Assembly: GCA_001001285.1 (NCBI GenBank)
Contig: LCKG01000001.1
Coordinates: 1-37,222 of the forward strand
DNA length: 37,222 nucleotides
Direction of reading: 5' to 3'
DNA from: Parcubacteria group bacterium GW2011_GWC1_45_13
Lineage (GTDB): Bacteria; Patescibacteriota; Minisyncoccia; UBA11713; 2-01-FULL-45-33
Positions 1 to 37,222 of this stretch are shown piece after piece. The notes beneath the pieces were generated by a model. That model was not told where the DNA came from and made no database searches. It saw only the letters and a program-made list of their open reading frames with translations. The position numbers and the translations under genes were made by a program. Positions within the stretch are counted from its first letter, which is position 1, and the number at the start of each line of letters is the position of its first letter.

Positions 1-98
1 ATGATGGCTTCAGTAGTTAAAGTAACGTCATTGGTAGCGTTAGCAAAAGCGAAAGGAACTGACAGAAGCGCAGCGAAAACTTTTAAATAAATTTTCAT
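1..98 (-). CDS. 5' end of a secreted protein (partial, runs off the window)
   Basis: ATG at 98 opens MKIYLKVFAALLSVPFAFANATNDVTLTTEAI..., with a basic N-terminus, hydrophobic core and AFA/ANA cleavage-like site. It follows 130..678 on the same strand. Not in the ORF track because it is truncated. Confidence 0.65.
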   Translation of the reverse strand, partial: MKIYLKVFAALLSVPFAFANATNDVTLTTEAI

Positions 99-129
99 AA
101 GTAATTTTGCAATTATTTACTTGTCAAGT

Positions 130-678
130 TTACTTGCAGGAACCTTTTTCCCAAATAGCTACGACGAAACCTTCTCCGCTACGACTTCCTGTATCGGTAG
201 TGGTACCCCTATCATTCGCGCCGATGTACATTCTCCAAACGGTGCTAGTCGCGCTTACCAACTCAATACAGCTTCCTTTCTTAGTGCCACTGGTATCAAG
301 ATATGCAGTTGTAGTTCCAGTGCCAGTTGCGGAGAATTCCGCCGCCGGAGTAGCAGTGCCATTCGCGCCGATAAAGTTATCAGTCGTTAACTTGCCATTT
401 ACCGTTAAAGTTGACGAGGCGCTCAAGGGTCCGGCTACGTTAAAATTAGCCGCTACGGAAGATGAGGCGGTGGAAATAAAGCCTGCTAAAGTAGAAAGGC
501 CGGTAACGCCGAGCGTGTTGCCTAATGAAGTAGCCCCAGTTGCCGTAAGAGTGCCGCCGGTACTTATATTGGTACCGATGGTTGACGAATAAACTATGCC
601 GGCAACAAGCAAAACGGAAGCCAAGCCCGCAAGTGTGATAGCGATAGACTCTTTTTTGTTTATAAAAAATCTGTTCAT
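130..678 (-). CDS. Hypothetical membrane-anchored or secreted Thr/Gly/Ser-rich protein
   Basis: 182 aa. N-terminal hydrophobic helix (AITLAGLASVLLVAGIVY), then low-complexity T/G/S beta-type sequence and two Cys near the C-terminus. Confidence 0.7.
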   Translation of the reverse strand: MNRFFINKKESIAITLAGLASVLLVAGIVYSSTIGTNISTGGTLTATGATSLGNTLGVTGLSTLAGFISTASSSVAANFNVAGPLSASSTLTVNGKLTTDNFIGANGTATPAAEFSATGTGTTTAYLDTSGTKKGSCIELVSATSTVWRMYIGANDRGTTTDTGSRSGEGFVVAIWEKGSCK

Positions 679-737
679 AAATCTAAATCAATAAAAGCTT
701 ATAAAATAAAGCATCGACGCTTTAAAAGACTGAATTC

Positions 738-746
738 AGTGTAACA
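738..746 (-). promoter_or_regulatory. Putative extended -10 promoter (TGtTACACT) for 130..678
   Basis: Minus strand reads TGT TACACT about 60 nt upstream of the ATG at 678. The -35 match is weak. A 10-bp palindrome CTGAATTCAG (730-739) overlaps it. Confidence 0.4.
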
Positions 747-777
747 GAATAAAGATATAAAACACAAAACACCAGCC

Positions 778-786
778 TGTGGATAA
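778..786. promoter_or_regulatory. Single consensus DnaA box (TGTGGATAA = TTATCCACA)
   Basis: Exact 9-mer match in the intergenic region just past the stop of 788..3043. Confidence 0.4.
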
Positions 787-787
787 G

Positions 788-3043
788 TTATGGATTCCGT
801 CCAGCTTTAATTTCTTCTATAAATTGCTCCCCTTGCTCTTTAAATTGCGGATTTATTTCTATGGCTTTTTGCAGTTCTTTTATGGCATTCTGCCTTTCCC
901 CCAACTGCATAAAAGTCGCGGCCAGATTCACGCGGTATTGGGCGTTTTGAGGCTCTTTTTCAATAAATAAAAGCCAGATGTCTCTTACTTTTTGAAAATT
1001 CCCCGCTCGGGCGTAGGCCGTAAGCAAATTTTGGTCTTTAATGATTTTCTTGCCGAAAGTTTTCATCAGGACTTCCTCGGCGTAGTCGCTTTGATTATTC
1101 AGTATGGCGACCAAAGCCATATTTTTAGCGGCTTCGCCGTAAGCCGGGGCGAAATCATAAGCCTCTTTTAAAACCTCAAAGGCTTTTTTATTGTCTCCTT
1201 TGCTTATCAAAATATCGGCCATCAAAAAAAAGATTTGTTGTTTTTTAGGAGATAATTCCTGCGCTTTATCCAAAATTTTAAGAGCGTCATCTATCTTTCC
1301 GCCCTTTAGATAAAGTGCCGAAAGAAAAAGGTATGACCGGGCATCTTTGGGGTTGTCAACAATCTGGCGCTCCATTTCTGAAATTGCTTTCTGTATGATT
1401 TTAATTTTAAGGTCGTTAGAAATATCAAAGGTAATAGCATTGCTGGCATAACTGCTAAATTGCTCTCTTGCCTCGCCATTGCCGAAAGTTTTGTATTCAA
1501 AAACTTTATCAAAATCACCCAAAATCACATCCACGTTTTGGGCCGAAACTGCCATATCTTTTAAAGCATTGAGGAGCGCTTCGCTTGCTAAAAGAGGTTT
1601 TATATTTACGAAGTACAAAGAAAAGATCACCGCGACAGACACAATGACTACAGCAATATATTGAAAAGGAGAAGCACTCTTTGACGAATCCATTTGCGGT
1701 AGAGATTTAATTTCCAAAAAATGGATAAACCCAAGTATTGCAAAAAACATGAAATAAGATGTGAGATTATCAAAAACAAACAAGTTATGAAAAAAATAGG
1801 CGGCGAAAAGCGCGGTAAAAATAGCTTTGGCCAACTTATCCTGCTGTTTCTTCCAAAGTGTATAGAGACTCAAAATAAAAACGCCCAAATAAGCCAGAAG
1901 TCCCAAAATACCGCCGTGAATCAGCCAATCAAAAATTACGTTATGCGCCCGATCAAACCACGGCTCCTGCGGCCAAAGTTGGGGCTTGTAATATTTATTG
2001 AACACCAAATTAAAATTTTCCGACCCCCAGCCCAAAATTGGATGTTCCTTAAATCCTTCCAAAGCCATGCCCCAAATAGTGAACCGCGATTTAATTGTTT
2101 GTTCTTTCAGCGAGATATCGGTAAAACGTTTGAGCACATAATTTTTGTTGATGAAATCCGTATTCTTTAAAACAAAGAAAGCCCCTAAAAGCGTTAAAAC
2201 GACGCCTATAACTCCTCCGGATAAAATTTTAGAACGCCGATCCCCCTCCAACCAAACCTTAAGCAAAGTGAAAAGCGCCGTGCCCCCCAAAAGACCCAAA
2301 ATCGCGCCGCGAGTCGCGGTAAAAAAAACAACCGGGATTTCCATAATGATAACGAAGGCCAGGATACTCCGTATCCAGATTCTTTGCTCCCCGCCTGCCT
2401 GCCCGACGGCAAGGCGGGCCAATTGGCGGGCAGGTTTAAATAAAAAATAAGCCGCGAGAAAAATATTAAAAATCAAAAAAATGGCCAGATAAGTAGAGTT
2501 TCCCAAAGTAGCGTCTAAACGATCGCTAGATTGATGAATCTCCAATTTACCCATGAATTGAAGATAAGAATAGGCGGTAATTATGAAACTCACCGCGATA
2601 GAAGAATAAAAAAATCTCCGCCAATCGGTTTCATTTTTAAACATGCAGATCAAGATTATAAAGTATGCCAAAAGATGAAGATGTGTCACTAGCCCCTCCA
2701 TTCTCTCGTAGTTTGACCAAAAACTGCGATATGGATTTTCGCCGAAAATCGTAGAAAGCGTTAAAACCCCCACTATAGCCAAAACTGCCCAAAAAATCGG
2801 CGAGGTGCGCGGGCGGTATTTTTTATCAAAAATGGCAGCGATTGCCCACAGAGCAAATAAAATTTCAACAACTATGCGGAAGAAAAAATTCTTGCCGGTA
2901 ATGAACGGGAAAAATAAGTCGCCCACTCCCGGCAGAAACATATTTGCAAAAAAATTGCCGGCCACAATTAGAGATAGTGCTGGCAAAATAAAAAGCCCGA
3001 TTTTGACTATTTTAACAATGATGTCTATTGTTTTCTGCGACAT
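788..3043 (-). CDS. O-antigen ligase (Wzy_C/WaaL/O-OTase-like) membrane protein with C-terminal TPR repeats
   Basis: 751 aa with many TM helices. Ligase motifs ATLGNSTYLA, TATRGA, WGMALEGFKEHPILGWGSENF and DRAHN. The C-terminus has TPR-like repeats (A..L.P, e.g. LQKAIEINP). Confidence 0.85.
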   Translation of the reverse strand: MSQKTIDIIVKIVKIGLFILPALSLIVAGNFFANMFLPGVGDLFFPFITGKNFFFRIVVEILFALWAIAAIFDKKYRPRTSPIFWAVLAIVGVLTLSTIFGENPYRSFWSNYERMEGLVTHLHLLAYFIILICMFKNETDWRRFFYSSIAVSFIITAYSYLQFMGKLEIHQSSDRLDATLGNSTYLAIFLIFNIFLAAYFLFKPARQLARLAVGQAGGEQRIWIRSILAFVIIMEIPVVFFTATRGAILGLLGGTALFTLLKVWLEGDRRSKILSGGVIGVVLTLLGAFFVLKNTDFINKNYVLKRFTDISLKEQTIKSRFTIWGMALEGFKEHPILGWGSENFNLVFNKYYKPQLWPQEPWFDRAHNVIFDWLIHGGILGLLAYLGVFILSLYTLWKKQQDKLAKAIFTALFAAYFFHNLFVFDNLTSYFMFFAILGFIHFLEIKSLPQMDSSKSASPFQYIAVVIVSVAVIFSLYFVNIKPLLASEALLNALKDMAVSAQNVDVILGDFDKVFEYKTFGNGEAREQFSSYASNAITFDISNDLKIKIIQKAISEMERQIVDNPKDARSYLFLSALYLKGGKIDDALKILDKAQELSPKKQQIFFLMADILISKGDNKKAFEVLKEAYDFAPAYGEAAKNMALVAILNNQSDYAEEVLMKTFGKKIIKDQNLLTAYARAGNFQKVRDIWLLFIEKEPQNAQYRVNLAATFMQLGERQNAIKELQKAIEINPQFKEQGEQFIEEIKAGRNP
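2390..2434. repeat. 45-nt in-frame compound palindromic element (24-nt outer plus 21-nt inner)
   Basis: Minus strand reads cctgcccgccaattgg[cccgccttgccgtcgggcagg]caggcggg and encodes PARQLARLAVGQAGG. It is a GC-rich island in an AT-rich gene. Confidence 0.8.
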
Positions 3044-3044
3044 G

Positions 3045-4592
3045 TTATTTATGATATAAGTCTTTCCTTAAATACACAAATTGGTGATATTCAAGATTGG
3101 GAATAGTGGAAAAATATTTTTTATATAAAATGTAATTTTTAAATCTCAAATCATTGGAAATTGATTCCGCTTCCGCGCCATATTCCAACTTGTCTTTATT
3201 TTCGCTTGTAAAAACTATTGCTCCCGGATTTTTTAAATAAAAATAATCAATTTTTTCTTTTGGAGATAAATTGCCGCGCGCCAATAACGGGTCATTTAGC
3301 GCCCCAAAATCTACGGTTTTAAGTTTTGAAAAATAAGGCATCGCCCCGGCGTCTGTGTAAACTACCAGCCATTCCGATGGCGGAATAATATTTTTTAATT
3401 CTCGGCCGATTAAATTATGTTCAGTTTCCTGCAAAGTAAGCTGAACGCGGGCAAATTGCATTTCGTCTTTCAATTTAACGACTTGAAATAAAATTTGGTA
3501 AACGCTCAAAACCAAAAAAAAACAGATTGTCAATTTGTACTTAAGAGTTTTTTTATTTTTGAATTCGTTTAGAGCTAAAAATCCCAAGCCGAATAAATAT
3601 CCTAAACCCAGCCAAAATGCCGGCATAAGCGGAGTATAAAAACGCGTGGAAAAATTGGTAAGCAGGTGCGTGCGGGCCAAAACGGCAACTAATAAAATCA
3701 TGAATATAATCGCGCCCCAAAAAGCATTAAATATTTGTGAATTTTTGAATTTTACCCACTCGCTTTTGATACGTTCCCACAGCCAATCGGCTTCAAAAGA
3801 CAAAAGTAACGCCGCGGCTAAAATAGGAATTGCAAAAAATGTTCTCAAAAATCTGGAGATATCAATCAAATTATCAAGGGATATGCCATTGCCTTCCTTG
3901 GCGTAAAAAGTATTTGGCAAAAGCGCGCCGTAGTAATTCGCCCTCCAAATAAAATAAATCAGCGCCGGGAAGAAATAAAAGAAAAGAAATTTCCAAAACC
4001 AAAATTTAAAATCTTCCCGCTCATTTTTAAATTTAGAAATACCGGTTGCGATTACAAAAGCCGTGGCTAGTGCCGCACCTTCCGGCCGCACCAAGTTCGC
4101 AAAAAGCAAAGATAAAAATAAAGGCGTTTCTTTCGCATCAAGCAAAAAATAAAAAGAAAGCAAAATAGCATTAATGAAAAGCGAGGTTTCCAATCCACTT
4201 AAAGCGTGCGTAAACAGTATGGGCGAAGTGGCATAGAGAAGCAAGATAATGCCCGAGATTAAATCTGGTAAATTTAATTTTCTTAAACAAAGAAAAAGCA
4301 AAAGCCATCCCGCAAAAAACATTAAAATGCCTGCAACATGACTTATGGTAATCGGTGAAAATCCGAGCTTTATAAATCCTGCCAAAACCACCGTCCACAA
4401 AACTCCGGTATATCCTTCAATCGGAGGTTCTCCAACATTCCAAGTAAGCACTCCTTGATTGGCGAAGTTTTCCGCGTATCGGAAAATAATATAAGCGTCG
4501 TCTATGGTCCATTTCGGGAAAATAATGAAAATCAGAGCGGAATAGATAAGACCGGAAGTTAAAAGAATTTTTGACAAAAATTTATAATTCAT
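3045..4592 (-). CDS. GT-C-fold membrane glycosyltransferase (arabinofuranosyl/mannosyltransferase-like)
   Basis: 515 aa, polytopic. IDDAYIIFRYAENF...WNVGEPPIEGYT follows the first TM. SGLET, VRPEG, PNTFYAK, DAGAMPYFS and VDFGALND motifs are present. Confidence 0.75.
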   Translation of the reverse strand: MNYKFLSKILLTSGLIYSALIFIIFPKWTIDDAYIIFRYAENFANQGVLTWNVGEPPIEGYTGVLWTVVLAGFIKLGFSPITISHVAGILMFFAGWLLLFLCLRKLNLPDLISGIILLLYATSPILFTHALSGLETSLFINAILLSFYFLLDAKETPLFLSLLFANLVRPEGAALATAFVIATGISKFKNEREDFKFWFWKFLFFYFFPALIYFIWRANYYGALLPNTFYAKEGNGISLDNLIDISRFLRTFFAIPILAAALLLSFEADWLWERIKSEWVKFKNSQIFNAFWGAIIFMILLVAVLARTHLLTNFSTRFYTPLMPAFWLGLGYLFGLGFLALNEFKNKKTLKYKLTICFFLVLSVYQILFQVVKLKDEMQFARVQLTLQETEHNLIGRELKNIIPPSEWLVVYTDAGAMPYFSKLKTVDFGALNDPLLARGNLSPKEKIDYFYLKNPGAIVFTSENKDKLEYGAEAESISNDLRFKNYILYKKYFSTIPNLEYHQFVYLRKDLYHK

Positions 4593-6030
4593 TTTTTTCT
4601 AAAGCTAAATTTATCGCGTTAATATGATTTTTAATGTTTTCCGTGACGTCTATAGGAGAGACATCCTGGCAATATTGCTCTCTGAAGCCGTTTATACTTA
4701 TCTTACCAAAACTATAGAGATAACTAATAATTTGCTGGCTATCCACAAAAAGCCCGGCTTTTATAACCTCAAGCGCGATACTGCAAGATCGGACGTCGTT
4801 TATTTTAAAAACACCCGGGCAATCGCGATACCAGGCATAACCGAACGCTAGAGAAGGTTTGTTTCTAAGCAACGCTTCCCAGCCAGCAGTGCCATTTACG
4901 GAAGCGACGCACTGGGATTTATCAATTAGCGTAAGACTGTCAGTTTCTAAAGGAATAATCTGCGTGTTAGGCAAATCTGCTATGGCTTTATAGTAACCAC
5001 GGTAGCGGTAGCTGAAATAATCCAGGCCTCTGGGTTTCCATTGCAAAGGATGTTCTTTTACGTAAATTAACCATCCGGCCGGCAAAGCCGCTGAAAGTAT
5101 CTCAATCATAAGCAATTGATCCACGAATACTCCGCCCAATGGGCTAGTGGTGCATTCAGGTTGGTATTGCAAAGGGACGTAAACAAATTTTTTGGAAAGA
5201 TCAGCAGGTTTTGCCAAACTTAAATACTCCGTTTTTTGGTTGGATCTGAATTTTCGCGGCAAGTAAGTGATTATTTTTGTAAAAACAGACAAATCTTTAA
5301 GTACGGTGACCGTAGTCCAAAAAGAACGCGCTTTTACTTTTAAAGCTTTGAGCCCGGAATACTTTTCTGAAAGCTCGACAATGTCTTGCGGCCGAATATT
5401 CGCTTTAAAACTAATCTGCGCATCATAATAGGCATGGATGTCCGAGGGTAAGTCTTCAACAGAAAAATGCTTGTTTTCGTTTTTTTTAAGTTCCGTTTTC
5501 AAAAAGCTGCTGCCCACGGCGAAATCGCTGATCACCAGACACCGATCGTTCACCCGCGTCAGTTCAAAAATAATCGTTTTTATCCCATAAAACTTGGCTA
5601 ATCCATAAATAACAAAGTCGTAGACGCTGTGAGGTACATTTGGGAATATAATCGCGTCCGGTTTTAATTTTTTAACTACTCCGTCCCAGTATCTTACATA
5701 ATCATAGTAGAGATGCTTACGTTCATTGACAGACATATTCTCAAAAGTTTTGCTCATCATTGTGAGCGTTTCCGATTCTGTACCTAAAAGTTTTTCCAAA
5801 AGTTCGGCGCTTGGCGGGTCAAACAAAAAATTTCCGACCTCCTTAGCCGGAATAGCTTTCAGGGCATCGTCGTGGCTATGGAAAATAGTCCCGGAAAAAT
5901 CTTGGCTGCTGATTTTTTCGCGTGAATGCGCGCCTACCCAATATACAATCTTATGCTTTTGTTTAAGCGCTTTTACAACTTCGGCAAGGCCGAATTCTTT
6001 TCCGATCCAGGTTATTAAAAATAAACGCAT
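4582..6030 (-). CDS. Capsule-polysaccharide-biosynthesis (KpsS/LipB-like) protein, putative ulosonic-acid transferase
   Basis: 482 aa. C-terminal VPLQYQPE, YVKEHP and NGTAGWEAL motifs. Confidence 0.7.
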   Translation of the reverse strand: MRLFLITWIGKEFGLAEVVKALKQKHKIVYWVGAHSREKISSQDFSGTIFHSHDDALKAIPAKEVGNFLFDPPSAELLEKLLGTESETLTMMSKTFENMSVNERKHLYYDYVRYWDGVVKKLKPDAIIFPNVPHSVYDFVIYGLAKFYGIKTIIFELTRVNDRCLVISDFAVGSSFLKTELKKNENKHFSVEDLPSDIHAYYDAQISFKANIRPQDIVELSEKYSGLKALKVKARSFWTTVTVLKDLSVFTKIITYLPRKFRSNQKTEYLSLAKPADLSKKFVYVPLQYQPECTTSPLGGVFVDQLLMIEILSAALPAGWLIYVKEHPLQWKPRGLDYFSYRYRGYYKAIADLPNTQIIPLETDSLTLIDKSQCVASVNGTAGWEALLRNKPSLAFGYAWYRDCPGVFKINDVRSCSIALEVIKAGLFVDSQQIISYLYSFGKISINGFREQYCQDVSPIDVTENIKNHINAINLALEKNEL

Positions 6031-6033
6031 AAT

Positions 6034-7824
6034 CTAATTTTTTAAATTATATACTCTAAAGAAATAAGAGTCTTTATTTTGGAGAAGCTCCGCGGGCACG
6101 CCCTCTTCAATAATTTTCCCTTCATCCAGTGCGATAAGCTTATCTGAAACTTTCACCGTGGATAAGCGGTGAGCTATGGCTAGAACTGTTATTTTTCCTT
6201 TTAGACTCTCGATTGATTTTTGTATAAAAATTTCCGATTCGTTATCAAGGGCGCTGGTGGCTTCATCCAAAACCAGAATCTGGGGATGTCTCGCGAGGAC
6301 TCTTGCTAAAATAATTCTTTGCTTTTGCCCGCCCGAAAGTAAAATCCCCCTCTCGCCCACGACAGTTGAGAATTTTATGGGAAGCGAATTTATAAAATCG
6401 TAAATATTGGCCTGGCGCGCGGCCTCTATCATATCTTTTTCAGTAATCGCGTCGCTATAAAATTTTATGTTGTTTTCAATCGTATCGTTCAATAAAAAAA
6501 TCTCTTGCGAAACATAACCGATATTTTTTCTCCAGTCTTCCATACGAATATCTGCTATATTTCTTCCATCAATTAAAATCTCGCCATCCTGCGGCAAGTA
6601 AAGCCGCAAAATCAAATCCACTATTGTGGTTTTTCCAGCTCCGGAAGGACCTATCAAACCAACCATTCCGCCTTTATCTATAGAAAAAGAAACTCCATTT
6701 AAAACATTTTCTTCTCTATTTTTATAAGAAAAACCAACATTTCTGAATTCCAACTTTTTTTGAAAATGGAAGCTTGCTGTGCCCAAATCACGCTCTTCGT
6801 GTTTTTTTGCTTTATTTTTGTATTCCAATACGCTAGCAAGGTAAGGCACTTGCGCGTTAATGGTATGCAAATTGGATTGAGCTTGCTGAATATAGGCAAA
6901 AACTTTATTTATAGCGTAAACTATCACGGCGAACGCGGCGAAATTAAAAGCAGTCATTTTATAAAAAAATATAAATACGGCAATAACAAAAATTAAGCCG
7001 ACCGGCTGGAGCAAGGCAGTAGTTGCGTTTCTTAACGCTGCCACGCGCAAATTTAAATTCTTTATTGCCTCAAAATATTTATTGCTTCGCTCTGTTATTT
7101 TTTCTTCCACAAAAGAAGCTTTTACTGCTTTCATTCCCATTATATTTTCGTTTACGTAATGCGCCAATTCTTTGTAAAGCCTGCCCATTTCCGCTGAAAC
7201 AGCTATATTTCTGCGGAAAAGCGGTTTTAAAGAAAAAAGCACTATTCCTCCAAAAGCCATTGTAAAAAGTGCCACAATCCAGGAAATATTCACAACCAAA
7301 AGACCGTAAGCAATTAAATTGGCCAGAACTATTATAGAAGCGCTGATGTAAGTCAAAAGTTTAGAGCTCTGGTCTACGTCGTTGGTCAAAGATTGATCTA
7401 AATATCCTACTTTCTCCGCCGAAAGATATGGCCAATCGGCTTTTAATATGGCTGAAAAAAGTTCATTTCTGATTTTAGTTTCAAAAGAAGCGGTTGCGCG
7501 CGTAGCTACGTAGTTAGCCCAGAAAAGAATGGCCGCCTTAATTATAAAAAGCAAAATTATAAAGACGAGCAAAGAAACCAGAGTATATTTTAAATGCGCG
7601 TATAAAAAAAACTTTTCAATGGCTCGGGAAATAAAATCCACGCCGGGTGCCTGGTCTTTATTTAGAAAAGAGAATAAAGGAATAATAGCGTTAATTCCAA
7701 TGCTTTCCAAAAATCCACTAACAAAAGAGAGGATTGTTAGTAAGATAATCTCCGACTTATATTGGCCGAATGCTTTTTTAAATAAGTTGAGTAGATTTAA
7801 TTTTTCGCTAAATTTGGTGAGCAT
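6034..7824 (-). CDS. ABC transporter, fused permease-ATPase (MsbA/PglK-like glycan flippase)
   Basis: 596 aa. N-terminal TM domain, Walker A GPSGAGKT, signature LSGGQKQR, Walker B LVLDEATSALD, H-loop IAHRLST. Confidence 0.9.
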   Translation of the reverse strand: MLTKFSEKLNLLNLFKKAFGQYKSEIILLTILSFVSGFLESIGINAIIPLFSFLNKDQAPGVDFISRAIEKFFLYAHLKYTLVSLLVFIILLFIIKAAILFWANYVATRATASFETKIRNELFSAILKADWPYLSAEKVGYLDQSLTNDVDQSSKLLTYISASIIVLANLIAYGLLVVNISWIVALFTMAFGGIVLFSLKPLFRRNIAVSAEMGRLYKELAHYVNENIMGMKAVKASFVEEKITERSNKYFEAIKNLNLRVAALRNATTALLQPVGLIFVIAVFIFFYKMTAFNFAAFAVIVYAINKVFAYIQQAQSNLHTINAQVPYLASVLEYKNKAKKHEERDLGTASFHFQKKLEFRNVGFSYKNREENVLNGVSFSIDKGGMVGLIGPSGAGKTTIVDLILRLYLPQDGEILIDGRNIADIRMEDWRKNIGYVSQEIFLLNDTIENNIKFYSDAITEKDMIEAARQANIYDFINSLPIKFSTVVGERGILLSGGQKQRIILARVLARHPQILVLDEATSALDNESEIFIQKSIESLKGKITVLAIAHRLSTVKVSDKLIALDEGKIIEEGVPAELLQNKDSYFFRVYNLKN

Positions 7825-8845
7825 CGGCTTCTTTGATCATGGCTTCAAGCTGGATCTTAGAAAGCTTAGGTGCGTATTGGGACGACAAAGCCTTGCTTCC
7901 AACTTTTACTTGAGCGGCCAGATAATGTTCTTTATACTGGCTACGGGCCACTGTTTCGTGCGGGGTCAGAATATACATTTCTCCAGATTCCAAGGCTCTG
8001 GGTACTTCGTAATCAGCCAATAATTTTTCGTGGATTTTTTCACCAGCGCGTCTGCCGATTGTTTTTATCTTGATATCTGAAGATTTTTTACCAAAAATAG
8101 GGGCGTAATAGTTTACCGCGGCTTTAATTAAGTCAACCAAACGAATTGCTGGCATTTTCAGTACAAAAATTTCATGCCCGCGCATCATATTGGTTGCCGA
8201 AAGAATCAAATTTACAGCTTGTGGCACAGTCATCACAAAACGCGTCATTTTCTGGTCTGTAATTGCCACCTCGCCGTTAGCCGCGATTTGTTTCTTAAGC
8301 AAGGGCAGTAAACTGCCGCGGCTTCCCAAAACATTTCCGAAACGCACGCAAGCAAATTTCGTTTTTTTGTCTCCCCTGTAATAAAAAGAAGATAAAAACA
8401 ATTTTTCGGCCATAAGTTTGGACACGCCCAAAATTCCTTCTGGCTCGGCTACTTTATCCGTGGAAATTCCAATTACTTTTGGAATTTTTAAATCTCTAGC
8501 TGCTTCTATGATATTCTGCGTGCCAATAATATTGGTTTTTACCGCTTCAAAAGGATTATATTCGCACATAGCCACCTGTTTCAAAGCAGCCGCATGAAAA
8601 ACAACGTCAACTCCTTCCATGGCCATTCTTAAACGATCTTTGTCGCGGATATCTCCAACCACGAAACGCAATCTCTCATTTTCAGTGCCCAACTCATTCA
8701 TAAGCTGGTAGTGTCTGTCTTCATGGCGAGCGAAAACACGGATAACTTTGGGACTAAATTTTAAAAGCTGGTGCACAATTTCAGAACCAATGGAGCCAGT
8801 GCCACCAGTTACCAAAATATTTTTATTTTTAAACTCGTTTAGCAT
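7808..8845 (-). CDS. NDP-GlcNAc 4,6-dehydratase (Polysacc_synt_2; PseB/CapD/PglF-like)
   Basis: 345 aa. TGGTGSIG, FHAAALKQV, EAVKTNIIGT, STDK, VRFGNVLGSRGS, MTRF and GEKIHE motifs. Confidence 0.9.
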   Translation of the reverse strand: MLNEFKNKNILVTGGTGSIGSEIVHQLLKFSPKVIRVFARHEDRHYQLMNELGTENERLRFVVGDIRDKDRLRMAMEGVDVVFHAAALKQVAMCEYNPFEAVKTNIIGTQNIIEAARDLKIPKVIGISTDKVAEPEGILGVSKLMAEKLFLSSFYYRGDKKTKFACVRFGNVLGSRGSLLPLLKKQIAANGEVAITDQKMTRFVMTVPQAVNLILSATNMMRGHEIFVLKMPAIRLVDLIKAAVNYYAPIFGKKSSDIKIKTIGRRAGEKIHEKLLADYEVPRALESGEMYILTPHETVARSQYKEHYLAAQVKVGSKALSSQYAPKLSKIQLEAMIKEADAHQI

Positions 8846-10772
8846 ATTTTTGTATAACTTCCGCTAATGTTTTGGAAATATATTCTATGTCCGCTTTTTT
8901 AAGACCTATATAAAACGGCAGGGCCACTGCACTATTACTAACCGCTTCGCATACCGGAAAGTCACCCGGTTTGAACCCGAAAGATTTTTTATAAAAACTC
9001 AAAAGATGAATTGAAGGCAAATATGGTTTCGTGCTTATGCCAATTTCATTAAGATACTCAATAACTTTATCCCGATTCACTTTTTTACCCGCCTTGCCGT
9101 CAGGAATGTTTTTTATGCGAACAACGTAAACAAACCAGGTGTGAGTATTATACTTGTGCACTTGCGGAACTTGAACTAAATCGCTATACGGCGCTAAAAA
9201 TTTATTATACCAACCTGCTATTTTTCTTTCTTTGAGCAGCCAGTCCAACTTTTCCAATTGCGCTAAGCCAACCGCGGCGCTCATTTCGTCCATCCTGTAA
9301 TTATAGCCGAGATATTTATGGTCGAGCCACTGCATATTTTCGGACCGTCCCTGATTGCGCAAACTAGCGCATAGCCTATAAATATTTTTGCTGTTTGTCA
9401 CAATTACCCCGCCCTCACCGGTAGTCATCTGCTTATTGGGATAAAAAGCAAAAACAGCCGATTCGCCGAAAGTACCCGCTTTTCGGCCCTTGTAAGTTGC
9501 TCCGAGACTTTCGCAAGCGTCTTCTATAACTTTCAAATTATATTTTTGAGCAATTTGTAAAATAGGATGCATATCAGCCGGCTGGCCGAAAATATGCACT
9601 ATTAAAATTGCTTTAGTTTTTTTTGTAATAGCGCTTTCAATTTTATTTGGATCAATGTTGTAAGTTATAGGATCAATATCCACAAAAACCGGCTTCGCGG
9701 CGACATACAAAATTACATTGGCGGAAGCCACAAAAGAAAATGGGGTAGTAATAACTTCATCCCCCGAGCCAATTTTGGCCGCCAAGAGCGCCAAATGTAA
9801 GCCAGCGGTTCCGCTGGAAACCCCGCAAGCATACTTAGTACCTGCAAACTCAGCGAATTTTTTTTCAAACGCTTTCAATTTGTGGCCCATGCTTAAAATC
9901 CCAGAATTCAAAACTTCCATAACATATTTTTTTTCTCTGGCTGCAATATACGGATGGGCGCTGGCGTAATGTTTGTAGTATCTTAAATAATTTTTATAAG
10001 CTATCTGTAAGCCATCGTGCAAACTATAATTAAATTTATAATTTGTGAGTTTAAGCATTTTTTTATTGTCTCCTATGCTGAACTTTTTTTCAGGCGTGGG
10101 GCTGCCAACTTTAAAATATACCTCTTTGCCGGTAATATTTTCTACCATTCCAATCAAATCCCGCACAGTGTATCCCTTGCCGGTAGAAACATTAACCACT
10201 TCGCGCTGGTTTTTTTGTTTTAAAAAAATAAAAAATTCTATTAGTCCGGCCGCATCTTCAACAAATACATAGTCCCTAACTATTTTATTACCATCTCCAC
10301 GGATAATAAAATCGTGTCCGTGTATAAGCGATAAAAAAATATTGTTAAGAATGCCGAGATTTTTTATATCTCCATAAACATTGGCCATTCTTATAACCGT
10401 TAATGAGCATCCAATTGTTTTCGCGAAACGAGAGATTTTTAATTCTTCCTTATATTTGCTCCGTTCATATTCAGTGGCCGGCATAGGTACAACTTTTTCA
10501 TTCTGCGGGCGAGGGGAATCCGGATAAATAAGCAGAGAGGAAAGATAAATAATTTTCTTTAATTTTTTAGACGCTGTGATTTTCGGGATTAAAACGTCTC
10601 TAACCGCCGTCCCCGGCTGAGTCAACACCACAATTACTTCGGCGTCTAAATAATTGCCTTCATTGATATTTGAGCTCCCCACCGACGTAATCTTACAATC
10701 TTTCCTCGCAGAAAGTTTTTTAGCAAGATGTTCTCCTATAAAACCGGTCCCGCCGAATAATAATATATTCAT
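8829..10772 (-). CDS. Fusion of an NAD-dependent epimerase/dehydratase (N-terminal) and a DegT/DnrJ/EryC1/StrS aminotransferase (C-terminal)
   Basis: 647 aa single ORF. N-half: GGTGFIG, YERSK, NVYG, RDYVFVED. C-half: SSGTAGLHLA, IEDACESLG, FAFYPNKQMTTGEGG (PLP lysine), GYNYRMDE. Confidence 0.85.
   Translation of the reverse strand: MNILLFGGTGFIGEHLAKKLSARKDCKITSVGSSNINEGNYLDAEVIVVLTQPGTAVRDVLIPKITASKKLKKIIYLSSLLIYPDSPRPQNEKVVPMPATEYERSKYKEELKISRFAKTIGCSLTVIRMANVYGDIKNLGILNNIFLSLIHGHDFIIRGDGNKIVRDYVFVEDAAGLIEFFIFLKQKNQREVVNVSTGKGYTVRDLIGMVENITGKEVYFKVGSPTPEKKFSIGDNKKMLKLTNYKFNYSLHDGLQIAYKNYLRYYKHYASAHPYIAAREKKYVMEVLNSGILSMGHKLKAFEKKFAEFAGTKYACGVSSGTAGLHLALLAAKIGSGDEVITTPFSFVASANVILYVAAKPVFVDIDPITYNIDPNKIESAITKKTKAILIVHIFGQPADMHPILQIAQKYNLKVIEDACESLGATYKGRKAGTFGESAVFAFYPNKQMTTGEGGVIVTNSKNIYRLCASLRNQGRSENMQWLDHKYLGYNYRMDEMSAAVGLAQLEKLDWLLKERKIAGWYNKFLAPYSDLVQVPQVHKYNTHTWFVYVVRIKNIPDGKAGKKVNRDKVIEYLNEIGISTKPYLPSIHLLSFYKKSFGFKPGDFPVCEAVSNSAVALPFYIGLKKADIEYISKTLAEVIQKYAKRV
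9088..9108. repeat. 21-nt in-frame palindromic element (degenerate copy)
   Basis: cccgccttgccgtcaggaatg matches the inner 21-mer at 2398-2418 (opposite strand) at 16 of the first 17 positions. It adds 7 codons to the DegT domain (KN-IPDGKAG-KKV). Confidence 0.7.
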
Positions 10773-10784
10773 ATAAACAAAAAT

Positions 10785-12512
10785 TTATTTGGCCACTAGA
10801 TAATTGCTTAGCACCAGAGCATCTAAGCCGCAAGAATAAAAAGTACGAATAGCGTCGGTTGGACTGCAAACTATTGCTTCCCCCTTTAAGTTAAAAGAGG
10901 TGTTCAGCACTATTGGCACTTTTGCTATTTGCTCAAATTCGCTAATAAGTTTGTAAAAACGCGAGTTTGTTTGTTTGCTCACCGTCTGCAGTCTGCCAGA
11001 ACCATCTATGTGTGTTACCGCCGGAATAATTTGCCTTTTTTGCGACCTGATCAGAAAAACCTTTTCCATAAACGGCACCCGCGCACTTTTATCGCACTCA
11101 AAGTATTCCGCTACGCGCTCCTCCAAAATTGACGGGGCAAATGGACGGAATGTCTCACGGTATTTCACCGCTTTATTAACTTTGTCCTTCATTAGAGGAT
11201 CCCGTGGGTCCGCGAGAATAGAGCGGTTCCCCAAAGCGCGCTGGCCAAACTCCATGCGCCCCTGAAACCAGCCGACGATTTTTCCGGCAGCTATCAGGCG
11301 CGCAGTATATTTTTCTATATCGCCGATGTATTTATAATTCACCTTGTATTTATCTAAAGCTTCTTTAATTTCCCCATTGCTAAATTGCGGGCCGTAATAA
11401 TTGTGCGCTTGCTCTTCGCGCTTTTTTTGGCCGCCGATGTGATGATACGCATAAAGCGCCGCGCCCAAAGACGTGCCACTGTCATCGGGACAGGAAGATA
11501 CAAAAACATTTTTAAATTTTGTCACATTGGCGATTTTCCCATTAAATACGGAGTTCATAAAAAAACCTCCGTTGACGACAAGGTTTTCCATGCTTGTTTT
11601 TTTATGGAGCCAATTTAACATGTGAATAACGGTTTCCTCCGATACTCTTTGCAGCGCGTTTGCAATCTCGTAATGCCTTTCCGTAATCGCGGAATCCGCA
11701 ATGCGCGGAGGACCGAATAATTTTACCATTTTTGGCGCATACAAGGCTTGCCGATCGTTTAAATAATAATGGAAATAGCTTAAATCAAGTTCAAACGTGC
11801 CGTCGCGATTTAATGAAACGAGATTTTTCATTTTTTCGTAATATTTATTTTGCGGAAAGTCGCGGGCGGCAAGAGCCATTACTTTCCATTCATCTGAATG
11901 CGGAGCAAATCCCAAAAAATCAGTAAAGGCGCCGTAAAACAAGCCCAAAGAATGGGGTAGTTTTACAAGTTTTAATTCCTCTATTTTATTTCCCTTGCCG
12001 ACAAAAAATCCGGCAGTATCCTCTTCACCTCTGCCGTCAATTGTCAGTATCGCGCTCTCTTTAAACGGAGAAAGAAAAAACGCGTTGGCTGCATGAGAAT
12101 TGTGATGGGTCACGTAAACAATTTTAATATCGTTTTTAAGCTGTTTTAGGGACTGCTCAACATAATCAACCTTGGTTGTTTTGGCAAGTGATAAAAGAGC
12201 GTGAGGAACGGTGTGAAAATGCTCCCCGCGCCAGCGAAGCACCTGCCCGAATCGCATGCTTGACGGTTTAATATGAAGTCCCGGATTCCATCCTAAAGCA
12301 ACGATATCAATGTCTTCCAGACTGCATCTCGCCTCTTTTAAGCAATACTTAACAGCTTGCATAGGAAACCCTCTATAAAGTTTCTGCCTGTTAAATCTTT
12401 CCTCCGGCGCTCCGGCAATCACTTTACCGTCTTCCAATAAAACCGCGGATGTTATAAAAACATCCGAGCAGATTCCCAGTATTCTGGTTTTTTTTGACTT
12501 GGTTTTTGGCAT
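10785..12512 (-). CDS. Carbamoyltransferase (NodU/CmcH family)
   Basis: 575 aa. PEERFNRQK, HHNSHAA, IDGRGE, EWKVMALA, GWFQGRMEFGQRALGNRSILADPR, RETFRPFAP and LNTSFN motifs. Confidence 0.92.
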   Translation of the reverse strand: MPKTKSKKTRILGICSDVFITSAVLLEDGKVIAGAPEERFNRQKLYRGFPMQAVKYCLKEARCSLEDIDIVALGWNPGLHIKPSSMRFGQVLRWRGEHFHTVPHALLSLAKTTKVDYVEQSLKQLKNDIKIVYVTHHNSHAANAFFLSPFKESAILTIDGRGEEDTAGFFVGKGNKIEELKLVKLPHSLGLFYGAFTDFLGFAPHSDEWKVMALAARDFPQNKYYEKMKNLVSLNRDGTFELDLSYFHYYLNDRQALYAPKMVKLFGPPRIADSAITERHYEIANALQRVSEETVIHMLNWLHKKTSMENLVVNGGFFMNSVFNGKIANVTKFKNVFVSSCPDDSGTSLGAALYAYHHIGGQKKREEQAHNYYGPQFSNGEIKEALDKYKVNYKYIGDIEKYTARLIAAGKIVGWFQGRMEFGQRALGNRSILADPRDPLMKDKVNKAVKYRETFRPFAPSILEERVAEYFECDKSARVPFMEKVFLIRSQKRQIIPAVTHIDGSGRLQTVSKQTNSRFYKLISEFEQIAKVPIVLNTSFNLKGEAIVCSPTDAIRTFYSCGLDALVLSNYLVAK

Positions 12513-12516
12513 ATTG

Positions 12517-12924
12517 CTAGTTTTCCGGCAATTTTCTTAAAATTTTAACCGGCGTCCCCGCCGCGATAACATTCGGCGGCAAATCTTTGTTTACGAAACT
12601 GTGTGCTCCAACAATAGTATTTTCGCCAATTGTTACTCCGGGCATTATTGAGCTATGAGTTCCAACGCGGCAATTTTTTTTAAGAGTAATTTTCCCCTGC
12701 TTATTATCAATTGTTGAATAAGAATAAAGCGAGCAATGCGAACCAACTTGCACATCGTCTCCTATTTCCACGCCGTAGTGCGCCGCGATTAAAGTATACG
12801 CGCCGATATCGGTGTTTTTGCCAAGTTTCAATCCTTCGGGGCGCAAAACCAGCCAATTGTATTTGGTCGGCTTGCCATGCAGAATCTTAGGCGCTTTCCA
12901 GTTTTTGAACCTCTTTTTCGCCAC
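12517..12924 (-). CDS. Hexapeptide-repeat (LbH) acyltransferase
   Basis: 135 aa, GTG start. IMPGVTIGENTIVGAHSFVNKDLPPNVIAAGTP. Confidence 0.88.
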   Translation of the reverse strand: MAKKRFKNWKAPKILHGKPTKYNWLVLRPEGLKLGKNTDIGAYTLIAAHYGVEIGDDVQVGSHCSLYSYSTIDNKQGKITLKKNCRVGTHSSIMPGVTIGENTIVGAHSFVNKDLPPNVIAAGTPVKILRKLPEN

Positions 12925-12954
12925 ATAAATTAAACGTATTTAGCCTTATTTTAG

Positions 12955-14007
12955 TCACAAAATCATATCTCTGCCAAGCAGAGTATCTTGCGGTATGTCC
13001 CGCGCCGCGGTTTTGCCGAGAATATTTTTAAACTCCCTTGGATGCATGCCGGTGCCGGGGCGTTTGATGGTTAGATTTTCGCGTGTGAATTTTTCGCCGG
13101 CTTTAATATCACGCGTCGCAACAATACTCTTTCTTGCAACAGACAAATACTGAAGCTCGGGTTTTAACGGCTCCTTTTTTCCGGAACCCATAATGATTGG
13201 GGTTTGTTTGAGAGCTGCCACCATTTCTTTAAAATCTTTCGGCTCCATGGAAGCAACTTGGTCCGGCCCCGGCATATTTCTATCAAGCGTGAAGTGCTTT
13301 TCAATAATGCACGCGCCTAAAGCCGCCGCCATTATCGGCACTTGCGATCCCAAGGTGTGGTCGGAATAACCAATGAGCACGCCCAGCTCTTTCATGAAAG
13401 TTTGGATGGCGCGCAAATTTACATTTTCCGGCGCCAATGGATAATCCGTCGTGCAATGAAAAATAAGAATTTGGTCGTTGCCGGCGTTTTTTACCGTTTC
13501 CACCGCTTCTTTAATTTCATCCATAGTGGACATGCCGGTTGAAATCAGCATTGGCTTGTTTAATTTTGCGGCGTATTCCAAAAGTGGCAGATTGGTAATA
13601 TCGCCGGAGGCAATTTTAAAAGCGGGGAAATCGTAGGATTCCAGCAAATCAACCGACTCATTGCCACCGTGCGGCGTTGAAAGCAAAATAATCCCTTTTT
13701 CTTTCGCGCGGCTAATTAAAGTTGGGTACCACTCCTCTTTCAGTTCCAAGTTTTTTAACATATCAAATTGCGATTCTTCTTTGCCGGTGTTCCGTTTTTG
13801 ATAATCGGCCATCTTGCCGGCCTTGGTCACCAACTGCTCTGTCTTCCAAGTCTGAAATTTAATCGCATCCGCTCCGGTTTCCGCCGCCGCGTCAATCAAT
13901 TTCAAAGCCAAATCTAAATTGCTATTATGGTTAACCCCGCCCTCCGCGATAATAAAAGGCGGCAGACCGTAATTAACTTTGTATCCGCTGATAATTAAAT
14001 CTTTCAT
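12955..14007 (-). CDS. neuB: N-acylneuraminate/nonulosonate synthase with C-terminal SAF domain
   Basis: IIAEGGVNHN, ADAIKFQT, FKIASG, ISTGMS, HCTTDYP, GYSDHT, IEKHFTLD and KRPGTG motifs. Start moved to the ATG at 14007 (MKDLII, 350 aa), because the TTG at 14049 coincides with a -35 box. Confidence 0.93.
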   Translation of the reverse strand: MKDLIISGYKVNYGLPPFIIAEGGVNHNSNLDLALKLIDAAAETGADAIKFQTWKTEQLVTKAGKMADYQKRNTGKEESQFDMLKNLELKEEWYPTLISRAKEKGIILLSTPHGGNESVDLLESYDFPAFKIASGDITNLPLLEYAAKLNKPMLISTGMSTMDEIKEAVETVKNAGNDQILIFHCTTDYPLAPENVNLRAIQTFMKELGVLIGYSDHTLGSQVPIMAAALGACIIEKHFTLDRNMPGPDQVASMEPKDFKEMVAALKQTPIIMGSGKKEPLKPELQYLSVARKSIVATRDIKAGEKFTRENLTIKRPGTGMHPREFKNILGKTAARDIPQDTLLGRDMIL

Positions 14008-14020
14008 TGTAATAATCTTT

Positions 14021-14049
14021 AAACTAACAAAATATAAAATCAGTTGCAA
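14021..14049 (-). promoter_or_regulatory. Putative sigma70 promoter for neuB
   Basis: TTGCAA (14049-14044), 17-nt spacer ending TGt, then TAGTTT (14026-14021). Confidence 0.45.
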
Positions 14050-14050
14050 T

Positions 14051-14076
14051 AAAAAAGAGAGCTATTTCTAACTCTC
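14051..14076 (-). terminator. Intrinsic terminator after the small DMT gene
   Basis: Minus strand GAGAGTTA-GAAA-TAGCTCTC followed by TTTTTT: an 8-bp stem with one G-U pair and a GAAA tetraloop. Confidence 0.75.
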
Positions 14077-14103
14077 CGCCCCCTTTCCTTTTGCAATATA
14101 GTT

Positions 14104-14565
14104 TTACCGCCTTATTGAGATTAGCGTCGCGCCAATTATCGTGAGAAAGATCCCCAAGAACGCCCAGGGATCAGTTTTTACGTGGTCGAAATAATCGGGC
14201 ATCCACTTGGCAAGCAAAGCCGCAACGATAAAAACTCCCACGCTTGCGACATTTGCAATAGCCACCGGCAAACCGGGATTTGGCGCGCTGTCCACCGCCC
14301 TGAATATTTGGATGTTCGCGACGCCGCCGAGGATAAGGCCCAACAATAGAATAGTGCACGCTACCCGCCAAGAAGGCAAAAGCGAGCCGAGCGACGGCGC
14401 TCCGAAAAGTCCGGACGCGATAGCAATCCCAAGCGCGAACCAGGTTAAAAACACTTCCGGCCTTACTTGAAAATTGCGGTTGAAAAATCCTATTGACAGC
14501 CACGCCGGCACGAGAAAAATCATGGCAATCACAGACTGCCAAAACCAGTTTAAGTTTCCTTTCAT
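14104..14565 (-). CDS. Small DMT/EamA-like membrane protein (single repeat)
   Basis: About 5 hydrophobic helices. FRAVDSAPNPGLPVAI and C-terminal LGIFLTIIGATLI are DMT-like. AAGGAG lies 6 nt before the ATG at 14565 (MKGNLNW, 153 aa). Confidence 0.7.
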   Translation of the reverse strand: MKGNLNWFWQSVIAMIFLVPAWLSIGFFNRNFQVRPEVFLTWFALGIAIASGLFGAPSLGSLLPSWRVACTILLLGLILGGVANIQIFRAVDSAPNPGLPVAIANVASVGVFIVAALLAKWMPDYFDHVKTDPWAFLGIFLTIIGATLISIRR

Positions 14566-14605
14566 ACTGAACTCCTTTCTCAATGAACAATTTTACTACA
14601 AAAAA

Positions 14606-14634
14606 AATGTAGCACGGCTACAATTTTTTGTCAA
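14606..14634 (-). promoter_or_regulatory. Sigma70 promoter for the small DMT gene, overlapping an inverted repeat
   Basis: Perfect TTGACA (14634-14629), 17-nt spacer ending TGc, then TACATT (14611-14606). The hairpin TGTAGC-CGT-GCTACA plus T8 overlaps it. Confidence 0.7.
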
Positions 14635-14650
14635 ATTCGTATGCAAATGG

Positions 14651-15793
14651 TTAATAAGTTATCTGTTTGGTGAGCAGTTTGGAATTTATTTCCAAATCCT
14701 CCAGAATCTTGGCGACTCGCGGGCCGGTTTTGCCGTCGCCCCATGGGTTTTTTATTGTTTTAAGCCCCGCCAAATATTTTTCATCATGCAAAGATTTCTT
14801 TATTGCTTTTTTAATTTCATTTCTATTATAGCCGACATTTATAACATTATCTCCGTGCTGGCGGCCAAGCTGGCGCGTGCCCACATTCACGCACGGCGTT
14901 TTAAAAGATGACGACTCAATCATTATAGCGCTGGAATTTCCAACCCAAACTGAAGCTTCCCGCTCCAACCCTAAAAAATCCTTGTGTTCCATGTGCGGAA
15001 AAATATGTAAAAGTTTATTTGATTTTTCCTTTTCAATAACCTCTATAATTTTTCTGCCGCCCGGGTCAGTATTGGGATAGATTACAACCGCTGGCAAACC
15101 GAAAGATTTTACCGCGGACAAAGTCTCCTCCATTTGTCTGCCGGCTTCTTTAAATTCTTCGCTTACGGCGTGCTGGGTTACCAGAATTATTTTTTCGCTC
15201 GGATTAAGATTTAATTTTTTAAAAAGTTCCGCGCGTGATGGCAATTTCTCGTTTAAAATCACATCCAGCACCGGCGCGCCAACAATATGAATCCTCCATT
15301 CATCTTCGCCCATTTTTTTGATGCGCTCCGCTGATTCCTTGGTGGCAGGCAGATGCAGATGGGAAAGTTTAGTAATAGCGTGCCGTGCCGGCTCGTCAAC
15401 GGTAAAAGTTTTATCGCCCCCATGGAGTTGAGCAAGGGGTATGCCAAGATAAAGACATGTCTTGGCCGTAGAAAACATTTCCACTCTGTCGCCTAAAATT
15501 AAAACCATGTCCGGCTTATCTTTATTTAAAACATCCGCCAATTTCTGCGAAAATACGCCGGCGAACTTCGCCATGCCCAAACGGTCGTCCGTTTTAAAAA
15601 TCGCGTCTATGCTTTTGGCGCTTGGAAAATATTTTCTAACTTCGTTGATTGTTTCGCCAAATTGGGGCATCAAATGCATGCCGGTAGCGTAAACTTTGAG
15701 AGACAATTTACCGCTTCTATCTACGGCTTCAAGCACGGGCGTCATCAGCCCGAAATCCGCCCGATTGCCGGAAATATAAGCTATTTTCTTCAT
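14651..15793 (-). CDS. neuC: Hydrolysing UDP/GDP-N-acetylglucosamine 2-epimerase (NeuC/LegG family)
   Basis: SGNRADFGL, TGMHL, LGDRVE, HGGD, DEPARHAITKLSHLH, YPNTDPG, GNSS, NVGTRQ and NPWGDG motifs. ATG at 15793, with an in-frame GTG at 15796. Confidence 0.92.
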   Translation of the reverse strand: MKKIAYISGNRADFGLMTPVLEAVDRSGKLSLKVYATGMHLMPQFGETINEVRKYFPSAKSIDAIFKTDDRLGMAKFAGVFSQKLADVLNKDKPDMVLILGDRVEMFSTAKTCLYLGIPLAQLHGGDKTFTVDEPARHAITKLSHLHLPATKESAERIKKMGEDEWRIHIVGAPVLDVILNEKLPSRAELFKKLNLNPSEKIILVTQHAVSEEFKEAGRQMEETLSAVKSFGLPAVVIYPNTDPGGRKIIEVIEKEKSNKLLHIFPHMEHKDFLGLEREASVWVGNSSAIMIESSSFKTPCVNVGTRQLGRQHGDNVINVGYNRNEIKKAIKKSLHDEKYLAGLKTIKNPWGDGKTGPRVAKILEDLEINSKLLTKQITY

Positions 15794-15859
15794 CACTATA
15801 TTAAACCAGAAAATAAAGAGCGCAGTAACTGTTTATCACTGCATTAATTGGGCAAGTTA

Positions 15860-15888
15860 TTGACTTTTTTAATAGAATAATTTACAAT
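15860..15888 (+). promoter_or_regulatory. Sigma70 promoter for the EamA gene
   Basis: TTGACT (15860-15865), 17 nt, TACAAT (15883-15888). Shine-Dalgarno GGAGG at 15914-15918. Confidence 0.75.
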
Positions 15889-15924
15889 CAAATACAGAAA
15901 AATCTGCCTTGAGGGAGGATTGAA

Positions 15925-16875
15925 ATGCAAAATAACATGGAGGTGCTTTATTCCTACGTCGTGGGAGGCTCGATTGTTTGGGGCATTGTAAACGTCATTA
16001 AAAAGAAATTTTTAAATGAGGGCATACATGAAGACACAGTCGCTGTTTTATTCGCGTTAGGCTGCGGGATTTCAGCGCTTTTGCTGGAATTTGCGTTCAA
16101 TGGAATAAACACTTTAAAAACTAGTGTGTGGACCTCCGCGTTTTTACTGCCTTTTGCGGTTACAGCGGTTCTGAACATTTTTATTTTGTACGGAACCGTG
16201 CTCGCAATGAAATATGAAGATGTCTCAATTGTTGCCCCGCTGTCTTCAAGTATGCCTATGTTCGTGATAGTAATGTCTTACGCGCTTCTTGGAGAATGGC
16301 CGACATTCTGGGGGAGAATCGGGATTCTCTGCATAGCGTTAGGCGCATATCTCTTGTATCTAAAAGGCGCAAAATATCCCCTTCCGATGTGGTTGCAAAC
16401 AATCACTCCAGAAAAACGTCATGACGGAATTGCTTTTTTGCTAACCCCTTGTCTAAGACTGGCCTCAAGCAAAGGAGCTAGATATGCTTTGGGTGTAGCT
16501 TATCTTGGAGCGGTCGCGGTCAACTTTGATAAGCTCGCGGTCTTAGCAACAAACCCCATGATTTTTTCCAGTCTTGCCTTTCTTTTTGTAGCCTCCGTGA
16601 TATTTTTGAGTTCTAACGTTGCTGGCAATTGGAAAAACCCCAACATAGTTGTCTTCTGGAAAATCTTTGGTCTGGGACTTTTCATGGGCATCGGTTCGGT
16701 GATGATGAACGCTGGATATTTATATGGGATTGTGCCATATGTCGGGACATTAAAAAGAGCTCAAATTTTGTGGACAGTTGTGCTCGCTTGGTTTTTTTTA
16801 GGCGAAAAGCATGGCGCCCTACGCCTCGTCGGCGCGGCGATTATTTTCGCAGGAGCGACATTGATTCTTTTCTAA
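15925..16875 (+). CDS. DMT/EamA family transporter (two repeats)
   Basis: 316 aa, about 10 TM. Two repeats: AMKYEDVSIVAPL...LLGE...GILCIALGAYLL and LKRAQILWTVVLAWFFLGEK...GAAIIFAGATLI. Confidence 0.85.
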   Translation: MQNNMEVLYSYVVGGSIVWGIVNVIKKKFLNEGIHEDTVAVLFALGCGISALLLEFAFNGINTLKTSVWTSAFLLPFAVTAVLNIFILYGTVLAMKYEDVSIVAPLSSSMPMFVIVMSYALLGEWPTFWGRIGILCIALGAYLLYLKGAKYPLPMWLQTITPEKRHDGIAFLLTPCLRLASSKGARYALGVAYLGAVAVNFDKLAVLATNPMIFSSLAFLFVASVIFLSSNVAGNWKNPNIVVFWKIFGLGLFMGIGSVMMNAGYLYGIVPYVGTLKRAQILWTVVLAWFFLGEKHGALRLVGAAIIFAGATLILF

Positions 16876-16880
16876 CTCTT

Positions 16881-16909
16881 GACCCCTTAGCATCCGCCGG
16901 GGTCTTTTT
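16881..16909 (+). terminator. Intrinsic terminator after EamA
   Basis: GACCCC-N12-GGGGTC followed by TTTTT, 5 nt after the stop codon. Confidence 0.7.
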
Positions 16910-17014
16910 ATTTTTCCGGAATTTTTATGATGAGCATGCGCGCGGTTTTTGAGGCAGTGTGCGCGTGCGGCTGGCCTGCCGGGACATAAAGAATATCTCC
17001 GAGCATTCTTTCAT
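16908..17014 (-). pseudogene. Remnant of a cupin-fold gene (C-terminal motif only)
   Basis: 17006-16908 translates MLGDILYVPAGQPHAHTASKTARMLIIKIPEK*, which matches cupin motif 2 (G-x5-P-x-G-x2-H). An out-of-frame ATG at 17014 overlaps the upstream stop (ATGA) and follows GGGGGAG. Confidence 0.65.
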
Positions 17015-18033
17015 ATTTCTCCCCCGCCCGATTCAAGTTTATAAAGAGTTTTTAAATTTCGCAGGTCTTCCTCAAAAGTATAAGGATATGGCGCGCGGCC
17101 GTAAATCGCTTCTAAAAACGCTTTGATTTCGTCGTTGTACATCTCTTCTGCGTTAATATAGCCGGTATGAGGGTTTCCTTTCGGCACATCTATTGTTTCA
17201 GTAATTTTGCTTTTCGCGTCGTATATTTTAATAATATGGTCCAGCCATTCCCATTCTAAAACCCCTTCGCTGCCTAAAATTCTGGTTGTGCGAAAAGGCT
17301 TGCGGGAAATAACATCAATCATAATGTTGCCGACAACTTTATTCGCGTATTGCAGATTAGCCGCAATTAAATCGTCCGCCTCCATATCCAAATCCGAAAT
17401 CTTGCCGATATAACCAGAAATTTTCCCAACTTGTGAGCCGGTGAGCCAATTTAACCAAATCAATTCATAGGGCAGCATTTCGCGGCAAGCACCGGTCTCT
17501 TTTTTTGAAAAATAAACGTTGCGGTAGTCCTCCCAGGGATGCCAATCCGGAAGATATTGCCCCATATGGTGCTGGAACGACAAAATCCTGCCGATTTTGC
17601 CCGAATCAATTACCTCTTTCATCATCTTAATCGGCAAGAAAAATCTGTAAGTGCATGAGGGAGCCATCACAATATTTAAATTTTCCCCGCCAGAGGCGGG
17701 TCTGCCTTCGGCGGAAAAAACATTTTCATATCCATCGTCCGAAGTAGTCACTTCAACAAAAAAATGTTTTTTCTTGCCAATCGCCCAGCGGATAAAATCC
17801 CCATGCTTATTCGGAGGCGTGGAAATAATCACCGAGTCAAAAGCTTCATCAGAAATTTTATTTAAACCATCAATAGTTTTTATGCCGTATTCTTCCTCCG
17901 CTTCTTTCCGCCTTTCCGGCGACAAATCAAAACCAATGATATTTTTTTCGCCATTGGCAAATAAATTGCGGATTCTTCGCTTGCCCATGGAGCCTAGCCC
18001 TATCTGCAAAAATGCCGGTTTATTTTCTGGCAT
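17011..18033 (-). CDS. Gfo/Idh/MocA oxidoreductase
   Basis: 340 aa. IGLGSMGKRR, IISTPPNKH and GQYLPDWHPWEDYR motifs. Confidence 0.88.
   Translation of the reverse strand: MPENKPAFLQIGLGSMGKRRIRNLFANGEKNIIGFDLSPERRKEAEEEYGIKTIDGLNKISDEAFDSVIISTPPNKHGDFIRWAIGKKKHFFVEVTTSDDGYENVFSAEGRPASGGENLNIVMAPSCTYRFFLPIKMMKEVIDSGKIGRILSFQHHMGQYLPDWHPWEDYRNVYFSKKETGACREMLPYELIWLNWLTGSQVGKISGYIGKISDLDMEADDLIAANLQYANKVVGNIMIDVISRKPFRTTRILGSEGVLEWEWLDHIIKIYDAKSKITETIDVPKGNPHTGYINAEEMYNDEIKAFLEAIYGRAPYPYTFEEDLRNLKTLYKLESGGGEI
17686..17715. repeat. 30-nt in-frame tandem pair of 15-nt hairpins
   Basis: cccgcc-aga-ggcggg followed by tctgcc-ttc-ggcgga. Encodes SAEGRPASGG and is flanked by T and A runs. Confidence 0.8.
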
Positions 18034-18034
18034 G

Positions 18035-19222
18035 TTAATTTATCTGATGCTTTAGTTTCCATTCGCCGTTCGCGCCAGCGCGCTCCCACAAATGAGGTTG
18101 CCGGTAGGAATCTATAATTCCCCAAAAACGCTTTTCATCAATGTCCAGATATTCCAAAAATTCCTTGAAATATTTTTTGGGAAATTCTCCGTCGTATCTT
18201 TTTACTAAAGCCGCCCCTTCTTCCCTTGTAATATGGCCGTCGCGGATTTCATGCGCCGCGTCAGACGTGGCGCGCCCGATGCCGAATTTTATAAAAGCCA
18301 GATAAAAATGGAATCCGTCAGTTTTATCGTCCAAACTGGCGTATTTTGAATAAGTGCCTTCGGATCTCCCGCTTTCGTTTACCGCAAAGCTGGTGTGTTT
18401 CTGCGCGTAATAAAAATTTTCCTGCGGCACCCATTTTTTATAGTAAGAAAGCCAATGCATTCTAGCGCCTAGCTTTTTAATTTCCGGCAAAGGCGGCTGG
18501 CGGTATAAATCAAACGTTTTGTCTTTAATTTCATTTTCGTCAAACACGCCCATCTTCAGCCCGGCCCGCAGTAATTTATCAATCCCCGCTCCTTTAAAAT
18601 GCACTTCTTCCCAATTTTCTATCGTTTCGTAGGACTTGTCGGCGTCCTTGGTTGACCCGCCATATTCGGCTTCTCCGTTTTCACCGTAAAAAATTAAAGG
18701 AATCCCGAATTTTATCGCCATATTGAAAGCGTAAGCTTTTTGCCCGAAAGCAAACGGTTCCCAGGCATCACCCTTAAGTTCAAAAGCAATTCTGGCAAGT
18801 TTTCTATGTAAAATTCCGTTGGGAAAACAATTGATTGTGGTAAATCCAGATTTTACAAAATTCTGGAAATTTTTCCAGCCGATATCGGTATAAATAAACG
18901 GCGCCCAAGTCACGACCAAGGGATGCATTCCGTATTTTGTTTTTAAAATATGCGCGGTGTATCCGCTGTCCTTGCCGCCCGAACCGGGAACAACCACGTC
19001 AAAACTGCCGTCTTTTGAGCGGTATTTGTCGCATAAAGCAACCAATTCCCTTCCGCGCTTTTCCCAGTTAATTTCATGATGTTTCTTCCAAGCGTACTGG
19101 CAAGCGCTGCAAACGCCGTCCGCGCCGAAAGTTATGCGCGGCCGCTGATTGGATACAACACAACGCGCGCAAAATTTTACTTCTTTTGGCTGCGATTCCA
19201 ATTGTTTGTCCAATTTTTCCAT
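18035..19222 (-). CDS. N-acetyl sugar amidotransferase (WbpG/WbuX/PseA family), copy 1
   Basis: 395 aa. CxxC...RP...CxxC, PP-loop SGGKDS, EGTYSKYASLDDK, KFGIGRA and EIRDGHITREE motifs. Confidence 0.9.
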   Translation of the reverse strand: MEKLDKQLESQPKEVKFCARCVVSNQRPRITFGADGVCSACQYAWKKHHEINWEKRGRELVALCDKYRSKDGSFDVVVPGSGGKDSGYTAHILKTKYGMHPLVVTWAPFIYTDIGWKNFQNFVKSGFTTINCFPNGILHRKLARIAFELKGDAWEPFAFGQKAYAFNMAIKFGIPLIFYGENGEAEYGGSTKDADKSYETIENWEEVHFKGAGIDKLLRAGLKMGVFDENEIKDKTFDLYRQPPLPEIKKLGARMHWLSYYKKWVPQENFYYAQKHTSFAVNESGRSEGTYSKYASLDDKTDGFHFYLAFIKFGIGRATSDAAHEIRDGHITREEGAALVKRYDGEFPKKYFKEFLEYLDIDEKRFWGIIDSYRQPHLWERAGANGEWKLKHQIN

Positions 19223-19250
19223 AATATCTGAATATTATAGTAATATAACT

Positions 19251-19961
19251 TCAATTTTCTGAACAAAGCAACGCTACCATTTTCGCAACGTTTTCCACGC
19301 TTGATGGATAGCCGGAATCATTTTTTTTAGAGAGAAATTCGGATATCTCTGCCGGCAAATCTTTGTTTAAACCTCCCCGCAAAAAACCCGGCGCCACTTC
19401 GTGGACCCAGATATTATCCGAAGCCAATTCCTTGGCCAGCGCCCGCAAAAGTCCGCTTAGAGCGTATTTAGCAGTAACATAAGCGCCCATTTTCCCGTAA
19501 ACTGAACCTGATTTGGCGGACGAGGAAGTTATTCCGATAATCACGCCTCCGCTCTTTTTCATGTAACTTGCGCAAGCCTTCATAAAATTAAAACCTCCAA
19601 AAACACCCGCCTCAAATTGCCGCCTAAACTGGCTGCCAGAAAGCTCGCGCAAAAAAGAACGGTTAATTTTTGATTCGGCGGCGTGGATGCATGCGTCAAT
19701 TTCTCCGAAATCCTCCGCGATTTTTTTTATGGCATTATTAACTTCCGTCTCGTCCCGAATATCGCAACGGTAAGCTTTATGCCCTTGACCGTTTAAAGAA
19801 GCAATAATTTTTTCAACATCACTTTCAACGGCGCCAAAATAAAGCAGCGCTACTTTAAATCCGTCTGCCGATAATTGCCTCGCGATAGCGCTGCCCACAT
19901 AGCCGGATCCGCCTGAAATCACGGCGGTTTTTTTATAATATTTGGACTTTTGCCGTTCCAT
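19251..19961 (-). CDS. SDR oxidoreductase (FabG-like ketoreductase)
   Basis: 236 aa. SGGSGYVG, CDIRD, YVTAK (YxxxK) and VAPG motifs. The usual C-terminal G-x5-DGG tail is absent. Confidence 0.85.
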   Translation of the reverse strand: MERQKSKYYKKTAVISGGSGYVGSAIARQLSADGFKVALLYFGAVESDVEKIIASLNGQGHKAYRCDIRDETEVNNAIKKIAEDFGEIDACIHAAESKINRSFLRELSGSQFRRQFEAGVFGGFNFMKACASYMKKSGGVIIGITSSSAKSGSVYGKMGAYVTAKYALSGLLRALAKELASDNIWVHEVAPGFLRGGLNKDLPAEISEFLSKKNDSGYPSSVENVAKMVALLCSEN

Positions 19962-20352
19962 AAGCAGCGAGCTTTTTTTTATTTTTAATCTCTATGGCAA
20001 TCTCAATAATTCTCGCGGCATTGCTTTTATGCTTCACTCTGCCAGTAACGGTAACTGTATCCCCAATATATACCGGATTTTTGAAAACCAAATCCTGGCT
20101 TAAGTACAAGCATCTTCGCCCCGGCAGATAAACGCCGACTAACCGCGAGCAAAGCGCACCTAAAAACATCCCGTGCGCGATGCGTTTTTTGAATTTTGTG
20201 GACGCCGCGTACTTCGCATCCAGATGAAGAGGGTTTATGTCGCCGCTTATTCTGGCAAATTCAATAATATCCTCGTTAGTGACAGTGCGTTTAAACGAAG
20301 ATTTGTCGCCGATAGACATTTGATCAATGGATTTATCAGCAATATTTTTCAT
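19933..20352 (-). CDS. MaoC/PhaJ-like hot-dog dehydratase
   Basis: 139 aa. FARISGDINPLHLD...RIAHGM and FKNPVYIGDTV motifs. Confidence 0.92.
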   Translation of the reverse strand: MKNIADKSIDQMSIGDKSSFKRTVTNEDIIEFARISGDINPLHLDAKYAASTKFKKRIAHGMFLGALCSRLVGVYLPGRRCLYLSQDLVFKNPVYIGDTVTVTGRVKHKSNAARIIEIAIEIKNKKKLAAYGTAKVQIL

Positions 20353-20579
20353 AGTGCAACGCCTTTTGATTTTATAATATTTTTAACTTCTCCCAAGCTT
20401 TTGGCGTTCAAAACTTCATCCATAGTAAAAGAAATATCAAATTCTTTTTCCAGCTCCGAGATAAAAAACAGATAATTCATTGAATCCCAATCCGGAACAT
20501 CTTTTGGCGTTATATCATCCCTAACCTGCCCGGCGGGAATTTTTAATAATTCTTGAGCGATTTGATTAAATGTTTTCAT
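20349..20579 (-). CDS. Acyl carrier protein
   Basis: 76 aa with DWDSM phosphopantetheine site and ELEKEFDI. Confidence 0.9.
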   Translation of the reverse strand: MKTFNQIAQELLKIPAGQVRDDITPKDVPDWDSMNYLFFISELEKEFDISFTMDEVLNAKSLGEVKNIIKSKGVAL

Positions 20580-21484
20580 GTAAATTTAGTTAATATTGCC
20601 GCATAATTAAGCGCTATTTTACTATCTTCTAATTTACCCTTATCTTTGTCAAAAATATTTTGTATATATTCTTTTTCAATTTTAAGGCCGCTTAGAGATA
20701 TGTGATCCCTAATCTCGCTTACGTTTTTATAAAGATAGATGTGGTCAATGAATGCCGCCCACGCTACCGTAGTAAGAAATATCTTGCCGGTATCAGACAG
20801 CAGCGCCCTTAGTTTGCGCAATACCACGACAGGATCTTCAACATGCTCCAAAAACTCTGCGCATATAATGCGCTCAAAGATATCCGCGCTCTCGAATTTG
20901 TGAAAATCTTCATTAAAAAGCTTTACCCTGCCTGCAAGCCGGTTTATCCTGAAAATATTTTCCGCGAAATCCGTTGAGGCTGCGCTTAAATCAACCCCCG
21001 CCCCGCTCCAATTTTTATTTGTCAATAAAAATTGTGTAAGAAACATCCCCGAACCCACCGGCGCATCCAAGCATCTGCCTGTCCGGCCGCTTTTACGGAC
21101 AAACTCTTTAAGAAAAAAGTTAAACGCGCGATGATGCGCCGCCCAGAAAATCTGCGAAAAATAAAGCCCCCATAAATATCCCTGCTCCAAGCCTTCAATT
21201 TCCCGGAACGTTGAATATAAATATGCCCCATTTTTTTCAAGCGACGCCTGTAATTTCAGAAATTCAATATTTATTTTGAGCAGATTATCCAGTTTTTTTG
21301 CGTAAGTATTCCAGTCAGAGTTACAAACTTTTAACGCATCCTGACACAACTTTTCCGCCAGGGAATAGTTAAATGGTATTTGTTCGCAAAGGCTAAAAAT
21401 GTCCCTATAAAAAAATGTGTTTCGTAGATAACAGCATGTTTTATAAAAAAGTGGGTATTTTTTTTCTAAAGAATTTTCCAGCAT
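20576..21484 (-). CDS. Class I SAM-dependent methyltransferase
   Basis: 302 aa. LDAPVGSG, GVDLS and EFLEHVEDP motifs. Confidence 0.85.
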   Translation of the reverse strand: MLENSLEKKYPLFYKTCCYLRNTFFYRDIFSLCEQIPFNYSLAEKLCQDALKVCNSDWNTYAKKLDNLLKINIEFLKLQASLEKNGAYLYSTFREIEGLEQGYLWGLYFSQIFWAAHHRAFNFFLKEFVRKSGRTGRCLDAPVGSGMFLTQFLLTNKNWSGAGVDLSAASTDFAENIFRINRLAGRVKLFNEDFHKFESADIFERIICAEFLEHVEDPVVVLRKLRALLSDTGKIFLTTVAWAAFIDHIYLYKNVSEIRDHISLSGLKIEKEYIQNIFDKDKGKLEDSKIALNYAAILTKFT

Positions 21485-21493
21485 GGTTTATTT

Positions 21494-22537
21494 TTACAAT
21501 AATCTGATGTTTATCCACGAAGGCGGATTTGTAAAGCCATCGATTGACGCCATTTTATCATTAAAATATTTTTTTACAAATTCTTCGGCAGGATGGTTTT
21601 GGCCGCTTTTTTTAAACCCTATTGTGATTTTCTTCGCGCCGGTTCGCTGCGCTTTCTGTGAAATAGCGTGCAAAAAAGCGGTTTCCACGCCGCGTCCGAT
21701 AATCCGGCAGCTCATAAGCAATGATTTTATGTGCCAGTTTTCCCCGGCGGTATTCGCCAAAGCGAAAATTACAATTCCGTAATCGCCGAATTTATCCGCG
21801 GCTTTCGCGTGGAATATTTTGTGATTCGGGCTTAAAATATAACCAATAATTTCTTCTTCGGTAAACGGCTGTTTGTCTATATTAAACTGGTTCGTTTTTT
21901 TCGTCATTTGAGAAAGGCGCGAAGCGGCGGAACGGTCGTTTTCACTCACGTAAATTTCCATGCCTAAATCCTTTAAAAAGCTTTCCTTGGTTTTGTGGCT
22001 TTTTTCAGCCTCTTTGCGAAGGCGTTCGGTAACGTAATAATTGCCGCGCATTTTGTCTTCATCGGTAACGGCTGTTGTTTTAAAGTAAGGCAGAGATATT
22101 AAAAATTTTGTGTAATCAGACGGGTTGGCGGGCATTTCCGGAACCTCCACTTCAGGCAAAAACTCGCGGACCATGGCGCGATTTGCGGGGTCATCATCAA
22201 GAAATACAATTGAATCAAGGCCGATATTAATTTCTGAAGCAATCTCTTTTAAATTATCCGCTTTATCGGCCCAGTTTATTCTGAAAGCTGCGAAGTGCAG
22301 CTCTTTGAGAATCATATTCGGGTGGGTTCTGATAGCCCGCATAGCTTCGTCGTAATTGTTCCTGCTGTTTACGGCTAAAATCACGCCATTGCTCTGCAAA
22401 TCCAAAAGGGCTTGCTGGAAAGCAATAAAGCTCGCTCCGGGATTGGAAAGAGAAAGTTTGATTCCGTCTAAGCCGTCTTCGCCTATAATTCCTCCCCACA
22501 GGGTGTTGTCCAAGTCTAATACTATACATTTTTTCAT
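21494..22537 (-). CDS. fkbH: FkbH-like HAD-IIIC phosphatase/glyceryl-ACP transferase with C-terminal GNAT-like domain
   Basis: 347 aa. VLDLDNTLWGG, INWADKADN, FLDDDPANR, KTNQFN, DKFGDYG and MSCRIIGRGVE motifs. Confidence 0.92.
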   Translation of the reverse strand: MKKCIVLDLDNTLWGGIIGEDGLDGIKLSLSNPGASFIAFQQALLDLQSNGVILAVNSRNNYDEAMRAIRTHPNMILKELHFAAFRINWADKADNLKEIASEINIGLDSIVFLDDDPANRAMVREFLPEVEVPEMPANPSDYTKFLISLPYFKTTAVTDEDKMRGNYYVTERLRKEAEKSHKTKESFLKDLGMEIYVSENDRSAASRLSQMTKKTNQFNIDKQPFTEEEIIGYILSPNHKIFHAKAADKFGDYGIVIFALANTAGENWHIKSLLMSCRIIGRGVETAFLHAISQKAQRTGAKKITIGFKKSGQNHPAEEFVKKYFNDKMASIDGFTNPPSWINIRLL

Positions 22538-22541
22538 CTGA

Positions 22542-22886
22542 TTATTTTTTTATAGCGATTGCCAAGGCCGTATTATTTGTGTGCGTTATCGAAATCAACA
22601 TTGATTTTATTTTTTTATTTTTTTCCCAAACTTCGGGAGCACCTTGCTTATCACGCCTAATTTCAAGCGTTAAGAAAAAAGTTTCTGTCGCGCCTAAAGC
22701 TTTGCTTGCTGACTCCTTGGCAACAAATGTCCCTGCCAAGTGAGGCGCTGGGTCGTGATAACTGAAACAGTGCTTTATTTCGCGCGTTGTAAAAACCTTT
22801 TTGATAAACGGATGCTGTTTATTTTTTCTGAATTTTTTAAACCGCGCGATATCAATTATGTCTACACCAACTCCACTTATTGCCAT
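22542..22886 (-). CDS. acpS: Holo-ACP synthase (4'-phosphopantetheinyl transferase)
   Basis: 114 aa. GVGVDII, VFTTREI, FVAKESASKALG, GAP and ISITH motifs. Confidence 0.9.
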   Translation of the reverse strand: MAISGVGVDIIDIARFKKFRKNKQHPFIKKVFTTREIKHCFSYHDPAPHLAGTFVAKESASKALGATETFFLTLEIRRDKQGAPEVWEKNKKIKSMLISITHTNNTALAIAIKK

Positions 22887-22925
22887 AATATATTTTTTAT
22901 AGCATTTATATTATACTATCTCAAT
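22887..22925. promoter_or_regulatory. Back-to-back -10 elements for probable leaderless or short-leader transcripts of acpS and MBOAT
   Basis: 39-bp AT-rich spacer. Plus strand TATACT (22912-22917) is 8 nt before ATG 22926. Minus strand TGcTATAAA (22904-22896) is 9 nt before ATG 22886. No Shine-Dalgarno on either side. Confidence 0.55.
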
Positions 22926-24344
22926 ATGCTGTTCAATTCGCTTGAATATCTGGTTTTTTTTCCGACAGTCGTCGCAGTTTATTTTATCTCACCGCATCGC
23001 TTCCGTTGGATGCTGTTGCTTGCCGCGAGCGCCCTATTTTATATGGCTTTTGTTCCGGCCTATATTTTGATTTTGGGCGTGTTGATTATCGCTGATTATT
23101 GCGCGGGCATTTTAATTGAGTCGGCGGCCGGGCGAAAAAGAAAATTCTATTTGTTTATTATCATCCTGCTCAACGTCGGATTTCTGGCATTTTTTAAATA
23201 TTACGGATTCGCAAAAGAAAATCTGGAAGCGCTGGCAAATTTTTTGCGTTGGAATTATTCTTTGCCAATCCTTTCCATTCTTTTGCCCATCGGCCTTTCC
23301 TTTCATATTTTTCAGGCCATGAGCTACATAATAGAAGTTTATCGCGGAAAACAACCGGCAGAAAAACATTTGGGCATTTACGCTCTTTATATAATGTTTT
23401 TTCCGCGGTTAGTCGCCGGTCCAATTGAGAGGCCGCAGCATCTCATACACCAATTTCGTGAAAAGCATTTTTTTGATTACGAAAAAGCAAAAAATGGGCT
23501 TATTCTGATAATGTGGGGCATGTTCAAAAAAGTAGTCATTGCCGACCGCGCGGCGGTTTTGGTAAACACGGTTTATAACGACCCTTTTCATTTTTCAGGA
23601 GTTCCGCTTATCGTAGCCACCGTATTTTTCGCTTTCCAGCTCTATGGCGATTTTTCCGGCTACTCGGATATCGCTGTCGGGTCCGCACGGGTGCTCGGGT
23701 ACGATATAATCAACAACTTCAACAGGCCGTACGCCTCAAGGTCTATAGCCGAATTCTGGCAAAGATGGCATATATCCCTGTCCAGCTGGCTAAGAGATTA
23801 TTTGTATTACCCGCTCTTATTTAGAAAACCAAAAATAACTCCGGCGCGCGTTTACGCCGCGCTGATGGCCACGTTTGTTATTATCGGCCTTTGGCACGGC
23901 GCTAATTGGACATTTGTAATTTTCGGAACCATTTATGGTTTTTATCTGGTTTTCGGCCTTTGGACAAAAACAATCCGCCTAAATCTTATAAATTGGCTTA
24001 AACTAAACCAATTTCCAACGTTGCTGAAATCAGCGCAAATTTTTACAACATTTTCTCTGATTTCTTTCGCGTGGATTTTTTTCAGGGCCGAAAATCTTCA
24101 TGAAGCTACATATATCGTCAGGCATCTGTTCACGGGGCAACTTTTTGTAAATCTGCCATTAATCGCGCTGGGGGGAATAGTATTAATGGAAATAGTCCAA
24201 TACATCCAGGGCGAGCGGGATATTTCTGAAATTTTAAAAAACCAATCTGCTTTATTGAGATGGAGCGCATATCTTTTTATTTTTTGGCTAATCATATTTT
24301 TCGGAGATTTTGGATTAAAGCCGTTTATTTATTTGGTTTTTTAA
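22926..24344 (+). CDS. MBOAT family O-acyltransferase (AlgI/PatA/DltB-like)
   Basis: Typical MLFNS start at 22926 (472 aa). LPIGLSF, FFPRLVAGPIER, YGDFSGYSDIA, NFNRPY, FWQRWHISLSSWLRDYLYYPL and GLWHGANWTF motifs. Confidence 0.93.
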   Translation: MLFNSLEYLVFFPTVVAVYFISPHRFRWMLLLAASALFYMAFVPAYILILGVLIIADYCAGILIESAAGRKRKFYLFIIILLNVGFLAFFKYYGFAKENLEALANFLRWNYSLPILSILLPIGLSFHIFQAMSYIIEVYRGKQPAEKHLGIYALYIMFFPRLVAGPIERPQHLIHQFREKHFFDYEKAKNGLILIMWGMFKKVVIADRAAVLVNTVYNDPFHFSGVPLIVATVFFAFQLYGDFSGYSDIAVGSARVLGYDIINNFNRPYASRSIAEFWQRWHISLSSWLRDYLYYPLLFRKPKITPARVYAALMATFVIIGLWHGANWTFVIFGTIYGFYLVFGLWTKTIRLNLINWLKLNQFPTLLKSAQIFTTFSLISFAWIFFRAENLHEATYIVRHLFTGQLFVNLPLIALGGIVLMEIVQYIQGERDISEILKNQSALLRWSAYLFIFWLIIFFGDFGLKPFIYLVF

Positions 24345-24345
24345 A

Positions 24346-25242
24346 ATGAAAAAATTTTTAATTAATCTGTTAATTTTTGCGGCAATAAATTTATTTTTGG
24401 CTGTTGCTTATTTGGTAATTACGCAAAACCTGTATTCTTATCACAACTGGGAAACGAAATCGGTACTGCTCGCTGTTCCAAAAAACAAAAACTACGACCT
24501 TGTAATTTTGGGCGCCTCAAACGGCAGGAGCCTTTCGGACGCCAAAAATCATCTGTTGGTTGAGAAGATTTTGGGCAAAAAAATTTTTAACCTATCCAAG
24601 GCAGCTGCGGGGCCAATTCCGGAAAAAGCCTATCTTAGATACTTTTATGAAAACGGAAACAGCGCTAAAAAGATCGTGTATTTTTTAAATCCTTACGCTT
24701 TTTATTCCGACGCTTGGAACGAAAAACTTGCCTTTTTAAATGCCGAACCGCTGTATTTGAAATTTTTTGAAATCGCGGTAAAAAACGGCTCAAGCAAAGA
24801 AGTTCTATTAAGTTACGTTCGCTCTAAATTTACGCTATCTTGGCTTGCCGGCATAAAACCACTGCCAGAAAACAGCGGCCCGGACGATGAGTTGACAAAA
24901 ATAGACAGCGAGCAGGTCCAAAACCAATTGAAGTTTCTTTATCCGAACGGATTAGACAAAGCCGCTTTTAGCCGTTATACCGACACCCTCAAAAAAATAG
25001 TCGAGCTCGCGCATAAAAATAATAGCGAATTAATTTTTGCTTTCCCTCCGACATTAGTAAATGAACAGCCAGGCAAGGAGGAAGTTAAAAATTTTGTGCT
25101 TGCGCTCGGAAAAGAAAACGCTGGTGTTCGTTTTTTTGATTGGTCTCAAACTATTGGAGATATCCGCCTGTATATGGATCTTGACCATCTAAATGCCGCG
25201 GGGGTGGGGGTCTTCGCCAAATTAATTGCCGAGTCTCTTTAA
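24346..25242 (+). CDS. Membrane-anchored SGNH/DltD-like protein, partner of MBOAT
   Basis: 298 aa. N-terminal TM, ILGAS, FNLS and C-terminal DLDHLNAAG (DxxH) motifs. Starts 1 nt after the MBOAT stop. Confidence 0.75.
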   Translation: MKKFLINLLIFAAINLFLAVAYLVITQNLYSYHNWETKSVLLAVPKNKNYDLVILGASNGRSLSDAKNHLLVEKILGKKIFNLSKAAAGPIPEKAYLRYFYENGNSAKKIVYFLNPYAFYSDAWNEKLAFLNAEPLYLKFFEIAVKNGSSKEVLLSYVRSKFTLSWLAGIKPLPENSGPDDELTKIDSEQVQNQLKFLYPNGLDKAAFSRYTDTLKKIVELAHKNNSELIFAFPPTLVNEQPGKEEVKNFVLALGKENAGVRFFDWSQTIGDIRLYMDLDHLNAAGVGVFAKLIAESL

Positions 25243-26115
25243 ATGTTCTATATTTGCGATGTCTCTCATCGCTTCTTCAAAGTTAGAAAAATATTTGCCG
25301 TTTTTTACGCAATTCAAGAAAAATTTAATTTCTCTTTGATACATTTTATTGCGGTCTTCGGTATCCGAAGAATCCCACAATAAACCGCCTTTGGAACCTA
25401 TGATTTCTAACGACCTTCTGCCGGGTATGCGCAGATAATCCTGATGCACCGAAACCACAACGCCGGTTCTTTTGCCGATAAACACGCTTTCCGCGAAATC
25501 TTCGGTATTAATTTTTAAATCGGATATTTTTCTCACCAGCGCGCGCTTGGGAATTAAAACATCGTCCAAAAGCCAGGCCGGGTAATTAATATCATGCACC
25601 AAATCAAGCATTACCCCTCCGCCCATGTTTTTCTTGGCAGAATAAATTTTGCGGTAGTCCCTGCCGGGCCGCCATTCCTTTAAATCTTGCCCCACGGACG
25701 CGCGCATGTAATAAATGCGGCCGAGCTTTCCGTTTTTTATAATATTTTTAATTTTAAGAAATGGCCCAAAAAAATGAAAGCAGTACCCGATAAAAACGCT
25801 TATCCGGCTCTTCCTTAAAAGCCTCTCCAGTAAATTTAGGCCTTTTAAATTATGCGACAGCGGCTTTTCCACAAAAAGCGCCCGCGGCCTTAAAGCAACG
25901 CATTTCTTGATGGTCGCGGCGTGTTTTGCGGTTTCATTGGCAATAATAATGCCGTCATACGGACCGGATTTTTTAAAATCTCGCCAGTTTTCAACCTGAT
26001 GCGGCAAATTCACGTCCTTCCTTTTTGAAAGCACGACGATATTTTTTGTGTGCCGCAATAAATTTTCATAATGCCGCTTGCCAATAGAACCGAATCCTAT
26101 AAGTCCTAATTTCAT
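25222..26115 (-). CDS. Gfo/Idh/MocA oxidoreductase (PtmF-like position next to neuA)
   Basis: 297 aa. IGFGSIGKRH, VEKPL and WRPGRDYR...GGGVMLDLVHDI motifs. Confidence 0.88.
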   Translation of the reverse strand: MKLGLIGFGSIGKRHYENLLRHTKNIVVLSKRKDVNLPHQVENWRDFKKSGPYDGIIIANETAKHAATIKKCVALRPRALFVEKPLSHNLKGLNLLERLLRKSRISVFIGYCFHFFGPFLKIKNIIKNGKLGRIYYMRASVGQDLKEWRPGRDYRKIYSAKKNMGGGVMLDLVHDINYPAWLLDDVLIPKRALVRKISDLKINTEDFAESVFIGKRTGVVVSVHQDYLRIPGRRSLEIIGSKGGLLWDSSDTEDRNKMYQREIKFFLNCVKNGKYFSNFEEAMRDIANIEHLKRLGN

Positions 26116-26116
26116 G

Positions 26117-26839
26117 TTATTTAAAACTTTTTATCTGATTTTCCAGCGCTTTTTTGTTCTTAAATAAAAATTCAGCCAATACCCATTCCTCCGGCGTATC
26201 CAAATCAATGGAGCGCCATTTGTCACAGACGACGGCTTTGGTGTTTTTTGTAAATACGGATTTTTCCTTCAAAAGCGCCGAAGTTTTTACGATATAAACA
26301 AAACAGCCGTTTAAAAGATAGGCCGGGGGCCATTGCTGTATATTGCTGGATTTGCTTGTTTTTTTATTGGCTAAAATAATATTGCTTTTATTATCTAAAT
26401 AATAAAGTCTTGGATGCGTTGGCGCAATAGTAAGCACGGTAGATGCGTTGGTGCGTTTCATCAAATTCCAGCAGGCCTGAATGTCGCGATGTTCGCGAAG
26501 CGGCGAAGTAGTTTGCAAAATCACAATATGCGTTGGCGCGTAACCTTCGTCTTTTTTTAAACGATTCAACAAATGAATTATCGCCTCAACAACCTGCGCT
26601 TTGTCTCCGGCAAGATGCTTCGGCCTCAAGTAAGGCGCCTCCGCGCCGTATTTTTTGGCAACAGAAGCGATTTTTGGAGAGTCTGTGTCTACAATTACCC
26701 TGTCAATTAACTTATTAGATTTTGCCTGCAAAATAGTATGGGCAATCAGAGGCTTCCCCAAAAAATTCCGGATATTTTTATTCGATATTCTCTTTGACCC
26801 TCCCCGCGCGGGTATAATAACTAAAATTTCTTTTTTCAT
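26117..26839 (-). CDS. neuA: CMP-nonulosonate synthetase (acylneuraminate cytidylyltransferase)
   Basis: 240 aa. IIPARGGSKRISNKNI, VDTD, LQTTSPLR, NG and SIDLDTPEEW motifs. Confidence 0.93.
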   Translation of the reverse strand: MKKEILVIIPARGGSKRISNKNIRNFLGKPLIAHTILQAKSNKLIDRVIVDTDSPKIASVAKKYGAEAPYLRPKHLAGDKAQVVEAIIHLLNRLKKDEGYAPTHIVILQTTSPLREHRDIQACWNLMKRTNASTVLTIAPTHPRLYYLDNKSNIILANKKTSKSSNIQQWPPAYLLNGCFVYIVKTSALLKEKSVFTKNTKAVVCDKWRSIDLDTPEEWVLAEFLFKNKKALENQIKSFK

Positions 26840-28074
26840 TAACTTACTTTATATTTTAACTTCCATTCGCCGTTTTCTTGTTTCCAAAGGTGCGGGTCGC
26901 GGAAAGAGTCCACAATTTCAGTGAATTCTTTTTCCGTCATGCCGATGTAATCTAAAAATTCGGGGAAATACCTTCTGGGCAATTCGCCGTCAAATCTTTT
27001 AACTAGCGCGATACCTTCGTCGCGGGTGATGTGGTGGTTGCGGATTTCCTGCGCCGCGTCCTGCGTCGCGCGTCCGTAGCCAAATTTTATGTAAGTCGTG
27101 TAGTAAAAATATCCGTCGGTTTTATCGTCAATGCTGTTATATTTTGAATAAGTGCCTTCGGTGCGCATTGGGTTTGCCTCAAATCCCGCATGTTTGACCG
27201 CATAATAGTAGCATTCTTGCGGTACCCATTTGATGTAAGAACTTAGATAATGAAACTCGATATTGTTTTCCTTAATAATGCGCTGGTCCATCGGCAAATA
27301 AATCTTTAGGTCGCCGTAATTTACTCCTTCTTTGATATGCTCCGCAATAGATTTTCCGCCAAGAAAAATTTCTTCCGGCTTCTCATCAGGATTTAGGTAA
27401 TTAGTGCTAAATCCAGAGCTTCCGCCCTTATCTCCGATTTCCGATGAAAATCCTTTTTGGTGTATGGAGATATTCGCTCCGTATTCGCCGGGATGATCTC
27501 CGTAAAAAATAAGGGGGATATTGAATTTTACGGCCATTTTGGGAGCAAATGTTTTCTGCCCTAAAATAAACGGCTGGAATGGGTGCAATAAATTAATAAA
27601 AGCGTTGCGCGTAATTAAACGATGGATTTTGCCGTTTGGAGTAAATAAATAATTATCAAACCCGCCGATATGAATCCAGTTTTGAAAATTTTTCCAGCCG
27701 ATATCGGTGTACAGATGAGGCGACCATGTTACGGTTAAAGGGTGCATTCCATATTTGTATTTCAATATGTGGGCAGTATAGGCACTATCCTTCCCTCCGC
27801 TGCCTGGAACCAAAACATTGTATGACCCGTCGCTACTTCTGTGCTTTTCCAAAAGTTCCAACAGTTCTTTTTCCCGCTCCTCCCAATTGATTTGATTATT
27901 TTCTTTAGCCTCGTTAAAACGGCAGGCCGAACAAACGCCTTCTTTGTCAAATTTAATGAAATCGTGCTCCCGCGCCGCGGTATGCTTATATTCATTGCTG
28001 GAAGAAGGGCGCGTATTCGGCATTACGCATTTTTTGCAAAATTTTATTTCTTCCGGCAGTCCGTATTTAGCCAT
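26839..28074 (-). CDS. N-acetyl sugar amidotransferase (WbpG/WbuX/PseA family), copy 2
   Basis: 411 aa. CKKC...RP...CSAC, SGGKDS, EGTYSKYNSIDDK and KFGYGRA motifs. Confidence 0.9.
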   Translation of the reverse strand: MAKYGLPEEIKFCKKCVMPNTRPSSSNEYKHTAAREHDFIKFDKEGVCSACRFNEAKENNQINWEEREKELLELLEKHRSSDGSYNVLVPGSGGKDSAYTAHILKYKYGMHPLTVTWSPHLYTDIGWKNFQNWIHIGGFDNYLFTPNGKIHRLITRNAFINLLHPFQPFILGQKTFAPKMAVKFNIPLIFYGDHPGEYGANISIHQKGFSSEIGDKGGSSGFSTNYLNPDEKPEEIFLGGKSIAEHIKEGVNYGDLKIYLPMDQRIIKENNIEFHYLSSYIKWVPQECYYYAVKHAGFEANPMRTEGTYSKYNSIDDKTDGYFYYTTYIKFGYGRATQDAAQEIRNHHITRDEGIALVKRFDGELPRRYFPEFLDYIGMTEKEFTEIVDSFRDPHLWKQENGEWKLKYKVS

Positions 28075-28087
28075 CGGTATGTTATTT

Positions 28088-28729
28088 TTATATTGTATTA
28101 ATAAAATTTTTAATTATTTTAAGCCCAATTTCTCCGCTTTTTTCAGGATGAAACTGGCACCCGTAAATATTACCATGTTTAATGATAGAACAAAATTCCA
28201 GCCCGCCATAAGTAGTCAGACCGAAAATGTTTTCTTTTTTATCTGGCGCTAAAATATACGAATGCACAAAGTAGACATCTAATAATTCTTCGGGGATAGA
28301 ATCCAAAATAGTTCCCTGCCAAGAAGCGCCTTTTGGCATATAAATTTTATTCCATCCCATCTGCGGAATTTTTTCATTGTCCATCAAGCCAGAAAATCGC
28401 GCTACTTTGCCCGGCATTATATCCAATCCGTTAAAAATCCCGAACTCGTGCCCCTCCGAAAGCATAAGTTGAGCGCCTAAACAGATGCCTAGCATTGGTT
28501 TATTTTGAATTGCGAAATTTTTCACGGCATCAACTAAATCGCGGACCTTAAGCCCTCTCATCCCAGCTTCATATGACCCCACGCCGGGCAAGACTACAGC
28601 GTCAGATTTTAAAATTGCCTCCGCGTCCTCGGAAACAGCCGCTTCAATGCCGCAGAAATTGAAAGCTTTTTTTAAACTTTGCAAGTTGCCTACGCCGTAA
28701 TCAATAATTGTTATTTTTGGGTTAGCCAT
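28088..28729 (-). CDS. hisH: Glutamine amidotransferase subunit, HisH-like (glycan-associated, WbuY type)
   Basis: IIDYGVGN, LPGVG, GICLG, YFVHSY and QFHPEKS motifs. Start set at ATG 28729 (MANPK), just after the hisF stop. Confidence 0.9.
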   Translation of the reverse strand: MANPKITIIDYGVGNLQSLKKAFNFCGIEAAVSEDAEAILKSDAVVLPGVGSYEAGMRGLKVRDLVDAVKNFAIQNKPMLGICLGAQLMLSEGHEFGIFNGLDIMPGKVARFSGLMDNEKIPQMGWNKIYMPKGASWQGTILDSIPEELLDVYFVHSYILAPDKKENIFGLTTYGGLEFCSIIKHGNIYGCQFHPEKSGEIGLKIIKNFINTI

Positions 28730-28730
28730 A

Positions 28731-29492
28731 TTATGCCATTCGCACATTAATATCTTTTTCTTTTAGATAATTTTTTATATCCCTTATGTTAAAATCTTTA
28801 TAATGAAATATGGAAGACGCAGAAATAGCATCAGCGCAGTTTTCGGCCACGACCCGTTCAATTGACTTCAGATCTCCGGCGCCGCCGTGCGCTATAATCG
28901 GAACCGTGGCAAAGGACGCAATTTGTTTTATTAAATCCAAATCGTAGCCGCGCCTCGTTCCGTCCCGGTCAACTGAAGTGATTAAAATTTCGCCCGCTCC
29001 AAGTTCTATGCCGCGTTTCGCCCATTCAATGGCATTGAACCCCGAACGCTCCCTGCCTCCGTCCGTGTAAGCCTCGTAAGAGCCGTCCTGCTGTTTTTTT
29101 GCCTCAATGTAAAGCACAATGCATTGCGAGCCGAATTCTTTGGCGGCCCGGCTTAGAAATTCAGGATTGCGGACAGCAAAAGTGTTGATAGCCACTTTGT
29201 CAGCCCCCGCCCTAAGAGCGTTATTGATATCTTGAATGCTCCTGATGCCGCCGCCCGCGGTGACGGGAATAAAAATATTTTCAGTAACGGATTTCAATAA
29301 ATCAAAGTCTAAGTTTCTTTGGTAAAGCGACGCCACAATATCCAGATAAATCAATTCGTCCGCTCCTTCTTCATAATAGCGCAGCGCCATTTTTTTTGGG
29401 TCGCCAACGACGCGTAGCGCCTCGGTATGCACCGGTTTTACCACATTCATGCCTTTGATATTTAAAAGCGGCAGAATACGGATATTTTTCAC
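28731..29492 (-). CDS. hisF: HisF-like cyclase subunit (glycan-associated, WbuZ type)
   Basis: GDP, GADELIYLDI, GGGIRS, GADKVAINT, FGSQC and GAGEILITSVDRDGT motifs. The GTG at 29492 gives 253 aa; an alternative ATG is at 29519. Confidence 0.88.
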   Translation of the reverse strand: MKNIRILPLLNIKGMNVVKPVHTEALRVVGDPKKMALRYYEEGADELIYLDIVASLYQRNLDFDLLKSVTENIFIPVTAGGGIRSIQDINNALRAGADKVAINTFAVRNPEFLSRAAKEFGSQCIVLYIEAKKQQDGSYEAYTDGGRERSGFNAIEWAKRGIELGAGEILITSVDRDGTRRGYDLDLIKQIASFATVPIIAHGGAGDLKSIERVVAENCADAISASSIFHYKDFNIRDIKNYLKEKDINVRMA

Positions 29493-29536
29493 ACTAATGT
29501 AACTTTGAATCGGCTTCATTTGTTTTAAAAATAACG

Positions 29537-31039
29537 ATGAAAATCTGCTTTTTACTGCAAAGACGATTTGCGTATATCGGCCACGCTCTGGCCTTAATTT
29601 TAAAAGAGAAATACGGCGTAACCGACTTTTGCGGATATGTTTCTTTGCGTTCCGGTTTGGAATTTCTAAAATCCCAGAAAGACATCCAATATACAGGACT
29701 CCTGCTTGATGAAAACGTGCACAATCAATATAAAGATGAGCCGTTGGACCTAGCTTATTTAAAAGAGCTTGAAAAAAATTACGGACTTCCAAATCTCTGG
29801 CGGTATATAGAAATGGATAGAACCATCAGGCACGGTCAGCTGGTAAGAGAATATCCCCATGATGCCTCGCCCTATTCCCATGAAGAAATGATGCGGCTTA
29901 TGCAAGTGAAAATAAAAGCCATATTAAAATTTCTAAAAGAAGAAAAGCCCGATGTAATAATTTTTTCGGTTATTGCCGATTTAAGCGCCTTATTTCTTTA
30001 TCAGGCCGCAAAAAAATTTGGCATTAAAATATTGCTGATAAAGCCGTCGAGAATCCAAAGCCTTCACACCCTTACCGAAGATTATCGTTATTATAGTCAC
30101 GTTGATAAAACTTTTAATGAGCTCCAAAACGGAGAAATGGCTTTGCCGGAACACCAACTGCTGGCAGAAAATTTCCTGAAAAATTTCCGCGCCAAACCCT
30201 CACCATATTCATACCGCGATACGCCAGCCGCAAAGCCGACCACGAGAAAAAAACAGTTTGCGTTCTTGCGGCCGCGCCAAGCCATTGTTTCTTTGAAATG
30301 GACAGCTCAAATATTTACCGATTATTTCCGCAATAAATATAGGCAAGATCCTTATACCGTAAAGCCATGGCACTATATAATTGATACAATCAAAAGAAAG
30401 GCGCGCGTGTTTAGGGGTTTTGATGATTTGTACGACGAACCAAATTTTAACGAATATTATGTATTCTTCCCACTGCAAGCAGAACCGGAAATGGACATAA
30501 CGCTGCCTTCGCAATTCTACACGGACCAAAACTGGCTGATACAGCAAGTTGCCAGGGCTCTGCCGATATACTTTAAAATTTACGTTAAAGAGCATCCGGC
30601 AATGTATGGATATCGCCCAAGAAATTTTTACAAAAAGCTTAAAAAAATCCCGAACGTTAAGTTAATCAGACCAACAGAAACAGGATTCAATCTCATCCAA
30701 AACGCCAAAATTATCACTACGCTTGTCGGAACATCCGGCTGGGAGGGAATGCTTTTAAAAAAACCGGTAATAACTTTCGGGGATGTTTTTTATAACAAAC
30801 TTCCCATGGCAAAAAAATGTGATAATATCAACGATTTGCCGTGGCTCATTAAAGAGCAGCTTGAGAATTTTATTTACGACGAAAAATCTCTCGTGAATTA
30901 TATTACCGCTATTTACAAAGAAAGCGCGGATGTAGATTTAATAAAAATTTGGGAGATGGAAGGCGGCAGCCAAACAGAAAAACACAAGGAGCAGCTTTCG
31001 GCTTTGGCAAATCTTATTGCGTCAAAGCTCAACCCTTGA
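29537..31039 (+). CDS. Capsule-polysaccharide-biosynthesis (KpsS/LipB-like) protein, copy 2
   Basis: 500 aa. FFPLQAEPE, YVKEHP and GTSGWEGMLLKKPVITFG motifs. Confidence 0.72.
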   Translation: MKICFLLQRRFAYIGHALALILKEKYGVTDFCGYVSLRSGLEFLKSQKDIQYTGLLLDENVHNQYKDEPLDLAYLKELEKNYGLPNLWRYIEMDRTIRHGQLVREYPHDASPYSHEEMMRLMQVKIKAILKFLKEEKPDVIIFSVIADLSALFLYQAAKKFGIKILLIKPSRIQSLHTLTEDYRYYSHVDKTFNELQNGEMALPEHQLLAENFLKNFRAKPSPYSYRDTPAAKPTTRKKQFAFLRPRQAIVSLKWTAQIFTDYFRNKYRQDPYTVKPWHYIIDTIKRKARVFRGFDDLYDEPNFNEYYVFFPLQAEPEMDITLPSQFYTDQNWLIQQVARALPIYFKIYVKEHPAMYGYRPRNFYKKLKKIPNVKLIRPTETGFNLIQNAKIITTLVGTSGWEGMLLKKPVITFGDVFYNKLPMAKKCDNINDLPWLIKEQLENFIYDEKSLVNYITAIYKESADVDLIKIWEMEGGSQTEKHKEQLSALANLIASKLNP

Positions 31040-31805
31040 ATCTAATCAGGCCTATGCCTGCCCAGTTTTGACCCCAATTCTCAACAAACTCTTTGTAATC
31101 GTATTTATTTTTTATTTCGTTCCAAAACTTGTTTATTTTCACCCTTGACCCGGGTTTGTTATGAGGAACAACATCATGAAAAGCCACTATTCCCCCTTCT
31201 CTGACTAAAGGGCTGTAAAGTTCAAAATCTTTTTTAACTCCCTCGTAAGTATGATCCCCGTCTATGAATAAAAAATCGATCGGCCTGTTATTTAGTATGC
31301 TTTTGATTCTTTTTTGCGTTTCAACGCTGTGTGAGTCTTTTCTAACTAAACGTATTGTCTGCCGCCCGCGAGCAAAGGATTTGTACAAAAATATTTTCCA
31401 AAACGGATAACCAGCGCCAAAATCTCCGGCAGGCAAATCTAAACTAATAATCAAAGAATCTTCGGGAAGCGCCTTGGCAAACAGCATTAAAGTCCCGCCG
31501 CGCGCCGTTCCAATTTCCATCAAAGTTTTGGGCTTTTCAGAAGCAACGAAATTCAAAAGCGAAGAAATCTCGCTTTTGACCTGCCAGGGCGCGAAATAAC
31601 CCCGGCAACCATGGAAAGCGAAATCAATCAAATAATTAAGCTCTTTTGATTTGGCGCTCCGCGCCTTAATAAAGCAAATCGGCAAGCGCAAAAATTGAGC
31701 AAAAGCGGCGTTTAAACAGTACCCGTACGCTTTTTGCAAAAAAGTGAAAGTCCCTTCTTTTTGCAAAACCGAACGCGCGGTTTTAAATTTTGATTTTACG
31801 CTCAT
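31029..31805 (-). CDS. Class I SAM-dependent methyltransferase (Methyltransf_24-like, probable sugar O-methyltransferase)
   Basis: MEIGTARGGT, FIDGDHTYEGVKKDF and VAFHD motifs. The ATG at 31805 overlaps the upstream TGA. Confidence 0.87.
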   Translation of the reverse strand: MSVKSKFKTARSVLQKEGTFTFLQKAYGYCLNAAFAQFLRLPICFIKARSAKSKELNYLIDFAFHGCRGYFAPWQVKSEISSLLNFVASEKPKTLMEIGTARGGTLMLFAKALPEDSLIISLDLPAGDFGAGYPFWKIFLYKSFARGRQTIRLVRKDSHSVETQKRIKSILNNRPIDFLFIDGDHTYEGVKKDFELYSPLVREGGIVAFHDVVPHNKPGSRVKINKFWNEIKNKYDYKEFVENWGQNWAGIGLIRFKG

Positions 31806-32968
31806 CAATATTTAATTTGTTTCATTGTAGCATATAGCTGCGGGGTCCAGTTGGTATACCGCAGTTCGGAAATTCTTTTATAAGCGTTTTCTGACAGCTG
31901 TTCCAATAAATTTTTATCATCGGATAATTTTTGTATTGCCAAAGCAAGATTTTGCGGATCGTCAAATTTAAAAACGACAGCCGCGGAACCGGCCTGCCAA
32001 GCCGTCGCGCTGCCAGCCGAGACTATGCTCGGCAGCCCCCGCGACATAGCCTCAATTAGGCCCACAGAAGTAAGTTCGCGCCTCCACCTTGGCACAATGA
32101 AAATATCAGAACTATCTAAGATTTCAAAAAGTTGAGCGCGCGACAGCCAGCCAGAAAAAGTAATGCGCTTCTCTAAACCAAATTCTTTAGACATTTTTTT
32201 TAATCGTGCCTCGTCCGCCCCGCTCCCCGCTATAGTAAGATGATACTCATCTTGGCTAGAAAGCAGAGAAAAAGCGTAAATCAATAAATCAAACCCCTTG
32301 GTAGGTATGAGCCGGCCAACAGCGATAAGTTGTAGCGGTTTCTGATTGAATGTTCTTTTAGCGCCATGCCGGAAAATTTCACCGCACTCCGGGCTTATCA
32401 GCTGATATTTAGCTTCCAAGCCAAATTTATTGTACTCCATCTGCAATATCGGCGAAGTAAAAGTCGTTATCTCAATAGCATTCGCCAATAACATGCCAAT
32501 TGATTTTTCTGCAATAAGTCTTGCGCATTTTTTCAATTTTTTCAAAAAAGTATTTGCAACGTCTTCATCCGCGAGGCCAAACTCATAGACGGGAACGTCT
32601 CGAGAAAATGATCCTAACTCACGATTGAAAAAAGCCACAATTGGAACCCGCCCGCCCAAACGTTTATACAAGCCGGCGCCGTAAAGAAAAACGTGGCCGT
32701 CAACATGGAAAAAATCGGCTTCCTTTTCATATTTTTTTAAAATTTTATAAACAGCCCAAGAAATTTCTACAAGTCCGGTCTTGATTATATTTTCCTCAAT
32801 AATCTGATAAGGCTGGGGCCCCGGAATGAGGTTGGATTTAGAAAAAGCCGTGACACATTTAACGGAGTTGCCCAATGCCAAAAAAGATCTTGCTTTTCTG
32901 TCTATATCGAAAACCGACCCTCCGGACGTCTGGAAATTTAATTTAGAAGTAATAAAAATTATTTTCAT
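31805..32968 (-). CDS. Glycosyltransferase family 4
   Basis: 387 aa. VGRLIPTKG, IAGSG, FSGW and E-x7-E (ELTSVGLIEAM) motifs. Confidence 0.88.
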   Translation of the reverse strand: MKIIFITSKLNFQTSGGSVFDIDRKARSFLALGNSVKCVTAFSKSNLIPGPQPYQIIEENIIKTGLVEISWAVYKILKKYEKEADFFHVDGHVFLYGAGLYKRLGGRVPIVAFFNRELGSFSRDVPVYEFGLADEDVANTFLKKLKKCARLIAEKSIGMLLANAIEITTFTSPILQMEYNKFGLEAKYQLISPECGEIFRHGAKRTFNQKPLQLIAVGRLIPTKGFDLLIYAFSLLSSQDEYHLTIAGSGADEARLKKMSKEFGLEKRITFSGWLSRAQLFEILDSSDIFIVPRWRRELTSVGLIEAMSRGLPSIVSAGSATAWQAGSAAVVFKFDDPQNLALAIQKLSDDKNLLEQLSENAYKRISELRYTNWTPQLYATMKQIKY

Positions 32969-34758
32969 TTTGCAATTTTATACAAATAGATATTACCTGC
33001 CTGTCCGGTAGGCGGGTTGGAAACTATAACCTCTCGAAGGCCGCCGAGAACTGATATGTCCCACTCCGGATAAAGATTCTTATCGTGAACAATGTAATCT
33101 ATCCCGTAGGATTTCAACAAATCTTCAATGCCATTTTTTCTTTTTTTAATAATTGAATATTCCAAATCGAGCTCATAAAGCATCTGCTCTCTTTTTTTTA
33201 AAATTTCCGGGTCGTTATTAATCAATTTTTTATAATAATCAGATATGGTAAGCCCGGATGAAAGACCCTCTAACGATAAGTAAATATCCCGATAAGCAGA
33301 TTCTTCTTGATTTAACTTGTACCGCGGATTTCCTACTTCCCTGACATAATCTGACAAACTGTCTCTTTTTTGTTTGTTTATATATGTATAAACGTATAAA
33401 GCGTCTTTGATTCTTTTAATGGGCACGTTTACCGCACTGAAGGGGTTGCTCCAAAAGAGGTCATGGGGCGTGTAAACTGTGAATAGATAACTGTTATCAC
33501 GTTCGGCCGTAAAAATAACTCCTCCATCATTATTTTTATTTAAAATATCTATAAGCTGCCGGTAATTTTGCCGATATATTTTTAGATCATATCCGGTTAA
33601 CGTTGCCTTATATTGTCCGATAGCCGTATTAATATAAACTGCGATTAAAAGAAAGATCAATATAGCTTTTTTAAATGAGAGCATATATAGGCTTACTATA
33701 ATCGCCATCGGCACCAAAAAAACGTCGCGGTAATGCGCAGGCTGCAAAATTTTTCCTGTGATTATTTGCTGGTTCATCACGGCCCAGCCGGTTAAAATCA
33801 AAGCTAAAATCAGTGGCCAATTTCTCTTTTTTTCTATCTCGCCCTCGCTGTCTTTTGGCCGGGCATAAATAAACGCGGAAAATAAAAGCAACGGAATCAA
33901 ATTCACCATATTAAACATAGGCGTTCTGCCGTAAGATGCTCCAAAGAAATAAAACAGCTGTTTGTTTAATTCTGAATGAAGAGAAATATAAATGCTGTAA
34001 AGATTATATGAGCCAATTATAAGCCCAAAAAAAGTAATAAACAGGATTTTCTTAAAGCGCTCTTTATCACCCCTTATAAAATACAAAAAAAATAAAATTA
34101 AGTTGAAAGCTAAAATATACGACCACGCATACAGATAAATATAAAACAAAAGTCCGAAAGAAAACGCGGTTAAAATCAAATATTTCCATCTCCAAACTTC
34201 CTCGCGCAAACTTTTTATCAGTAAATTCAAATACGCAAAAGTGACTAAAGAAGGAATGTAGGGAGAAAAAGCTTGGCCGTAACCATTAATAGAAAACCAG
34301 AGATGCGGTTGAAGCAATCCGTATCCGCCAACCACCATTAACGATGTTGTTATGGACAATAATTTATCGCTTGAAAGCTCAAGAGCCAAAAAATATATCA
34401 GCAAAACCAAAACAAAAACGCCCAAAAAATTATAAAACGCGTAAATGGTTGTGATATCCGCCTTGTCCGCCAAGCCCAATAAGCGCAGTGGGGTTACGAG
34501 CATGTATTCGCTGTAATTAAAATACGGATCCTGGCCATCTTTTCCTTCTCTGAACGTATAATTGCCAAGGCCGTGCCCCTCCAAGACCTCTTTTCCGCGA
34601 GATAAATACCCCAATTCGTCGCGGCCATAATTGGCTATGTTTATTCCGCGATATCGGTTCCCGGCCATAAAAGGAAAAATTATCAGTGGCGAAATGATTA
34701 GCGTCGCCATAATTAATCCATGGGCAATAATAGCTTTGTGATTGCGCAGCTGCAGCAC
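32965..34758 (-). CDS. Polytopic membrane protein, GT-C-like (paralog A)
   Basis: 597 aa, GTG start. DE motif after the first TM (GRDELGYL), FYIYLYAWS, NQQIITG and YTPHDLFW motifs. Confidence 0.65.
   Translation of the reverse strand: MLQLRNHKAIIAHGLIMATLIISPLIIFPFMAGNRYRGINIANYGRDELGYLSRGKEVLEGHGLGNYTFREGKDGQDPYFNYSEYMLVTPLRLLGLADKADITTIYAFYNFLGVFVLVLLIYFLALELSSDKLLSITTSLMVVGGYGLLQPHLWFSINGYGQAFSPYIPSLVTFAYLNLLIKSLREEVWRWKYLILTAFSFGLLFYIYLYAWSYILAFNLILFFLYFIRGDKERFKKILFITFFGLIIGSYNLYSIYISLHSELNKQLFYFFGASYGRTPMFNMVNLIPLLLFSAFIYARPKDSEGEIEKKRNWPLILALILTGWAVMNQQIITGKILQPAHYRDVFLVPMAIIVSLYMLSFKKAILIFLLIAVYINTAIGQYKATLTGYDLKIYRQNYRQLIDILNKNNDGGVIFTAERDNSYLFTVYTPHDLFWSNPFSAVNVPIKRIKDALYVYTYINKQKRDSLSDYVREVGNPRYKLNQEESAYRDIYLSLEGLSSGLTISDYYKKLINNDPEILKKREQMLYELDLEYSIIKKRKNGIEDLLKSYGIDYIVHDKNLYPEWDISVLGGLREVIVSNPPTGQAGNIYLYKIAK
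32996..33016. repeat. 21-nt in-frame palindromic element
   Basis: cctgcct-gtccggt-aggcggg adds PPTGQAG, which is absent from the aligned C-terminus of paralog B. Confidence 0.85.
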
Positions 34759-34759
34759 G

Positions 34760-36580
34760 TTAATAATTTATCTGATAAAGATAAATATTGTTTAAAGAAA
34801 CAATTTCTTTAAGGCCGCTGATGACCGATAAATCCCATTCCGGATTCTTATTTTTATCCCAAACTATATAATTTACTCCGGCTTCTTTTAAAATATTTTT
34901 GATACCGTTCGGTTTGCTGATGATCCGCCGATACTCCAAAGCGAGCTCAGTAAGAAATATTTTGCGCAAAGAAATTATGTAAGGATCGCCCGCCAGCGCC
35001 TTCTGATTATAATCCCAAAATCTAAGTCCGGATTCGTAGCTTTCAAGAGATATATAACTCTCAATATCGTAATAAATGCTCCGATAAGCCGCGCTAGGTT
35101 GAGGGGCGCCTGGGCTCATCAGCTTATTTATGTAGCCCGTGAAATCGTTTCTGGATTTTTTGTTCAGGAAGAGATAAACATAGAGAGCTTCTTTAAATCT
35201 TTTCAGCGGGGTATTAAACACATCTACCGTTTCATTCCAAAACAGATCGTGGGATGTATAGACCGTAAGCAAAACCCGATAAAGGCCGTCTGAGGCTAAA
35301 ATTACGCCGGGGTCAGCGTCCTTATTTAAAGCGTCAATAATTGTCCGATAGTTTTGGGCATACTCTTTAAAAGGCGCTATATATTGGAAACCGCGATATT
35401 GCTGAAAAGCGGTATTCGCATACGCCAACAAAATTAGAGTTATCAAAAAAACTTTTTTATATTTGTCCCACGGAATAAACGAGTGCGCTACATATATGCC
35501 AACGAGAACGGCGAACGGTATAACAAAATTAAAAAAATAATGCCATGGCTGTATAGATTGTCCCGTAACTATTTGTTGGTTTAAAACAATCCAGTTGGCC
35601 AAGGCGAAAGACAGCAATATCGGCCAATTTACGCTTTTGGGATTTCTATACCAAAAAATCAGGGGCGCCAGCAAGGCGGCAAAAGATATTTTACTAAAAA
35701 CAAATGTTCTGCCGTAATTGCCGTGAGCAAAAAATATAATCTGTTTCCCAATCTCCGATTGAGACATCAGAAACATCTGGATTAGCACATAGGCCCCGAT
35801 GAGCAAGCCTGTGAAAGCGGCGATAGCTATTTTTTTGGCTTGAGTAAAATCTTTTCTCAAACAATAAATTAAAAATAAAGGAGCTGTAAAAGCATAAGCA
35901 AAAGTCCAGGCGTAAAAGTAAATATAAAAAAGAATCCCTAAAGAAATCCCGGCTCCGACGAGATGCAAAAGTTTATCGGACTTCAAGCTTTTAATAAATA
36001 AATTTAGATAAATAAAAATACCCAGCATGCCATAAAGAGGAGCGACTGGACGGCTGTAAATATTAAATTCCGCGCCGGCAACGCCAAATAAATACGCGGC
36101 TGGATAGAGTTTGACTAGAATATAGCCTCCGACAAAAAATAGAGCGACCGCCGAAGACAAAAGCTTGTTTCCCGATAATTGCAGGGTGAAAAAGTAAATC
36201 AGTAAAATTAGAATAAAAGTGCCAAGAAAGCCGAACCCTCTAAAAACAGTTGTGACGTTAACTTTATCCGCAATGCCGAGCAACTTAAATGGCTCGACAA
36301 AAAAATACGGCACATAAGTTTGATGAATGTTATACCAATTCTTACCCTCACGCAGAAGGATATTGCCCAGCCCATGACCCTCTAATAATTCTTTTCCCAT
36401 AGCTAAATACTGCAATTCATCTACCGTGTAATCTCCCGCGTTAATTCCCTGGTATGAATCCTCGGTAAGGAGCGGATAAAAAATCTGTGGAGCAAAAATG
36501 AGAAAAACCATGATCAGCCCGCTTATCAAAATAAGCCTGTGCGCGGCGGCGAATCGGAGCATTTTTTTAAAATTGTCCAT
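34760..36580 (-). CDS. Polytopic membrane protein, GT-C-like (paralog B)
   Basis: Start set at ATG 36580 (MDNFKK, 606 aa). TVDELQYL, FYIYFYAWT, NQQIVTG and YTSHDLFW are collinear with paralog A. Confidence 0.65.
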   Translation of the reverse strand: MDNFKKMLRFAAAHRLILISGLIMVFLIFAPQIFYPLLTEDSYQGINAGDYTVDELQYLAMGKELLEGHGLGNILLREGKNWYNIHQTYVPYFFVEPFKLLGIADKVNVTTVFRGFGFLGTFILILLIYFFTLQLSGNKLLSSAVALFFVGGYILVKLYPAAYLFGVAGAEFNIYSRPVAPLYGMLGIFIYLNLFIKSLKSDKLLHLVGAGISLGILFYIYFYAWTFAYAFTAPLFLIYCLRKDFTQAKKIAIAAFTGLLIGAYVLIQMFLMSQSEIGKQIIFFAHGNYGRTFVFSKISFAALLAPLIFWYRNPKSVNWPILLSFALANWIVLNQQIVTGQSIQPWHYFFNFVIPFAVLVGIYVAHSFIPWDKYKKVFLITLILLAYANTAFQQYRGFQYIAPFKEYAQNYRTIIDALNKDADPGVILASDGLYRVLLTVYTSHDLFWNETVDVFNTPLKRFKEALYVYLFLNKKSRNDFTGYINKLMSPGAPQPSAAYRSIYYDIESYISLESYESGLRFWDYNQKALAGDPYIISLRKIFLTELALEYRRIISKPNGIKNILKEAGVNYIVWDKNKNPEWDLSVISGLKEIVSLNNIYLYQINY

Positions 36581-36743
36581 GATAATCCTCTTTATTCGAA
36601 AATGGCGCTTTTCTCCGATTCCAGTAACTTTGCTCGGAACGATCAAACCTTTTAATAAGAAAAAGCGTGCCGAAAATTTTAGCCAGAACGCTTATCGGTG
36701 TCAAAATAAAATAATAAATAAAAATGTAAATTAAACGGGCCAT
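36567..36743 (-). CDS. Short SxtJ-like membrane protein
   Basis: 58 aa from ATG 36743: YYFILTPISVLAKIFG...FDRSEQSYW...YHGQF. Resembles the SxtJ C-terminal half and lies directly after a carbamoyltransferase. Confidence 0.7.
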   Translation of the reverse strand: MARLIYIFIYYFILTPISVLAKIFGTLFLIKRFDRSEQSYWNRRKAPFSNKEDYHGQF

Positions 36744-36748
36744 AAAAA

Positions 36749-37222
36749 TCAGGTCTGATCTTTCTTGTTTAACAGATAATTCCCCAAGACCAAATAATCC
36801 ATCTTGGTTCTCATAAAACACCTAAACGCGTCCATCGGGTCACACACGATTGGTTCGTCTCTTACATTGAAAGAAGTGTTAATAAGCGCCGGAACCCCGC
36901 ATTGACTTTCAAATTCCGTCAGCAGCTGATGGAACAAAGGATTGGTTTCTTTATGCACGGTCTGCACGCGCGCGGAGTAATCAATATGCGTTACCGCAGG
37001 AATTTCTGAACGAACCACTTTAAGCTTATCAAGGCCGGAGAGCTTAATATCATCTTCGGACACGGCTAATCTTCTCTCTTTTTTTACCGGGAATGTGAGC
37101 AGCATGTAAGGACTGTCGCAATTTATCTCAAAATATTCAGCCGCTTTTTCAGCTATAACCGCAGGCGCAAACGGGCGAAAACTTTCTCTAAATTTAATTT
37201 TTAAATTCATTATTTCCTGCAT
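36749..37222 (-). CDS. Carbamoyltransferase C-terminal domain (SxtI/NodU-like; 5' part outside the window)
   Basis: NLKIKFRESFRPFAP, SPYML, IPAVTHIDYSARVQTV and INTSFNVRDEPIV motifs. Confidence 0.9.
   Translation of the reverse strand: MQEIMNLKIKFRESFRPFAPAVIAEKAAEYFEINCDSPYMLLTFPVKKERRLAVSEDDIKLSGLDKLKVVRSEIPAVTHIDYSARVQTVHKETNPLFHQLLTEFESQCGVPALINTSFNVRDEPIVCDPMDAFRCFMRTKMDYLVLGNYLLNKKDQT

What the first reader, a model, noticed from the sequence alone, without database searches (positions are those of the whole stretch)
2390..33016. Ultra-short palindromic elements inserted in frame into four unrelated genes
Seen: four GC-rich hairpin islands occur in AT-rich coding sequence at 2390-2434 (45 nt), 9088-9108 (21 nt), 17686-17715 (30 nt) and 32996-33016 (21 nt). 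All lengths are multiples of 3, none introduces a stop, and all use CC(C/T)GCC...GGC(G/A)GG-type arms. Three 21-mers align without gaps: cccgccttgccgtcgggcagg (2418-2398), cccgccttgccgtcaggaatg (9088-9108) and cccgcctaccggacaggcagg (33016-32996). They lie in both orientations relative to their host genes and give different peptides, so the DNA is conserved rather than the protein. Established: in-frame palindromic insertions are known as Rickettsia palindromic elements, but those are typically much longer, and REP elements are normally intergenic. Inference: this is a minimal non-autonomous mobile element that adds 5-15 aa to protein loops. No transposase or RAYT is in the window and no clear target duplication is seen. 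I cannot tell from here whether this family has been described.
Basis: partly seen in the sequence, partly recalled or inferred. Interest (0 to 1): 0.85.

Follow-up and report, generated by a model that had tools for sequence, protein, structure and literature searches.

The report
Mini hairpin elements inserted inside genes
A tiny groundwater bacterium carries dozens of 16 to 30 base GC-rich hairpin DNA elements inserted in frame into unrelated and even essential genes, adding short loops to the proteins; this is a miniature form of a known kind of selfish DNA.

Summary
All four islands are clean in-frame insertions that orthologs lack. They belong to at least three genome-wide families, not one:
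- a 21-mer, CCTGCCTTGCCGGCAGGCAGG and variants: sites 1 (inner part), 2 and 4;
- a 24-nt element: the outer part of site 1;
- a 30-nt palindrome read as SAKGGSASGG: site 3.

The 21-mer has 47 loci in this 756-kb genome, against 0-1 in simulations. It occurs in 18 of 19 sister genomes of the family and in 62 of 401 genomes of the phylum; a reversed control gave 0. Insertion sites are mostly lineage-specific. Hosts include DnaK, GyrB, TopA, PheS and NusA.

Copies insert as exactly 21 nt with no target duplication. They sit in disordered loops. Reading frames that would give Cys, Trp or Arg-rich peptides are rare.

Best reading: REP-like, non-autonomous hairpin elements, filtered by selection. 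They are probably moved by Y1 (RAYT-like) transposases. The genome has six of these, but none is flanked by these hairpins, so the driver is unproven.

In-frame intragenic REPs and RPEs are known. This is a new, ultra-short, Patescibacteria-wide variant.

The parts
2390..2434 (-). Site 1. A composite 45-nt in-frame insert in the Wzy_C/TPR gene (788-3043). It encodes PARQLARLAVGQAGG.
   Evidence: Exactly 15 residues are absent from both same-genus orthologs (82-84% identity) and from further family orthologs. G003 carries only PARQLAGG at this site.
2398..2418 (-). Inner 21-mer of site 1, a member of the 21-mer family (3 mismatches to the consensus). It is nested inside the outer element.
   Evidence: census. 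The codon alignment and the G003 ortholog, which lacks just these 7 residues.
2419..2434 (-). Coding-5' part of the outer 24-nt element of site 1. Its other part is 2390-2397. Joined, the two read PARQLAGG.
   Evidence: Sequence and translation. The G003 ortholog has the uninterrupted 8-residue form.
9088..9108 (-). Site 2. A decayed 21-mer (4 mismatches, one arm eroded) in the DegT domain of the epimerase-DegT fusion gene (8829-10772). It encodes IPDGKAG.
   Evidence: The 7 residues are absent from the G009 and G014 orthologs (63-70% identity over the 167-residue query; 74-77% over the domain). They are present as LPDGKAG in G003. In the AF2 model the only internal segment with pLDDT below 50 is residues 292-297 of the domain, which is the insert, in coil.
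17686..17715 (-). Site 3. A member of the 30-nt palindrome family (5 mismatches) in the GFO/IDH/MocA gene (17011-18033). It encodes SAEGRPASGG.
   Evidence: 6-8 residue gap in 5 of 5 family orthologs. 0 of 79 global homologs carry it. It is an AF2 low-confidence coil. In four metagenome runs, 2-9 contigs per run match only this stretch and diverge at 17686 and 17717.
32996..33016 (-). Site 4. A 21-mer of the CCTGCCCGTCCGGCAGGCGGG subfamily, near the 3' end of a 597-aa gene with no Pfam family (32965-34758). It encodes PPTGQAG.
   Evidence: Of the 15 paralogs and orthologs whose alignment spans the site, 11 lack exactly these 7 residues and 4 have other gaps; a 16th alignment stops short of it. 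Frame table.

Best explanation
The islands are copies of several families of ultra-short (16-30 nt), GC-rich, hairpin-forming, non-autonomous mobile DNA elements. They are common in this Patescibacteria (CPR) lineage and behave like REPs that live inside genes.

Shown:
- New copies appear as exact insertions. For the main family the insert is 21 nt, with no target duplication and the flanks untouched.
- Insertion sites differ between sister genomes.
- The element sequence itself stays the same across a phylum.

Inferred:
- A copy is excised or copied as a single-stranded hairpin and pasted elsewhere by a trans-acting HUH/Y1 (RAYT-like) transposase. The genome has six of these. Each is bracketed by its own hairpin, and two of those hairpin families also sit in frame in other genes.

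Shown for the filter:
- The genome is about 93% coding, so most landings are in genes.
- Surviving copies have a length that is a multiple of three, have no stop in any of the six frames, lie in disordered surface loops, and are read in frames giving Pro/Gly/Ala-rich peptides (LPAGKAG, PPAGG, SAKGGSASGG).
- Frames giving Cys, Trp or Arg-rich peptides are rare, or carry a mutated Cys codon.
For: Family and excess:
- 47 loci against 0-1 in simulations; regex 50 against 9.2.
- 12-mers of three hairpin families occur 11-16 times against 0.03-0.07 expected.

Insertions:
- Of 42 copies inside ORFs, 31 have a spanning G001 ortholog, and 18 of those show a net gap of exactly 7 aa.
- 34 have a spanning G003 ortholog, and 16 of those show exactly 7 aa.
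- Codon alignments show 21 nt added with identical flanks and no duplication, for example in TopA, CTP synthase and DnaK.

Turnover:
- G001 has 13 copies; 10 lie at sites with an exact 7-aa gap in G000.
- G003 has 25 copies, mostly at sites empty in both other genomes.
- About 3 sites are shared.

Conservation:
- The 21-mer at up to 2 mismatches occurs in 18 of 19 family genomes and 8 of 21 other families of the class.
- It occurs in 62 of 401 phylum genomes; the reversed control gave 0 of 401.

Unbiased test of insertions:
- 66 clean insertions of 4 aa or more separate G000 from G001. Their median GC is 0.67, against 0.44 in controls.
- 26 of the 66 carry both motif arms, against 0.2% of controls. 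The modal length is 7 aa.

Frames:
- LPAGKAG 27 of 40, with Cys codons replaced in all 3 PA[C]RQGR-frame copies and in 3 more of the 5 copies in the other Cys frames.
- PPAGG 42 of 66; SAKGGSA[FS]GG 25 of 26.

Loops:
- In 2 of 2 AF2 models the insert is the internal low-pLDDT coil.

Y1 link:
- Six PF01797 genes in G000, and hits in 19 of 20 family genomes.
- Each Y1 gene is flanked by its own hairpin on at least one side (both sides for 4 of 6). All six carry an own-type hairpin inside the CDS: an exact or 1-mismatch copy in 4, a related form in C8, an unrelated one in C22.
- Their 27-nt hairpins also sit in frame in other ORFs.
- Y1 count and 21-mer count correlate across the 20 family genomes (rho 0.62).
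- Y1 hits occur in 48 of 61 21-mer-positive against 132 of 339 negative phylum genomes. All 8 genomes with 6 or more copies have Y1.
Against: - No Y1 gene is flanked by the GC-rich hairpins: 0 of 6 in G000, 0 of 80 relatives, and 0 of 20 in the five richest genomes.
- 13 of 61 21-mer-positive phylum genomes show no PF01797 hit at E<=1e-5. They include complete genomes with 4-5 copies.
- No conserved target motif.
- No replication-strand bias in the closed genome G003: 8:6 and 6:6. IS200/IS605-type elements show both.
- The 16-nt family adds a net 12 nt with changed flanking codons, which a simple paste does not explain.
- No empty alleles were seen in contigs of four metagenome runs. Contigs hide rare variants.
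- Clean empty sites for the Y1-linked 27-mers are few: 1 of 11.
Confidence: 0.55

Rival explanations
1. Transposase-independent templated insertion. A fixed short nucleic acid is patched into DNA breaks or replication gaps and sealed. The template could be a hairpin oligonucleotide, or a product of the resident reverse transcriptase or a primase-polymerase. This would give a constant insert at arbitrary sites.
For: - No cognate transposase flanks the GC-rich families.
- No target motif and no strand bias.
- The 16-nt family replaces about 4 nt of the target, for a net +12.
- One reverse transcriptase is present in G000 and conserved in G001 and G003.
- Some 21-mer-positive genomes have no Y1 hit.
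Against: - The only RT sits in a typical diversity-generating retroelement with a TR/VR pair (85% over 120 nt). Nothing links it to the hairpins.
- No such pathway is known in bacteria (recalled).
- Y1-linked hairpins in the same genome show the same in-frame behaviour.
- Y1 presence is enriched among carriers.
Confidence: 0.2
2. The hairpins are host-selected functional sites. Candidates are a protein-binding or DNA-uptake signal, or an RNA pause or stability element. Their spread and conservation would then reflect benefit to the cell rather than selfish mobility.
For: - The sequence is identical across a phylum.
- Copies also sit in 23S-5S spacers and at terminator-like intergenic positions.
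- Frame bias in coding DNA is also known for uptake sequences (recalled).
Against: - Positions are not conserved between sister genomes.
- Copies decay freely; the window copies no longer fold.
- Density is about 1 per 16 kb, far below uptake sequences (recalled).
- Copies arise as clean insertions, not by substitution.
- The distribution across the phylum is patchy: 62 of 401 genomes.
Confidence: 0.12
3. Selection acts on the peptide. A useful Pro/Gly-rich linker is repeatedly acquired, and the DNA palindrome is a by-product of Pro, Ala and Gly codons.
For: - Strong frame bias: 27 of 40, 42 of 66 and 25 of 26.
- P-P-A-G-G codons are intrinsically near-palindromic.
Against: - The same DNA is read in 3-5 different frames giving unrelated peptides.
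- Third codon positions are fixed across unrelated genes.
- Copies occur in non-coding spacers.
Confidence: 0.03
4. Chance composition or an assembly artefact.
For: Short GC-rich strings; the genome is a draft assembled from a metagenome.
Against: - Simulations and codon shuffles.
- The reversed-pattern control gave 0 in 401 genomes.
- The same sites are present in contigs of independent runs; for example one contig spans 7634-9149 with no difference.
Confidence: 0.01

Closest known systems
REP / REPIN elements with RAYT (TnpA-REP) Y1 transposases
   Same: - Short GC-rich imperfect palindromes in many dispersed copies.
- Several families per genome.
- Family sequence conserved over long times.
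- No target duplication.
- Y1/HUH genes flanked by hairpins exist in the same genome.
   Different: - 42 of 47 copies are inside ORFs rather than extragenic.
- No GTAG or CGTC end tag.
- No Y1 gene is flanked by these particular hairpins.
- The Y1 genes are multi-copy (six) and score below the NCBIfam REP_Tyr_transpos cut-off: 29-39 bits against 80.
Intragenic in-frame REPs (Opitutus terrae, R. conorii RPE-4/RPE-6 and others; PMC3733652, passages read)
   Same: Short REP-type palindromes inserted in frame in known proteins, including DNA-metabolism genes. The paper interprets them as tolerated insertions.
   Different: - Those carry GTAG or CGTC tags.
- More than half are dimers encoding 20-30 aa.
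- They are a minority of their families.
- Here single 16-30-nt units encoding 4-10 aa are the majority state, in another phylum.
Rickettsia palindromic elements (RPE-1 and relatives; as cited in PMC3733652, otherwise recalled)
   Same: Selfish palindromic DNA inserted in frame in essential genes of a reduced genome. The extra peptide lies on the protein surface.
   Different: RPE-1 is about 100-150 bp (recalled), against 16-30 nt here. The taxon is unrelated and there is no sequence similarity.
IS200/IS605-type single-strand 'peel and paste' elements and their hairpin-bearing derivatives
   Same: Hairpin-dependent; no target duplication; Y1 enzyme family present.
   Different: - No specific 4-5-nt target.
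- No lagging-strand bias.
- No TnpB.
- The element is a single hairpin rather than two different ends.
GC clusters and hairpin elements of mitochondrial genomes (yeast recalled; the placozoan paper PMC7813641 seen only in the listing)
   Same: GC-rich palindromes spreading in a more AT-rich compact genome, sometimes inside coding sequence.
   Different: Organellar, with an unknown and probably different mechanism. Not compared here by sequence.
DNA uptake sequences (USS/DUS; recalled)
   Same: A short conserved motif in coding DNA with a reading-frame preference. Often in inverted pairs.
   Different: Those arise by substitution at about 1 per kb. Here clean insertions occur at about 1 per 16 kb.

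Membership tests
REP/RAYT system | Short (about 20-40 nt) imperfect palindrome in many dispersed copies | tested here: met
   The 21-mer has 47 loci in 756 kb against 0-1 expected. The 16-mer has 24 hits and the 30-mer 7.
REP/RAYT system | GTAG or CGTC tetranucleotide at one end of the palindrome (PMC3733652) | tested here: not met
   The flank and position table of 44 copies shows the ends CCTGCC and GGCAGG and no conserved flank. CGTC occurs only inside the loop of one subfamily.
REP/RAYT system | A Y1 (RAYT) gene bracketed by copies of the same palindrome | tested here: not met
   For the GC-rich families: 0 of 6, 0 of 80 and 0 of 20. The feature is met for other hairpin families of the same genome.
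REP/RAYT system | Predominantly extragenic location | tested here: not met
   42 of 47 loci lie inside greedy ORFs. One of these is in fact an rRNA spacer.
Intragenic REP / RPE-type selfish DNA in coding genes | In-frame insertion absent from orthologs, with the host gene kept intact | tested here: met
   Hosts include DnaK, GyrB, TopA, PheS, NusA, L9 and CTP synthase.
Intragenic REP / RPE-type selfish DNA in coding genes | The inserted codons are translated into the mature protein | not testable with these tools
   Only indirect support: length a multiple of three, stop-free, frame bias, avoidance of Cys. No proteomic data were available.
Rickettsia palindromic elements (RPE-1) | Element length of about 100-150 bp (recalled) | tested here: not met
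   Inserts are 12-45 nt.
IS200/IS605-type single-strand transposition | No target-site duplication | tested here: met
   Codon alignments at 13 21-mer sites show intact flanks.
IS200/IS605-type single-strand transposition | Insertion next to a specific 4-5-nt target | tested here: not met
   No conserved flank. Position -1 is G in 20 of 44 copies; position +1 is C in 21 and T in 16 of 44.
IS200/IS605-type single-strand transposition | Orientation bias relative to replication (lagging-strand template) | tested here: inconclusive
   In the closed genome G003 the split was 8 lagging to 6 leading, and 6 to 6. Numbers are small and ori/ter are approximate, from GC skew.
DNA uptake sequences | High density and origin by point substitution (recalled) | tested here: not met
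   About 1 per 16 kb. Copies are clean 21-nt insertions.

The most novel reading that the evidence does not exclude
Patescibacteria harbour a distinct class of 'codon-compatible' mini-hairpin elements of 16-30 nt, stop-free in all six frames. On this reading:
- they transpose without any linked transposase gene;
- they are served in trans by a large, diversifying family of about 220-aa Y1 enzymes, or by an unknown break-patching activity;
- each Y1 gene carries its own recognition hairpin on both sides and, in frame, inside itself;
- the elements are the dominant source of protein length change, even in essential genes, across a whole phylum of ultra-small bacteria.
Probability: 0.3. Interest if true: 0.8.

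Novelty: new variant of a known kind. Interest (0 to 1): 0.65.

Why it matters
- It shows how selfish DNA survives in a genome with almost no non-coding space: by being short, a multiple of three in length, stop-free in every frame, and read as a harmless loop.
- In this lineage such elements account for a large share of in-frame insertions between congeneric genomes. 26 of 66 carry both motif arms and 44 of 66 are GC-rich. They therefore shape protein evolution and can mislead alignments, gene trees and structure predictions for CPR proteins.
- The exact 21-nt, scar-free insertion at many sites points to a compact natural system for writing short peptide-coding tags into genes. That would be worth finding.
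- The companion Y1 genes, each with its own hairpin, offer a natural series for studying how HUH enzymes read DNA hairpins.

Tried and rejected
- Population polymorphism: contigs of four metagenome runs laid on window 1-20000 showed no 21-nt or 30-nt indel at sites 1-3. Contigs drop rare variants, so this says little about mobility today.
- Master copy in the rRNA operon: G000 has 21-mer-like (20 and 17 nt) and 16-mer copies in two 23S-5S spacers. The G003 spacer has none and G001 has no rRNA operon in its assembly. Idea dropped.
- tRNA origin: no GC-family copy lies within 60 nt of any of the 45 tRNA/tmRNA genes.
- Known RNA families: none in the window.
- TnpB partner: none found.
- RT as driver: the only RT belongs to a diversity-generating retroelement. 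It is kept only as part of a rival.
- Large serine recombinases (5 paralogs): no link to the hairpins.
- Replication-strand bias: none seen.
- Target motif: none seen.
Net insert length from ortholog alignments was used instead.
- False positives removed by eye: C3:29279 (a conserved ALPDVRDGL motif present in all orthologs), C10:67 and C10:2166 (contig-end repeat), and C3:88307 for the 16-mer.
- Literature: six searches found no paper that joins Patescibacteria, Parcubacteria or CPR with REP, RAYT, REPIN or in-frame palindromes. Only open-access papers and bioRxiv are searched. Supplements were not seen; Additional file 3 of PMC3733652 lists intragenic REPs and may bear on this.
- The counts joining searches were made by eye from the two tables.

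Full report
**Setting**

The window is the first 37,222 bases of contig C1 of a 755,799-base, 28-contig genome. Its GC content is about 0.44. A greedy ORF model covers 93% of the genome.

The closest relatives of its Y1 genes are metagenome-assembled genomes titled Candidatus Giovannonibacteria and other Patescibacteria. Groundwater and soil metagenomes hold the window.

The window is a run of cell-envelope sugar genes. The four host genes are:
- a Wzy_C/TPR protein;
- an epimerase-DegT fusion;
- a GFO/IDH/MocA oxidoreductase;
- a 597-aa protein with no Pfam family.

Yes. They are in frame and stop-free.

In 100 codon-shuffled genomes the means were 9.2 and 0.02.

A 21-mer consensus, CCTGCCTTGCCGGCAGGCAGG, has 47 loci at up to 5 mismatches, against 0-1 in simulations. 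Five copies are perfect.

K-mer statistics and a hairpin scan show further palindrome families:
- 12-mers of three families occur 11-16 times against 0.03-0.07 expected;
- there are 186 GC-rich perfect hairpins against 59-71 in simulations.

**Several families, not one**

- Sites 1 (inner part), 2 and 4 are 21-mers. Site 4 belongs to the subfamily CCTGCCCGTCCGGCAGGCGGG.
- Site 3 belongs to a 30-nt palindrome family read as SAKGGSA[S/F]GG, with 7 loci in G000.
- Site 1 is nested. A G003 ortholog has only the outer 24-nt element (PARQLAGG). The window gene has a 21-mer inserted into that element.
- A 16-nt perfect palindrome, TCCGCCAGCTGGCGGA, has 24 hits, mostly read as PPAGG.

The window's own copies are eroded and no longer fold better than shuffles. 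The consensus folds as a 7-bp stem with a 7-nt loop.

**They are insertions**

Site by site:
- Site 1: the 15 residues are missing from both same-genus orthologs and from other family orthologs.
- Site 2: the 7 residues are missing from G009 and G014 but present in G003.
- Site 3: a 6-8 residue gap in 5 of 5 orthologs. 0 of 79 homologs drawn from a library of 1.84 billion proteins carry it.
- Site 4: 11 of the 15 spanning paralogs and orthologs lack exactly the 7 residues.

Genome-wide, I compared G000 with whole G001 (same genus) and with the closed G003 genome (fetched):
- 18 of 31 G001 alignments and 16 of 34 G003 alignments show a net gap of exactly 7 residues.
- Codon alignments show 21 nt added with identical flanks and no duplication.

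The reverse comparison gives the same picture:
- G001 has 13 copies; 10 lie at sites with an exact 7-aa gap in G000.
- G003 has 25 copies, mostly at sites empty in both other genomes.
- About three sites are shared.

An unbiased list of all 66 clean insertions of 4 residues or more in G000 relative to G001 gives:
- median GC 0.67, against 0.44 for controls;
- 26 of 66 with both motif arms, against 0.2% of controls;
- 7 residues as the commonest length.

**Spread**

The 21-mer, at up to 2 mismatches, is present in:
- 18 of 19 other genomes of the family and 8 of 21 other families of the class;
- 62 of 401 sampled genomes of the phylum, with up to 28 copies in one genome. The reversed-pattern control gave 0 throughout.

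In four metagenome runs, several unrelated contigs match only the 30-nt element of site 3 and diverge at its two ends.

**Selection filter**

All consensus forms are stop-free in six frames. Pooled over three genomes, the frames used are:

| Family | n | Frames read |
|---|---|---|
| 21-mer | 40 | LPAGKAG 27; PALPAGR-type 5 |
| 21-mer subfamily | 25 | RLPDGQ 10; PARPAGG 7; PPAGRAG 4; the Cys frame PACRTGR 0 |
| 16-mer | 66 | PPAGG 42; RQLAD 12; SASWR 12 |
| 30-mer | 26 | SAKGGSA[FS]GG 25 |

In the 21-mer's Cys-coding frames, the Cys codon is replaced in all 3 PA[C]RQGR copies and in 3 more of the other 5 copies. One DNA read in several frames shows that the DNA is the unit. The skew shows that the peptide is under selection.

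Hosts of well-preserved copies (0-4 mismatches) include TopA, CTP synthase, ribosomal protein L9 (two copies), DnaK, GyrB, PheS, NusA, a beta-CASP RNase and an HtrA-like protease.

In both AF2 models the insert is the only internal low-confidence segment. It is coil between regular secondary-structure elements:
- mean pLDDT 93.8, insert at residues 105-114;
- mean pLDDT 86.7, insert at residues 291-297.

**Mechanism**

The genome has six PF01797 (Y1_Tnp) genes of about 215-225 aa. These are the second largest paralog family. They score above the Pfam cut-off but below the NCBIfam RAYT cut-off.

Each is bracketed by its own hairpin, and most carry a copy in frame inside the gene.

Among 80 relatives across Patescibacteria, using strict perfect-stem criteria:
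- 35 have related hairpins on both sides;
- 34 have a hairpin on one side only, or unrelated hairpins;
- 11 have none;
- 29 have an internal related copy.

Two of these hairpin families (27 nt) also sit in frame in other ORFs. Only 1 of 11 has a clean empty site in my comparisons.

Y1 genes are enriched among 21-mer carriers: 48 of 61 against 132 of 339 (odds ratio 5.8; kin are not independent).

Points against the Y1 link:
- No Y1 gene is flanked by the GC-rich hairpins: 0 of 6, 0 of 80 and 0 of 20.
- 13 carriers have no Y1 hit.
- There is no target motif.
- There is no strand bias.

I therefore hold 'mobile hairpin element filtered by selection' with high confidence, and 'moved by Y1 enzymes' as the most likely but unproven step.

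**Comparison with what is known**

REPs inserted in frame in genes are described for Opitutus terrae, Rickettsia conorii (RPE-4 and RPE-6) and others (PMC3733652, passages read). Longer RPEs are cited there.

The present elements fail three REP criteria: the end tag, a flanking RAYT, and extragenic location. They are shorter, mostly intragenic, and phylum-wide in Patescibacteria. My six searches found no description of such elements in that phylum.

**Verdict**

This is a real, well-supported phenomenon. It is a new, ultra-short variant of intragenic REP/RPE-type selfish DNA, and its driver is unknown.

Noticed in passing
G000 C17:792-1454, C8:18094-18765, C4:30853-31497, C4:71955-72608, C22:8984-9619, C12:3007-3690 (loci L158-L163): Six RAYT-like Y1 genes, each flanked by its own hairpin of about 21-27 nt with a near-perfect stem. 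Four share a constant foot (ACTTGG...CCAAGT) with a variable 5-bp top. Most carry a copy of the hairpin in frame inside their own coding sequence. The same layout recurs in many of 80 Patescibacteria relatives (35 with related hairpins on both sides, 29 with an internal copy).
   Followed up: partly
G000 C2:37058-39716: A diversity-generating retroelement. The RT gene is at 38721-39716, a template repeat at 38234-38352, and a variable repeat at 37808-37927 at the 3' end of the upstream gene (85% identity over 120 nt). RT homologs are present in G001 (2) and G003 (1).
   Followed up: partly
G000 C4:73432, C7:4534, C14:5214, C3:33804 and others: The 16-nt palindrome TCCGCCAGCTGGCGGA adds a net 12 nt (4 residues) relative to orthologs. 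The codon on each side also differs, as if about 4 nt of the target were replaced. Unexplained.
   Followed up: partly
G000 C2:56077-57600 (about residue 47); window 2390-2434: Nested insertions. A 24-nt hairpin (AGCCCCGACGGCACCGTCGGGGCT) sits inside a 16-mer-type element, just as the 21-mer sits inside the 24-nt element at window site 1.
   Followed up: no
G000 C2:85050 (TopA) against G003; G001 C13:8896 against G003:97744: The same protein loop is hit by different elements in different genomes. TopA has a 21-mer in G000 and a 30-mer-type SAKGGSAS peptide in G003. At another site, LPAGKAR in G001 corresponds to a nested pair in G003, and G000 is empty. This suggests few permissive sites or a local target preference.
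   Followed up: no
G000 C11:13755-14376 and C26:2000-3140: Two different 23S-5S ends in one assembly. Both spacers hold hairpin copies whose length is not a multiple of three (20 and 17 nt). C11 also has a second partial 5S-like 5' end at about 14051-14075. This could be two operons, a strain mix or contamination (3% by the tool's figure).
   Followed up: partly
G000 C3:95019-96311, about residue 118: A 14-residue in-frame insertion (SPKPSLGHALNSVW) made by a perfect 44-nt palindrome (22-bp stem, no loop). It is absent from the G001 ortholog. It belongs to a further, AT-richer hairpin family.
   Followed up: no
G000 C3:70127-73402 (about residue 608), C3:42347-42473, C3:71951-71989: Another hairpin family, C[CT]CCGAC-N5-6-GTCGG[AG]G. 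It often occurs as adjacent doublets and is also found as an in-frame insertion (PRRKVGAPTKAS).
   Followed up: no
window 32965-36646 and C1:39839-41575: Three paralogous genes of about 580-630 aa with no Pfam family stand side by side in the sugar-gene cluster. Only one carries the 21-mer.
   Followed up: no
window 28731-31039: Two long ORFs on opposite strands overlap: 28731-29792 on the minus strand and 29537-31039 on the plus strand. The greedy gene model kept the longer one; the true gene call here is uncertain.
   Followed up: no
G000 C28:1-1800 and four other loci: Five paralogous large serine recombinases (Resolvase + Recombinase + Zn ribbon). The C28 copy lies between inverted copies of two GC-rich hairpins (3-25/1760-1782 and 57-74/1711-1728).
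   Followed up: partly

Follow-up and report, generated by a model that had tools for sequence, protein, structure and literature searches.

How did a 45-nt GC-rich insert, made of one short hairpin inside another, come to lie in frame in an intact membrane-protein gene? The gene lies in a window of 37,222 nucleotides (the whole stretch of DNA analysed) from the 756-kb genome of a groundwater bacterium. Our reading, which we consider very likely, is that two non-autonomous, ultra-small GC-rich hairpin elements were inserted successively into this ligase-TPR gene.

The insert and its host gene

The host gene, the parts of the insert and two related units elsewhere in the window are as follows.

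788 to 3043, minus strand: host gene, intact, 751 aa, with a Wzy_C (O-antigen-ligase-like membrane) domain at aa 236–386 and C-terminal TPR repeats
2390 to 2434, minus strand: 45-nt composite insert, translated PARQLARLAVGQAGG, aa 204–218 of the host protein
2419 to 2434, minus strand: 5′ part (16 nt) of the outer 24-nt unit, CCTGCCCGCCAATTGG
2398 to 2418, minus strand: inner 21-nt unit, CCCGCCTTGCCGTCGGGCAGG, PWM score 31.9
2390 to 2397, minus strand: 3′ part (8 nt) of the outer 24-nt unit, CAGGCGGG
9088 to 9108, plus strand: weaker, degenerate copy of the inner-unit subtype, CCCGCCTTGCCGTCAGGAATG, PWM score 24.2, with three mismatches to the inner unit, inside a 651-aa frame
32996 to 33016, plus strand: free-standing 21-nt copy, CCTGCCTGTCCGGTAGGCGGG, PWM score 31.4, inside a 600-aa minus-strand frame

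The minus strand from 2390 to 2434 reads exactly as quoted in the first-pass annotation. The insert is 76% GC (local GC is 0.756 at 2385–2429, against about 0.27–0.45 in the flanks) and lies in frame within the open reading frame, between ...YFLFK and EQRIWIR.... Removal of the inner 21 nt leaves a 24-mer that had been described as a near-perfect palindrome. A palindrome it is, but an imperfect one: the ten positions of its arms comprise eight Watson-Crick pairs, one G-T pair and one C-A mismatch, as counted from the sequence. Single-strand folding of the units was no better than that of composition-matched shuffles (z −0.65 to −1.74), and hairpin stability was accordingly rejected as a signal.

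The insertion point lies between a Lys and a Glu codon. As the annotation had proposed, this is a short loop between two hydrophobic helices: the hydrophobic segments of the host protein are residues 184–202 and 222–240, the native connector of the two membrane helices is the four residues K-EQR, and an AF2 model (mean pLDDT 90.8) places helices at 183–202 and 217–241. The insert was modelled in blocks with pLDDT of 68 and 55, and the inserted DNA would be translated as a floppy loop. The gene stays open because both lengths, 21 and 24, divide by three and no frame of the consensus units contains a stop codon. AA^GA sites occur 19 times in the host gene, 10 of them at codon boundaries. Other GC-rich inserts were observed in the same loop, in DNA at locus L018 and in protein homologues P0049 and P0058; these point to a probable insertion hot spot.

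The +45 form was found in contigs of four runs from four studies, all of which spanned the insert without difference or gap. No indel or joint was seen within populations in these assembled contigs, which are uninformative on rare alleles.

Allelic states at the insertion site

The annotation had called for three states to be sought in relatives: empty, +24 and +45. All three were found as DNA, at one and the same codon boundary. An empty site was seen in 16 of 20 orthologous loci (L002, L003, L005 and 13 more), including both same-genus genomes. The exact predicted 24-mer occupies it in L180, a genus-level metagenome relative, and in L004/G003, from another genus, so that an orthologue has, at this position, precisely the sequence left by removing the inner bracket. 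Positions 2419–2434 joined to 2390–2397 are identical to this intact unit at 24 of 24 positions, and also to free-standing 24-mers elsewhere; positions 2398–2418 are exactly the block missing from the +24 alleles. At the genus level, L181 and L182 are empty, L180 has 24 nt and the present genome has 45. Among 120 protein homologues, one carried the +45 state, four the +24 state and 115 neither.

A tree was built after removal of the insert. The best tree groups the +45 lineage with the genus-level +24 lineage, a sister relation that is weakly supported (SH-aLRT 77.7), and the order of events therefore rests on parsimony, by which the 24-nt unit came before the 21-nt unit. A single clade of all carriers was rejected (lnL difference 252, p-AU 0.00034), and the +24 state must have been gained at least twice on the tree. 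With a single origin rejected, two or more hits at the site are implied. The 24-mer is identical at all 24 positions in this locus, L180 and L004, with flanking coding DNA about 70–80% identical. A recombination tract behind the common +24 state was considered and rejected, local identity between L001 and L004 not being raised.

The series supports the earlier proposal of two successive frame-preserving events, in the order just given. Since relatives have both an empty site and a 24-base stage, units this small appear to move on their own, and the sequence comparisons show the 21-nt and 24-nt hairpins each behaving as a complete insertion unit. Such insertion can be termed active on an evolutionary time-scale only.

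Hairpin families and their nesting

Free-standing units, another point on which the first reading depended, were found for both families, the 21-nt unit in this genome and the 24-nt unit in related genomes. The 21-nt family has about 36–45 copies in the 756-kb genome (45 non-overlapping PWM hits, 36 of them strong; later copy counts were cut at a PWM score of at least 25). On the plus strand the inner unit reads CCTGCCCGACGGCAAGGCGGG, the canonical orientation of this family; it differs from C5:20331 at one position and from C1:100841 at two. The inner 21-mer pattern, allowing up to three mismatches, had no match in any of 100 shuffles of the window, and the hairpin pattern of the family gave 68 raw hits in the genome against 0–8 in 10 block shuffles; together these results indicate more than chance.

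Of the 36 strong copies, 33 lie inside stop-free frames of at least 150 aa, which make up 86% of the genome. Seven sites with weak, composite or short-frame copies were viewed, and their neighbours were ordinary-looking ORFs. Within the commoner orientation the reading frames are used 20:5:2, a strong bias that may reflect purifying selection on the encoded peptide. Unit orientation showed no significant relation to GC skew (p 0.087), a comparison confounded with gene strand. When ten of the 21-nt units were compared with same-genus genomes, eight sites were comparable and none of the eight units was common to both. Clean 21-nt gaps were present in relatives at 5–6 sites. One weak PWM hit, C2:31809, was rejected as an insertion, since in relatives its place is taken by an unrelated stretch that is also 21 bases long; the score cut kept it out of the later counts. 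Target-site duplications were absent from the clean empty/filled pairs of both 21- and 24-nt units.

The 24-mer occurs in 22 copies in nine of 20 family genomes, against none for a reversed control, and these copies are read in five different frame/strand combinations. The genome collection holds 25 exact copies, in MAGs labelled as several phyla; viral contigs gave no exact match. The standard unit is the intact 24-mer, present at more than 35 distinct sites. Near-identical units were seen both in unrelated genes, where several frames are used, and in intergenic DNA.

The possibility of self-targeting, raised in the first-pass annotation, is supported by six nested pairs from six genomes, the present pair included. 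Insertion was always after the eighth base of the reverse-oriented host, giving the fixed geometry CCYGYCTG^CC. The other pairs include 24-in-21 nesting (L030, L031 and L032) and 21-in-21 nesting (G135 and G156). A 21-in-21 composite at C4:1243–1290 of this genome (G000) recurs in G002:C5 with unrelated flanks; it had no syntenic counterpart in G001, G002, G003 or G014, and hence gave no second three-state series.

Flanking bases showed a loose preference. Among 36 sites of the 24-mer, position −1 was a purine at 35 and position +1 was G at 22, giving W-R^G-A. Among 36 sites of the 21-mer, −1 was G at 15, +1 was C or T at 30 and +2 was C at 16, giving G^C-C, which the host hairpin offers. The 24-mers lay within other hairpins at 16 of 35 sites compared with 28% of controls (p 0.018), a modest enrichment among sites that are not all independent.

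Alternative histories, known systems and a candidate mover

The reading of two successive insertions was weighed against four others. We regard as unlikely a single old +24 insertion, made before the two genera split and kept unchanged, with repeated precise loss elsewhere. Position, orientation and sequence are indeed identical in the two genera, but this history calls for four or more precise losses across the tree (P0005/6, P0007, P0008, P0011 and P0010), and with flanks about 70% identical a 24/24 match would not be expected (0.7^24, or roughly 2e-4). The eight comparable 21-nt units, none of them common even within the genus, also argue against it. A repeat hit is plausible given two things, the flank preference, with AA^GA as its commonest class, and a filter that lets through permissive loops; the GC-rich inserts of L018, P0049 and P0058 suggest that this loop is a hot spot. 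Quite unlikely is the reverse polarity, in which the genus subclade started out with +45 and L180 reached +24 by precise excision of the inner unit. Precise excision is described for Y1-type elements (PMC6006769, in part), and the two lineages are sisters with the outgroup state not resolved; against this, the intact 24-mer is the standard form elsewhere and occupies this very site in another genus. Reversal would in any case change only the order, with nesting and mobility still implied.

We think it most unlikely that a ready-made composite gave the 45-mer in a single step while the plain 24-mer alleles here arose in separate events. Composites do recur at unrelated loci, as at C4:1243–1290 and in G002:C5, and a 42-nt element with these arms around an inner hairpin is present in four genomes. 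No other copy of the 24-mer arms was found in this genome, however, and a search for the gapped arm pattern, which returned 47 loci and apparently left out the locus's own record, gave no second 45-mer with this interior; L092 is also 45 nt long, but its interior is different. One-step arrival would moreover need a third hit, at the same site and in the same orientation, beside a sister lineage carrying the 24-mer. Hardly credible is an origin without mobility, whether as a local palindrome formed by slippage or hairpin-templated synthesis, as a selected peptide motif or as an assembly artefact. The frame bias of the 21-nt family can be read as a selected peptide, but near-identical units in unrelated genes, several frames and intergenic DNA, exact indels relative to orthologues and the +45 allele in contigs of four studies all speak against it.

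On the preferred reading of two successive insertions, a 24-nt unit, CCTGCCCGCCAATTGGCAGGCGGG, would have inserted between the Lys and Glu codons of the ligase-TPR gene. A 21-nt unit of the sister family would later have entered the 24-mer, in this lineage only, at its stem-loop border (plus strand CCCGCCTG^CC). An enzyme acting in trans, which recognises their structure, would move the units as single-stranded hairpins.

IS200/IS605 elements have a strict tetra- or pentanucleotide target; the flank preference seen here is loose. RPE-1 of the Rickettsia palindromic elements is about 100–150 bp and is not known outside Rickettsia, whereas the present units measure 21–24 nt and come from MAGs with labels of several phyla. 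The Rickettsia elements are similar in being in-frame palindromic inserts that add a peptide to intact-looking genes (PMC3733652, in part). A study of IS200/IS605 likewise describes recognition of hairpins, a short preferred target and insertion that is precise and leaves no duplication, but with two different subterminal hairpins (Quentin et al. 2018, PMC6006769), against one per unit in our case. The REP/REPIN-RAYT systems resemble ours in their dispersed, imperfect GC-rich palindromes of 20–40 nt, tens per genome, some of them translated in ORFs (PMC3733652, in part), and in lacking coding capacity while Y1 transposase genes are present in the host genome. One end of each REP palindrome is marked by a conserved GTAG or CGTC (Di Nocera et al. 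2013, PMC3733652, in part), whereas the present units end CCTGCC... / ...GGCRGG, with both tetranucleotides only internal in some variants. The present units also flank none of this genome's six Y1 genes, are mostly intragenic where REPs are mostly extragenic, and behave as single-hairpin units (21- or 24-nt indels) rather than the inverted doublet of REPINs. They nest unit in unit, and the word 'nested' is absent from PMC3733652. Yeast mitochondrial GC clusters are likewise short GC-rich hairpins in AT-richer DNA with presence/absence polymorphism, and form composites by 'merger and shuffling' through an unresolved mechanism; they differ in being organellar and having a putative AG target-site duplication (Wu & Hao 2015, PMC4478555, in part), while our units are bacterial, mostly translated and show no duplication. 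That lack also separates them from MITEs, which combine terminal inverted repeats with a target-site duplication and at 70–300 bp are larger (PMC3733652, in part). A limited search of the open-access literature found no paper on hairpins of 21–24 nt inserted in frame, or on REP-like units nested in one another, in Patescibacteria/CPR.

Given the lack of duplication, the precise excision and insertion and the action on hairpins, HUH/Y1 transposases of the RAYT or IS200-IS605 type (mechanism in PMC6006769, in part) are the best candidates for the mover, an assignment that we hold to be less likely than not. This genome has six Y1 (RAYT-like, PF01797) genes, each with a different flanking palindrome, none of the CCTGCC..GGCAGG type. 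The densest viral-labelled contig, with at least 13 copies in 18.9 kb, gave no PF01797 match in what is a fragment estimated to be 28% complete. A point against movement as single hairpins is that REPs are thought to move as doublets (Bertels & Rainey 2011, PMC3116915, in part).

The empty/+24/+45 series at one codon boundary amounts to a natural experiment. The 21-nt and 24-nt units are far smaller than any transposable element whose mechanism has been demonstrated. To our knowledge every unit shown to transpose is larger than a single hairpin of 21–24 nt, a point that counts against the preferred reading. It is conceivable, though we incline slightly against it, that the units form a distinct class of 'nano-transposon'. 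They would then be the smallest DNA demonstrated to move as one unit, single hairpins mobilised in trans by copying or by cut-and-paste, which enter W-R^G-A or G^CC sites without a duplication, prefer the stem-loop borders of hairpins of their own kind and are spread over bacterial phyla and phage-like contigs by an enzyme other than a classically flanked RAYT, maybe an undescribed one. The host rule CCYGYCTG^CC and the flank preferences can be used in a hunt for that enzyme. For annotation and alignment the units carry a warning, as inserts in Patescibacteria proteins mimic lineage-specific loops. Because units can stack into longer composites, they offer bacteria with small genomes a concrete route to gaining loops in essential proteins.

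The composite insert and its host protein

On the minus strand, positions 2390-2434 read CCTGCCCGCCAATTGG[CCCGCCTTGCCGTCGGGCAGG]CAGGCGGG, a 24-nt outer unit (24-mer) with a 21-nt inner unit nested inside it, exactly as quoted in the first-pass annotation. This 45-nt stretch (45-mer) is a sharp GC island (GC 0.756, against ~0.27-0.45 in both flanks) and lies in frame within the ligase-TPR gene, where it encodes the peptide PARQLARLAVGQAGG (residues 204-218). The host gene has the following features.

788..3043, minus strand: ORF of 751 amino acids
Residues 236-386 of the protein: Wzy_C (O-antigen ligase; Pfam, E 3.5e-22)
Residues ~549-737 of the protein: TPR repeats (Pfam)

Four runs, each from another study, have contigs that read through the 45-mer with neither difference nor gap; it is therefore not an assembly artefact. 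No alternative allele was found in these contigs, which cannot reveal rare variants.

Hydrophobic segments at residues 184-202 and 222-240 flank the encoded peptide, and the native connector between them is K-EQR only. An AlphaFold2 model built on an alignment of 52 homologues was confident overall (mean pLDDT 90.8, pTM 0.88), with predicted helices at 183-202 and 217-241; the insert falls in the two lowest-pLDDT blocks of its region (68 and 55). The earlier placement of the insert in a short loop between two hydrophobic helices thus holds. The 24-mer, earlier called a near-perfect palindrome, is an imperfect one: 8 of its 10 arm positions are Watson-Crick pairs, and the other two are a G-T pair and a C-A mismatch. 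Single-strand folding of the 45-, 24- and 21-mers was no better than that of same-composition shuffles (z -0.65 to -1.74).

Allele states and insertion history

Of 41 related genomes, 39 have an orthologue of the host gene; the site was compared in 20 loci. The boundary between the K and E codons is empty in 16 of the 20, including both same-genus genomes (L002, L003). The window allele carries the 45-mer, and the orthologue from another genus of the family (L004 in genome G003, 71% protein identity) has exactly CCTGCCCGCCAATTGGCAGGCGGG at the boundary. Locus L009 has an unrelated 33-nt insert there, and L018 a degenerate GC-rich 18-nt insert, GTGCCGCTTGCCGGCAGA, three codons downstream. At genus level, metagenome locus L180 reads CTTAAA, 24-mer, GAGCAG and encodes database protein P0002 exactly, and loci L181 and L182 are empty, with TTGTTAAAG directly followed by GAGCGG. 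The +45 allele exceeds the +24 allele by exactly the 21-nt block, so that the three states predicted for the site (empty, +24 and +45) were all seen. Among 120 database homologues, one, the cluster P0001 (five contigs), is +45, four are +24 (P0002-P0004, P0009) and 115 have neither form.

Other GC-rich inserts occur at the ligase loop in proteins P0049 and P0058 (CLPAKHTDGYVAGR and LPAPETRQAGHK), and look like arm-type units in another reading frame. These two inserts and that of L018 lie at the K/E site or at most three codons away; such inserts in other lineages fit a hot spot.

Trees of the host protein were built after removal of the insert. A genus-level clade (support 99/98) contains four lineages, one +45, one +24 and two empty. 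The careful tree gives no branching order among them; a quick tree pairs the +45 with the +24 lineage (SH-aLRT 77.7). A tree constrained to unite all carriers, the G003-type P0009 among them, is worse by 252 log-likelihood units (p-AU 0.00034), and the minimum number of gains of the insert on the tree is two. The 24-mer is identical at 24 of 24 positions in the window, L180 and L004, against ~70% identity in the coding DNA around the site between the window locus and L004; identity between these two shows no rise around the site (0.58-0.79 in single windows, 0.70 overall). Given the rejection of a single clade, the two-gain minimum and this identity, the most economical history would comprise three steps: insertion of a 24-mer into the ancestor of the window lineage and L180, or two separate insertions; independent insertion of a 24-mer at that site in the lineage of G003; and later insertion of a 21-mer in the window lineage.

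A repeat hit at the ligase site is plausible because the 24-mer has a flank preference and only permissive loops should survive selection. At 36 distinct sites, the 24-mer has a purine at -1 in 35, A or T at -2 in 31, G at +1 in 22 and A at +2 in 20. The commonest flank class, AA^GA, occurs only 19 times in the host gene, 10 of them at codon boundaries.

Distribution and nesting of the two units

The genome (756 kb, 28 contigs, 44% GC), whose contig 1 begins with the window, belongs among Giovannonibacteria-like Patescibacteria according to the public names of its close homologues. Allowing up to one mismatch, a search for hairpins with arms CCTGCC and GGCAGG around 3-9 nt gave 68 raw matches in it; ten block-shuffled versions gave 0-8. 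An iterated weight matrix yielded 45 non-overlapping 21-nt units, with consensus forms CCTGCCTTGCCGGCAGGCAGG and CCTGCCCGTCCGGCAGGCGGG. The inner unit of the 45-mer is a good family member (score 31.9; one mismatch from the unit at C5:20331). Stop-free frames of at least 150 amino acids contain 33 of the 36 strong units (score at least 25); as such frames make up 86% of the genome, the family does not avoid coding DNA. Orientation was opposite to the host frame in 27 and the same in 6 (p 3e-4), and among the opposite units one reading frame, which encodes peptides such as xLPAGKAG, prevails (20:5:2, p 3e-5). We read this frame bias as filtering on the encoded peptide.

Ten units were set site by site against the same-genus genomes, and eight were comparable (excluded: one region without synteny, and one weak match without an insertion). 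The relatives lack all eight. Clean gaps of 21 nt were found at C5:23610, C5:28787, C2:23236, C2:25500 and C2:35574, and C5:20331 is ambiguous. No target-site duplication was visible at the sites compared. At C2:35574-35594, one relative (G001) is empty and the other (G002, L133 region) has another, 18-nt GC-rich insert (CCCTTCAACAAGC..TCAGG); this site looks like a further hot spot. A candidate at a gene start, C2:31809-31829 (ATGCCCGCCGGCAGGCAGG, MPAGRQ...), was rejected as an insertion: both relatives have 21 unrelated A-rich bases, equal in length (MPKKES...), and the site is a replacement.

The 24-mer has no second copy in its own genome, even at up to four mismatches. Nine of 20 family genomes hold 22 copies (at most two mismatches), some at other loci of both same-genus genomes, in different genes and five different frame/strand combinations; a reversed control gave no match in the 20. 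Both units thus occur free-standing, in keeping with the active insertion proposed earlier. Searching a genome collection with the 24-mer arms and a 0-30-nt gap gave 47 loci. Exact 24-mers make up 25, 12 of them in the PARQLAGG frame, in MAGs labelled Giovannoni-, Nomura- and Paceibacterota, Saccharibacteria, Patescibacteria, one Nitrospirae and one Limisphaerales. The other 22 loci are longer (28-53 nt), their arms being those of the 24-mer and their interiors different; most come from MAGs whose labels are Bacteroidota, Ignavibacteria or Gammaproteobacteria. All labels are as printed and possibly unreliable. Eight 36-nt forms have varied 12-nt interiors (labels Bacteroidota, Ignavibacteria, Rikenellaceae and one Gammaproteobacteria). 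A 42-nt form (L050, L066, L068, L071; three labelled Gammaproteobacteria, one Daviesbacteria) shares these arms, CCTGCCCGCCAATTG...GGCAGGCGGG, and has an inner hairpin CTTCGCCGCTAGGCGAT.

On 14 viral-labelled contigs the exact 21-mer CCTGCCCGTCCGGCAGGCGGG occurs in 33 stretches, and the 24-mer had no exact match in viral-labelled contigs. One 18.9-kb viral-labelled IMG/VR contig (L146, L158, L159, L169-L175) has at least 13 exact copies; from that sample, several further contigs likewise carry them at high density (L144-L176).

Of the 22 family-level 24-mers, three are themselves nested in 21-nt units, at CCCGYCTG^CCGGACGGGCAGG in L030 and L032 and at CTTGCCTG^CCGG in L031; with the 21-nt family at roughly 0.1% of the own genome, a rough random expectation is ~0.03 cases. 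A strict junction pattern matched four of 401 genomes of the class (the window genome, G016, G135 and G156, the last two being 21-in-21 in other families), against none for the control. In all six nested pairs, the insert is in canonical and the host in reverse orientation, and the insert follows the host's eighth base; on the plus strand the window pair reads CCCGCCTG^[21]^CCAATTGGCGGGCAGG. At 36 sites, 21-mers have G at -1 in 15, C or T at +1 in 30 and C at +2 in 16, and the window junction G^CC agrees with this general preference. A second geometry, CCTGCCTYG^[21]^CCGG, occurs at C4:1243-1290 and, with unrelated flanks, on contig C5 of G002. Nesting is a rule rather than an accident. The three states, the six nested pairs and their single geometry support the earlier interpretation of successive frame-preserving insertions, possibly self-targeting.

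By a criterion of at least five pairs spanning the junction after unit removal, 16 of 35 distinct 24-mer sites lie within other hairpins; at control positions the share is 28% (p 0.018; sites not all independent). In L025, L026, L035 and L046 the 24-mer (1501-1524 of each) is central in the GC-rich hairpin family CCCGCCTTCGCTAAA^GCTTCGGCGGG, and in L037 and L045 it lies inside CCCCTCCTTCGTAAG^GAGGGG-type hairpins. A fused double glycosyltransferase (L028, G009:C2:81787-84810; 719-742 amino acids) has two 24-mers, at 1501-1524 and 2504-2527 (a distance of 1003 bp), which differ in reading frame; both are in the same GAAAATTGAAAATTG...GAAATTGAAAATT context, and thus inside yet another short repeat. 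GC-rich composite blocks of family units also occur at C11:14027-14050 (CCTGCCTGCCGGCAGGCAGGCAGG) and C3:58224-58270 (~47 nt); the C3 block is possibly a further nested pair, following CTTGCCTG.

Candidate enzyme and related systems

Both units insert exactly, without duplication, with loose flank preferences and a preferred site in like hairpins, and turn over rapidly between species. An enzyme may move them in trans as single-stranded hairpins. HUH/Y1 transposases would fit, as they use ssDNA substrates, recognise hairpins, and excise and insert precisely, according to PMC6006769. Six Y1 (PF01797) genes of the genome score above the curated cut-off.

C17:1008-1256: Y1 gene
C8:18283-18540: Y1 gene
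C4:31075-31305: Y1 gene
C4:72129-72383: Y1 gene, palindrome overlapping the reading-frame start
C22:9200-9424: Y1 gene
C12:3211-3447: Y1 gene, palindrome overlapping the reading-frame start

A palindrome of its own, perfect or nearly so, encloses each gene (for example CACTTGG...CCAAGTG types, or GTCAAACA...TGTTTGAC), and none is akin to the CCTGCC family. No enzyme could be tied to that family among the six Y1 genes, on the copy-dense viral-labelled contig (an 18.9-kb fragment, no PF01797 match) or among the ordinary-looking ORFs around seven selected sites. Assignment to an HUH/Y1 enzyme is therefore tentative, and we consider it less probable than its failure.

Three known systems come nearest to these units: REPs, some of them intragenic, and Rickettsia RPEs, both as described in PMC3733652, and the mobile GC clusters of yeast mitochondria. 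Unlike REPs, the 21- and 24-nt units have no REP end tag, do not flank a RAYT gene (the six Y1 genes of the own genome) and do not have a doublet as the mobile unit, and the 21-nt units are predominantly intragenic. The yeast GC clusters, according to PMC4478555, likewise merge into composites, but carry a putative AG duplication. The units act like REP or RPE elements, yet are not members of those families. No description of them, or of their nesting, in Patescibacteria was found in the literature searched. The 45-mer site is a clean demonstration of small-hairpin insertion; what is new is the three-state series, a 24-nt sister unit whose relatives combine its arms with variable interiors, the preferences in flanking bases and the constant geometry of nesting.
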